Numbered from the stretch's first letter, positions 1 to 64,000 are shown. The stretch is DNA of 64,000 nt from Yuukianura sp. NJ FZ-2021 (GCA_046563655.1 JAJCTO010000009.1:496001-560000); one strand, 5' to 3'. Made by a program: numbers and translations. Notes: generated by a model from the letters alone, not told the origin.

Positions 1-402
1 CTGAATCCAGCTCCAAGTGCGCCGAGTTTTGTTTATATGTAGCTTATTGTATTTTTAGAGGACAGACGTTTGATTGCGTTCTGAATACGTTTAACACTAC
101 AGATTTAAAGTTTAACGATTTAATGGTTAGTTTGTTTTTGAAAAATTTTTTACTAAATTTATCTCAAAAAAAGTGTTTTATTGATAGGAAAAGTAAATGT
201 ATTCAGAATTCAAAACCAAAACTTGAGTGGAAATAAAAATCTACCCTCGCTAACATAACCTCAACTCTGTGTTCTAGTACCTTTATTGCCCTTTCGTGAG
301 GGTAAAGTTGAACTTCGACGGGAGTTGCATTTTTTGTAGTCATTTGCATTTTGGTCTGCAGAGGGAGAGGTCGATCACATTTTGTAGTGCAATAGAGTAA
401 TA

Positions 403-705
403 ATGGAGAACATTTTGTCTGAAAAGAACAAGGAAATTGAGACGTGGAAATTTATTGTCCGGTGCAATGAGGGAAGCATCTCCTACCTCAAAGACACAGT
501 ATACGAACTACGCTTGGATTTGGAAGAAGCTAAACTTCGAAACGAGGCACTCAAACAGGAACTGGAGGCGGTACGATCTCTGCTAAAGGATCACAAACCC
601 AGCTCTTTGGAGAAGCTCTTTGAGAACTTGAGCATTAGGCCTCTTTCTCCGCCTCCACTCCCTCCCATGCTCCCGACTCAACTCTTTTCCAGAAACAACA
701 ACTAA
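403..705 (+). CDS. Small coiled-coil protein with Pro-rich C-terminus, function unknown
   Basis: ATG ORF of 100 aa with heptad-like LRLDLEEAKLRNEALKQELEAVRSLL and PLSPPPLPPMLP. An AATAAA lies near 930. Confidence 0.55.
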   Translation: MENILSEKNKEIETWKFIVRCNEGSISYLKDTVYELRLDLEEAKLRNEALKQELEAVRSLLKDHKPSSLEKLFENLSIRPLSPPPLPPMLPTQLFSRNNN

Positions 706-894
706 ATTTACAACGAGTTAAAATTTTCAACAAGTGAAAGTGACCTTAGATTACAATAATTAATAGATGAGGCTCACGACTTTGTTTTACTCTTTTCTAG
801 AAACAACAACTAAATTTTCAACAAGTTAAAGTTTTCAACAAGTGAAAGTGACCTTAGATTACAATAACCAACAGACGAGGCTCACGACTTTGTT
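681..894. repeat. Diverged tandem duplication, 2 x ~108 bp
   Basis: ACTCTTTTC..AGAAACAACAACTAAATT..AAGTGAAAGTGACCTTAGATTACAATAA..GAGGCTCACGACTTTGTT starts at 681 and again at 789. Confidence 0.9.
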
Positions 895-953
895 GTAAGA
901 CAGGTTTTATTTACAGAATTTTGAAAAATAATAAAAAACGCACTTTCACTCAA

Positions 954-1786
954 TTATTGAAGCTCTTCAATTGGTGGACACTCTTGTAGAATCTCCTCAA
1001 AAACTGCAATCATGGCTCGAAGCTCCGCCTTGCTGAGTTGAATCTTGGGTCCTGCATAAAACATTTGACGTTTGAAATATTTCATAGTTTATTTGAGATT
1101 ATGTTACCATGGTAGTCGGCGTATTCTTGACTTGCTCCTGGAGAATTAATGTAAAAGCTGTAGAATCCTCCATTGGCATGAAACATTGGGCGAAGACGAA
1201 ATGTTGCGCTTTCAGTCATGAAAATGGATGCATCGTTCCAAAACTCTGCTTTCGTAGGTTTCAAATCCTGTGGCGGAAACACTGGAACTCCAGTTCGAAT
1301 TCCTTCTTCAATTTTAGGGAGAAGCTCCTCTTTCACAAAGTTAATTACTGCCTCAACTTCGCTAATCAGAATTTGCACAATTGACGGCTTTGTCCCAACA
1401 TTATCCTTCCGGAGAAATACTTTGAGAACCTTGAAAATAATAAACGGTTAGAATTTGGAACAAACATTTCTTGATAAATTAAAAAATAGTACATCGTTGT
1501 AGCTATCCAGTCCGAGGCGAATCAAAATCTTGCTAGACAGAGCAATCTTTTTTGTTATTGGATCTGCAAAAAATGCTTCCTTATTGTACGCACTGTACGG
1601 CACGCAGCGAATCCTTTCCATGAATGCAAAATGGTTTGAAGAGTTGGGGCCACGAAAGGTCATGGGAAGCTTTTCATAACCTTGCTCTTCTCCCTGTCCC
1701 CCGGTAATGAGTTCCCTTGCACGCTTCATCCCTGGTACGTTTTGCTGCGGTAACTGCGAAATCAATTCACCGACACTTCGGGTCAT
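954..1786 (-). CDS. 3-exon gene (~237 aa), putative tandem PC4/Whirly-like ssDNA-binding protein
   Basis: Exons are 1786-1493, 1429-1108 and 1051-954. GT-AG introns at 1492-1430 and 1107-1052 join ORFs 1448..1876 and 1082..1378 in frame, ending GPKIQLSKAELRAMIAVFEEILQECPPIEELQ*. A TATA box (CTATAAAA on the minus strand) lies near 1847-1840. The fold call is inference. Confidence 0.7.
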
Positions 1787-1922
1787 GTCACCTTCACCAA
1801 CCAAAACACAACTGGCCTTTACTTGCACCAGTTTGACCCTTTTATAGTAGATGGATGGGTCATAAAAGGTATACACACTGCCAAATTCTCGCCAGTGTGT
1901 GTCTAACCTTTGGTCAGTGAGG
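1787..1922. promoter_or_regulatory. Compact bidirectional promoter between the putative SSB gene and the helicase gene
   Basis: Only 136 bp separate the divergent ATGs (1786 minus, 1923 plus). There is a minus-strand TATAAAA near 1846-1840 and a plus-strand initiator-like TCAGT at 1914. Confidence 0.45.
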
Positions 1923-3817
1923 ATGTCAAAAAGAGATGCGAGTGGAAAGTGTCTAGTGACGTTGGAGTCTTATCATACATTTATAGATGAACAAAAACAA
2001 AAGGGAATTTGTAAAAAAAGAGATTTTGAAAAGGTGTCGGCTTTGCTTTTAAATAACGAGCAAAGACAAATTTATAATTTAGTTGAAGAGTGCATCAAAA
2101 ATAATTCCCGCCCAATACATGTCATATGCCCTGGGGCAGGTGGAAGTGGGAAAAGTTTTTTAATACTGTGTTTACAGAAATTGTTTCAAGAAAACAGAGT
2201 AAAGTCATTGTGTCTAAGTTTTACTGGGAGTTCGGCGTTTGTCATTTGCGGAAGGTAGTTTATGCCATTCTACAATTGACCCTTGGATTTACTCTATAAT
2301 CATTTTAGGACATTTCACTCTGCGCTATTGATGGGCTACAGTTATTCAAAGCGTCATCCTTCAGAAAATAGTGAAGCACTGCGAAAACTAATTCTAGGGT
2401 GCCAATTTGTGATTTTCGACGAACTTAGGTAAGACAATGTGTATAATCACCGTTTCCTGTATAAATTTCTGCCGTTTTGCAGTCTAATTGGTCTAAGTTT
2501 GTTTGACTACGCCAACGAGAGGCTCAAGTCGGCCCTACATTCATCTAAACCCTTTGAAAATTTGTCTGCACTAATTTTTGGAGATTTTAGTGAAATTACG
2601 TAAGATGGCATTTGACAACGTTGAAGTGCTACAACAATATTTAATTGCACTTTTTTTATAGTCCAGTGATGGACAAGCCAATTTATGCGTGCCCTAATCC
2701 AAACAACGCGCTGGAACTGAGCGGTGCTCAGGCATATGCCACATTTACCAAGGCAGTCTTTTTAAAGACAAACATGAGGCAGCAAGGACATGACGAAAAG
2801 CAGTTTAGGGAAATCCTGGATAGAGTGAGGCGGGGTTCTATAACTGACGAAGATGCAACAGTTTTATCTACAAGAAACGCCGAAAATTTGACAGACGAGG
2901 AGCTGTCTACTTTTGAAGATGCGACTTTTCTTTTTGCCGAAAAAAGACATTGTGCACGATACAATGAATTTCGACTGCAGAATCTCGGCTCGGATATTGT
3001 AAATGTAAAATCTCACGACAGTAAAGCTTGTCCGCGAGAACACATTTTGCAAATTGCCGCTGGAGCGCGCGTCGTATTAACTCGAAATCTCTGGATAGAG
3101 GCAAGTTTATTCTTAAAATAACCTAACCTATTCCCCCATTTCCATTTTAACTTGAACTAACATTTTAAACAGGGAGCACTTTTCAATGGCATGACGGGGG
3201 TAGTGATTGAAATTGCCAAGGACAAAAACGAATTTGGTCAACCAAAATACGTTTATTTTAGACCAGACAAGTATCTTGGGGAATATTATTTGCCTGCTCT
3301 CAGGAATCGCGTAATTCCACTAGTTCCAATCAAAGCGCCAATTTATGACGAAGAACTCAAAGCTACGTTTACTAGAGTTCAATTTCCATTGGAACTAGCT
3401 TATGGCGCCACTGTGCACAGGGCCCAGGGTTTAACTCTACCAAAGGTAATTATAATTAACAGTAATCCAACTATAATGATCCAATTATCTAATCTTGGAT
3501 AGGTTGTGATTTCGTTCCCAGCTGCTCCATCAAGGGATTCAATGTTCTTTAGAATGGCGCCGCAATTGTTTTATACTGCACTGTCGAGAGTCACTTCTTT
3601 GGGAGGGGTTGTATTTCCCAGCCCTTTCCGTATGGATATTGTCAACGGAGGACGATCAAATCACCTCCAAGACTGGCAAAGAGAGGAACAGCGCGTACAA
3701 GCTATTGCTCAAGGAAATTGCAACCCACAAAACAGTGTTATTGTTGAAAGTGGTGAAAGTGGTGAAAGTGAGAGTAACAATGACAGACACCATGGAGCAA
3801 CCTCAAGTGCAAATTGA
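1923..3817 (+). CDS. PIF1: PIF1-family (SF1B) DNA helicase, 6 exons, ~531 aa, apparently intact
   Basis: Exons are 1923-2254, 2309-2428, 2483-2599, 2662-3100, 3173-3445 and 3503-3817 (1596 nt, in frame). Motifs: GAGGSGKS (Walker A), GRTFHS, VIFDELS (Walker B), PFENLSALIFGDFSEITPV, LKTNMRQ, GARVVLTRNL..LFNGMTG, QFPLELAYGATVHRAQGLTL and YTALSRVTSL. Intron 4 is GC-AG. Confidence 0.92.
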
Positions 3818-4283
3818 CTACTCAAATTGTCATTTTGGCTTTATCTTGAGACCGGAAAAGTTGGAAATTGTTTTGGATTCTGGAATTGGAAATCTTGTTC
3901 GTTACAAGGCACATGAGATAGATCCGGACATAATGTTTCAGATTTTGGACGAAATTCAGTGTCGTATTGTGAGCGACGACATCCGAATGATGAGTAAGGA
4001 AAATATTCATCATTTTACAATGCGCAGTGGGACAAAAGGAATACCGACAACTCCAGGTCTCGTGATTCAGCACATTTTTAAAACTAGTGGAAATTCTATA
4101 GAAATTTACTCGATGGAAGACGGCCAAAGGGTTGATCGTTGCCATTGCGACGCAAGAGGAATTTTAATTGACATTTTCAAGTACTACGACATATTGTGTG
4201 AGCCTGGCTACGAGCTCTTCAAATGGACAACGTATAATGCCATGAATGCGGTAAAGTTTCCGTTCCCCAGCTCAGTGCTATAA
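3780..4283 (+). CDS. Hypothetical protein (~165 aa) overlapping the end of the helicase gene
   Basis: ATG at 3780 or 3792 within ORF 3609..4283. Globular-looking composition; no recognisable motif. Confidence 0.6.
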   Translation: MTDTMEQPQVQIDYSNCHFGFILRPEKLEIVLDSGIGNLVRYKAHEIDPDIMFQILDEIQCRIVSDDIRMMSKENIHHFTMRSGTKGIPTTPGLVIQHIFKTSGNSIEIYSMEDGQRVDRCHCDARGILIDIFKYYDILCEPGYELFKWTTYNAMNAVKFPFPSSVL

Positions 4284-4340
4284 ATAGCCCGCGCAAAGCC
4301 ACACTTGGTCCAGTGGTCAGTGAACTCTTGCCCAAGCAAC

Positions 4341-4505
4341 ATGAACCCGGAGCCTAAACGTGTAGTTGTATATGAGTGTGACTGTTTTCGCGAGAACCAC
4401 CGCCCGGGCTCAAATAGCCCACCTGGCGAAGATTTAGTGCCAGTGACAAGTGAACCTGTGACCGAGCAACATGGAGGAGACACCCAAACGCATCAAACAT
4501 CTTGA
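4341..4505 (+). CDS. Short hypothetical protein (54 aa) with CxC motif
   Basis: TATAAATA at 4279-4286 and TCAGT near 4317 precede ATG 4341. MNPEPKRVVVYECDCFRE resembles the start of the next ORF (MEETPKRIKHLDLACECLPR). Confidence 0.35.
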   Translation: MNPEPKRVVVYECDCFRENHRPGSNSPPGEDLVPVTSEPVTEQHGGDTQTHQTS

Positions 4506-5280
4506 CTTGGCGTGTGAGTGCCTTCCCAGAGTGACTAGATGCAGACTTCCCATTAACCTCTTTAGTTCCAAGTTTGAAAGTTACCACTTTAGTGTAGTAA
4601 AGTTAATTTGTGAAAAGTGTAAACAATTTTCCAAGAATAGCCACCCACGTGGACTTTTGCTCAAAGAGACGGCTTACACTTTATGGAATTTGTACAACAA
4701 TAAAGGGCAACATCCTCGAGTGTTGGTGTCCAGGATCAACCATCGCCGGGTCACCTTGGCTGCATTGGCACCATATATGCTGAAAGCGAAGAAAGTGTTG
4801 TGCATTATACCAAATTCCCGAATTCTTACTGAAATGATGAAAGCATTTGGACACCCAGCAGAAGAGAATGACGGTGTCTTTGACATTAACCTCTTGGTGG
4901 GACCCGGGCTGGAATTGTGGAAGGACCCTAGGTTCTCGAGATACGAAAAGATTGGCTTTGTCGGCAAAAACTTGGATTTTCCTACGGCAATGAATGACTT
5001 TCGACTAATCTTCATGATGAAAAACGACTTTGAAAACTACTTTTACGCCTGTTCATACGAACAACTTCAAGAAATTTCTTTGGTTATTGTGCCCAACTTT
5101 TTTGAAGTGCCGATGCTGTTTCTACACATTATGCAGGAACGTTTTCGCCATAAAATGTTACTGATTGGACACCCCTATCCAGACATTGCCAAACGTATTC
5201 CATTCAAGGTGGACATTATTTCGTGCCACATTCCCGAGGACGCGACGTTTGATTTTCCCGAGATAAAAATTAGTGTATAA
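4471..5280 (+). CDS. Degenerate SF2 helicase-like (DExD/H N-terminal RecA domain) protein lacking Walker A/B residues
   Basis: 269 aa. The segments RVLVSRINHRRVTLAALAPYMLKAKKVLCIIPNSRIL, ISLVIVPNF and KMLLIGHP fall in the order and spacing of motifs I, Ia, II and III, but GKT and DExH are absent. Confidence 0.5.
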   Translation: MEETPKRIKHLDLACECLPRVTRCRLPINLFSSKFESYHFSVVKLICEKCKQFSKNSHPRGLLLKETAYTLWNLYNNKGQHPRVLVSRINHRRVTLAALAPYMLKAKKVLCIIPNSRILTEMMKAFGHPAEENDGVFDINLLVGPGLELWKDPRFSRYEKIGFVGKNLDFPTAMNDFRLIFMMKNDFENYFYACSYEQLQEISLVIVPNFFEVPMLFLHIMQERFRHKMLLIGHPYPDIAKRIPFKVDIISCHIPEDATFDFPEIKISV

Positions 5281-5473
5281 AAGTGCAAAGTTTTTAGAGT
5301 ATTTAAACCTTGTTAGTTTGTAAGTTTTTTTGAAAATAAAAATTTACTTTTACCTTTAATTCAAAGGATACCGTTTTTTGTCGTTGTTTATTTGGAAACG
5401 AGAAAAGGTTAGGGTATAAAGTGTTAAAAGGGAGAGGAAAGTTAGAATATTGATCAGTCTGTACTTGGGGGTA

Positions 5474-5683
5474 ATGCAGCCCACCAGTAAGCACTCGGTT
5501 ATGCTGAATTTTCAGTGTATGGTGGAGCTGTGGCTTCTCATCTTATTGTTATTTCTGGTTGCCATTATACTGCTGTCTCGGCTTGGATTTTTGGATCCGC
5601 CCGAACCATCTGTTGACATGTTGCGCTTTGAAGCCTGGCTTGACATGGAAAGGAATCGGACAAGACACATTCCCACATTTTAG
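5474..5683 (+). CDS. Small single-pass membrane protein, paralog A
   Basis: MQPTSKHSVM..CMVELWLLILLLFLVAIILLSRLG..IPTF. A TATAAA at 5415 and TCAGT at 5454 lie upstream. Confidence 0.6.
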   Translation: MQPTSKHSVMLNFQCMVELWLLILLLFLVAIILLSRLGFLDPPEPSVDMLRFEAWLDMERNRTRHIPTF

Positions 5684-5855
5684 AATATTCAAATCTTCTT
5701 AGCTTTAAATTTTGAAAATGAAAATTTACGTTTACCTTTGCTTTGATGCCGTGTTTGTCGTTGTATATTTGGTAGGGAAATGAAAAAAAGTTTCGAATTT
5801 TTGCATGAAAGAAAGAGCAAAGGTAGAAGATTGGTCAGTTTGTATTTGGGAGTCG

Positions 5856-6041
5856 ATGGAGCCGGTCAGCAGGCACAGGGCCATGCCGCCGTGGTGCATA
5901 TTTGAGGCGTTGCTTCTCATTGCAATGATAATTCTGATTGCCATTCCACTGCTGTTCTACATGTCTCCACCTCCATCTTGTAATTGTGTGGACTTGCTCA
6001 AAAAACAAATGAATGCAACAAAAGTTATCCCAAAATTCTAA
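5856..6041 (+). CDS. Small single-pass membrane protein, paralog B
   Basis: MEPVSRHRAM..CIFEALLLIAMIILIAIPLLFYM..IPKF. The upstream DNA aligns with that of paralog A. Confidence 0.6.
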   Translation: MEPVSRHRAMPPWCIFEALLLIAMIILIAIPLLFYMSPPPSCNCVDLLKKQMNATKVIPKF

Positions 6042-6043
6042 AA

Positions 6044-6403
6044 ATGTATTGTCCAGTGACTGTGCAGCCGAGCAATTATCACGTGCTGGTTCGTCATTAT
6101 GTTGGAATATTCAAACGGTTTCTGAAAGCCGAGTATTGGCATTGGTCAGCGCATGGATACAACTTGCCAACTTTTGACAACGACTACCACCAAAGAATGT
6201 TCATGTTGGACACGCTTCATATAATCGGAAGAGACGTCTGCCGCACACTTCACCGCAAATCATCATACTTTGTCCTCAACGGCATGGCATTTGACCCTGA
6301 AGACTTGTTTTGTGAGTGTATCAGTGAAAAGGCACAAAACCTAATTGAAAATTTTGACCAAATTGGGTTTGAGCGACAAGAATACGTCAACCATTACTTT
6401 TAA
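6044..6403 (+). CDS. Hypothetical protein (119 aa, His/Cys-containing)
   Basis: AAAATG start 2 nt after the previous stop, and the frame is open to TAA 6403. Confidence 0.55.
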   Translation: MYCPVTVQPSNYHVLVRHYVGIFKRFLKAEYWHWSAHGYNLPTFDNDYHQRMFMLDTLHIIGRDVCRTLHRKSSYFVLNGMAFDPEDLFCECISEKAQNLIENFDQIGFERQEYVNHYF

Positions 6404-6464
6404 GTGTCAGCAAAACCAATTTGTGCGTCAGTCGAAAGGTGAAGGTGAAAGTGAAAGCATCAAA

Positions 6465-6956
6465 ATGAAAGCAGGCTTAATTGTAGTGTGTACATTTGTC
6501 ATTTGTGTTGGCGCCGCTTGCCAAAGTGTAGTGTACAATTGTGAGGCGTGTGTCAAAACCAACGCTCCGTTTGTAACTACTTGGACTATATTTTCTCGGG
6601 AACACACGTTTTGTGGAAACGAAACTCAAAAGTTTCGTCCAGGACAAATTCTTTTAAAAATAGCCAGCACGAGGAGAGACTGTGACTTGTTTCGGGACAA
6701 TAACGAATCCTACCTGGGCAGCCTCTGGACAGACGTCATGAATGCAACTGCCCTGGACCAACTGGGAAACGCACTCAAGGGCGTGTCCCCTGGAGACTCT
6801 AGTGTTCCCAACTGTCTCTTTACTCTGCTCGGGGCCGTCATCTCGGCCATTGCATTCTGGTTTGGCAAGCATATAAAAGACTTGACCTGTGCCCCGGTCA
6901 TTCAGTTTCTTTTGAGGCTTCGACCAGTGAACACCCATCCACCACCCACCTTGTAA
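6465..6956 (+). CDS. Type I membrane glycoprotein (163 aa)
   Basis: Signal-peptide-like MKAGLIVVCTFVICVGAA, a Cys-rich ectodomain with sequons NET, NES and NAT, and a TM segment CLFTLLGAVISAIAFWFG followed by K. CAAAATG start and AATAAA at 6968. Confidence 0.75.
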   Translation: MKAGLIVVCTFVICVGAACQSVVYNCEACVKTNAPFVTTWTIFSREHTFCGNETQKFRPGQILLKIASTRRDCDLFRDNNESYLGSLWTDVMNATALDQLGNALKGVSPGDSSVPNCLFTLLGAVISAIAFWFGKHIKDLTCAPVIQFLLRLRPVNTHPPPTL

Positions 6957-7187
6957 ACTTGTATGTAAATAAAAGCTGTCATTGTAACAGCGTTTAAACT
7001 TGAACTACAACAGTTGTTGACTTTTTTATTGGTAAGAAAAGGTGCAAGTGTATGTGAAAAGTGTTTAGTAGTGTCTCGACCTTTGAGTGCATAAGTGAAG
7101 TGGTAGGTGAAGGTGAAGTGAAAGTTCAAGAGTCAAGTGACTTGGTGCAAGTGAGTGAAAAGTTTAGTAATACTGTGTCATACCAAT

Positions 7188-10100
7188 ATGGCGTCGCTTC
7201 CAATTATGAGAATGAGGAAATCTTTTATGAAAAACAAAGTTTCGCATTCCAAGGTTAGTTTTTTAACTTTAAAGTAAAATTCAGATTGTAACATTGCTGC
7301 ATTGTAGTTTTCATGTGGATTTCAAAATGCAAGAGGTTCGTGCAAGTTTACATGTAAAAATTATCAAACTTTGGATGAACACACGGAAAGCCATCACAAG
7401 TGCTTTCACTGTGGGAAAAGTTTCATGAACAAAGGCAATGATCACAAGTGTAACCAAGTCGGCCGTGGCTCAAACAGATTTCTTGGACCCAAGCCTCAAC
7501 AAATTGACACTTCCGTCTTCCAGGAATCGACATTTTCCTGCCGTGGATCTGTGCTAGTTTATGTGCATCAGGTTCCAGACAGTGACCCGCCAGTCACAAT
7601 GGTGTCGTCATTGATGCAACAGCTCTATACACCATTTGTAAAACTTTTGACTCAGCTGCTCGGCCATTACAAGGGAATTCGAATTTCTCTCAAACTAATT
7701 GTGGACATGGTGGAGCTCAAGTACAACTTTAGATTCCCGGATGCTCCAATTTCAAGTCCATTTACCATTCTCACTCATGCAAATTACATTCCACGAGTGT
7801 TTCTGCAAACTACATCTTTTGTCATTGAATCGTTGAACCTATTTTTGCAAAGAGGAAGTGACTGGACAGTGGAACGTATAAAGCGTGTTGAAGTTCACTG
7901 CGGAATGTACAAACCATTGCCAGGGCGTGGGTACATTCCACTTCCAAAAGAGTTAAAGGGACGTCAAGGACTTGTCAACATAAAAACGTCCAATTGCTTT
8001 GAGCTATCCATTTACTGCAGTATTTTTGGTGACAGTATTGTAAAAGAAAAGCTACTGGAAAGAAGATTGATTGGAGCAAAACTTCCAAAAAATATTCCAC
8101 AGTTTTCCAACAGAGTGCTTTCAAGACCAGCTTCGTATGATGCTCTAGTTAAACTGGATCTCTTGAAGCTCATGCCCCAGTTGAGGAGAGATGGCGTAAC
8201 GATGCTTGACTTTGATGTGGTGGAGGAAATGAACAAGGAATTGTCTTTGAACTTGTATCGTTTAGACCACGGTCAGATTGAAATTTCTCGAATTGCTCCA
8301 ACTCTGAAGAAATACCACGTTAATCTTCTTCAAATTGAAAATGGGACATCGGCTCACTTTGTTTGTATAACCGACTTTGGAAAGTTTAATGCCAAATTTC
8401 AAAGAAAGAAAAAGTACGACTATTGCCCAAAGTGTCAAAAAAAGTTTCTTGCCAAACGCAAAAGTATTGATTCACACTTGTGCGGCACACAAATAGTGAC
8501 TTCAATTTCCAAAAAAAAAGTACTTTGAATTTGAAAAGTGGGATCAAATGCTTCAGTCCCCATTCCTAATGTACCACAAGTTTCATTACGTTAATGATGA
8601 AACTACAAACTCCAGTGACGCCCGAGTCCACTCGGAAAAGATTCCAGTTGGATTTTCGTATTTTTTAATGGAACAAGGAAAGGTTGTCGTTTCTGGTACT
8701 TATATTGGGCTGGACGCCATGCAAGCATTTTTAAAGATGGCTCTAGGATACGCAGATGAAGTTATTCACAAGATTAAAACAGTCAACTACCCTATACATT
8801 GGACGGCAGAGCAGCAACAGCGGCACCAAGAAGCGTTGGAATGCGAAATTTGTCTAGGTATGTTGGCAAATAGAGTAAGTTTGTCACAAATTAAAGTTGT
8901 AATTCTTAAATTTAGGAAAATTTCACGAAGCCGACTTGAAAGTGGCTCATCATAACCACCATCTCCAAGAAAATAACTTCATCTCCACCATTCATTCATC
9001 CCACAACTTGCAAATTAAGCACAAGCACTTTCTTACATCCTTTTCTTTTGCGGAAAGCCATGAATTGAAACTTTTGGTTTCAAAAACTCTACACATGCTT
9101 GACAAAGACCCATGGACAATTACGACCAAAGAGGGGAAGGTGTTGGGCCTCATATTTGAAAAAAAGCTCAAAATTAACCAAATTCAAAACTTTCGACCGG
9201 ATGTGACCATTGACCAGCTGATTGATGAGCTAAAGGTTTCAGACTCTACATTTCCTGTGCTTGGAATGTTTCTAGACTTTCTACCTCAACATCAAGTGCA
9301 ATGGTTTATCGATGGCAAAGTGAAAATGCCACAGTTTCTCTCTGCTACGGACTTTCTCCTACACCACTTGGATCCGCTACAAGTGGAAGAGTCACAGTTT
9401 CGTGCACTAATTGGTGGTGCATCTGTGGAATCTGAAATTGTACTGAAAAACTATGCCGGGGGAGACTTGGGCCGTTACATTGAGCTTCTGATGATGGTCA
9501 ACTGTGCTCTGACGGCAGAAATCTTTGAAAAGCAACGAAGCGTCAACTGGACAGAATTTGGTCTTGAACTGGCCGGTAGCTGGACAGTCAATGGCTAGTC
9601 TTTCAACGCAGCTGCGTTACTCGGCAGAGTAAAAATTGAGTACTTGGCCGATGAAGAGTTTATTGCAGACGTTGAGAACGGGCTGATGGCTGGAATTCAA
9701 GTGGTCAACAAGCGCAAGGTCATTTGTAACACGGATCGTTTTGGGCCAGAGTACTTTGACCCAACCAAGCCAAGAATTGAATGCCTAAGCTGTGACGTCA
9801 CTGGCAGCTACCCTTCCGTGTGTCTCGGACCGCTTCCTGTTGGAGATTACAGACGCATGTCACAAGAAGAAATTGATGCTTTTGACTTTGTGAACCCTCC
9901 GTGGAACGAGTCCAGAGGTTATGTTTTTGTCTGTGACCTCCACTACCCAAACGATGTCCACGATAGACTATCTGCATTTGTGTGTCCGCCAGAGAAACGA
10001 CGGATAGATTTGGAAACGCTCTCTCCGCTCCAGCAAGAATTTGTCACGTCAACAAACAAAAATTTGACACCAGAATACTTGTTACTAACTCTATGGGACA

Positions 10101-11086
10101 AGAACGGTATAGTTTTGCACCACCAACTTTTGGCAATGTCGCTCCGTTTGGGCGCGGTTCTCAAGAAAGTTCATAGAGGGTACAGTTTTGCTCAAGCGCC
10201 AGTTTACGCTGGATATGTGAGACACAACTTGCAAAAACGACTAGAAGCCAAGACAAAAACTGAAAAGGAACTTGCAAAACTAGCCAACGTATCTCTAAGT
10301 GGCAAATTTCTTAGTGACACTGGAGCATACAGCAGATCACAACTCTGTAAAACTGCAAGTGGTGCCAAAAGACTGTTGGCATCTGACGTTTTTGAAAATT
10401 TTGAAATTATAAACCAAGATGTCACGTTATTTCAATTGAAAAAAAAAGCAGTCAAGGGGAAAAATTTAAAACTAATTGGATTATGCATCTACAACATTTC
10501 CAAGGCAGTGTTGTATTCTTATGTTTACGATCACATTTACCCAGCATTCAACTACAAAATGGAAATGATAATGTGCAATACGGATTCATTTTTTGGCGAA
10601 TATCAAGATGACGATTGCACATTTTTGAAAAAGTTGAAATCCTTGGCGCCAATTTTTGACTTTTCGGACCAAGAAGGGGAACTTTTTGACGACAGGAACA
10701 AAGGAAGGCCCGGTGTTTTCAAAATATGCAACTTGAACGTTCAAGAGGCGTATTTCATTTCTCCAACACAATACAGCCTTCAACTTTTTCCAGAAAGAGA
10801 TGGATTTAATTGGACTGAAAAGCTTAAAGTAGGGGGGCTGGATCGACAATTTGCCGCTACTAATCTAAGGCACCAACAGTTCAAGGATCATGTGGAGAGG
10901 GAGGAGTTGGAGCAAGACATTGTTTCTGTCGAAAGCCTACGGTTCACCGGAGAGACAATTAACAATATAAAAATTAATCGAAAATCCATCGGAGCATGGG
11001 ACTTGAAGAGGTTCTTTGTTTCTAATCGAGAATCCTATGCTTTTGGACATTTTCGACAAATCAAGAACAATGTACACCCCAATTAA
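7188..11086 (+). pseudogene. polB: Polinton-type protein-primed family B DNA polymerase (~1260 aa reconstructed) with 2 introns, 1 frameshift and 1 premature stop
   Basis: Introns are 7254-7307 and 8858-8915 (GT-AG, in frame). N-terminal Zn fingers precede the Polinton hallmark FLQRGSDW..YKPLPGRGYIPLPKEL..VNIKTSNCF. An endonuclease-VII-like segment reads CEIC..KVAHHNH..HNL. Pol motifs are DVTGSYP, KLANVSLSGK and CNTDS, with C-terminal DLKR..AFGHF. Lesions are an extra A in the A9 run at 8511-8519 and an in-frame TAG at 9596-9598. Confidence 0.9.
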
Positions 11087-11220
11087 CAGAAACTCCAGGA
11101 CACCTGGCAGCGTCCTGGAATTAACAAAACCAACCGAGACTGACGCCAAGGTCTTATTTGCATTCTAGTCAAGTCCAGGCAAAGTTCAACGTCAAACACC
11201 CAACCAAGTCAATACTTGCA

Positions 11221-11746
11221 ATGGAGGTCATTTTGTGCAAAGTAAAGGAAGATTTTGAGAGCGGCCATGTTAAAGAAATCATGGCGGCTAGCATGGTGGA
11301 GAAGAGAGCCAGGATAACCACAAAACATGAAGAACACACCGAAGCCTATTCCATTTCGGAATGCTTTCTAAAGCTTCTCGAAGAAAATGGACAAAAGGGA
11401 TTGGAAAATCAAATTCTAGGAGCCAAAGTTATTTTGTGTATTGACGCACAAACAAAGTCCATTTTGAAATTAGCAAAATTTGAAAATGAAAAGAAGCTTC
11501 AACTTTTGCGAACTTTGATGGTGACCCCGAGCGCCTGCGTTGACCCAAACTTGAACCGATATCAGTTTGGATTAATACTAAAAGAGGCAAGAAACTCGAT
11601 TTGGAAAAACCAAGTGTGGACACGGCTTCTCGGCAAACGAATTAAAGGTAATTTATTTCCATTTAAAACTAGTGTCATCACAATATGGTACGCTACAATG
11701 CTCTTGACTATTTCCATTACAAAATATTTTTGTAGATTCTAAATGA
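11221..11746 (+). CDS. Hypothetical protein (~145 aa), possibly with a terminal intron at 11648-11735
   Basis: ATG 11221 in ORF 11158..11742. A donor AAAG/gtaatt and acceptor ttttgtag give the ending ..KRIKDSK*. Confidence 0.5.
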
Positions 11747-11853
11747 TAGGGCAAAAACTCTCCAGAATCCGAATTTACAGACAGCTTAACACTAGCTCCC
11801 TCGTAATAACCCCTACCAACTAAAACTTTGTAAAAGGTATCAAATTCTTGAAA

Positions 11854-12429
11854 CTAAACATTAATATTAGTCAACTCTAGTTGACAACGCAAATTTTTTA
11901 CAATGATTGCTTTGGTCAAAATTTCGTCTTTAATACGATCTAAAAGTTCAGATTCGCTAATTGCCAAAACTGTACATAACCTATTTTGCCACTTGAACTG
12001 TGGAACGTCATACTTGATGAGGTCTTGCGCAGTTTTCCCAATTAAAGCGGATTCGGGCTAAAAAAAATTCAATGTTTTCAACTTTGGAATTTTAACAATG
12101 TAGTGTTTCAACTTACGCAACAATGCCGTTTACGGAAAACTTTGTATTTTTCCCTTGGGGTTTTAATTAACCCGGGCGGTATATACGCAATAGAGATTCT
12201 CGGGACGTATTTTGGTAATATTGTTCTAGTATTTTTCGGGACCGGAAGTGGTAGGACACCCATTTCATAATTATCGGCTGAAGCGTCCCAGTCTTCATCG
12301 ATCTATTTTTAAATTTAGTTTTGCGTAAAAATTTTTAATACTTTTTGAAAATTTTTGCGGATCTTTTACCTGTTTGGCTACTTTTGAACGAGTGAATTTA
12401 CTAGGACCATCATTCCATTCAGCAGCAGC
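11854..12429 (-). CDS. Spliced hypothetical gene (at least 3 exons; 5' end unresolved), absent from the ORF track
   Basis: Exons 12429-12370, 12302-12117 and 12057-11854 are joined by phase-0 GT-AG introns and stay open: AAAEWNDGPS..KQ/IDEDWDAS..RKRHCC/PESALIGK..ELTNINV*. Confidence 0.5.
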
Positions 12430-12522
12430 CTAAAACAAATTAAACTACCCATTATACTTGAACTCATTTTACTTTATTTTGTAGCGACACCAGTACCGCG
12501 ATACGGAAAAAATTTCCAAGCT

Positions 12523-12852
12523 ATGTCAAATCGGCCGGCGGAACCTAACCTTTCTTCTGATTCGGAAACCGACAGTGAGCCAGAAAGTGAAAATAAGGAG
12601 AATGACATTGAGCAAGGACGAGCCAACTTGACCTTTCCCCAATACAGCCCAATATCATCGTGCGGAAGTCCGGAAGTGCTGAACCCAGTTTCAAGTCCGC
12701 TAAAATCCCTCAACAACATCTCCATTATCCCACTACCCCCATGCTATTCGGAGGAAATGTATTGTCCTGAATACCCAGAAATGTACTTAGGATCTTTCAT
12801 GGGACACTGCTACACTGACAAGGCTCCCAATAGTTTTTACAATAGCTTTTAA
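12523..12852 (+). CDS. Ser/Glu/Pro-rich low-complexity hypothetical protein
   Basis: 109-aa ATG ORF with acidic SSDSETDSEPESE. An AATAAA lies near 13015. Confidence 0.45.
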   Translation: MSNRPAEPNLSSDSETDSEPESENKENDIEQGRANLTFPQYSPISSCGSPEVLNPVSSPLKSLNNISIIPLPPCYSEEMYCPEYPEMYLGSFMGHCYTDKAPNSFYNSF

Positions 12853-13231
12853 GTTTTGTGCCATTTAACTAATTTTGTGACTAGTTTTAAATTGTTTTTC
12901 ATTCATTTTAAAATGTTAAAGTTTGAAAAGTTTTAAACTCATTTTTCATCACTTGCTAGTCATAACAAGTCAATTTTCCTTTCCCCCTTGTATCTCTAGT
13001 ATTAGATTTCATTGAATAAATACACACATTTGTACAGCAAAACTGCTGACGTTTGAAAAACAAAATCATTTTGGCGAAAAGAAACGTGAGAAGGAAGCAA
13101 TTTCAAAGGGCCAGTATTTTATGGCCATTTTCATTATTTTAAAGATAGTCAACTAGGAGCTTTGTTAAATTTCAGTCCATTTTCAAAATAGCTTTTGAGT
13201 GTGGCGGGCAGTTCTTAAAATCAGTCTAACA

Positions 13232-13832
13232 ATGGGTAAGTTGAAAAATCATCTCTCAATTCTCTCAAATTTCATAGCCTATAGAGTTAAAAATTTATAA
13301 TTTAGAGTGCCAAAAAATACAAAATTGCGTGGACTGTGTGAAAACGGCCTGTTCTTGGTGGGTAAATGTCGGAGGTCAGCAGGGCTGTACCTCCGACATT
13401 GACAGTATTCCCAACATCGAGTTCCTTGTATCGGAAGGCGACCCAGGGGATTGTCCTTCGCCAGACCCCGCAGCTGGGGGGGATGTGGAAGTCGCTGCCC
13501 TGGCTACTACCACGGGAATTCTTTCATGTAAGAAGACACGTTTGAACTTTAGGCTTACTCGGGCTGATTAGGTTAGGCTTAACATAACCTTACTAATATT
13601 AAGTTAAATACTAAGATAAACACTACGTTTCAATTATTTTATTCCAGTTGCATTTCTGGTTGCGATTTTGTTGGCAATCATTACATGGTGGAAACGGCGC
13701 AGAGGAACTGCAGAAGGAAACACGGCGGAGCCAGCAGTTAGAGCAATCAGACGGCGCATGCGTGGGGCACGAAACGATCTAGAGTTGCAACCAATTAACC
13801 TTGACGGCGCCATTGATGACAGCATGCTCTAG
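13232..13832 (+). CDS. 3-exon single-pass membrane protein with PSI-like Cys ectodomain (~136 aa)
   Basis: Exons are 13232-13235, 13306-13527 and 13648-13832, giving MECQKIQNCVDCVKTACSWW..GC..DCP..GILSFAFLVAILLAIITWWKRRR. Splice sites are canonical (gtaagt/tttag and gtaaga/tccag), and TCAGT lies just upstream of the ATG. Confidence 0.72.
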
Positions 13833-13905
13833 GCTTTGCAAAATTCATCTAAAGTTGAGATTTTATTACAACTTTGATTAAATAATACTCTTTGCATTTG
13901 AACAC

Positions 13906-16299
13906 TTAAAATCTTTTGAATCTTTTTCGAAGCTCTTCTTCACGCCGTTCAGCCTCCCTCTCGACCTGCCTGCTGCGCTCACGGCTCAAGCGCAGCATAA
14001 ACTCGGCACATTCAACGGAAACCCGCTCAGAATCTTCAGAATCTTCAGACTCTGAAGATTCTGAATCTGACATTACCCTACCTTTGACAATTCGAGGACC
14101 GGAAGGAGGAATGGCTGTTTTTTCAGTTTTTTTTAAAATTCTGGTTGGCTCAAGTGCCAACCGACGTTGTGCAGAAATGGATTGCACAACTTTTTCAATA
14201 TCCTTTTGCGCCAAAATTTCCTCCAGCCTGTCCTCCCTATCCTTCCCACTTAATTGCTCAAGCGTTTTTATCCATTGCCACAGCAATGGAGATTCGGCCT
14301 GTTGTTCGCTAAAAGTGCCTTTAGGTACTTTGCTTTTAGGTAATACGGGAGGCGGAGCGGCTGAAGTATTACTACACATTTGCATAGGCACATTATCACA
14401 CGCTAAACTATTACATGATTCTTGTGCATCGTTACATAATTGCATCTCGGGTGGTTGATGCTTCTCGTAACGATGCATTTTTAAATTTTTAATTTTCGCG
14501 TCTTCCAGTTTTTTCATTTCCATATCTTCAAATTCCATGACGATGGAGGAAGCAACATTTGGATGCTGTTTTCTAAACTCTGACACCTGCCAGGACAGAA
14601 TCCTATCAAGCTTCTTTAAGTCTCGCCTAGCAGCTTTCAAGTGAGGCGTCGGATTAAAGGTTTTGTCAGCCTAAAATAACAATTATTTAAAAAAAAACTA
14701 ACCTACCCTAACATAAAATTTGTCTAAGAATACTTGTCAAGTACCTGACTCTTTTCCCAGATTTTTTGTTTGCGTAATGCAATGTTATATAGCATTTCGC
14801 CTTGGCGAAATTCAGAATGCGTCGGTTTTGGCTGTTCTCCTTTTTTGCCTTTTTTCTAAAAAAAAATAAATTTTGAAATTTTGAAAATTTGGAAGTAGGG
14901 GAATCTTTACGCACTATACTCAAAATTAACTTAACTTAACTTAAGTATCTAACTTGAAATTAAAACTAAAGCAACAACTAATTTTTCAATTTCATTTTGA
15001 AAAAAAAAGCTTCACAAAAAAACTTTTGTGTCTATATTTGGAAACACTTGGTCCAGGCGTTTGGTACAAAACTGACCTCTGACCTTTCCAGTGTTAATGG
15101 CTTTCGACTTTCTACATTCACTTTTATGGCACTTTTATGTACATGTTTGTTTTACTTTAAGTGTCTGGTGACTAAGCATTATTGGTTCTAGTGCAGCTCT
15201 TTCGCAAAAAAAAATACATTCCGAACAGTATATGTTAATTGTAGTTTTTTTAAATCTAACTTTAGAATCGGGTTCAGCACACTCGAATTAGTCTAGGAAA
15301 TGAAGTTTATGCAAATCAAAGCGAAAAAAAAATTTCGATTTTTTTTTTTCAAAATTTTGAGAATTGAAAGCAGTCGAAAGTTGGGACTCCGCGGCTAAAT
15401 TCTTTCATTTTACGGTGACTAAATTTTGCAAACTTGAAAATCGCAACAACCTTTCAGCTATAAACTAACCTAACTCATAAAGTCCATTTGAATTAATCTG
15501 AATATGGGAGTGAATTTTAGGTCATTTAAGTTTAATACAGTAAAGCCTCCCATTTTGCAACATGCTCTTGTTAGTGGAAAATTTTTACGGCAACTTTAAA
15601 CCTTGATTTCTTAAGCAAAATTTAAACGTTCTTGCAAAAATTTCGAATTTGAGGTTATTTAAGTTTAATACAGTAAACCCTCTCGTTTTGCAATATACTC
15701 TTGTTAGCGGAAATTCTTTACGGCAACATTAAAGCTTGATCTCTTAACAAAACCTACAGCTCTTGCAAAAATTATAGTTTTACGGTATCTCAGGAAGAGA
15801 GGGAGAAAAAAAGTTGCACAATGAGAGGTTTTACTGTAGGCATATGAGCCAGTGTTACATGCATGCGCAGTAATTGACCTGAGATGAAACGTTTTCAGAA
15901 CGTTGGAAACAAAGTTAAAGTTCTGCTCTATGCCAAGGAGAGGCAAACGTAAAAGTTGCGCAATGAGAGGTTCTACTGTAGAGCAACTAAAACTTTCGCC
16001 ATTAAAAGTTGTACTAAACTTAACCTACACCCCCCCCCCCCCCCCGTTCCCATTTTAATTGAAAACTATGCGGCCGAGATCAATTACCTACGAGAGGCAA
16101 GATGCTCAAGCCCATCCAAACACATTTAACATTTTCACAAACTTAACCTACCCCCCTCCCGCCCCCGCCACAGACATTTCCCTTTAGTGTAGACAGAAAA
16201 AAATTTGTTTTTAATTTAACCATAAATTAAAAAAAATTTGCGAATTACCTTTCCACGCTTCCGGCGGCGCTTACCGGCTCCTGGAGCGCAAGAATCCAT
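13906..16299 (-). CDS. 3-exon charged/coiled-coil protein with basic NLS-like N-terminus (~300 aa)
   Basis: Exons 16299-16249 (MDSCAPGAGKRRRKRGK), 14855-14745 and 14670-13906 join at phase-0 GT-AG junctions in frame with ORF 13906..14640. The first-exon assignment is less certain. Confidence 0.55.
15536..15980. mobile_element. Tc1/mariner-pogo-type MITE relic with duplicated ends
   Basis: Left ends TA-CAGTAAA(G/C)CCTC lie at 15536 and 15669 within a ~133-bp direct duplication. Right ends GAGAGGTT(T/C)TACTG-TA finish at 15838 and 15980. Confidence 0.55.
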
Positions 16300-16589
16300 T
16301 TTTAAAACTTTCACTTTTTTCGTCTTTCCAACGCTTGAAATGACGTTGTAGGAACCACAAAATCACTTGAATGCTTCTGCACTTTCACCGTCTTAAACTC
16401 TCACAAGTTGCGTTGGTTTCGTTGGACTCAAAAACTGAAATGGCATTTAAACTGACAAAGTAAAATTGCAAACCTCTTGGTTCAACGTCAATTTTTAAAA
16501 TGAATTTCAAAATTTTTTGAACATACTGACCTTGTTTGAAGCTATAAACGAAACATGACCTCTTCCCGTTCATTTTCTAGGAGACCATA

Positions 16590-17316
16590 GATCGACTCCC
16601 CTCCGAACCGGATCAGAACCATGCATCGGTAACCAATAAGCATACATACCGATTTGTTGCATTCCGCAAGCATGGATCGGCTACCCTCCGGATCGGATCA
16701 GAATCGTGCAGCCAATCGGTAGCCAAACTTTAGAATGTTCAAATTAGATCCCAAATTTAATTCGAAGTGCACCGATCCGGGTAGCGACTCCTTAAATTTT
16801 TTGATTGGTACCGATTCGAAATAAGCATGCATGGAACGCAATGCCAATTTGTTGCATTCCCTGAACGGATCGGCAGTGTACTATTGCAGAGTACTTTAAA
16901 CCCGCTCACGTTCCCCGATCCCATTCTATCCCCGATCCAATTCTTTATTATCTGGGACTACGTTTTCCGCTCGCAGCTGGCAAGAATCGGGAGCGGCGAA
17001 TTGATAATTGCAGGCGAGGGTCACTAATGCTAAATAAAAGTTAACGTGGCTTAGGATAATTTTTGTTTCGGCTACGTTGCATCGGTATTGAATTCACAGG
17101 TTTTCATTAATTAGGCTTATTACCGAATGCAATTATTAATAAAGTTATGCTGCCGATCCGGTCAATTGGTCAATTTAAGTGCGTACACTTTCCTAAATCC
17201 GGTTTGCCTTTTTTTTACCACGAATCGGCTCCGGATCATTTGTGATTGGAGACCGGTTCGATCCAAATTTACTAAATGTAAAAGCATATTTCGGATTGGG
17301 CCGATCCGGTAGGGTA
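16590..17316. repeat. CCGATC/GATCGG motif-rich region, possible MITE
   Basis: Many short inverted and direct CCGATCCG-like motifs. TACCCTCCGGATCGG (16682) and CCGATCCGGTAGGGTA (17301-17316) form a near-perfect inverted pair. Confidence 0.4.
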
Positions 17317-17875
17317 CGCAACTATGGTTGGCATTCGGGCCTCATAATTTGTACTTTTTTTTGTTCTTAAGAGAAACCATTGTCAACTCCTCTCTCATGC
17401 ATCCCTTCTCTCCTATTTCATCTTTTAAACTTTGAACCCACTGTGTTTTACAATCTTAAATTACTACTTTGAACAATACCAGTTTACATTTTCTTTTCAA
17501 ACCATGAGAATATTACAGACTTCAGCAGCTCCTTAAAATTTTTCAACAACGCTATTCAATTGAGTGATGAATGAATAACTAATTCAATGAAACGGACAAT
17601 TTCCCACGTTCCCTTTTTTTTTCATAAATTTGGTTTGCTTTTATTCAACTTTTTAATTATTAATCTTATTTAATTAATTAGTTTAATTTAAACCTTTTGT
17701 TTTACTAAATATATTTATTAACCAATTGTGTGGAGTAAAATGGGGGAGGCGAGTTTTTTGATTCCTTTTTATTAAATCATTCCACAGCCTTGTTTGGGAG
17801 GGGGGGGGATGAAAAAAAAAGGGGGGGGGGGTGCCATTTTGAAAAAGTGGAAATTCCCTTCAAGATGACTTAGCT

Positions 17876-20800
17876 CAGATATTTTGGAAGCAATCTTGTA
17901 CTAGAGAACGGTTTGATCAACAAAATGTGTAATGTCTCCTCATTTTCGAAAATTTGTTGAATTAGAAACGGGGTTATGAACTGCTCGGCACTATTTTCTG
18001 TTATCGTCAAAGGAAGATTATCGGTACAACGTATTTTACCACAGAGAAATCCCCGCTGCTACAAGTGGCAGCTCTGACTGACATACAAACTTATAGAAGC
18101 CACCATAGCCTCCATGAGAAGGAGCAAACAGATATTTTGGAAGCAATCTTGTACTAGAGAACGGTGTGATCAACAAAATGTGTAATTTCCACTCATTTTC
18201 GAAAATTTGTTGAATTAGAAACGGGGTTATGAACTGCTCGGCACTATTTTCTGTTATCTTCAAAGGAAGATTATCGGTACAACGTATTTTACCACAGAGA
18301 AATCCACGCTGCTACAAGTGGCAGCTCTGACTGACATGCAAACTTATAGTAGCCACCATAGCCTCCATGAGAAGGAGCAAACAGATATTTTGAAAGCATT
18401 CTTGTACAAGAGAACGGTGTGATCAACAAAATGTGTAATTTCCACTCATTTTCGAAAATTTGTTGAATTATAAACGGGGTTATGAACTGCTCGGCACTAT
18501 TTTCTGTTATCGTCAAAGGAAGATTATCGGTACAACGTATTTTACCACAGAGAAACCCCGCTGCTACAAGTGGCAGCTCTGACTGACATACAAACTTATA
18601 GAAGTCACCATAGCCTCCATGAGAAGGAGCAAACAGATATTTTGGAAGCAATCTTGTACTAGAGAACGGTTTGATCAACAAAATGTGTAATGTCTACTCA
18701 TTTTCGAAAATTTGTTGAATTAGAAACGGGGTTATGAACTGCTCGGCACTATTTTCTGTTATCGTCAAAGGAAGATTATCGGTACAACGTATTTTACCAC
18801 AGAGAAATCCCCGCTGCTACAAGTGGCAGCTCTGACTGACATACAAACTTATAGAAGCCACCATAGCCTCCATGAGAAGGAGCAAACAGATATTTTGGAA
18901 GCAATCTTGTACTAGAGAACGGTGTGATCAACAAAATGTGTAATTTCCACTCATTTTCGAAAATTTGTTGAATTAGAAACGGGGTTATGAACTGCTCGGC
19001 ACTATTTTCTGTTATCGTCAAAGGAAGATTATCGGTACAACGTATTTTACCACAGAGAAATCCCCGCTGCTACAAGTGGCAGCTCTGACTGACATACAAA
19101 CTTATAGTAGCCACCATAGCCTCCATGAGAAGGAGCAAACAGATATTTTGGAAGCAATCTTGTACTAGAGAACGGTGTGATCAACAAAATGTGTAATTTC
19201 CACTCATTTTCGAAAATTTGTTGAATTATAAACGGGGTTATGAACTGCTCGGCACTATTTTCTATTATCGTCAAAGGAAGATTATCGGTACAACGTATTT
19301 TACCACAGAGAAATCCCCGCTGCTACAAGTGGCAGCTATGACTGACATGCAAACTTATAGTAGCCACCATAGCCTCCATGAGAAGGAGCAAACAGATATT
19401 TTGGAAGCAATCTTGTACTAGAGAACGGTGTGATCAACAAAATGTGTAATTTCCACTCATTTTCGAAAATTTGTTGAATTATAAACGGGGTTATGAACTG
19501 CTCGGCACTATTTTCTGTTATCGTCAAAGGAAGATTAACGGTACAACGTATTTTACCACAGAGAAACCCCGCTGCTACAAGTGGCAGCTCTGACTGACAT
19601 ACAAACTTATAGAAGTCACCATAGCCTCCATGAGAAGGAGCAAACAGATATTTTGGAAGCAATCTTGTACTAGAGAACGGTTTGATCAACAAAATGTGTA
19701 ATGTCTACTCATTTTCGAAAATTTGTTGAATTAGAAACGGGGTTATGAACTGCTCGGCACTATTTTCTGTTATCGTCAAAGGAAGATTATCGGTACAACG
19801 TATTTTACCACAGAGAAATCCCCGCTGCTACAAGTGGCAGCTCTGACTGACATACAAACTTATAGAAGCCACCATAGCCTCCATGAGAAGGAGCAAACAG
19901 ATATTTTGGAAGCAATCTTGTACTAGAGAACGGTGTGATCAACAAAATGTGTAATTTCCACTCATTTTCGAAAATTTGTTGAATTATAAACGGGGTTATG
20001 AACTGCTCGGCACTATTTTCTATTATCGTCAAAGGAAGATTATCGGTACAACGTATTTTACCACAGAGAAATCCCCGCTGCTACAAGTGGCAGCTCTGAC
20101 TGACATGCAAACTTATAGTAGCCACCATAGCCTCCGTGAGAAGGAGCAAACAGATATTTTGAAAGCATTCTTGTACAAGAGAACGGTGTGATCAACAAAA
20201 TGTGTAATTTCCACTCATTTTCGAAAATTTGTTGAATTATAAACGGGGTTATGAACTGCTCGGCACTATTTTCTGTTATCGTCAAAGGAAGATTATCGGT
20301 ACAACGTATTTTACCACAGAGAAACCCCGCTGCTACAAGTGGCAGCTCTGACTGACATACAAACTTATAGTAGCCAACATTGCCTCCATGAGAAGGAGCA
20401 AACAGATATTTTGAAAGCATTCTTGTACAAGAGAACGGTGTGATCAACAAAATGTGTAATTTCCACTCATTTTCGAAAATTTGTTGAATTATAAACGGGG
20501 TTATGAACTGCTCGGCACTATTTTCTATTATCGTCAAAGGAAGATTATCGGTACAACGTATTTACCACAGAGAAATCCCCGCTGCTACAAGTGGCAGCTC
20601 TGACTGACATGCAAACTTATAGTAGCCACCATAGCATCCATGAGAAGGAGCAAACAGATATTTTGAAAGCATTCTTGTACAAGAGAACGGTGTGATCAAC
20701 AAAATGTGTAATTTCCACTCATTTTCGAAAATTTGTTGAATTATAAACGGGGTTATGAACTGCTCGGCACTATTTTCTGTTATCGTCAAAGGAAGATTAA

Positions 20801-23800
20801 CGGTACAACGTATTTTACCACAGAGAAACCCCGCTGCTACAAGTGGCAGCTCTGACTGACATACAAACTTATAGAAGTCACCATAGCCTCCATGAGAAGG
20901 AGCAAACAGATATTTTGGAAGCAATCTTGTACTAGAGAACGGTTTGATCAACAAAATGTGTAATGTCTACTCATTTTCGAAAATTTGTTGAATTAGAAAC
21001 GGGGTTATGAACTGCTCGGCACTATTTTCTGTTATCGTCAAAGGAAGATTATCGGTACAACGTATTTTACCACAGAGAAATCCCCGCTGCTACAAGTGGC
21101 AGCTCTGACTGACATACAAACTTATAGAAGCCACCATAGCCTCCATGAGAAGGAGCAAACAGATATTTTGGAAGCAATCTTGTACTAGAGAACGGTGTGA
21201 TCAACAAAATGTGTAATTTCCACTCATTTTCGAAAATTTGTTGAATTAGAAACGGGGTTATGAACTGCTCGGCACTATTTTCTGTTATCTTCAAAGGAAG
21301 ATTATCGGTACAACGTATTTTACCACAGAGAAATCCCCGCTGCTACAAGTGGCAGCTCTGACTGACATACAAACTTATAGAAGCCACCATAGCCTCCATG
21401 AGAAGGAGCAAACAGATATTTTGGAAGCAATCTTGTACTAGAGAACGGTGTGATCAACAAAATGTGTAATTTCCACTCATTTTCGAAAATTTGTTGAATT
21501 ATAAACGGGGTTATGAACTGCTCGGCACTATTTTCTGTTATCGTCAAAGGAAGATTATCGGTACAACGTATTTTACCACAGAGAAACCCCGCTGCTACAA
21601 GTGGCAGCTCTGACTGACATGCAAACTTATAGTAGCCACCATAGCCTCCATGAGAAGGAGCAAACAGATATTTTGAAAGCATTCTTGTACAAGAGAACGG
21701 TGTGATCAACAAAATGTGTAATTTCCACTCATTTTCGAAAATTTGTTGAATTATAAACGGGGTTATGAACTGCTCGGCACTATTTTCTGTTATCGTCAAA
21801 GGAAGATTATCGGTACAACGTATTTTACCACAGAGAAATCCACGCTGCTACAAGTGGCAGCTCTGACTGACATGCAAACTTATAGTAGCCACCATAGCCT
21901 CCATGAGAAGGAGCAAACAGATATTTTGAAAGCATTCTTGTACAAGAGAACGGTGTGATCAACAAAATGTGTAATTTCCACTCATTTTCGAAAATTTGTT
22001 GAATTATAAACGGGGTTATGAACTGCTCGGCACTATTTTCTGTTATCGTCAAAGGAAGATTATCGGTACAACGTATTTTACCACAGAGAAACCCCGCTGC
22101 TACAAGTGGCAGCTCTGACTGACATACAAACTTATAGAAGTCACCATAGCCTCCATGAGAAGGAGCAAACAGATATTTTGGAAGCAATCTTGTACTAGAG
22201 AACGGTGTGATCAACAAAATGTGTAATTTCCACTCATTTTCGAAAATTTGTTGAATTAGAAACGGGGTTATGAACTGCTCGGCACTATTTTCTGTTATCT
22301 TCAAAGGAAGATTATCGGTACAACGTATTTTACCACAGAGAAATCCCCGCTGCTACAAGTGGCAGCTCTGACTGACATGCAAACTTATAGTAGCCACCAT
22401 AGCCTCCATGAGAAGGAGCAAACAGATATTTTGAAAGCATTCTTGTACAAGAGAACGGTGTGATCAACAAAATGTGTAATTTCCACTCATTTTCGAAAAT
22501 TTGTTGAATTATAAACGGGGTTATGAACTGCTCGGCACTATTTTCTGTTATCGTCAAAGGAAGATTATCGGTACAACGTATTTTACCACAGAGAAACCCC
22601 GCTGCTACAAGTGGCAGCTCTGACTGACATACAAACTTACAGAAGTCACCATAGCCTCCATGAGAAGGAGCAAACAGATATTTTGGAAGCAATCTTGTAC
22701 TAGAGAACGGTTTGATCAACAAAATGTGTAATGTCTACTCATTTTCGAAAATTTGTTGAATTAGAAACGGGGTTATGAACTGCTCGGCACTATTTTCTAT
22801 TATCGTCAAAGGAAGATTATCGGTACAACGTATTTTACCACAGAGAAATCCCCGCTGCTACAAGTGGCAGCTCTGACTGACATACAAACTTATAGAAGCC
22901 ACCATAGCCTCCATGAGAAGGAGCAAACAGATATTTTGGAAGCAATCTTGTACTAGAGAACGGTGTGATCAACAAAATGTGTAATTTCCACTCATTTTCG
23001 AAAATTTGTTGAATTATAAACGGGGTTATGAACTGCTCGGCACTATTTTCTATTATCGTCAAAGGAAGATTATCGGTACAACGTATTTTACCACAGAGAA
23101 ATCCCCGCTGCTACAAGTGGCAGCTCTGACTGACATGCAAACTTATAGTAGCCACCATAGCCTCCGTGAGAAGGAGCAAACAGATATTTTGAAAGCAATC
23201 TTGTACTAGAGAACGGTGTGATCAACAAAATGTGTAATGTCTACTCATTTTCGAAAATTTGTTCAATTAGAAGCGTGGTTATGAACAGCTCGGCACTATT
23301 TTCTGTTATCGTCAAAGGAAGATTATCGGTACAACGTATTTTACCGCAGAGAAATCCACGCTGCTACAAGTGGCAGCTCTGACTGACATACAAACTTATA
23401 GTAGCCACCATTGCCTCCATGAGAAGGAGCAAACAGATATTTTGAAAGCATTCTTGTACAAGAGAACGGTGTGATCAACAAAATGTGTAATTTCCACTCA
23501 TTTTCGAAAATTTGTTGAATTATAAACGGGGTTATGAACTGCTCGGCACTATTTTCTGTTATCGTCAAAGGAAGATTAACGGTACAACGTATTTTACCAC
23601 AGAGAAACCCCGCTGCTACAAGTGGCAGCTCTGACTGACATACAAACTTATAGAAGTCACCATAGCCTCCATGAGAAGGAGCAAACAGATATTTTGGAAG
23701 CAATCTTGTACTAGAGAACGGTTTGATCAACAAAATGTGTAATGTCTACTCATTTTCGAAAATTTGTTGAATTAGAAACGGGGTTATGAACTGCTCGGCA

Positions 23801-26800
23801 CTATTTTCTGTTATCGTCAAAGGAAGATTATCGGTACAACGTATTTTACCACAGAGAAATCCCCGCTGCTACAAGTGGCAGCTCTGACTGACATACAAAC
23901 TTATAGAAGCCACCATAGCCTCCATGAGAAGGAGCAAACAGATATTTTGGAAGCAATCTTGTACTAGAGAACGGTGTGATCAACAAAATGTGTAATTTCC
24001 ACTCATTTTCGAAAATTTGTTGAATTATAAACGGGGTTATGAACTGCTCGGCACTATTTTCTGTTATCGTCAAAGGAAGATTAACGGTACAACGTATTTT
24101 ACCACAGAGAAACCCCGCTGCTACAAGTGGCAGCTCTGACTGACATACAAACTTATAGAAGTCACCATAGCCTCCATGAGAAGGAGCAAACAGATATTTT
24201 GGAAGCAATCTTGTACTAGAGAACGGTTTGATCAACAAAATGTGTAATGTCTACTCATTTTCGAAAATTTGTTGAATTAGAAACGGGGTTATGAACTGCT
24301 CGGCACTATTTTCTGTTATCGTCAAAGGAAGATTATCGGTACAACGTATTTTACCACAGAGAAATCCCCGCTGCTACAAGTGGCAGCTCTGACTGACATA
24401 CAAACTTATAGAAGCCACCATAGCCTCCATGAGAAGGAGCAAACAGATATTTTGGAAGCAATCTTGTACTAGAGAACGGTGTGATCAACAAAATGTGTAA
24501 TTTCCACTCATTTTCGAAAATTTGTTGAATTATAAACGGGGTTATGAACTGCTCGGCACTATTTTCTATTATCGTCAAAGGAAGATTATCGGTACAACGT
24601 ATTTTACCACAGAGAAATCCCCGCTGCTACAAGTGGCAGCTCTGACTGACATGCAAACTTATAGTAGCCACCATAGCCTCCGTGAGAAGGAGCAAACAGA
24701 TATTTTGAAAGCATTCTTGTACAAGAGAACGGTGTGATCAACAAAATGTGTAATTTCCACTCATTTTCGAAAATTTGTTGAATTATAAACGGGGTTATGA
24801 ACTGCTCGGCACTATTTTCTGTTATCGTCAAAGGAAGATTATCGGTACAACGTATTTTACCACAGAGAAACCCCGCTGCTACAAGTGGCAGCTCTGACTG
24901 ACATACAAACTTATAGTAGCCAACATTGCCTCCATGAGAAGGAGCAAACAGATATTTTGAAAGCATTCTTGTACAAGAGAACGGTGTGATCAACAAAATG
25001 TGTAATTTCCACTCATTTTCGAAAATTTGTTGAATTATAAACGGGGTTATGAACTGCTCGGCACTATTTTCTATTATCGTCAAAGGAAGATTATCGGTAC
25101 AACGTATTTACCACAGAGAAATCCCCGCTGCTACAAGTGGCAGCTCTGACTGACATGCAAACTTATAGTAGCCACCATAGCATCCATGAGAAGGAGCAAA
25201 CAGATATTTTGAAAGCATTCTTGTACAAGAGAACGGTGTGATCAACAAAATGTGTAATTTCCACTCATTTTCGAAAATTTGTTGAATTATAAACGGGGTT
25301 ATGAACTGCTCGGCACTATTTTCTGTTATCGTCAAAGGAAGATTAACGGTACAACGTATTTTACCACAGAGAAACCCCGCTGCTACAAGTGGCAGCTCTG
25401 ACTGACATACAAACTTATAGAAGTCACCATAGCCTCCATGAGAAGGAGCAAACAGATATTTTGGAAGCAATCTTGTACTAGAGAACGGTTTGATCAACAA
25501 AATGTGTAATGTCTACTCATTTTCGAAAATTTGTTGAATTAGAAACGGGGTTATGAACTGCTCGGCACTATTTTCTGTTATCGTCAAAGGAAGATTATCG
25601 GTACAACGTATTTTACCACAGAGAAATCCCCGCTGCTACAAGTGGCAGCTCTGACTGACATACAAACTTATAGAAGCCACCATAGCCTCCATGAGAAGGA
25701 GCAAACAGATATTTTGGAAGCAATCTTGTACTAGAGAACGGTGTGATCAACAAAATGTGTAATTTCCACTCATTTTCGAAAATTTGTTGAATTAGAAACG
25801 GGGTTATGAACTGCTCGGCACTATTTTCTGTTATCTTCAAAGGAAGATTATCGGTACAACGTATTTTACCACAGAGAAATCCCCGCTGCTACAAGTGGCA
25901 GCTCTGACTGACATACAAACTTATAGAAGCCACCATAGCCTCCATGAGAAGGAGCAAACAGATATTTTGGAAGCAATCTTGTACTAGAGAACGGTGTGAT
26001 CAACAAAATGTGTAATTTCCACTCATTTTCGAAAATTTGTTGAATTATAAACGGGGTTATGAACTGCTCGGCACTATTTTCTGTTATCGTCAAAGGAAGA
26101 TTATCGGTACAACGTATTTTACCACAGAGAAACCCCGCTGCTACAAGTGGCAGCTCTGACTGACATGCAAACTTATAGTAGCCACCATAGCCTCCATGAG
26201 AAGGAGCAAACAGATATTTTGAAAGCATTCTTGTACAAGAGAACGGTGTGATCAACAAAATGTGTAATTTCCACTCATTTTCGAAAATTTGTTGAATTAT
26301 AAACGGGGTTATGAACTGCTCGGCACTATTTTCTGTTATCGTCAAAGGAAGATTATCGGTACAACGTATTTTACCACAGAGAAATCCACGCTGCTACAAG
26401 TGGCAGCTCTGACTGACATGCAAACTTATAGTAGCCACCATAGCCTCCATGAGAAGGAGCAAACAGATATTTTGAAAGCATTCTTGTACAAGAGAACGGT
26501 GTGATCAACAAAATGTGTAATTTCCACTCATTTTCGAAAATTTGTTGAATTATAAACGGGGTTATGAACTGCTCGGCACTATTTTCTGTTATCGTCAAAG
26601 GAAGATTATCGGTACAACGTATTTTACCACAGAGAAACCCCGCTGCTACAAGTGGCAGCTCTGACTGACATACAAACTTATAGAAGTCACCATAGCCTCC
26701 ATGAGAAGGAGCAAACAGATATTTTGGAAGCAATCTTGTACTAGAGAACGGTGTGATCAACAAAATGTGTAATGTCTACTCATTTTCGAAAATTTGTTCA

Positions 26801-29800
26801 ATTAGAAGCGTGGTTATGAACAGCTCGGCACTATTTTCTGTTATCGTCAAAGGAAGATTATCGGTACAACGTATTTTACCGCAGAGAAATCCACGCTGCT
26901 ACAAGTGGCAGCTCTGACTGACATACAAACTTATAGTAGCCACCATTGCCTCCATGAGAAGGAGCAAACAGATATTTTGAAAGCATTCTTGTACAAGAGA
27001 ACGGTGTGATCAACAAAATGTGTAATTTCCACTCATTTTCGAAAATTTGTTGAATTATAAACGGGGTTATGAACTGCTCGGCACTATTTTCTGTTATCGT
27101 CAAAGGAAGATTAACGGTACAACGTATTTTACCACAGAGAAACCCCGCTGCTACAAGTGGCAGCTCTGACTGACATACAAACTTATAGAAGTCACCATAG
27201 CCTCCATGAGAAGGAGCAAACAGATATTTTGGAAGCAATCTTGTACTAGAGAACGGTGTGATCAACAAAATGTGTAATGTCTACTCATTTTCGAAAATTT
27301 GTTCAATTAGAAGCGTGGTTATGAACAGCTCGGCACTATTTTCTGTTATCGTCAAAGGAAGATTATCGGTACAACGTATTTTACCGCAGAGAAATCCACG
27401 CTGCTACAAGTGGCAGCTCTGACTGACATACAAACTTATAGTAGCCACCATTGCCTCCATGAGAAGGAGCAAACAGATATTTTGAAAGCATTCTTGTACA
27501 AGAGAACGGTGTGATCAACAAAATGTGTAATTTCCACTCATTTTCGAAAATTTGTTGAATTATAAACGGGGTTATGAACTGCTCGGCACTATTTTCTGTT
27601 ATCGTCAAAGGAAGATTAACGGTACAACGTATTTTACCACAGAGAAACCCCGCTGCTACAAGTGGCAGCTCTGACTGACATACAAACTTATAGAAGTCAC
27701 CATAGCCTCCATGAGAAGGAGCAAACAGATATTTTGGAAGCAATCTTGTACTAGAGAACGGTTTGATCAACAAAATGTGTAATGTCTACTCATTTTCGAA
27801 AATTTGTTGAATTAGAAACGGGGTTATGAACTGCTCGGCACTATTTTCTGTTATCGTCAAAGGAAGATTATCGGTACAACGTATTTTACCACAGAGAAAT
27901 CCCCGCTGCTACAAGTGGCAGCTCTGACTGACATACAAACTTATAGAAGCCACCATAGCCTCCATGAGAAGGAGCAAACAGATATTTTGGAAGCAATCTT
28001 GTACTAGAGAACGGTGTGATCAACAAAATGTGTAATTTCCACTCATTTTCGAAAATTTGTTGAATTATAAACGGGGTTATGAACTGCTCGGCACTATTTT
28101 CTGTTATCGTCAAAGGAAGATTAACGGTACAACGTATTTTACCACAGAGAAACCCCGCTGCTACAAGTGGCAGCTCTGACTGACATACAAACTTATAGAA
28201 GTCACCATAGCCTCCATGAGAAGGAGCAAACAGATATTTTGGAAGCAATCTTGCACTAGAGAACGGTTTGATCAACAAAATGTGTAATGTCTACTCATTT
28301 TCGAAAATTTGTTGAATTAGAAACGGGGTTATGAACTGCTCGGCACTATTTTCTGTTATCGTCAAAGGAAGATTATCGGTACAACGTATTTTACCACAGA
28401 GAAATCCCCGCTGCTACAAGTGGCAGCTCTGACTGACATACAAACTTATAGAAGCCACCATAGCCTCCATGAGAAGGAGCAAACAGATATTTTGGAAGCA
28501 ATCTTGTACTAGAGAACGGTGTGATCAACAAAATGTGTAATTTCCACTCATTTTCGAAAATTTGTTGAATTATAAACGGGGTTATGAACTGCTCGGCACT
28601 ATTTTCTATTATCGTCAAAGGAAGATTATCGGTACAACGTATTTTACCACAGAGAAATCCCCGCTGCTACAAGTGGCAGCTCTGACTGACATGCAAACTT
28701 ATAGTAGCCACCATAGCCTCCGTGAGAAGGAGCAAACAGATATTTTGAAAGCATTCTTGTACAAGAGAACGGTGTGATCAACAAAATGTGTAATTTCCAC
28801 TCATTTTCGAAAATTTGTTGAATTATAAACGGGGTTATGAACTGCTCGGCACTATTTTCTGTTATCGTCAAAGGAAGATTATCGGTACAACGTATTTTAC
28901 CACAGAGAAACCCCGCTGCTACAAGTGGCAGCTCTGACTGACATACAAACTTATAGTAGCCAACATTGCCTCCATGAGAAGGAGCAAACAGATATTTTGA
29001 AAGCATTCTTGTACAAGAGAACGGTGTGATCAACAAAATGTGTAATTTCCACTCATTTTCGAAAATTTGTTGAATTATAAACGGGGTTATGAACTGCTCG
29101 GCACTATTTTCTATTATCGTCAAAGGAAGATTATCGGTACAACGTATTTACCACAGAGAAATCCCCGCTGCTACAAGTGGCAGCTCTGACTGACATGCAA
29201 ACTTATAGTAGCCACCATAGCATCCATGAGAAGGAGCAAACAGATATTTTGAAAGCATTCTTGTACAAGAGAACGGTGTGATCAACAAAATGTGTAATTT
29301 CCACTCATTTTCGAAAATTTGTTGAATTATAAACGGGGTTATGAACTGCTCGGCACTATTTTCTGTTATCGTCAAAGGAAGATTAACGGTACAACGTATT
29401 TTACCACAGAGAAACCCCGCTGCTACAAGTGGCAGCTCTGACTGACATACAAACTTATAGAAGTCACCATAGCCTCCATGAGAAGGAGCAAACAGATATT
29501 TTGGAAGCAATCTTGTACTAGAGAACGGTTTGATCAACAAAATGTGTAATGTCTACTCATTTTCGAAAATTTGTTGAATTAGAAACGGGGTTATGAACTG
29601 CTCGGCACTATTTTCTGTTATCGTCAAAGGAAGATTATCGGTACAACGTATTTTACCACAGAGAAATCCCCGCTGCTACAAGTGGCAGCTCTGACTGACA
29701 TACAAACTTATAGAAGCCACCATAGCCTCCATGAGAAGGAGCAAACAGATATTTTGGAAGCAATCTTGTACTAGAGAACGGTGTGATCAACAAAATGTGT

Positions 29801-32800
29801 AATTTCCACTCATTTTCGAAAATTTGTTGAATTAGAAACGGGGTTATGAACTGCTCGGCACTATTTTCTGTTATCTTCAAAGGAAGATTATCGGTACAAC
29901 GTATTTTACCACAGAGAAATCCCCGCTGCTACAAGTGGCAGCTCTGACTGACATACAAACTTATAGAAGCCACCATAGCCTCCATGAGAAGGAGCAAACA
30001 GATATTTTGGAAGCAATCTTGTACTAGAGAACGGTGTGATCAACAAAATGTGTAATTTCCACTCATTTTCGAAAATTTGTTGAATTATAAACGGGGTTAT
30101 GAACTGCTCGGCACTATTTTCTGTTATCGTCAAAGGAAGATTATCGGTACAACGTATTTTACCACAGAGAAACCCCGCTGCTACAAGTGGCAGCTCTGAC
30201 TGACATGCAAACTTATAGTAGCCACCATAGCCTCCATGAGAAGGAGCAAACAGATATTTTGAAAGCATTCTTGTACAAGAGAACGGTGTGATCAACAAAA
30301 TGTGTAATTTCCACTCATTTTCGAAAATTTGTTGAATTATAAACGGGGTTATGAACTGCTCGGCACTATTTTCTGTTATCGTCAAAGGAAGATTATCGGT
30401 ACAACGTATTTTACCACAGAGAAATCCACGCTGCTACAAGTGGCAGCTCTGACTGACATGCAAACTTATAGTAGCCACCATAGCCTCCATGAGAAGGAGC
30501 AAACAGATATTTTGAAAGCATTCTTGTACAAGAGAACGGTGTGATCAACAAAATGTGTAATTTCCACTCATTTTCGAAAATTTGTTGAATTATAAACGGG
30601 GTTATGAACTGCTCGGCACTATTTTCTGTTATCGTCAAAGGAAGATTATCGGTACAACGTATTTTACCACAGAGAAACCCCGCTGCTACAAGTGGCAGCT
30701 CTGACTGACATACAAACTTATAGAAGTCACCATAGCCTCCATGAGAAGGAGCAAACAGATATTTTGGAAGCAATCTTGTACTAGAGAACGGTGTGATCAA
30801 CAAAATGTGTAATTTCCACTCATTTTCGAAAATTTGTTGAATTAGAAACGGGGTTATGAACTGCTCGGCACTATTTTCTGTTATCTTCAAAGGAAGATTA
30901 TCGGTACAACGTATTTTACCACAGAGAAATCCCCGCTGCTACAAGTGGCAGCTCTGACTGACATGCAAACTTATAGTAGCCACCATAGCCTCCATGAGAA
31001 GGAGCAAACAGATATTTTGAAAGCATTCTTGTACAAGAGAACGGTGTGATCAACAAAATGTGTAATTTCCACTCATTTTCGAAAATTTGTTGAATTATAA
31101 ACGGGGTTATGAACTGCTCGGCACTATTTTCTGTTATCGTCAAAGGAAGATTATCGGTACAACGTATTTTACCACAGAGAAACCCCGCTGCTACAAGTGG
31201 CAGCTCTGACTGACATACAAACTTACAGAAGTCACCATAGCCTCCATGAGAAGGAGCAAACAGATATTTTGGAAGCAATCTTGTACTAGAGAACGGTTTG
31301 ATCAACAAAATGTGTAATGTCTACTCATTTTCGAAAATTTGTTGAATTAGAAACGGGGTTATGAACTGCTCGGCACTATTTTCTATTATCGTCAAAGGAA
31401 GATTATCGGTACAACGTATTTTACCACAGAGAAATCCCCGCTGCTACAAGTTGCAGCTCTGACTGACATACAAACTTATAGAAGCCACCATAGCCTCCAT
31501 GAGAAGGAGCAAACAGATATTTTGGAAGCAATCTTGTACTAGAGAACGGTGTGATCAACAAAATGTGTAATTTCCACTCATTTTCGAAAATTTGTTGAAT
31601 TATAAACGGGGTTATGAACTGCTCGGCACTATTTTCTATTATCGTCAAAGGAAGATTATCGGTACAACGTATTTTACCACAGAGAAATCCCCGCTGCTAC
31701 AAGTGGCAGCTCTGACTGACATGCAAACTTATAGTAGCCACCATAGCCTCCGTGAGAAGGAGCAAACAGATATTTTGAAAGCAATCTTGTACTAGAGAAC
31801 GGTGTGATCAACAAAATGTGTAATGTCTACTCATTTTCGAAAATTTGTTCAATTAGAAGCGTGGTTATGAACAGCTCGGCACTATTTTCTGTTATCGTCA
31901 AAGGAAGATTATCGGTACAACGTATTTTACCGCAGAGAAATCCACGCTGCTACAAGTGGCAGCTCTGACTGACATACAAACTTATAGTAGCCACCATTGC
32001 CTCCATGAGAAGGAGCAAACAGATATTTTGAAAGCATTCTTGTACAAGAGAACGGTGTGATCAACAAAATGTGTAATTTCCACTCATTTTCGAAAATTTG
32101 TTGAATTATAAACGGGGTTATGAACTGCTCGGCACTATTTTCTGTTATCGTCAAAGGAAGATTATCGGTACAACGTATTTTACCACAGAGAAATCCCCGC
32201 TGCTACAAGTGGCAGCTCTGACTGACATACAAACTTATAGAAGTCACCATAGCCTCCATGAGAAGGAGCAAACAGATATTTTGGAAGCAATCTTGTACTA
32301 GAGAACGGTGTGATCAACAAAATGTGTAATTTCCACTCATTTTCGAAAATTTGTTGAATTATAAACGGGGTTATGAACTGCTCGGCACTATTTTCTATTA
32401 TCGTCAAAGGAAGATTATCGGTACAACGTATTTTACCACAGAGAAATCCCCGCTGCTACAAGTGGCAGCTCTGACTGACATGCAAACTTATAGTAGCCAC
32501 CATAGCATCCATGAGAAGGAGCAAACAGATATTTTGAAAGCATTCTTGTACAAGAGAACGGTGTGATCAACAAAATGTGTAATTTCCACTCATTTTCGAA
32601 AATTTGTTGAATTAGAAACGGGGTTATGAACTGCTCGGCACTATTTTCTGTTATCTTCAAAGGAAGATTATCGGTACAACGTATTTTACCACAGAGAAAT
32701 CCCCGCTGCTACAAGTGGCAGCTCTGACTGACATGCAAACTTATAGTAGCCACCATAGCCTCCATGAGAAGGAGCAAACAGATATTTTGAAAGCATTCTT

Positions 32801-35800
32801 GTACAAGAGAACGGTGTGATCAACAAAATGTGTAATTTCCACTCATTTTCGAAAATTTGTTGAATTATAAACGGGGTTATGAACTGCTCGGCACTATTTT
32901 CTGTTATCGTCAAAGGAAGATTATCGGTACAACGTATTTTACCACAGAGAAATCCCCGCTGCTACAAGTGGCAGCTCTGACTGACATGCAAACTTATAGT
33001 AGCCACCATAGCATCCATGAGAAGGAGCAAACAGATATTTTGAAAGCATTCTTGTACTAGAGAACGGTTTGATCAACAAAATGTGTAATGTCTACTCATT
33101 TTCGAAAATTTGTTGAATTAGAAACGGGGTTATGAACTGCTCGGCACTGTTTTCTGTTATCGTCAAAGGAAGATTATCGGTACAACGTATTTTACCACAG
33201 AGAAATCCCCGCTGCTACAAGTGGCAGCTCTGACTGACATGCAAACTTATAGTAGCCACCATAGCATCCATGAGAAGGAGCAAACAGATATTTTGAAAGC
33301 ATTCTTGTACAAAGGAACGGTGTGATCAACAAAATGTGTAATTTCCACTCATTCTCGAAAATTTGTTGAATTAGAAACGGGGTTATGAACTGCTCGGCAC
33401 TGTTTTCTGTTATCGTCAAAGGAAGATTATCGGTACAACGTATTTTACCACAGAGAAATCCCCGCTGCTACAAGTGGCAGCTCTGACTGACATGCAAACT
33501 TATAGTAGCCACCATAGCATCCATGAGAAGGAGCAAACAGATATTTTGAAAGCATTCTTGTACTAGAGAACGGTTTGATCAACAAAATGTGTAATGTCTA
33601 CTCATTTTCGAAAATTTGTTGAATTAGAAACGGGGTTATGAACTGCTCGGCACTGTTTTCTGTTATCGTCAAAGGAAGATTATCGGTACAACGTATTTTA
33701 CCACAGAGAAATCCCCGCTGCTACAAGTGGCAGCTCTGACTGACATACAAACTTATAGTAGCCACCATAGCCTCCATGAGCAGGAGCAAACAGATATTTT
33801 GAAAGCATTCTTGTACAAGGGAACGGTGTGATCAACAAAATGTGTAATTTCCACTTATTTTCGAAAATTTGTTGAATTATAAACGGGGTTATGAACTGCT
33901 CGGCACTATTTTCTGTTATCGTCAAAGGAAGATTATCGGTACAACGTATTTTACCACAGAGAAATCCCCGCTGCTACAAGTGGCAGCGCTGACTGACATA
34001 CAAACTTATAGAAGCCACCATAGCCTCCATGAGAAGGAGCAAACAGATATTTTGGAAGCAATCTTGTACTGGAGAACGGTGTGATCAACAAAATGTGTAA
34101 TTTCCACTCATTTTCGAAAATTTGTTGAATTATAAACGGGGTTATGAACTGCTCGGCACTATTTTCTATTATCGTCAAAGGAAGATTATCGGTACAACGT
34201 ATTTTACCACAGAGAAATCCCCGCTGCTACAAGTGGCAGCTCTGACTGACATGCAAACTTATAGTAGCCACCATAGCATCCATGAGAAGGAGCAAACAGA
34301 TATTTTGAAAGCATTCTTGTACAAGAGAACGGTGTGATCAACAAAATGTGTAATTTCCACTCATTTTCGAAAATTTGTTGAATTAGAAACGGGGTTATGA
34401 ACTGCTCGGCACTATTTTCTGTTTTCGTCAAAGGAAGATTATCGGTACAACGTATTTTACCACAGAGAAATCCCCGCTGCTACAAGTGGCAGCGCTGACT
34501 GACATACAAACTTATAGAAGCCACCATAGCCTCCATGAGAAGGAGCAAACAGATATTTTGGAAGCAATCTTGCACTAGAGAACGGTGTGATCAACAAAAT
34601 GTGTAATTTCCACTCATTTTCGAAAATTTGTTGAATTAGAAACGGGGTTATGAACTGCTCGGCACTATTTTCTGTTTTTGTCAAAGGAAGATTATCGGTA
34701 CAACGTATTTTACCACAGAGAAATCCCCGCTGCTACAAGTGGCAGCGCTGACTGACATACAAACTTATAGAAGCCACCATAGCCTCCATGAGAAGGAGCA
34801 AACAGATATTTTGGAAGCAATCTTGTACTAGAGAACGGTGTGATCAACAAAATGTGTAATTTCCACTCATTTTCGAAAATTTGTTGAATTAGAAACGGGG
34901 TTATGAACTGCTCGGCACTATTTTCTATTATCGTCAAAGGAAGATTATCGGTACAACGTATTTTACCACAGAGAAATCCCCGCTGCTACAAGTGGCAGCT
35001 CTGACTGACATACAAACTTATAGTAGCCACCATAGCCTCCATGAGCAGGAGCAAACAGATATTTTGAAAGCATTCTTGTACAAGGGAACGGTGTGATCAA
35101 CAAAATGTGTAATTTCCACTTATTTTCGAAAATTTGTTGAATTATAAACGGGGTTATGAACTGCTCGGCACTATTTTTTGTTATCGTCAAAGGAAGATTA
35201 TCGGTACAACGTATTTTACCACAGAGAAATCCCCGCTGCTACAAGTGGCAGCTCTGACTGACATGCAAACTTATAGTAGCCACCATAGCATCCATGAGAA
35301 GGAGCAAACAGATATTTTGAAAGCATTCTTGTACAAGGGAACGGTGTGATCAACAAAATGTGTAATTTCCACTCATTCTCGAAAATTTGTTGAATTAGAA
35401 ACGGGGTTATGAACTGCTCGGCACTGTTTTCTGTTATCGTCAAAGGAAGATTATCGGTACAACGTATTTTACCACAGAGAAATCCCCGCTGCTACAAGTG
35501 GCAGCTCTGACTGACATGCAAACTTATAGTAGCCACCATAGCATCCATGAGAAGGAGCAAACAGATATTTTGAAAGCATTCTTGTACTCGAGAACGGTTT
35601 GATCAACAAAATGTGTAATGTCTACTCATTTTCGAAAATTTGTTGAATTAGAAACGGGGTTATGAACTGCTCGGCACTGTTTTCTGTTATCGTCAAAGGA
35701 AGATTATCGGTACAACGTATTTTACCACAGAGAAATCCCCGCTGCTACAAGTGGCAGCTCTGACTGACATGCAAACTTATAGTAGCCACCATAGCATCCA

Positions 35801-38800
35801 TGAGAAGGAGCAAACAGATATTTTGAAAGCATTCTTGTACAAGGGAACGGTGTGATCAACAAAATGTGTAATTTCCACTCATTCTCGAAAATTTGTTGAA
35901 TTAGAAACGGGGTTATGAACTGCTCGGCACTGTTTTCTGTTATCGTCAAAGGAAGATTATCGGTACAACGTATTTTACCACAGAGAAATCCCCGCTGCTA
36001 CAAGTGGCAGCTCTGACTGACATGCAAACTTATAGTAGCCACCATAGCATCCATGAGAAGGAGCAAACAGATATTTTGAAAGCATTCTTGTACTAGAGAA
36101 CGGTTTGATCAACAAAATGTGTAATGTCTACTCATTTTCGAAAATTTGTTGAATTAGAAACGGGGTTATGAACTGCTCGGCACTGTTTTCTGTTATCGTC
36201 AAAGGAAGATTATCGGTACAACGTATTTTACCACAGAGAAATCCCCGCTGCTACAAGTGGCAGCTCTGACTGACATACAAACTTATAGTAGCCACCATAG
36301 CCTCCATGAGCAGGAGCAAACAGATATTTTGAAAGCATTCTTGTACAAGGGAACGGTGTGATCAACAAAATGTGTAATTTCCACTTATTTTCGAAAATTT
36401 GTTGAATTATAAACGGGGTTATGAACTGCTCGGCACTATTTTCTGTTATCGTCAAAGGAAGATTATCGGTACAACGTATTTTACCACAGAGAAATCCCCG
36501 CTGCTACAAGTGGCAGCGCTGACTGACATACAAACTTATAGAAGCCACCATAGCCTCCATGAGAAGGAGCAAACAGATATTTTGGAAGCAATCTTGTACT
36601 GGAGAACGGTGTGATCAACAAAATGTGTAATGTCTACTCATTTTCGAAAATTTGTTGAATTAGAAACGGGGTTATGAACTGCTCGGCACTGTTTTCTGTT
36701 ATCGTCAAAGGAAGATTATCGGTACAACGTATTTTACCACAGAGAAATCCCCGCTGCTACAAGTGGCAGCTCTGACTGACATGCAAACTTATAGTAGCCA
36801 CCATAGCATCCATGAGAAGGAGCAAACAGATATTTTGAAAGCATTCTTGTACAAGGGAACGGTGTGATCAACAAAATGTGTAATTTCCACTCATTCTCGA
36901 AAATTTGTTGAATTAGAAACGGGGTTATGAACTGCTCGGCACTGTTTTCTGTTATCGTCAAAGGAAGATTATCGGTACAACGTATTTTACCACAGAGAAA
37001 TCCCCGCTGCTACAAGTGGCAGCTCTGACTGACATGCAAACTTATAGTAGCCACCATAGCATCCATGAGAAGGAGCAAACAGATATTTTGAAAGCATTCT
37101 TGTACTCGAGAACGGTTTGATCAACAAAATGTGTAATGTCTACTCATTTTCGAAAATTTGTTGAATTAGAAACGGGGTTATGAACTGCTCGGCACTGTTT
37201 TCTGTTATCGTCAAAGGAAGATTATCGGTACAACGTATTTTACCACAGAGAAATCCCCGCTGCTACAAGTGGCAGCTCTGACTGACATACAAACTTATAG
37301 TAGCCACCATAGCCTCCATGAGCAGGAGCAAACAGATATTTTGAAAGCATTCTTGTACAAGGGAACGGTGTGATCAACAAAATGTGTAATTTCCACTTAT
37401 TTTCGAAAATTTGTTGAATTATAAACGGGGTTATGAACTGCTCGGCACTATTTTCTGTCATCGTCAAAGGAAGATTATCGGTACAACGTATTTTACCACA
37501 GAGAAATCCCCGCTGCTACAAGTGGCAGCGCTGACTGACATACAAACTTATAGAAGCCACCATAGCCTCCATGAGAAGGAGCAAACAGATATTTTGGAAG
37601 CAATCTTGTACTGGAGAACGGTGTGATCAACAAAATGTGTAATTTCCACTCATTTTCGAAAATTTGTTGAATTATAAACGGGGTTATGAACTGCTCGGCA
37701 CTATTTTCTATTATCGTCAAAGGAAGATTATCGGTACAACGTATTTTACCACAGAGAAATCCCCGCTGCTACAAGTGGCAGCTCTGACTGACATACAAAC
37801 TTATAGAAGCCACCATAGCCTCCATGAGAAGGAGCAAACAGATATTTTGGAAGCAATCTTGTACTAGAGAACGGTGTGATCAACAAAATGTGTAATTTCC
37901 ACTCATTTTCGAAAATTTGTTGAATTATAAACGGGGTTATGAACTGCTCGGCACTATTTTCTATTATCGTCAAAGGAAGATTATCGGTACAACGTATTTT
38001 ACCACAGAGAAATCCCCGCTGCTACAAGTGGCAGCTCTGACTGACATGCAAACTTATAGTAGCCACCATAGCATCCATGAGAAGGAGCAAACAGATATTT
38101 TGAAAGCATTCTTGTACAAGAGAACGGTGTGATCAACAAAATGTGTAATTTCCACTCATTTTCGAAAATTTGTTGAATTAGAAACGGGGTTATGAACTGC
38201 TCGGCACTATTTTCTGTTATCTTCAAAGGAAGATTATCGGTACAACGTATTTTACCACAGAGAAATCCCCGCTGCTACAAGTGGCAGCTCTGACTGACAT
38301 GCAAACTTATAGTAGCCACCATAGCCTCCATGAGAAGGAGCAAACAGATATTTTGAAAGCATTCTTGTACAAGAGAACGGTGTGATCAACAAAATGTGTA
38401 ATTTCCACTCATTTTCGAAAATTTGTTGAATTATAAACGGGGTTATGAACTGCTCGGCACTATTTTCTGTTATCGTCAAAGGAAGATTATCGGTACAACG
38501 TATTTTACCACAGAGAAATCCCCGCTGCTACAAGTGGCAGCTCTGACTGACATGCAAACTTATAGTAGCCACCATAGCATCCATGAGAAGGAGCAAACAG
38601 ATATTTTGAAAGCATTCTTGTACTAGAGAACGGTTTGATCAACAAAATGTGTAATGTCTACTCATTTTCGAAAATTTGTTGAATTAGAAACGGGGTTATG
38701 AACTGCTCGGCACTGTTTTCTGTTATCGTCAAAGGAAGATTATCGGTACAACGTATTTTACCACAGAGAAATCCCCGCTGCTACAAGTGGCAGCTCTGAC

Positions 38801-41800
38801 TGACATGCAAACTTATAGTAGCCACCATAGCATCCATGAGAAGGAGCAAACAGATATTTTGAAAGCATTCTTGTACAAGGGAACGGTGTGATCAACAAAA
38901 TGTGTAATTTCCACTCATTCTCGAAAATTTGTTGAATTAGAAACGGGGTTATGAACTGCTCGGCACTGTTTTCTGTTATCGTCAAAGGAAGATTATCGGT
39001 ACAACGTATTTTACCACAGAGAAATCCCCGCTGCTACAAGTGGCAGCTCTGACTGACATGCAAACTTATAGTAGCCACCATAGCATCCATGAGAAGGAGC
39101 AAACAGATATTTTGAAAGCATTCTTGTACTAGAGAACGGTTTGATCAACAAAATGTGTAATGTCTACTCATTTTCGAAAATTTGTTGAATTAGAAACGGG
39201 GTTATGAACTGCTCGGCACTGTTTTCTGTTATCGTCAAAGGAAGATTATCGGTACAACGTATTTTACCACAGAGAAATCCCCGCTGCTACAAGTGGCAGC
39301 TCTGACTGACATACAAACTTATAGTAGCCACCATAGCCTCCATGAGCAGGAGCAAACAGATATTTTGAAAGCATTCTTGTACAAGGGAACGGTGTGATCA
39401 ACAAAATGTGTAATTTCCACTTATTTTCGAAAATTTGTTGAATTATAAACGGGGTTATGAACTGCTCGGCACTATTTTCTGTTATCGTCAAAGGAAGATT
39501 ATCGGTACAACGTATTTTACCACAGAGAAATCCCCGCTGCTACAAGTGGCAGCGCTGACTGACATACAAACTTATAGAAGCCACCATAGCCTCCATGAGA
39601 AGGAGCAAACAGATATTTTGGAAGCAATCTTGTACTGGAGAACGGTGTGATCAACAAAATGTGTAATTTCCACTCATTTTCGAAAATTTGTTGAATTATA
39701 AACGGGGTTATGAACTGCTCGGCACTATTTTCTATTATCGTCAAAGGAAGATTATCGGTACAACGTATTTTACCACAGAGAAATCCCCGCTGCTACAAGT
39801 GGCAGCTCTGACTGACATGCAAACTTATAGTAGCCACCATAGCATCCATGAGAAGGAGCAAACAGATATTTTGAAAGCATTCTTGTACAAGAGAACGGTG
39901 TGATCAACAAAATGTGTAATTTCCACTCATTTTCGAAAATTTGTTGAATTAGAAACGGGGTTATGAACTGCTCGGCACTATTTTCTGTTTTCGTCAAAGG
40001 AAGATTATCGGTACAACGTATTTTACCACAGAGAAATCCCCGCTGCTACAAGTGGCAGCGCTGACTGACATACAAACTTATAGAAGCCACCATAGCCTCC
40101 ATGAGAAGGAGCAAACAGATATTTTGGAAGCAATCTTGCACTAGAGAACGGTGTGATCAACAAAATGTGTAATTTCCACTCATTTTCGAAAATTTGTTGA
40201 ATTAGAAACGGGGTTATGAACTGCTCGGCACTATTTTCTGTTTTTGTCAAAGGAAGATTATCGGTACAACGTATTTTACCACAGAGAAATCCCCGCTGCT
40301 ACAAGTGGCAGCGCTGACTGACATACAAACTTATAGAAGCCACCATAGCCTCCATGAGAAGGAGAAAAACAGATATTTTGGAAGCAATCTTGTACTAGAG
40401 AACGGTGTGATCAACAAAATGTGTAATTTCCACTCATTTTCGAAAATTTGTTGAATTAGAAACGGGGTTATGAACTGCTCGGCACTATTTTCTATTATCG
40501 TCAAAGGAAGATTATCGGTACAACGTATTTTACCACAGAGAAATCCCCGCTGCTACAAGTGGCAGCTCTGACTGACATACAAACTTATAGTAGCCACCAT
40601 AGCCTCCATGAGCAGGAGCAAACAGATATTTTGAAAGCATTCTTGTACAAGGGAACGGTGTGATCAACAAAATGTGTAATTTCCACTTATTTTCGAAAAT
40701 TTGTTGAATTATAAACGGGGTTATGAACTGCTCGGCACTATTTTTTGTTATCGTCAAAGGAAGATTATCGGTACAACGTATTTTACCACAGAGAAATCCC
40801 CGCTGCTACAAGTGGCAGCTCTGACTGACATGCAAACTTATAGTAGCCACCATAGCATCCATGAGAAGGAGCAAACAGATATTTTGAAAGCATTCTTGTA
40901 CAAGGGAACGGTGTGATCAACAAAATGTGTAATTTCCACTCATTCTCGAAAATTTGTTTAATTAGAAACGGGGTTATGAACTGCTCGGCACTGTTTTCTG
41001 TTATCGTCAAAGGAAGATTATCGGTACAACGTATTTTACCACAGAGAAATCCCCGCTGCTACAAGTGGCAGCTCTGACTGACATGCAAACTTATAGTAGC
41101 CACCATAGCATCCATGAGAAGGAGCAAACAGATATTTTGAAAGCATTCTTGTACTAGAGAACGGTTTGATCAACAAAATGTGTAATGTCTACTCATTTTC
41201 GAAAATTTGTTGAATTAGAAACGGGGTTATGAACTGCTCGGCACTGTTTTCTGTTATCGTCAAAGGAAGATTATCGGTACAACGTATTTTACCACAGAGA
41301 AATCCCCGCTGCTACAAGTGGCAGCTCTGACTGACATACAAACTTATAGTAGCCACCATAACCTCCATGAGCAGGAGCAAACAGATATTTTGAAAGCATT
41401 CTTGTACAAGGGAACGGTGTGATCAACAAAATGTGTAATTTCCACTTATTTTCGAAAATTTGTTGAATTATAAACGGGGTTATGAACTGCTCGGCACTAT
41501 TTTCTGTTATCGTCAAAGGAAGATTATCGGTACAACGTATTTTACCACAGAGAAATCCCCGCTGCTACAAGTGGCAGCGCTGACTGACATACAAACTTAT
41601 AGAAGCCACCATAGCCTCCATGAGAAGGAGCAAACAGATATTTTGGAAGCAATCTTGTACTGGAGAACGGTGTGATCAACAAAATGTGTAATTTCCACTC
41701 ATTTTCGAAAATTTGTTGAATTAGAAACGGGGTTATGAACTGCTCGGCACTATTTTCTATTATCGTCAAAGGAAGATTATCGGTACAACGTATTTTACCA

Positions 41801-44800
41801 CAGAGAAATCCCCGCTGCTACAAGTGGCAGCTCTGACTGACATGCAAACTTATAGTAGCCACCATAGCATCCATGAGAAGGAGCAAACAGATATTTTGAA
41901 AGCATTCTTGTACAAGGGAACGGTGTGATCAACAAAATGTGTAATTTCCACTTATTTTCGAAAATTTGTTGAATTATAAACGGGGTTATGAACTGCTCGG
42001 CACTATTTTCTGTTATCGTCAAAGGAAGATTATCGGTACAACGTATTTTACCACAGAGAAATCCCCGCTGCTACAAGTGGCAGCTCTGACTGACATGCAA
42101 ACTTATAGTAGCCACCATAGCATCCATGAGAAGGAGCAAACAGATATTTTGAAAGCATTCTTGTACAAGGGAACGGTGTGATCAACAAAATGTGTAATTT
42201 CCACTCATTCTCGAAAATTTGTTTAATTAGAAACGGGGTTATGAACTGCTCGGCACTGTTTTCTGTTATCGTCAAAGGAAGATTATCGGTACAACGTATT
42301 TTACCACAGAGAAATCCCCGCTGCTACAAGTGGCAGCTCTGACTGACATGCAAACTTATAGTAGCCACCATAGCATCCATGAGAAGGAGCAAACAGATAT
42401 TTTGAAAGCATTCTTGTACTAGAGAACGGTTTGATCAACAAAATGTGTAATGTCTACTCATTTTCGAAAATTTGTTGAATTAGAAACGGGGTTATGAACT
42501 GCTCGGCACTGTTTTCTGTTATCGTCAAAGGAAGATTATCGGTACAACGTATTTTACCACAGAGAAATCCCCGCTGCTACAAGTGGCAGCTCTGACTGAC
42601 ATACAAACTTATAGTAGCCACCATAACCTCCATGAGCAGGAGCAAACAGATATTTTGAAAGCATTCTTGTACAAGGGAACGGTGTGATCAACAAAATGTG
42701 TAATTTCCACTCATTTTCGAAAATTTTTTGAATTATAAACGGGGTTATGAACTGCTCGGCACTATTTTCTGTTATCGTCAAAGGAAGATTATCGGTACAA
42801 CGTATTTTACCACAGAGAAATCCCCGCTGCTACAAGTGGCAGCGCTGACTGACATACAAACTTATAGAAGCCACCATAGCCTCCATGAGAAGGAGCAAAC
42901 AGATATTTTGGAAGCAATCTTGTACTGGAGAACGGTGTGATCAACAAAATGTGTAATTTCCACTCATTTTCGAAAATTTGTTGAATTAGAAACGGGGTTA
43001 TGAACTGCTCGGCACTATTTTCTATTATCGTCAAAGGAAGATTATCGGTACAACGTATTTTACCACAGAGAAATCCCCGCTGCTACAAGTGGCAGCTCTG
43101 ACTGACATGCAAACTTATAGTAGCCACCATAGCATCCATGAGAAGGAGCAAACAGATATTTTGAAAGCATTCTTGTACAAGAGAACGGTGTGATCAACAA
43201 AATGTGTAATTTCCACTCATTTTCGAAAATTTGTTGAATTAGAAACGGGGTTATGAACTGCTCGGCACTATTTTCTGTTTTCGTCAAAGGAAGATTATCG
43301 GTACAACGTATTTTACCACAGAGAAATCCCCGCTGCTACAAGTGGCAGCGCTGACTGACATACAAACTTATAGAAGCCACCATAGCCTCCATGAGAAGGA
43401 GCAAACAGATATTTTGGAAGCAATCTTGCACTAGAGAACGGTGTGATCAACAAAATGTGTAATTTCCACTCATTTTCGAAAATTTGTTGAATTAGAAACG
43501 GGGTTATGAACTGCTCGGCACTATTTTCTGTTTTCGTCAAAGGAAGATTATCGGTACAACGTATTTTACCACAGAGAAATCCCCGCTGCTACAAGTGGCA
43601 GCGCTGACTGACATACAAACTTATAGAAGCCACCATAGCCTCCATGAGAAGGAGCAAACAGATATTTTGGAAGCAATCTTGTACTAGAGAACGGTGTGAT
43701 CAACAAAATGTGTAATTTCCACTCATTTTCGAAAATTTGTTGAATTATAAACGGGGTTATGAACTGCTCGGCACTATTTTCTATTATCGTCAAAGGAAGA
43801 TTATCGGTACAACGTATTTTACCACAGAGAAATCCCCGCTGCTACAAGTGGCAGCTCTGACTGACATGCAAACTTATAGTAGCCACCATAGCATCCATGA
43901 GAATTTTGAATTTTGAATTTGAATTTTATTTTACCAAATGGTGCCCTGTTGACAGGTCATTATACCATGGCTTATTTAAATATGACAGCTTTGAGCTTTA
44001 AGGTTACACAAGGAATTTAAACAAAAAATAACGAAGTAAGGTGAAATAAGTGTGTTTAAAAAAAAAGAATTAAGAATTAAAAGTTTTAAGATTGAAATCG
44101 AAGTAAGCTGGAGTTTGAAATATTTAGTCGTAACTTAAAGTTTAAAGTTTAAAACAATCATGAAGAGTCATAGTCACTGAAATTTTGATCCGAATCTTCA
44201 TGAGGTTCTGTAGAAGTCGATTGAAGTTGCACATTTAAAAAGAATGTTGTCAGTTTACCCCTACTGCTGGGTTTCGGTTTTGTAACTAGCAGTTTATGCT
44301 CTTCAGATAGCGAATTTAAGATTTTTGACACTGCTGTGATGAAAGATTTAGGATGATATGTACGGTTATGAACAATGTACGTTCCTTTTCTTGTTGAGGT
44401 AGTATTTTCTGAATAAGCCCCGATTTCATTTGGCATTGAACTGAAATACGGGATATTGTGTTCAATAATTGAAGAGTAGATGAAAAGGTGATCCACTGTG
44501 CTCAAGTAGTGAGGTAAAAGCCAATTTAATCGTTGGACCGACGAATTGACACAATCACGTTTTTTCAATCCGAAAATGTAACGGATACACCGTCGAAATG
44601 TTTTGTTCACATAATTGAATTTGTAATGCTCCGAGAAGGAGCAAACAGATATTTTGAAAGCATTCTTGTACAAGAGAACGGTGTGATCAACAAAATGTGT
44701 AATTTCCACTCATTTTCGAAAATTTGTTGAATTATAAACGGGGTTATGAACTGCTCGGCACTATTTTCTGTTATCGTCAAAGGAAGATTATCGGTACAAC

Positions 44801-45084
44801 GTATTTTACCACAGAGAAATCCCCGCTGCTACAAGTGGCAGCTCTGACTGACATGCAAACTTATAGTAGCCACCATAGCCTCCATGAGAAGGAGCAAACA
44901 GATATTTTGGAAGCAATCTTGTACTAGAGAACGGTTTGATCAACAAAATGTGTAATGTCTACTCATTTTCGAAAATTTGTTGAATTAGAAACGGGGTTAT
45001 GAACTGCTCGGCACTATTTTCTGTTATCGTCAAAGGAAGATTATCGGTACAACGTATTTTACCACAGAGAAATCCCCGCTGCTA
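17876..45084. repeat. Satellite DNA array A, 252/253-bp monomer, ~105 copies, with higher-order repeats
   Basis: The monomer CAGATATTTTG(G/A)AAGCA..GGAGCAAA recurs with a 253-bp period, and copies differ only at a few diagnostic sites. Confidence 0.99.
43904..44632 (-). mobile_element. 5'-truncated non-LTR retrotransposon (CR1/L2/Jockey-group 3' end) inserted in satellite A
   Basis: The minus-strand ORF has the RT C-terminal signature RRCIRYIFGLKKRDCV..VQRLNWL and a stop at 44158. The 3' UTR ends in AATAAAA plus a (TTCAAA/TTCAAAA)n tail. GAGAA is duplicated at 43899-43903 and 44633-44637. Confidence 0.85.
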
Positions 45085-45622
45085 ATAGAATTTTATCTAC
45101 ATAAATGTGAATGTAATTAAGAAGTTATTCGGTCGGGTCACACATGTCAATCATGACACCAAGCAAAGTGGCTGTGGGTGTTGAGGTAAAATAATCTACG
45201 TCGGCCAGTTTTTCAAATTCGGTTTCCAGCGGAATATAATCGGACTGGGTCAAAAGGTCAACGTCAGTTCGGTTCGTTGTGACTAGAAGTTTGAAATAAC
45301 CAATTTTGTGACCGCATGCGTACGGTTTGAACGCTGTGGTAATTGCAATGTCAAGGTGAGGGCATTTGATCAAGTCTGGGGCCATTCAGCAGGATTGGTT
45401 GTTGTATGTGTAATGTATACAAGGTGGATCTTCTTGGTAGATTCGATAACGAGATCCCCAAACAATGACCGAAGTCGTGAGGTCACAAAATTCTGTTGCG
45501 ATGTCACAAGGTGCAACTGTTGTGGAGTTCGATTTGAGAAGTCACCCAGCACAGACTTGTCACCAAGTTCCTATCCTTCAGCCTCTATTGTCACCAAGTT
45601 ATTCTAGCTATTAAATCCTGCA

Positions 45623-46100
45623 ATGGAAGTTGCTACATTTTGCTTAGAAAGTCTAATTAGTCTAATTGGAACATTCGAATTCTCTGCCGCTGACCTCGCA
45701 CAGCTTACCAACCTAAAAAATATTTTCGAACTCAAATTTTCAAAAATTCTGGAATTGTCGCTTCCGCGGGGCAACACCACGCCCAAAAATGAAAAGCATC
45801 TCAACATTGTCATCCACGGTCTCTCACTACATCAGCTTCCACGGAATCAATTTCTAACTGGATTCAACTTCAACTGAAAGTGAAAGTAACAGTTATTCGT
45901 GTACGTGCATTTGGAAAAAAAGCACCATTTTAGTGTCACTAGGAACACAGCATGACAAGTCCAAAATTTTCCGACAATGCCACCTTTTGAAAGGATCTAG
46001 CATAGGCATCTCAGATGACCTCTCGCCCCAAGACAGACTGCGAAGTAAGTCAAAAAAATTTTCGGAAACGTCCCTCGTAATCGAAACAAATAGCTCCATC
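45623..46100 (+). pseudogene. Decayed LINE ORF1-like (RRM/CTD) remnant
   Basis: NIVIHGL and IFRQCHLLKGSSIGISDDLSPQDR are typical LINE ORF1 motifs, here split across two ORFs. No APE or RT domain follows. Confidence 0.55.
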
Positions 46101-46966
46101 TCCAACTCAGACTTGACTACGAAAATGCAACCTACACCGTCCACTTTCCTGCTAAATGAGCTGAGTACATTAAGGTCCGACATTTTGCCTCATTCCACCA
46201 ACAATGAGATCACTTTACAACCGAGGGAGGCCGAGCTCACCTCCCATTTACTGCAAGGTCACATTCCAACCCTACCTACGGACCTATTGGAGGCCATTGA
46301 CCCTTGTGACCCCAGTGAACCGTCCCAGGAAAATAAACCCACACACGAAGGCCCAAATGAAAAGATTTTCGTGCGAAAAAGGAAAAAGAAGTCATCAAAA
46401 CGAGTAACCGCTCCCAGCATAGATCAGCAAATTCTGCATCCAAATTCTAGTCACACGAAAACTAATTACCAATTGTCACCAGATCAGCATCAGCATCTTT
46501 GTTTTCACCCTAGTGACAAGAAACATAACACTCCCACTGACAGAGGAATTGCATCAGACATTCTCAAGCTTCATGCGCTGAAGCCAGCTGCATCGCAAAG
46601 CCGAGATGCGTTCAAGACCGAAATTGCCACACTATACGGTTCCATCAGCGATGAATCACTAGCCAGCATAAACCAGTCCTTATTGAAAGTCAAGCTAGCC
46701 GAAGCCAAAGCAAAATTTAAGGAGAAGAGACGTCACGTAACGAAAATGACGTCATCAATTCACCATCATCTCTGTTCTCAACTTAATCTAGTAGAGTGTT
46801 CGATAGGAATTTTGCCTCACTTATTTTTAGCTCAGCCGCGGGGGCTAGTCGGCCGCAATATTGGGGAGAGGAAAAAACCTCAAAATGACAAATGTTTCCC
46901 TCCACTTATTTTTAGCCCACTGAAAAAAGGGTCCTTCAAAAATACCAACGCTCAAAAATGACAAAT

Positions 46967-47426
46967 ATGTATGTATGTATGTTTTTCAGGAGGGGGCTAA
47001 GCCGAGGCTTAGTCCGCACCGATGAGGCGCACTTAGACGGGCCTATTTCAGTAACTCCGTTAGGGACATACTGTTTGAGTTCGGGCTGCCTTTAACCGGT
47101 TATCATTTCTTTCACTGGGTATTCAGCAGTCTGAGAGGGGAAGGAAGGAGAAGGAACAGTGAGAAGGATTCCCGCAAACTCCTCCACCTCGAGCTTCTGG
47201 CTTTTCGTATTTAAATTATCTTATTTCTCATAAGACAGACGAATTGCCTCCGCTCATCAACATATTATAATCTTGCGAGGGACTGCTGCCTTGCATACTA
47301 TTACTTGACGCGGCAGGACGACGGATCGAATCCATCTCCCTGCGTTGACTTTTTCATAGGCTTAGCATACAATCTCAGGTAGACAGTGGAAAAGGATGGG
47401 AGCCTTAACCACTGAGCTACTCGCCC
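46967..47426 (-). mobile_element. tRNA-derived SINE, 460 bp, full length
   Basis: The 5' end reads GGGCGAGTAGCTCAGTGGTTAAGGC (A box), with B-box-like GGATTCGATCC at 47333-47323. The 3' tail is (ACAT)4. A 12-bp TSD AAAATGACAAAT lies at 46955-46966 and 47427-47438. Confidence 0.9.
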
Positions 47427-47683
47427 AAAATGACAAATGGTGTCAATGTTAATTTTTTTTTATTTATTTTTAGTTAAGGATTGAGTTCTTGGAAAAATAT
47501 CTTTTCTCAAGGAAAACGTTTTTTCTTGAAAAGTTCTCAAAATAACATTTCTTTAGAAAAAAAAAACGTTTTTAAAAAATTTCAAAATAGCATTTCAAAC
47601 GTTGTCCAAGTAGTACTTAAACAGCGAGTTTTGAGACTAGCAATCATCAGTTCTGAAACCAGTCTCAATCCACAACTATAACC

Positions 47684-48554
47684 ATGGAGGGGTTTAGACA
47701 GTATAAGGAAGTTTTAACACCATTTAGTGACATGGAAGATGTCATCGCTATCAAGATTGCTGGACACTCTATTCTGCTAGCAGCAGAGAAACTACCGACC
47801 GTGGTCGAAAAGCTAGTTAAAGCGTACATCGAAGCTGGGAGAATGATGAAGGATCTTCCACACTTTGAAAGAATCATGGCAAGAAACCGCAAGAACGGAT
47901 TCCTGAAGTTATTCAAAGTTCTGGGACAACCACCAGCATCGGAAATTCAAATAATGAAAGATAAACTTGATACGCCACTTCTTCCAATCCACTGCATTAA
48001 AAACGAATCAGACCAAGTGTTTCTTATTCGAAGCGGTGGTCCTCTCACGGTGAACGTCAGTGATATTCCTTGCCTAGTGGAATCGCTTCTAAAGTGTGGC
48101 TGCTTTCCAACTTCTTATTCGGGACGGAATCTGGACGAGCTAGTTCACGAAACAAAACGTGAATTCCTGGAAAAGCTACGTAAGGAAGGTCTCAACACTT
48201 GTGTCAACAAAATTAAGGAAAATGATTGGGAAGGCTGTAGGCGCAAAAGTAGAAAAGAAAATGCATCCATACAAAAACGAAAATCGCTTCAAAAGCATGT
48301 TTCGACAACGTAACTGCTGCTGCCTAGCACTCGATGATACAATAATGCCGCGCTATCCGAAGCACATAGCGGACGTTACAAAGGACCAACAGGAGCGAAT
48401 CAACAAATCAAGGATAGTTTTAGAAGGAGATTATTGAGACAGACAACTTCAAAACCTCGAAACTTATCGATTGGCGCCATATTCTTGTGAAGTCAAGAGC
48501 ATGATTATTCACCATGGTGTACAAGATCATTCCGCTTACGATATTTTCTGTTAA
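47684..48554 (+). pseudogene. Hypothetical gene, probably disrupted
   Basis: A 209-aa ORF with ACCATGG start overlaps a second open frame (48159..48437) that continues past a TGA to about 48554. AATAAA at 48595. Confidence 0.4.
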
Positions 48555-48731
48555 CTGAATTTCTGTATAGTTTAGTATTACACTTTTACACTTCAATAAA
48601 ATCTAGACTTGTAAATTTTTTGTCACATTGAAAAAACATTTATTAAATTCAAATTGTAAATTTAATCAAAATTCAAACACAAAATAATAAATCAATGTTG
48701 TATGAAACTGTAAACTTTGTTGTGTTGAAAT

Positions 48732-49415
48732 TTATTCCCAATTGGCCGGAGGTATCCACTCTTCCAGAAAGGTGTCATCCACACTAGACTCGCTCTCATT
48801 TTCATCTTCTCCTTCGTCATAACTGGGAGTTTCTTCGTCTTCAGTCGTGCTGGAATCCTCCATATTACGTCTTTTCTTTCCTTTTGCTCCTCGAGACGGT
48901 TGAAGTAGGTATTGTCTTGCTTCAGGTAATTCATATATTGGAAATTTACGGGATTTCATAAACTGAATCATTCCCGAAATCAATGAACCCTTTAGCCTGC
49001 GTCTGCCATCACTAATAACACGAATTCCGTCTTCAAAGTCACTTCGCTGCATTTGTTCATTGCCAAAAACAACAGTGTCTCCTTGTAGAGTGGTTCCATT
49101 TTTCACAAAAAAAGTGAAGCAGATTTTGCCCTGGTTTTGGAAAGTTTGAAAAATTGAATTGTTTTTGCTCCAGAATCGGGTTTGGTAACTCCGTCGGCTT
49201 GTGTTCTTGCACGCCTTTTGCCTCAACTTCCAATGCCTTTGTGTCCTTTGAATCATTTGGCTTTTGCTGTTCCACGCTTCGTCTATTCTGGAATTTACGA
49301 AGAAGACCATGGAGCATGTGGTTTTGAAGTTCAACTGATGTCTCTCCGTTGTCGAACTAGTCGTTCAGTTGAGTTACTTCTCGTTTCATCAAATTGCTTT
49401 TTGCGTCATCCGCAT
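48732..49415 (-). pseudogene. Disrupted hypothetical gene running out of the gap, with an acidic C-terminus
   Basis: Two overlapping frames switch near the A7 run at about 49107-49113, and there is an upstream in-frame TAG. A minus-strand AATAAA lies near 48645-48640, convergent with the previous gene. Confidence 0.4.
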
Positions 49416-49515
49416 NNNNNNNNNNNNNNNNNNNNNNNNNNNNNNNNNNNNNNNNNNNNNNNNNNNNNNNNNNNNNNNNNNNNNNNNNNNNNNNNNNNNN
49501 NNNNNNNNNNNNNNN
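49416..49515. other. Assembly gap (100 N)
   Basis: Run of exactly 100 N, so the true gap size is unknown. Confidence 1.
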
Positions 49516-52500
49516 AGGATTTAAGCCGTAAAACTCGTCAAAAAACCACTCTCTTATTTTCGGACATGTAAAGTGGTTTTTACCTTAAAATCCCCGATCT
49601 GAAATTACATAGCCTAAAAGTAAAGATTTAACTAAAAAAACGTGGCAAGACAAAATCCTGTTGTAGAACAGGCAAACAGTAAAGATTTAACTAAAAAAAC
49701 GTGGCAAGACAAAATCCTGTTGTAGAACAGGCAAACAGTGGAACTCAACATTGCCTCTAAGGCCTCAAAATTTAGGATTTAAGCCGTAAAACTCGTCAAA
49801 AAACCACTCTCTTATTTTCGGACATGTAAAGTGGTTTTTACCTTAAAATCCCCGATCTGAAATTACATAGCCTAAAAGTAAAGATTTAACTAAAAAAACG
49901 TGGCAAGACAAAATCCTGTTGTAGAACAGGCAAACAGTAAAGATTTAACTAAAAAAACGTGGCAAGACAAAATCCTGTTGTAGAACAGGCAAACAGTGGA
50001 ACTCAACATTGCCTCTAAGGCCTCAAAATTTAGGATTTAAGCCGTAAAACTCGTCAAAAAACCACTCTCTTATTTTCGGCCATGTAAAGTGGTTTTTACC
50101 TTAAAATCCCCGATCTGAAATTACATAGCCTAAAAGTAAAGATTTATCTAAAAAAAAACGTGGCAAGACAAAATCCTGTTGTAAAACAGGCAAACAGTGG
50201 AACTCAACATTGCCACTAAGGCCTCAAAATTTAGGATTTAAGCCGTAAAACTCGTCAAAAAACCACTCTATTATTTTCGGCCATGTAAAGTGGTTTTTAC
50301 CTTAAAATCCCCGATCTGAAATTACATAGCCTAAAAGTAAAGATTTATCTAAAAAAACGTGGCAAGACAAAATCCTGTTGTAGAACAGGCAAACAGTGGA
50401 ACTCAACATTGCCTCTAAGGCCTCAAAATTTAGGATTTAAGCCGTAAAACTCGTCAAAAAACCACTCTCTTATTTTCGGACATGTAAAGTGGTTTTTACC
50501 TTAAAATCCCCGATCTGAAATTACATAGCCTAAAAGTAAAGATTTAACTAAAAAAACGTGGCAAGACAAAAACCTGTTGTAGAACAGGCAAACAGTAAAG
50601 ATTTAACTAAAAAAACGTGGTAAGACAAAATCCTGTTGTAGAACAAGCAAACAGTAAAGATTTAACTAAAAAAACGTGGCAAGACAAAATCCTGTTCTAG
50701 AACAGGCAAACAGTGGAACTCAACATTGCCTCTAAGGCCTCAAAATTTAGGATTTAAGCCGTAGAACTCGTCAAAAAACCACTCTCTTATTTTCGGACAT
50801 GTAAAGTGGTTTTTACCTTAAAATCCCCGATCTGAAATTACATAGCCTAAAAGTAAAGATTTAACTAAAAAAACGTGGCAAGACAAAATCCTGTTGTAGA
50901 ACAGGCAAACAGTAAAGATTTAACTAAAAAAACGTGGCAAGACAAAATCCTGTTGTAGAACAGGCAAACAGTGGAACTCAACATTGCCTCTAAGGCCTCA
51001 AAATTTAGGATTTAAGCCGTAAAACTCGTCAAAAAACCACTCTCTTATTTTCGGACATGTAAAGTGGTTTTTACCTTAAAATCCCCGATCTGAAATTACA
51101 TAGCCTAAAAGTAAAGATTTAACTAAAAAAAACGTGGCAAGACAAAATCCTGTTGTAGAACAGGCAAACAGTGGAACTCAACATTGCCTCTAAGGCCTCA
51201 AAATTTAGGATTTAAGCCGTAAAACTCGTCAAAAAACCACTCTCTTATTTTCGGACATGTAAAGTGGTTTTTACCTTAAAATCCCCGATCTGAAATTACA
51301 TAGCCTAAAAGTAAAGATTTAACTAAAAAAACGTGGCAAGACAAAATCCTGTTGTAGAACAGGCAAACAGTAAAGATTTAACTAAAAAAACGTGGCAAGA
51401 CAAAATCCTGTTGTAGAACAGGCAAACAGTAAAGATTTAACTAAAAAAACGTGGCAAGACAAAAGCCTGTTGTAGAACAGGCAAACAGTGGAACTCAACA
51501 TTGCCTCTAAGGCCTCAAAATTTAGGATTTAAGCCGTAAAACTCGTCAAAAAACCACTCTCTTATTTTCGGACATGTAAAGTGGTTTTTACCTTAAAATC
51601 CCCGATCTGAAATTACATAGCCTAAAAGTAAAGATTTAACTAAAAAAACGTGGCAAGACAAAATCCTGTTGTAGAACAGGCAAACAGTAAAGATTTAACT
51701 AAAAAAACGTGGCAAGACAAAATCCTGTTGTAGAACAGGCAAACAGTGGAACTCAACATTGCCTCTAAGGCCTCAAAATTTAGGATTTAAGCCGTAAAAC
51801 TCGTCAAAAAACCACTCTCTTATTTTCGGACATGTAAAGTGGTTTTTACCTTAAAATCCCCGATCTGAAATTACATAGCCTAAAAGTAAAGATTTAACTA
51901 AAAAAACGTGGCAAGACAAAATCCTGTTGTAGAACAGGCAAACAGTAAAGATTTAACTAAAAAAACGTGGTAAGACAAAATCCTGTTGTAGAACAGGCAA
52001 ACAGTAAAGATTTAACTAAAAAAACGTGGCAAGACAAAATCCTGTTGTAGAACAGGCAAACAGTGGAACTCAACATTGCCTCTAAGGCCTCAAAATTTAG
52101 GATTTAAGCCGTAAAACTCGTCAAAAAACCACTCTCTTATTTTCGGACATGTAAAGTGGTTTTTACCTTAAAATCCCCGATCTGAAATTACATAGCCTAA
52201 AAGTAAAGATTTAACTAAAAAAACGTGGCAAGACAAAATCCTGTTGTAGAACAGGCAAACAGTAAAGATTTAACTAAAAAAACGTGGCAAGACAAAATCC
52301 TGTTGTAGAACAGGCAAACAGTGGAACTCAACATTGCCTCTAAGGCCTCAAAATTTAGGATTTAAGCCGTAAAACTCGTCAAAAAACCACTCTCTTATTT
52401 TCGGACATGTAAAGTGGTTTTTACCTTAAAATCCCCGATCTGAAATTACATAGCCTAAAAGTAAAGATTTAACTAAAAAAACGTGGCAAGACAAAATCCT

Positions 52501-55500
52501 GTTGTAGAACAGGCAAACAGTAAAGATTTAACTAAAAAAACGTGGCAAGACAAAATCCTGTTGTAGAACAGGCAAACAGTGGAACTCAACATTGCCTCTA
52601 AGGCCTCAAAATTTAGGATTTAAGCCGTAAAACTCGTCAAAAAACCACTCTCTTATTTTCGGACATGTAAAGTGGTTTTTACCTTAAAATCCCCGATCTG
52701 AAATTACATAGCCTAAAAGTAAAGATTTAACTAAAAAAACGTGGCAAGACAAAATCCTGTTGTAGAACAGGCAAACAGTGGAACTCAACATTGCCTCTAA
52801 GGCCTCAAAATTTAGGATTTAAGCCGTAAAACTCGTCAAAAAACCACTCTCTTATTTTCGGACATGTAAAGTGGTTTTTACCTTAAAATCCCCGATCTGA
52901 AATTACATAGCCTAAAAGTAAAGATTTAACTAAAAAAACGTGGCAAGACAAAATCCTGTTGTAGAACAGGCAAACAGTAAAGATTTAACTAAAAAAACGT
53001 GGCAAGACAAAATCCTGTTGTAGAACAGGCAAACAGTAAAGATTTAACTAAAAAAACGTGGCAAGACAAAAGCCTGTTGTAGAACAGGCAAACAGTGGAA
53101 CTCAACATTGCCTCTAAGGCCTCAAAATTTAGGATTTAAGCCGTAAAACTCGTCAAAAAACCACTCTCTTATTTTCGGACATGTAAAGTGGTTTTTACCT
53201 TAAAATCCCCGATCTGAAATTACATAGCCTAAAAGTAAAGATTTAACTAAAAAAACGTGGCAAGACAAAATCCTGTTGTAGAACAGGCAAACAGTAAAGA
53301 TTTAACTAAAAAAACGTGGCAAGACAAAATCCTGTTGTAGAACAGGCAAACAGTGGAACTCAACATTGCCTCTAAGGCCTCAAAATTTAGGATTTAAGCC
53401 GTAAAACTCGTCAAAAAACCACTCTCTTATTTTCGGACATGTAAAGTGGTTTTTACCTTAAAATCCCCGATCTGAAATTACATAGCCTAAAAGTAAAGAT
53501 TTAACTAAAAAAACGTGGCAAGACAAAATCCTGTTGTAGAACAGGCAAACAGTAAAGATTTAACTAAAAAAACGTGGCAAGACAAAATCCTGTTGTAGAA
53601 CAGGCAAACAGTGGAACTCAACATTGCCTCTAAGGCCTCAAAATTTAGGATTTAAGCCGTAAAACTCGTCAAAAAACCACTCTCTTATTTTCGGACATGT
53701 AAAGTGGTTTTTACCTTAAAATCCCCGATCTGAAATTACATAGCCTAAAAGTAAAGATTTAACTAAAAAAACGTGGCAAGACAAAATCCTGTTGTAGAAC
53801 AGGCAAACAGTAAAGATTTAACTAAAAAAACGTGGCAAGACAAAATCCTGTTGTAGAACAGGCAAACAGTAAAGATTTAACTAAAAAAACGTGGCAAGAC
53901 AAAAGCCTGTTGTAGAACAGGCAAACAGTGGAACTCAACATTGCCTCTAAGGCCTCAAAATTTAGGATTTAAGCCGTAAAACTCGTCAAAAAACCACTCT
54001 CTTATTTTCGGACATGTAAAGTGGTTTTTACCTTAAAATCCCCGATCTGAAATTACATAGCCTAAAAGTAAAGATTTAACTAAAAAAACGTGGCAAGACA
54101 AAATCCTGTTGTAGAACAGGCAAACAGTAAAGATTTAACTAAAAAAACGTGGTAAGACAAAATCCTGTTGTAGAACAGGCAAACAGTAAAGATTTAACTA
54201 AAAAAACGTGGCAAGACAAAATCCTGTTGTAGAACAGGCAAACAGTGGAACTCAACATTGCCTCTAAGGCCTCAAAATTTAGGATTTAAGCCGTAAAACT
54301 CGTCAAAAAACCACTCTCTTATTTTCGGACATGTAAAGTGGTTTTTACCTTAAAATCCCCGATCTGAAATTACATAGCCTAAAAGTAAAGATTTAACTAA
54401 AAAAACGTGGCAAGACAAAATCCTGTTGTAGAACAGGCAAACAGTAAAGATTTAACTAAAAAAACGTGGCAAGACAAAATCCTGTTGTAGAACAGGCAAA
54501 CAGTGGAACTCAACATTGCCTCTAAGGCCTCAAAATTTAGGATTTAAGCCGTAAAACTCGTCAAAAAACCACTCTCTTATTTTCGGACATGTAAAGTGGT
54601 TTTTACCTTAAAATCCCCGATCTGAAATTACATAGCCTAAAAGTAAAGATTTAACTAAAAAAACGTGGCAAGACAAAATCCTGTTGTAGAACAGGCAAAC
54701 AGTAAAGATTTAACTAAAAAAACGTGGCAAGACAAAATCCTGTTGTAGAACAGGCAAACAGTGGAACTCAACATTGCCTCTAAGGCCTCAAAATTTAGGA
54801 TTTAAGCCGTAAAACTCGTCAAAAAACCACTCTCTTATTTTCGGACATGTAAAGTGGTTTTTACCTTAAAATCCCCGATCTGAAATTACATAGCCTAAAA
54901 GTAAAGATTTAACTAAAAAAACGTGGCAAGACAAAATCCTGTTGTAGAACAGGCAAACAGTAAAGATTTAACTAAAAAAACGTGGTAAGACAAAATCCTG
55001 TTGTAGAACAGGCAAACAGTAAAGATTTAACTAAAAAAACGTGGCAAGACAAAATCCTGTTGTAGAACAGGCAAACAGTGGAACTCAACATTGCCTCTAA
55101 GGCCTCAAAATTTAGGATTTAAGCCGTAAAACTCGTCAAAAAACCACTCTCTTATTTTCGGACATGTAAAGTGGTTTTTACCTTAAAATCCCCGATCTGA
55201 AATTACATAGCCTAAAAGTAAAGATTTAACTAAAAAAACGTGGCAAGACAAAATCCTGTTGTAGAACAGGCAAACAGTAAAGATTTAACTAAAAAAACGT
55301 GGCAAGACAAAATCCTGTTGTAGAACAGGCAAACAGTGGAACTCAACATTGCCTCTAAGGCCTCAAAATTTAGGATTTAAGCCGTAAAACTCGTCAAAAA
55401 ACCACTCTCTTATTTTCGGACATGTAAAGTGGTTTTTACCTTAAAATCCCCGATCTGAAATTACATAGCCTAAAAGTAAAGATTTAACTAAAAAAACGTG

Positions 55501-58500
55501 GCAAGACAAAATCCTGTTGTAGAACAGGCAAACAGTAAAGATTTAACTAAAAAACGTGGCAAGACAAAATCCTGTTGTGGAACAGGCAAACAGTGGTACT
55601 CAACATTGCCTCTCAGGCCTCAAAATTTAGGATTTAAGCCGTAAAACTCGTCAAAAAACCACTCTCTTATTTTCGGACATGTAAAGTGGTTTTTACCTTA
55701 AAATCCCCGATCTGAAATTACATAGCCTAAAAGTAAAGATTTAACTAAAAAAACGTGGCAAGACAAAATCCTGTTGTAGAACAGGCAAACAGTGGAACTC
55801 AACATTGCCTCTAAGGCCTCAAAATTTAGGATTTAAGCCGTAAAACTCGTCAAAAAACCACTCTCTTATTTTCGGACATGTAAAGTGGTTTTTACCTTAA
55901 AATCCCCGATCTGAAATTACATAGCCTAAAAGTAAAGATTTAACTAAAAAAACGTGGCAAGACAAAATCCTGTTGTAGAACAGGCAAACAGTAAAGATTT
56001 AACTAAAAAAACGTGGCAAGACAAAATCCTGTTGTAGAACAGGCAAACAGTGGAACTCAACATTACCTCTAAGGGCTCAAAATTTAGGATTTAAGCCGTA
56101 AAACTCGTCAAAAAACCACTCTCTTATTTTCGGACATGTAAAGTGGTTTTTACCTTAAAATCCCCGATCTGAAATTACATAGCCTAAAAGTAAAGATTTA
56201 ACTAAAAAAACGTGGCAAGACAAAATCCTGTTGTAGAACAGGCAAACAGTGGAACTCAACATTGCCTCTAAGGCCTCAAAATTTAGGATTTAAGCCGTAA
56301 AACTCGTCAAAAAACCACTCTCTTATTTTCGGACATGTAAAGTGGTTTTTACCTTAAAATCCCCGATCTGAAATTACATAGCCTAAAAGTAAAGATTTAA
56401 CTAAAAAAACGTGGCAAGACAAAATCCTGTTGTAGAACAGGCAAACAGTAAAGATTTAACTAAAAAAACGTGGCAAGACAAAATCCTGTTGTAGAACAGG
56501 CAAACAGTGGAACTCAACATTGCCTCTAAGGCCTCAAAATTTAGGATTTAAGCCGTAAAACTCGTCAAAAAACCACTCTCTTATTTTCGGACATGTAAAG
56601 TGGTTTTTACCTTAAAATCCCCGATCTGAAATTACATAGCCTAAAAGTAAAGATTTAACTAAAAAAACGTGGCAAGACAAAATCCTGTTGTAGAACAGGC
56701 AAACAGTGGAACTCAACATTGCCTCTAAGGCCTCAAAATTTAGGATTTAAGCCGTAAAACTCGTCAAAAAACCACTCTCTTATTTTCGGACATGTAAAGT
56801 GGTTTTTACCTTAAAATCCCCGATCTGAAATTACATAGCCTAAAAGTAAAGATTTAACTAAAAAAACGTGGCAAGACAAAATCCTGTTGTAGAACAGGCA
56901 AACAGTAAAGATTTAACTAAAAAAACGTGGCAAGACAAAATCCTGTTGTAGAACAGGCAAACAGTGGAACTCAACATTGCCTCTAAGGCCTCAAAATTTA
57001 GGATTTAAGCCGTAAAACTCGTCAAAAAACCACTCTCTTATTTTCGGACATGTAAAGTGGTTTTTACCTTAAAATCCCCGATCTGAAATTACATAGCCTA
57101 AAAGTAAAGATTTAACTAAAAAAACGTGGCAAGACAAAATCCTGTTGTAGAACAGGCAAACAGTAAAGATTTAACTAAAAAAACGTGGCAAGACAAAATC
57201 CTGTTGTAGAACAGGCAAACAGTGGAACTCAACATTGCCTCTAAGGCCTCAAAATTTAGGATTTAAGCCGTAAAACTCGTCAAAAAACCACTCTATTATT
57301 TTCGGACATGTAAAGTGGTTTTTACCTTAAAATCCCCGATCTGAAATTACATAGCCTAAAAGTAAAGATTTAACTAAAAAAACGTGGCAAGACAAAATCC
57401 TGTTGTAGAACAGGCAAACAGTAAAGATTTAACTAAAAAAACGTGGCAAGACAAAATCCTGTTGTAGAACAGGCAAACAGTGGAACTCAACATTGCCTCT
57501 AAGGCCTCAAAATTTAGGATTTAAGCCGTAAAACTCGTCAAAAAACCACTCTCTTATTTTCGGACATGTAAAGTGGTTTTTACCTTAAAATCCCCGATCT
57601 GAAATTACATAGCCTAAAAGTAAAGATTTAACTAAAAAAACGTGGCAAGACAAAATCCTGTTGTAGAACAGGCAAACAGTGGAACTCAACATTGCCTCTA
57701 AGGCCTCAAAATTTAGGATTTAAGCCGTAAAACTCGTCAAAAAACCACTCTCTTATTTTCGGACATGTAAAGTGGTTTTTACCTTAAAATCCCCGATCTG
57801 AAATTACATAGCCTAAAAGTAAAGATTTAACTAAAAAAACGTGGCAAGACAAAATCCTGTTGTAGAACAGGCAAACAGTAAAGATTTAACTAAAAAAACG
57901 TGGCAAGACAAAATCCTGTTGTAGAACAGGCAAACAGTGGAACTCAACATTGCCTCTAAGGCCTCAAAATTTAGGATTTAAGCCGTAAAACTCGTCAAAA
58001 AACCACTCTCTTATTTTCGGACATGTAAAGTGGTTTTTACCTTAAAATCCCCGATCTGAAATTACATAGCCTAAAAGTAAAGATTTAACTAAAAAAACGT
58101 GGCAAGACAAAATCCTGTTGTAGAACAGGCAAACAGTGGAACTCAACATTGCCTCTAAGGCCTCAAAATTTAGGATTTAAGCCGTAAAACTCGTCAAAAA
58201 ACCACTCTCTTATTTTCGGACATGTAAAGTGGTTTTTACCTTAAAATCCCCGATCTGAAATTACATAGCCTAAAAGTAAAGATTTAACTAAAAAAACGTG
58301 GCAAGACAAAATCCTGTTGTAGAACAGGCAAACAGTAAAGATTTAACTAAAAAAACGTGGCAAGACAAAATCCTGTTGTAGAACAGGCAAACAGTGGAAC
58401 TCAACATTACCTCTAAGGGCTCAAAATTTAGGATTTAAGCCGTAAAACTCGTCAAAAAACCACTCTCTTATTTTCGGACATGTAAAGTGGTTTTTACCTT

Positions 58501-61500
58501 AAAATCCCCGATCTGAAATTACATAGCCTAAAAGTAAAGATTTAACTAAAAAAACGTGGCAAGACAAAATCCTGTTGTAGAACAGGCAAACAGTGGAACT
58601 CAACATTGCCTCTAAGGCCTCAAAATTTAGGATTTAAGCCGTAAAACTCGTCAAAAAACCACTCTCTTATTTTCGGACATGTAAAGTGGTTTTTACCTTA
58701 AAATCCCCGATCTGAAATTACATAGCCTAAAAGTAAAGATTTAACTAAAAAAACGTGGCAAGACAAAATCCTGTTGTAGAACAGGCAAACAGTAAAGATT
58801 TAACTAAAAAAACGTGGCAAGACAAAATCCTGTTGTAGAACAGGCAAACAGTGGAACTCAACATTGCCTCTAAGGCCTCAAAATTTAGGATTTAAGCCGT
58901 AAAACTCGTCAAAAAACCACTCTCTTATTTTCGGACATGTAAAGTGGTTTTTACCTTAAAATCCCCGATCTGAAATTACATAGCCTAAAAGTAAAGATTT
59001 AACTAAAAAAACGTGGCAAGACAAAATCCTGTTGTAGAACAGGCAAACAGTAAAGATTTAACTAAAAAAACGTGGTAAGACAAAATCCTGTTGTAGAACA
59101 GGCAAACAGTAAAGATTTAACTAAAAAAACGTGGCAAGACAAAATCCTGTTGTAGAACAGGCAAACAGTGGAACTCAACATTGCCTCTAAGGCCTCAAAA
59201 TTTAGGATTTAAGCCGTAAAACTCGTCAAAAAACCACTCTCTTATTTTCGGACATGTAAAGTGGTTTTTACCTTAAAATCCCCGATCTGAAATTACATAG
59301 CCTAAAAGTAAAGATTTAACTAAAAAAACGTGGCAAGACAAAATCCTGTTGTAGAACAGGCAAACAGTAAAGATTTAACTAAAAAAACGTGGTAAGACAA
59401 AATCCTGTTGTAGAACAGGCAAACAGTAAAGATTTAACTAAAAAAACGTGGCAAGACAAAATCCTGTTGTAGAACAGGCAAACAGTGGAACTCAACATTG
59501 CCTCTAAGGCCTCAAAATTTAGGATTTAAGCCGTAAAACTCGTCAAAAAACCACTCTCTTATTTTCGGACATGTAAAGTGGTTTTTACCTTAAAATCCCC
59601 GATCTGAAATTACATAGCCTAAAAGTAAAGATTTAACTAAAAAAACGTGGCAAGACAAAATCCTGTTGTAGAACAGGCAAACAGTAAAGATTTAACTAAA
59701 AAAACGTGGCAAGACAAAATCCTGTTGTAGAACAGGCAAACAGTGGAACTCAACATTGCCTCTAAGGCCTCAAAATTTAGGATTTAAGCCGTAAAACTCG
59801 TCAAAAAACCACTCTCTTATTTTCGGACATGTAAAGTGGTTTTTACCTTAAAATCCCCGATCTGAAATTACATAGCCTAAAAGTAAAGATTTAACTAAAA
59901 AAACGTGGCAAGACAAAATCCTGTTGTAGAACAGGCAAACAGTGGAACTCAACATTGCCTCTAAGGCCTCAAAATTTAGGATTTAAGCCGTAAAACTCGT
60001 CAAAAAACCACTCTCTTATTTTCGGACATGTAAAGTGGTTTTTACCTTAAAATCCCCGATCTGAAATTACATAGCCTAAAAGTAAAGATTTAACTAAAAA
60101 AACGTGGCAAGACAAAATCCTGTTGTAGAACAGGCAAACAGTAAAGATTTAACTAAAAAAACGTGGCAAGACAAAATCCTGTTGTAGAACAGGCAAACAG
60201 TGGAACTCAACATTGCCTCTAAGGCCTCAAAATTTAGGATTTAAGCCGTAAAACTCGTCAAAAAACCACTCTATTATTTTCGGACATGTAAAGTGGTTTT
60301 TACCTTAAAATCCCCGATCTGAAATTACATAGCCTAAAAGTAAAGATTTAACTAAAAAAACGTGGCAAGACAAAATCCTGTTGTAGAACAGGCAAACAGT
60401 GGAACTCAACATTGCCTCTAAGGCCTCAAAATTTAGGATTTAAGCCGTAAAACTCGTCAAAAAACCACTCTCTTATTTTCGGACATGTAAAGTGGTTTTT
60501 ACCTTAAAATCCCCGATCTGAAATTACATAGCCTAAAAGTAAAGATTTAACTAAAAAAACGTGGCAAGACAAAATCCTGTTGTAGAACAGGCAAACAGTA
60601 AAGATTTAACTAAAAAAACGTGGCAAGACAAAATCCTGTTGTAGAACAGGCAAACAGTGGAACTCAACATTGCCTCTAAGGCCTCAAAATTTAGGATTTA
60701 AGCCGTAAAACTCGTCAAAAAACCACTCTCTTATTTTCGGACATGTAAAGTGGTTTTTACCTTAAAATCCCCGATCTGAAATTACATAGCCTAAAAGTAA
60801 AGATTTAACTAAAAAAACGTGGCAAGACAAAATCCTGTTGTAGAACAGGCAAACAGTGGAACTCAACATTGCCTCTAAGGCCTCAAAATTTAGGATTTAA
60901 GCCGTAAAACTCGTCAAAAAACCACTCTCTTATTTTCGGACATGTAAAGTGGTTTTTACCTTAAAATCCCCGATCTGAAATTACATAGCCTAAAAGTAAA
61001 GATTTAACTAAAAAAACGTGGCAAGACAAAATCCTGTTGTAGAACAGGCAAACAGTAAAGATTTAACTAAAAAAACGTGGTAAGACAAAATCCTGTTGTA
61101 GAACAGGCAAACAGTAAAGATTTAACTAAAAAAACGTGGCAAGACAAAATCCTGTTGTAGAACAGGCAAACAGTGGAACTCAACATTGCCTCTAAGGCCT
61201 CAAAATTTAGGATTTAAGCCGTAAAACTCGTCAAAAAACCACTCTCTTATTTTCGGACATGTAAAGTGGTTTTTACCTTAAAATCCCCGATCTGAAATTA
61301 CATAGCCTAAAAGTAAAGATTTAACTAAAAAAACGTGGCAAGACAAAATCCTGTTGTAGAACAGGCAAACAGTAAAGATTTAACTAAAAAAACGTGGCAA
61401 GACAAAATCCTGTTGTAGAACAGGCAAACAGTGGAACTCAACATTGCCTCTAAGGCCTCAAAATTTAGGATTTAAGCCGTAAAACTCGTCAAAAAACCAC

Positions 61501-64000
61501 TCTCTTATTTTCGGACATGTAAAGTGGTTTTTACCTTAAAATCCCCGATCTGAAATTACATAGCCTAAAAGTAAAGATTTAACTAAAAAAACGTGGCAAG
61601 ACAAAATCCTGTTGTAGAACAGGCAAACAGTGGAACTCAACATTGCCTCTAAGGCCTCAAAATTTAGGATTTAAGCCGTAAAACTCGTCAAAAAACCACT
61701 CTCTTATTTTCGGACATGTAAAGTGGTTTTTACCTTAAAATCCCCGATCTGAAATTACATAGCCTAAAAGTAAAGATTTAACTAAAAAAACGTGGCAAGA
61801 CAAAATCCTGTTGTAGAACAGGCAAACAGTAAAGATTTAACTAAAAAAACGTGGCAAGACAAAATCCTGTTGTAGAACAGGCAAACAGTAAAGATTTAAC
61901 TAAAAAAACGTGGCAAGACAAAAGCCTGTTGTAGAACAGGCAAACAGTGGAACTCAACATTGCCTCTAAGGCCTCAAAATTTAGGATTTAAGCCGTAAAA
62001 CTCGTCAAAAAACCACTCTCTTATTTTCGGACATGTAAAGTGGTTTTTACCTTAAAATCCCCGATCTGAAATTACATAGCCTAAAAGTAAAGATTTAACT
62101 AAAAAAACGTGGCAAGACAAAATCCTGTTGTAGAACAGGCAAACAGTAAAGATTTAACTAAAAAAACGTGGCAAGACAAAATCCTGTTGTAGAACAGGCA
62201 AACAGTGGAACTCAACATTACCTCTAAGGGCTCAAAATTTAGGATTTAAGCCGTAAAACTCGTCAAAAAACCACTCTCTTATTTTCGGACATGTAAAGTG
62301 GTTTTTACCTTAAAATCCCCGATCTGAAATTACATAGCCTAAAAGTAAAGATTTAACTAAAAAAACGTGGCAAGACAAAATCCTGTTGTAGAACAGGCAA
62401 ACAGTGGAACTCAACATTGCCTCTAAGGCCTCAAAATTTAGGATTTAAGCCGTAAAACTCGTCAAAAAACCACTCTCTTATTTTCGGACATGTAAAGTGG
62501 TTTTTACCTTAAAATCCCCGATCTGAAATTACATAGCCTAAAAGTAAAGATTTAACTAAAAAAACGTGGCAAGACAAAATCCTGTTGTAGAACAGGCAAA
62601 CAGTAAAGATTTAACTAAAAAAACGTGGCAAGACAAAATCCTGTTGTAGAACAGGCAAACAGTGGAACTCAACATTACCTCTAAGGGCTCAAAATTTAGG
62701 ATTTAAGCCGTAAAACTCGTCAAAAAACCACTCTCTTATTTTCGGACATGTAAAGTGGTTTTTACCTTAAAATCCCCGATCTGAAATTACATAGCCTAAA
62801 AGTAAAGATTTAACTAAAAAAACGTGGCAAGACAAAATCCTGTTGTAGAACAGGCAAACAGTAAAGATTTAACTAAAAAAACGTGGCAAGACAAAATCCT
62901 GTTGTAGAACAGGCAAACAGTAAAGATTTAACTAAAAAAACGTGGCAAGACAAAAGCCTGTTGTAGAACAGGCAAACAGTGGAACTCAACATTGCCTCTA
63001 AGGCCTCAAAATTTAGGATTTAAGCCGTAAAACTCGTCAAAAAACCACTCTCTTATTTTCGGACATGTAAAGTGGTTTTTACCTTAAAATCCCCGATCTG
63101 AAATTACATAGCCTAAAAGTAAAGATTTAACTAAAAAAACGTGGCAAGACAAAATCCTGTTGTAGAACAGGCAAACAGTAAAGATTTAACTAAAAAAACG
63201 TGGCAAGACAAAATCCTGTTGTAGAACAGGCAAACAGTGGAACTCAACATTACCTCTAAGGGCTCAAAATTTAGGATTTAAGCCGTAAAACTCGTCAAAA
63301 AACCACTCTCTTATTTTCGGACATGTAAAGTGGTTTTTACCTTAAAATCCCCGATCTGAAATTACATAGCCTAAAAGTAAAGATTTAACTAAAAAAACGT
63401 GGCAAGACAAAATCCTGTTGTAGAACAGGCAAACAGTAAAGATTTAACTAAAAAAACGTGGTAAGACAAAATCCTGTTGTAGAACAGGCAAACAGTAAAG
63501 ATTTAACTAAAAAAACGTGGCAAGACAAAATCCTGTTGTAGAACAGGCAAACAGTGGAACTCAACATTGCCTCTAAGGCCTCAAAATTTAGGATTTAAGC
63601 CGTAAAACTCGTCAAAAAACCACTCTCTTATTTTCGGACATGTAAAGTGGTTTTTACCTTAAAATCCCCGATCTGAAATTACATAGCCTAAAAGTAAAGA
63701 TTTAACTAAAAAAACGTGGCAAGACAAAATCCTGTTGTAGAACAGGCAAACAGTAAAGATTTAACTAAAAAAACGTGGCAAGACAAAATCCTGTTGTAGA
63801 ACAGGCAAACAGTGGAACTCAACATTACCTCTAAGGGCTCAAAATTTAGGATTTAAGCCGTAAAACTCGTCAAAAAACCACTCTCTTATTTTCGGACATG
63901 TAAAGTGGTTTTTACCTTAAAATCCCCGATCTGAAATTACATAGCCTAAAAGTAAAGATTTAACTAAAAAAACGTGGCAAGACAAAATCCTGTTGTAGAA
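49516..64000. repeat. Satellite DNA array B: ~140-bp constant part plus 1-3 copies of a 59-bp subrepeat (199/258/317-bp monomers)
   Basis: AGGATTTAAGCC recurs at 49516 and 49774 (258 bp) and at 52615 and 52814 (199 bp). The subrepeat is TAAAGATTTAACTAAAAAAACGTGGCAAGACAAAATCCTGTTGTAGAACAGGCAAACAG. Confidence 0.99.

Follow-up and report, generated by a model that had tools for sequence, protein, structure and literature searches.

In Hydra Polinton-2, the PIF1 gene lies immediately upstream of the pDNAP gene, according to the cited part of PMC5499653. The pPolBs of polintons are described with TP and vOTU domains at the N-terminus, and the loss of the exonuclease accompanies the gain of a helicase in pPolBs (PMC11161782, cited in part). 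The same part of this source states that the first motif C Asp is also replaced in active polymerases, a loss compatible with activity, and that elements bearing a pPolB and no capsid are known, namely linear plasmids and transpovirons. HNH insertions occur in Polinton pPolBs (pPolB2 class of nematodes and oomycetes; part of Jeong et al. 2023, PMC10748475).

We analysed a stretch of 64,000 nucleotides, here called the window. The region from about 950 to 11100, possibly with more on either side, probably covers part of an integrated Polinton/Maverick-lineage element with a replication module of gene B, PIF1 and a TP-vOTU-Exo-HNH-Pol pPolB, in a copy that is not autonomous as assembled. The host is probably an invertebrate, a eukaryote with short introns. 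Like Polinton-2 of Hydra magnipapillata, with which it was compared by description only, the locus has a PIF1-clade SF1 helicase gene upstream of a protein-primed polymerase (as described in part of PMC5499653). It shares with Polintons/Mavericks the TP-vOTU-Exo-Pol layout of the polymerase (PMC11161782, in the part cited) and, in the sister-clade sequence L004, an rve gene beside pPolB. The window differs from Polinton-2 and Polintons by six small lineage-specific genes between PIF1 and pPolB and by the loss of the catalytic residues of the pPolB exonuclease, and from Polintons also by the lack of an integrase, capsid, ATPase, protease or TIR within the window. The first-pass annotation had proposed a system not yet described, with a helicase module of its own. 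This was too strong, with PIF1 beside pPolB published for Hydra Polinton-2 (same part of PMC5499653) and rve present in L004; the element is an unusual variant within the Polinton/Maverick kind. The features, obtained by ORF and intron scripts and by reading of the sequence, were as follows.

1 to 17875: region of the putative partial Polinton/Maverick-type element, about 15 gene models
403 to 705, plus strand: gene A, ORF for a 100-aa coiled-coil protein, outside the core span of about 950 to 11100
681 to 896, no strand: tandem 108-bp repeat, two copies, each with the GTGAAAGTGA motif
954 to 1786, minus strand: gene B, 237 aa, exons 1786-1493, 1429-1108 and 1051-954
1788 to 7116, no strand: span of five of the seven exact GTGAA[AG]GTGA sites (3762, 6439, 6445 and 7107 on the plus strand, 1788 on the minus strand)
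1923 to 3817, plus strand: PIF1-like SF1B helicase, 531 aa, intact, 6 exons
2255-2308, 2429-2482, 2600-2661, 3101-3172 (GC-AG) and 3446-3502, plus strand: predicted PIF1 introns
3780 to 4283, plus strand: gene C, 167 aa, ATG inside the end of PIF1 and 8 nt past the GTGAAAGTGA motif
4471 to 5280, plus strand: gene D, 269 aa, orphan
5474 to 5683, plus strand: gene E, small predicted single-pass membrane protein (hydrophobic segment)
5856 (or 5805) to 6041, plus strand: gene F, small predicted single-pass membrane protein (hydrophobic segment)
6044 to 6403, plus strand: gene G, ORF of 119 aa
6465 to 6956, plus strand: gene H, 163 aa, GTGAA[AG]GTGA motif 10-16 nt 5' of the ATG
7188 to 11086, plus strand: pPolB, protein-primed family B polymerase, introns 7254-7307 and 8858-8915
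11221 to 11742, plus strand: gene J, 145 aa with intron 11648-11735 or 173 aa without it, in the multi-copy part
11653 to 12429, minus strand: gene K, at least 4 exons (12429-12370, 12302-12117, 12057-11902, 11853-11653)
12523 to 12852, plus strand: gene M, 109 aa, acidic and Ser-rich
13233 to 13832, plus strand: gene N, tentative model, exons 13233-13236, 13305-13527 and 13648-13832
13906 to 16300, minus strand: gene L, 308 aa, basic N-terminus, introns 14671-14744 and 14856-16248, outside the core span

The count of about 15 models (A, B, PIF1, C, D, E, F, G, H, pPolB, J, K, M, N and L) agreed with the earlier annotation, and the tight packing that it described applied to the left 11 kb. There, the end of PIF1 (stop 3817) overlaps the start codon of C (3780), the ATG of G (6044) stands only 2 nt past the stop of F (6041), and a spacer of 136 nt separates the divergent genes B and PIF1. 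Four TM proteins had also been noted, and the models E, F, H and N each show hydrophobic segments. The product of gene H has a signal-like hydrophobic segment at the N-terminus, is rich in Cys in its middle part and carries a membrane segment at the C-terminus; the small membrane protein encoded by gene N shows a Cys pattern resembling PSI (Pfam PSI E 0.052, below the cut-off). With lengths of 62-163 aa and no family match, their proposed role as envelope or surface proteins remains a guess. Searches against Pfam and PHROGs returned no family for genes C, K, L and M, and for K no start codon was found. Gene G matched no family in PHROGs, and gene A gave a weak YscO match below the Pfam cut-off. 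The two PHROGs matches of gene J, its only ones, were to families of unknown function (E 0.006). For gene D no homologue was found by a word search of a large sequence database, Pfam and PHROGs were likewise blank, and a single-sequence fold was unusable (pLDDT 41). None of the ORFs matched an SSB, OB-fold or PC4 family in Pfam or PHROGs, and a profile of gene B with its L002 homologue reached a best E of 1.6 against the PDB; the putative SSB of the earlier annotation found no support.

Altogether, 16-17 short introns of the GT-AG or GC-AG type were predicted in 6-7 genes (PIF1 5, pPolB 2, B 2, K 3, N 2, L 2, J 0 or 1), in line with the earlier figure of 13 or more introns in at least six genes. 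The lengths were 54, 54, 62, 72 (GC-AG) and 57 nt in PIF1, 54 and 58 nt in pPolB, 63 and 56 nt in B, and 67, 59 and 48 nt in K, where all are phase 0. Seven predicted introns are backed by homology, and the remaining ones were placed by ORF logic only. Once the five PIF1 introns are removed, the helicase motifs are restored and the protein aligns with PIF1 of L002 (blastp); removal of 8858-8915 from pPolB restores the exact CxxC-x14-HHxH spacing of the relative P0003, and removal of 1430-1492 from gene B restores collinearity with the uninterrupted homologue in L002. The claim that the introns restore the reading frames exactly failed for pPolB. The pPolB frame changes within a run of nine A (8511-8519), which is not an intron because the flanking codons align to relatives, and an in-frame TAG (9596-9598), explained by no intron, stands at an aligned residue position. 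The pPolB of the window copy is broken.

PIF1, previously noted as intact, gave an uninterrupted spliced model of 531 aa. Exon 1 matched the Pfam PIF1 profile with E 5e-5 and 23.4 bits, under the cut-off of 25.9, and the best match of exon 5 to solved PIF1 helicases was 5o6b (E 1.9e-4). The spliced protein matched the PIF1 of L002 by blastp (E 3e-23, 7e-22 and 3e-16), and the latter passes the Pfam cut-off with 37.3 bits. The helicase motifs Walker A, DExx, GDxxxxxPV, TVHxxQG and YxALSR could be read in the sequence. Judged by the profile and structure matches and the presence of these motifs, the gene is a member of the PIF1 family (SF1B).

In L002, a distant metagenome contig, a homologue of gene B (minus strand), PIF1 (plus) and pPolB (plus) have the order and orientation of the window, at 28-41% protein identity. 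Since this arrangement is kept, PIF1 is a genuine partner of pPolB and not a chance neighbour. Gene B, collinear with the uninterrupted ORF L002:698-1306(-) (BLASTP E 0.001 for the C-terminal half, 0.065 for the N-terminal half), is a putative conserved partner of PIF1, from which it is divergently transcribed; its homology to L002 is weak and leans on synteny (same position relative to PIF1), and searches of Pfam, PHROGs and PDB gave no match. L002 has no homologues of genes C to H, and the PIF1 intron positions differ between the two sequences. The pPolB of contig L004 is 71% identical to that of L002 and is directly followed by an rve integrase (E 8e-12). With an integrase in this sister-clade contig, the wider lineage falls under the Polinton definition. 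A further ORF (at least 348 aa, unexplained) lies beyond the integrase and could be structural.

Homologues of the pPolB numbered 3807 representatives (E<=1e-3), of which 187 reached E<=1e-30, and the best had 37% identity (E 1e-72). The named relatives are molluscan "uncharacterized" proteins of Biomphalaria and Mya. Pfam profiles gave no direct match to the window copy; among the 25 top relatives scanned, PF03175 was found in 6 and the Endonuclease_7/HNH family in 10. An AF2 model of the N-terminal 403 aa (7308-8516, 60-row alignment) reached a pLDDT of 83. Residues 59-202 of the model resembled the LF/PAD domains of the Y-family polymerases iota, eta and IV (Z 8.3-7.8, rmsd 2.7-2.8, 98-104 residues aligned), and residues 212-358 resembled OTU proteases (Z 5.9-5.0, about 100 aligned; 9 OTU entries at Z >=5.0). 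In the OTU-fold part, one Cys is invariant and one His nearly invariant over the 60 alignment rows. By this model, the N-terminus is predicted to consist of a TP domain and a vOTU protease domain. This two-domain fold equals the published layout, which argues for a polymerase of the Polinton type, as the first-pass annotation had proposed; the TP-vOTU-Exo-Pol order is present, with the exonuclease catalytic residues replaced.

An HNH-like block (CxxC...HHNH...N) lies between ExoI and ExoII. An HNH-type nuclease insertion is also a feature of the pPolB2-HNH class, compared by description only; unlike that class, the named relatives here are molluscs, and mollusc pPolB2 is reported with a VSR and not an HNH insertion (both from the cited part of PMC10748475). 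In a FastTree tree of 153 rows and 457 columns, built without named Polinton, adintovirus or bidnavirus references, the window pPolB grouped with P0003, P0005, P0006 and P0007 (support 1.0). The sister of this five-member clade was P0009, P0004 (which is L002) and P0013 (support 0.875), with live exonuclease motifs together with PIF1. The catalytic residues of ExoI, ExoII and ExoIII are absent in the window, P0003 and P0006, the only clade members long enough. All five members have a motif B without the aromatic residue and NTDS, HTDS or YTDS as motif C. The exonuclease and motif B/C residues lost in this clade are kept by at least 90% of 60 family members (60 of the 153 rows).

Sequencing depth divided the locus. 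The block from B to H (854-6999) formed one Logan contig of depth 63.1, with other unique contigs at 52.7-56.6. Summed contig depth, which does not equal copy number, was 187-232 over 7201-9000 and 331-452 over 9601-13200, with steps near 6970-7000 and near 9600-9690. The left block is thus at single-copy depth and the pPolB side higher, and therefore other genomic copies share only the pPolB side.

The motif GTGAA[AG]GTGA occurs exactly seven times in 1-12000 against 0.093 expected (Poisson 1e-11; about five independent). The five sites in 1788-7116 stand 1-71 nt 5' of the ATGs of B, C, H and pPolB, and the remaining two (734 and 842) fall in the 108-bp repeats. With one mismatch, the 14 sites in the whole window did not differ significantly from the 10.0 expected. 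L001, L002 and L004 have no site and L003 has one. B, C, H and pPolB have this upstream element in common, possibly with a promoter role.

Conceivably, the left block is domesticated or a unit of its own. If domesticated, the single-copy genes B-PIF1-C-D-E-F-G-H would be old Polinton-derived host genes kept by selection, with pPolB as either a remnant in decay or a later copy unrelated to them. We regard this as unlikely. It would fit the single-copy depth of the block and its open frames, whereas pPolB is broken, as well as the five host-type introns of PIF1 at positions unlike those of L002 and the annotation of the molluscan pPolB relatives as ordinary loci with isoforms. The overlapping or 2-nt-spaced genes and the upstream motif common to B, C, H and pPolB speak for a single unit, and L002 retains the B-PIF1-pPolB order at its low protein identity while its close relative L004 still has an integrase.

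Among 85 stop-to-stop ORFs of at least 60 aa in 1-17900, no Pfam match to rve, capsid, FtsK/A32 ATPase or Ulp1/adenain was obtained, and PHROGs gave none to an integrase, capsid, packaging ATPase or protease; Pfam models cover polinton capsids poorly. The capsid, penton, A32-like ATPase, adenain and rve for which a search had been advised were thus not found there. A tblastn search of 1-18000 with the L004 integrase had no match in this locus, which is cut at position 1, and candidate terminal inverted repeats were absent from 1-17900, although the ends of the element, with any 6-bp target-site duplication of the Polinton kind, may fall outside the window. The element may run off the left edge, and an integrase may lie further left. 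Because of the frame change and stop in pPolB and the missing integrase, capsid, packaging ATPase, protease and terminal repeats, the window copy is not autonomous as assembled.

It is quite unlikely that the virion module was dropped, leaving a self-replicating plasmid- or transposon-like unit of TP-pPolB, PIF1, gene B and accessory membrane proteins. A virion gene was detected neither in the 17.9-kb part of the window nor in the 10.5 kb of L002, and linear plasmids and transpovirons are known precedents (part of PMC11161782). However, the poor coverage of polinton capsids by Pfam applies here, both sequences are cut at one end (L002 just past pPolB), and the ORF of at least 348 aa in L004 could be structural. 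That a solo pPolB fragment, copied together with the sequence on its right within satellite-rich DNA, landed beside an unrelated (e.g., Helitron-derived) PIF1 gene cluster would fit the depth steps, the 26 kb of 253-bp satellite adjoining the locus and the termini missing from 1-17900, but is very improbable given the identical B-PIF1-pPolB order at the further independent locus L002, a motif that spans the depth boundary (7107 on the multi-copy side, 1788, 3762 and 6445 on the unique side) and the absence of a Helitron Rep domain among the 85 ORFs.

If the locus is a Polinton/Maverick-lineage element, as we prefer, the element genes would be transcribed by the host machinery and then spliced, and the conserved trio of gene B, a PIF1-type 5'-3' helicase and the protein-primed family B polymerase would form the replication module. 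The pPolB would be made as a TP-vOTU-Exo-HNH-Pol polyprotein. By analogy to published polinton pPolBs, the hydroxyl that primes synthesis at each end of the linear element would come from the TP domain, the vOTU protease would cleave TP off the polymerase, and the polymerase would copy the element. The proofreading exonuclease of this clade lacks catalytic residues, and unwinding is presumably aided by the separate PIF1.

The mavirus pPolB with its separate S3H and the pPolB-S1H fusion ('Tlr1-like helicase') of PLVs and transpovirons resemble the window in the loss of exonuclease function and the presence of a helicase, and the window clade, like the pPolBs of mavirus, PLVs and transpovirons, has another residue in place of the first motif C Asp. 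Unlike these, the window retains an exonuclease region of fold length with dead motifs. Its helicase is not fused as in pPolB-S1H and is encoded by a separate PIF1 gene (1923-3817), 3.4 kb upstream of pPolB (7188-11086), and the sister clade has live exonuclease motifs plus PIF1. Bidnaviruses and adintoviruses, compared by description only, likewise have polinton-derived pPolBs of animals; the window differs in having neither a parvovirus-type NS1 nor adintovirus virion genes. There is a slim chance that the five-member clade is a Polinton branch midway along the proposed mavirus/PLV path, in which PIF1 was gained first and proofreading then abandoned, and in which a self-contained replication module (TP-pPolB, PIF1, gene B) may persist along with its small membrane proteins and without a capsid. 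PIF1 acquisition is placed first because the sister clade has PIF1 with a live exonuclease. If true, animal genomes would hold an equivalent of the capsid-less replicons of the transpoviron type.

Genes E and F are tandem duplicates (292 nt at 69% identity, E 6e-28; repeat family D3), and the intron 14856-16248 of gene L contains high-copy repeats.

The locus at positions 1-17875 of the window holds a partial member of a PIF1-carrying branch of the Polinton/Maverick lineage, and this copy is defective as assembled. About 15 gene models were derived from raw sequence reading, ORF tables, and scripts testing GT/GC...AG introns against open frames: A, B (minus strand), PIF1, C, D, E, F, G, H, pPolB (the protein-primed family B polymerase), J, K (minus strand), M, N, and L (minus strand). 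The DNA of the window is eukaryotic, and the G+C content was 39-42% across the first 12 kb. The genes of the left 11 kb were tightly packed: the ATG of gene C lies within the last part of PIF1, only 2 nt separate the stop codon of F from G, and a 136-nt spacer separates the divergent B and PIF1 genes. This packing resembles that of a mobile element or virus.

The window copy of pPolB was not matched in the Pfam search, and a PDB sequence search with the pPolB exon gave nothing useful. An exhaustive HMMER search with a 495-aa exon as query retrieved 3807 representatives at E≤1e-3, the best of them with 37% identity (E 1e-72). When the 25 top relatives were scanned, PF03175 was present in 6, the HNH-type domain Endonuclease_7 in 10, and C2H2 fingers in 2. 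The only relatives with a name were loci annotated as 'uncharacterized' in Biomphalaria glabrata and Mya arenaria. IMG/VR scans with the retrieved proteins P0003, P0004, and P0006 returned no relatives, and the only match of an IMG/VR alignment scan was a distant virophage-like contig (23% identity). This contig (L001, 14197 bp) encodes a Sputnik-type major capsid protein, a distant pPolB of 1299 aa, and three consecutive collagen-repeat proteins.

The N-terminal 403 aa of pPolB were modelled with a 60-row alignment, which gave a confident model (pLDDT 83). By VIA-align, model residues 59-202 resembled the little-finger (LF)/PAD domain of Y-family polymerases (Z 8.3-7.8, rmsd 2.7-2.8, 98-104 aligned) and residues 212-358 resembled OTU proteases (Z 5.9-5.0, with Z≥5.0 for 9 OTU entries), all of these Z values being middling by the tool's own note. 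One Cys was invariant and one His nearly invariant in the OTU-fold part of the 60-row alignment. Foldseek against the PDB returned only weak Y-family polymerase matches for the N-terminus (E 2e-3, TM 0.2). In the part of PMC11161782 used here, polinton pPolBs are described as having an LF/PAD-derived terminal-protein domain followed by a vOTU, and the window pPolB has the same pair of folds in the same order.

P0004, with 31% identity to the window exon, is the pPolB of a 10.5-kb JGI metagenome contig (L002). A 188-aa minus-strand ORF, a PIF1 gene (Pfam, 37.3 bits), and pPolB are arranged on this contig in the order and orientation of the window. The minus-strand ORF aligned end to end with window gene B in two halves (BLASTP E 0.001 and 0.065). 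Judged from this comparison of gene order and sequence, PIF1 and gene B are true partners of pPolB. PDB sequence searches with PIF1 exon 1 and the gene B profile gave nothing useful, and a word-based homologue search with PIF1 exon 4 found nothing, which is weak evidence only. The two loci differ between PIF1 and pPolB, where L002 has an inhibitor-of-apoptosis (IAP) gene (4382-5134, minus strand; BIR E 2e-15, plus RING) and the window has six different small genes.

On another related contig, L004, the pPolB was 71% identical to that of L002 and was directly followed by an rve integrase (E 8e-12). Polintons are defined by pDNAP together with a retrovirus-like integrase in the abstract of PMC5499653, and the wider lineage therefore falls under this published definition. 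The same paper describes Hydra Polinton-2 as having a helicase of the PIF1 clade immediately upstream of its pDNAP. While the first-pass annotation had proposed the locus as a candidate for an undescribed system, the L004 integrase and the Hydra PIF1 (PMC5499653, in part) indicate that the locus reveals no new kind of system. Its new features are that exonuclease residues are lost throughout the clade while PIF1 is encoded by a gene of its own, that gene B is conserved, that many introns are predicted, and that an upstream motif is shared. A literature search outside the supplements of PMC10748475 and PMC11161782, where this clade or other PIF1-bearing Polintons may already be listed, turned up no publication with this set of features. 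Immediately behind the L004 integrase lies an ORF of at least 348 aa (3372-4415) that matched nothing in Pfam, PHROGs, or the PDB by sequence and could encode a structural protein of the lineage.

A FastTree tree was calculated from 153 sequences and 457 columns, comprising all 152 retrieved proteins and the window protein, translated across its two breaks with an X at each. The window clustered with P0003, P0005, P0006, and P0007 (support 1.0), and P0009, P0004, and P0013 formed the sister group (support 0.875). In the 60-row alignment, at least 90% of the family members retained ExoI D..E, ExoII, and ExoIII Y...D, and also the HNH Cys/His/Asn, motifs A and B, and DTDS in motif C. The clade was compared with them in 60 of the 153 rows of the tree set. 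Other residues were present at all three Exo motifs in the window, P0003, and P0006, the three clade members long enough to show them. In all five clade members, the motif B aromatic was replaced by Ser, Thr, or Ala, and motif C was NTDS, HTDS, or YTDS. These replacements suggest that the exonuclease of the clade would be inactive. The clade polymerase is possibly active, since the first Asp of motif C is also absent in active polymerases of mavirus, pipolins, and others (PMC11161782, in part). For this virus supergroup, the same source proposes that exonuclease loss accompanies helicase gain. The clade represents an independent, testable case of this combination, the helicase here being a separately encoded PIF1, and the sister clade with PIF1 and live exonuclease motifs gives an order of events.

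pPolB (7188-11086, plus strand) has two interruptions that no intron explains: the frame shifts within nine consecutive A (the A9 run, 8511-8519), and there is an in-frame TAG (9596-9598). Around both of them, each residue aligns with the sequences of relatives. Among the rows listed in the contig tables, none fell at the A9 run or the TAG. A 37-nt 'intron' across the A9 run would delete codons aligned to relatives and would be shorter than the other introns (54-76 nt), and a 23-nt 'intron' across the TAG would be too short. A variant code with TAG as a sense codon was also rejected: gene E stops at TAG, and the remaining models in 1-11100 stop at TAA or TGA.

None of the 85 stop-to-stop ORFs of at least 60 aa in 1-17900 matched an integrase, capsid, packaging ATPase, or protease, and the only meaningful matches were PIF1 and UvrD_C_2. 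The PHROGs search added none of these four functions, and no inverted repeats fitting termini were found. No similarity was found for J, K, and M as a decayed integrase. Positions 854-6999 were recovered as a single Logan contig of 6146 bp with no differences and a depth of 63.1 (other unique contigs 52.7-56.6). Summed Logan depth, which according to the tool's warning is not a copy number, was 187-232 over 7201-9000, 331-452 over 9601-13200, and 520-1170 over short repeats in 14401-16200, and was back to 60-89 over 16201-17400. The depth suggests copy boundaries at about 6970-7000, 9600-9690, 13200, and 16270. Variant copies begin near 6970, one of them without 8870-9473. In a second organism, a 6.2-kb contig matches only 9687-12880, about 4-8% of its letters being different. 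On a cautious reading, the pPolB side is common to several partial copies, and the block from B to H is unique at 85% identity or more. One Logan contig extends about 2.7 kb to the left of position 1. A joint from 10641 to 14865 (21-nt sides) and others with sides below 30 nt were discounted as artefacts of repeats.

Of the 16-17 introns predicted at the locus, PIF1 (1923-3817, plus strand) contains five, with lengths of 54-72 nt and a GC-AG pair in one case, and their removal gave an open 531-aa protein with all helicase motifs. The spliced protein matched the PIF1 of L002 with E values of 3e-23, 7e-22, and 3e-16. The GC donor is that of the fourth intron (3101-3172), the removal of which joins RNLWIE to GALFNG in a conserved stretch. 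Removing pPolB intron 8858-8915 gave the exact CxxC-x14-HHxH spacing of P0003, and removing gene B intron 1430-1492 gave collinearity with its uninterrupted homologue. ORF logic alone was used to place the first pPolB intron, the second gene B intron, and those of genes J, K, L, and N. PIF1 and pPolB of L002 are also interrupted, at other positions than in the window, and P0006 and P0003 are uninterrupted ORFs; introns therefore appear to have been gained or lost lineage by lineage. Introns common to the window and L002 were rejected, as even the two lying closest to each other, behind the DExx motif, occupy different positions and have different phases.

Seven exact sites of the motif GTGAA[AG]GTGA were present in 1-12000 versus 0.093 expected (Poisson 1e-11), of which about five are independent, since one pair belongs to a single tandem repeat and another pair overlaps. 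The distance from site to ATG is 1 nt for B, 8 nt for C, 10-16 nt for H, and 71 nt for pPolB, so that the motif connects the unique block with the multi-copy side. With one mismatch allowed, 14 sites were found in the whole window versus 10.0 expected, which is not significant, and the motif was not found in L002. It may act as a promoter or leader. The locus presents a Polinton-type replication module with many predicted host-type introns and a shared upstream motif, and both features bear on the expression of genome-resident elements.

E and F form a tandem duplication, and each encodes a single membrane segment; H has a signal-like and a membrane segment, and N shows a weak PSI-like pattern. 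No Pfam family match was found for C, D, G, J, K, and M, and the only PHROGs matches were two families without assigned function for J. A word-based search found no homologue of gene D (weak evidence only), and its fold, predicted from the single sequence without alignment, had a pLDDT of 41. A putative SSB and possible envelope or surface proteins had also been proposed at first; the sequences of the gene models lent no support to an SSB, and an envelope fusogen was unsupported among the membrane-protein models. Rfam and tRNA scans of 1-18500 were empty. At the left edge of the window, an open frame on the plus strand (3-236) crosses the edge; its end is marked by a good GT donor at position 126, and a gene probably continues leftward beyond the window.

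The long intron of gene L contains short high-copy repeats at 14860-16000 with a summed depth of 520-1170, where many contigs end at 14868, 15324, 15357-15360, and 15980 and two 108-nt copies are present (15512-15619 and 15645-15752). These repeats are probably small transposons. The sequence to the right of the locus consists of:

17876-43903: 253-bp satellite, 103 copies with 96% matches, beginning directly at the right edge of the locus
44000-49400: region between satellites with several long ORFs (367, 218, 210, and 183 aa) without Pfam match
49416-49515: gap of 100 N
49516-64000: compound satellite

The Logan contig depth in the 253-bp satellite was about 35,000-40,000. In the compound satellite, a 59-bp unit is nested in higher-order periods of 199, 258, 317, and 457 bp.
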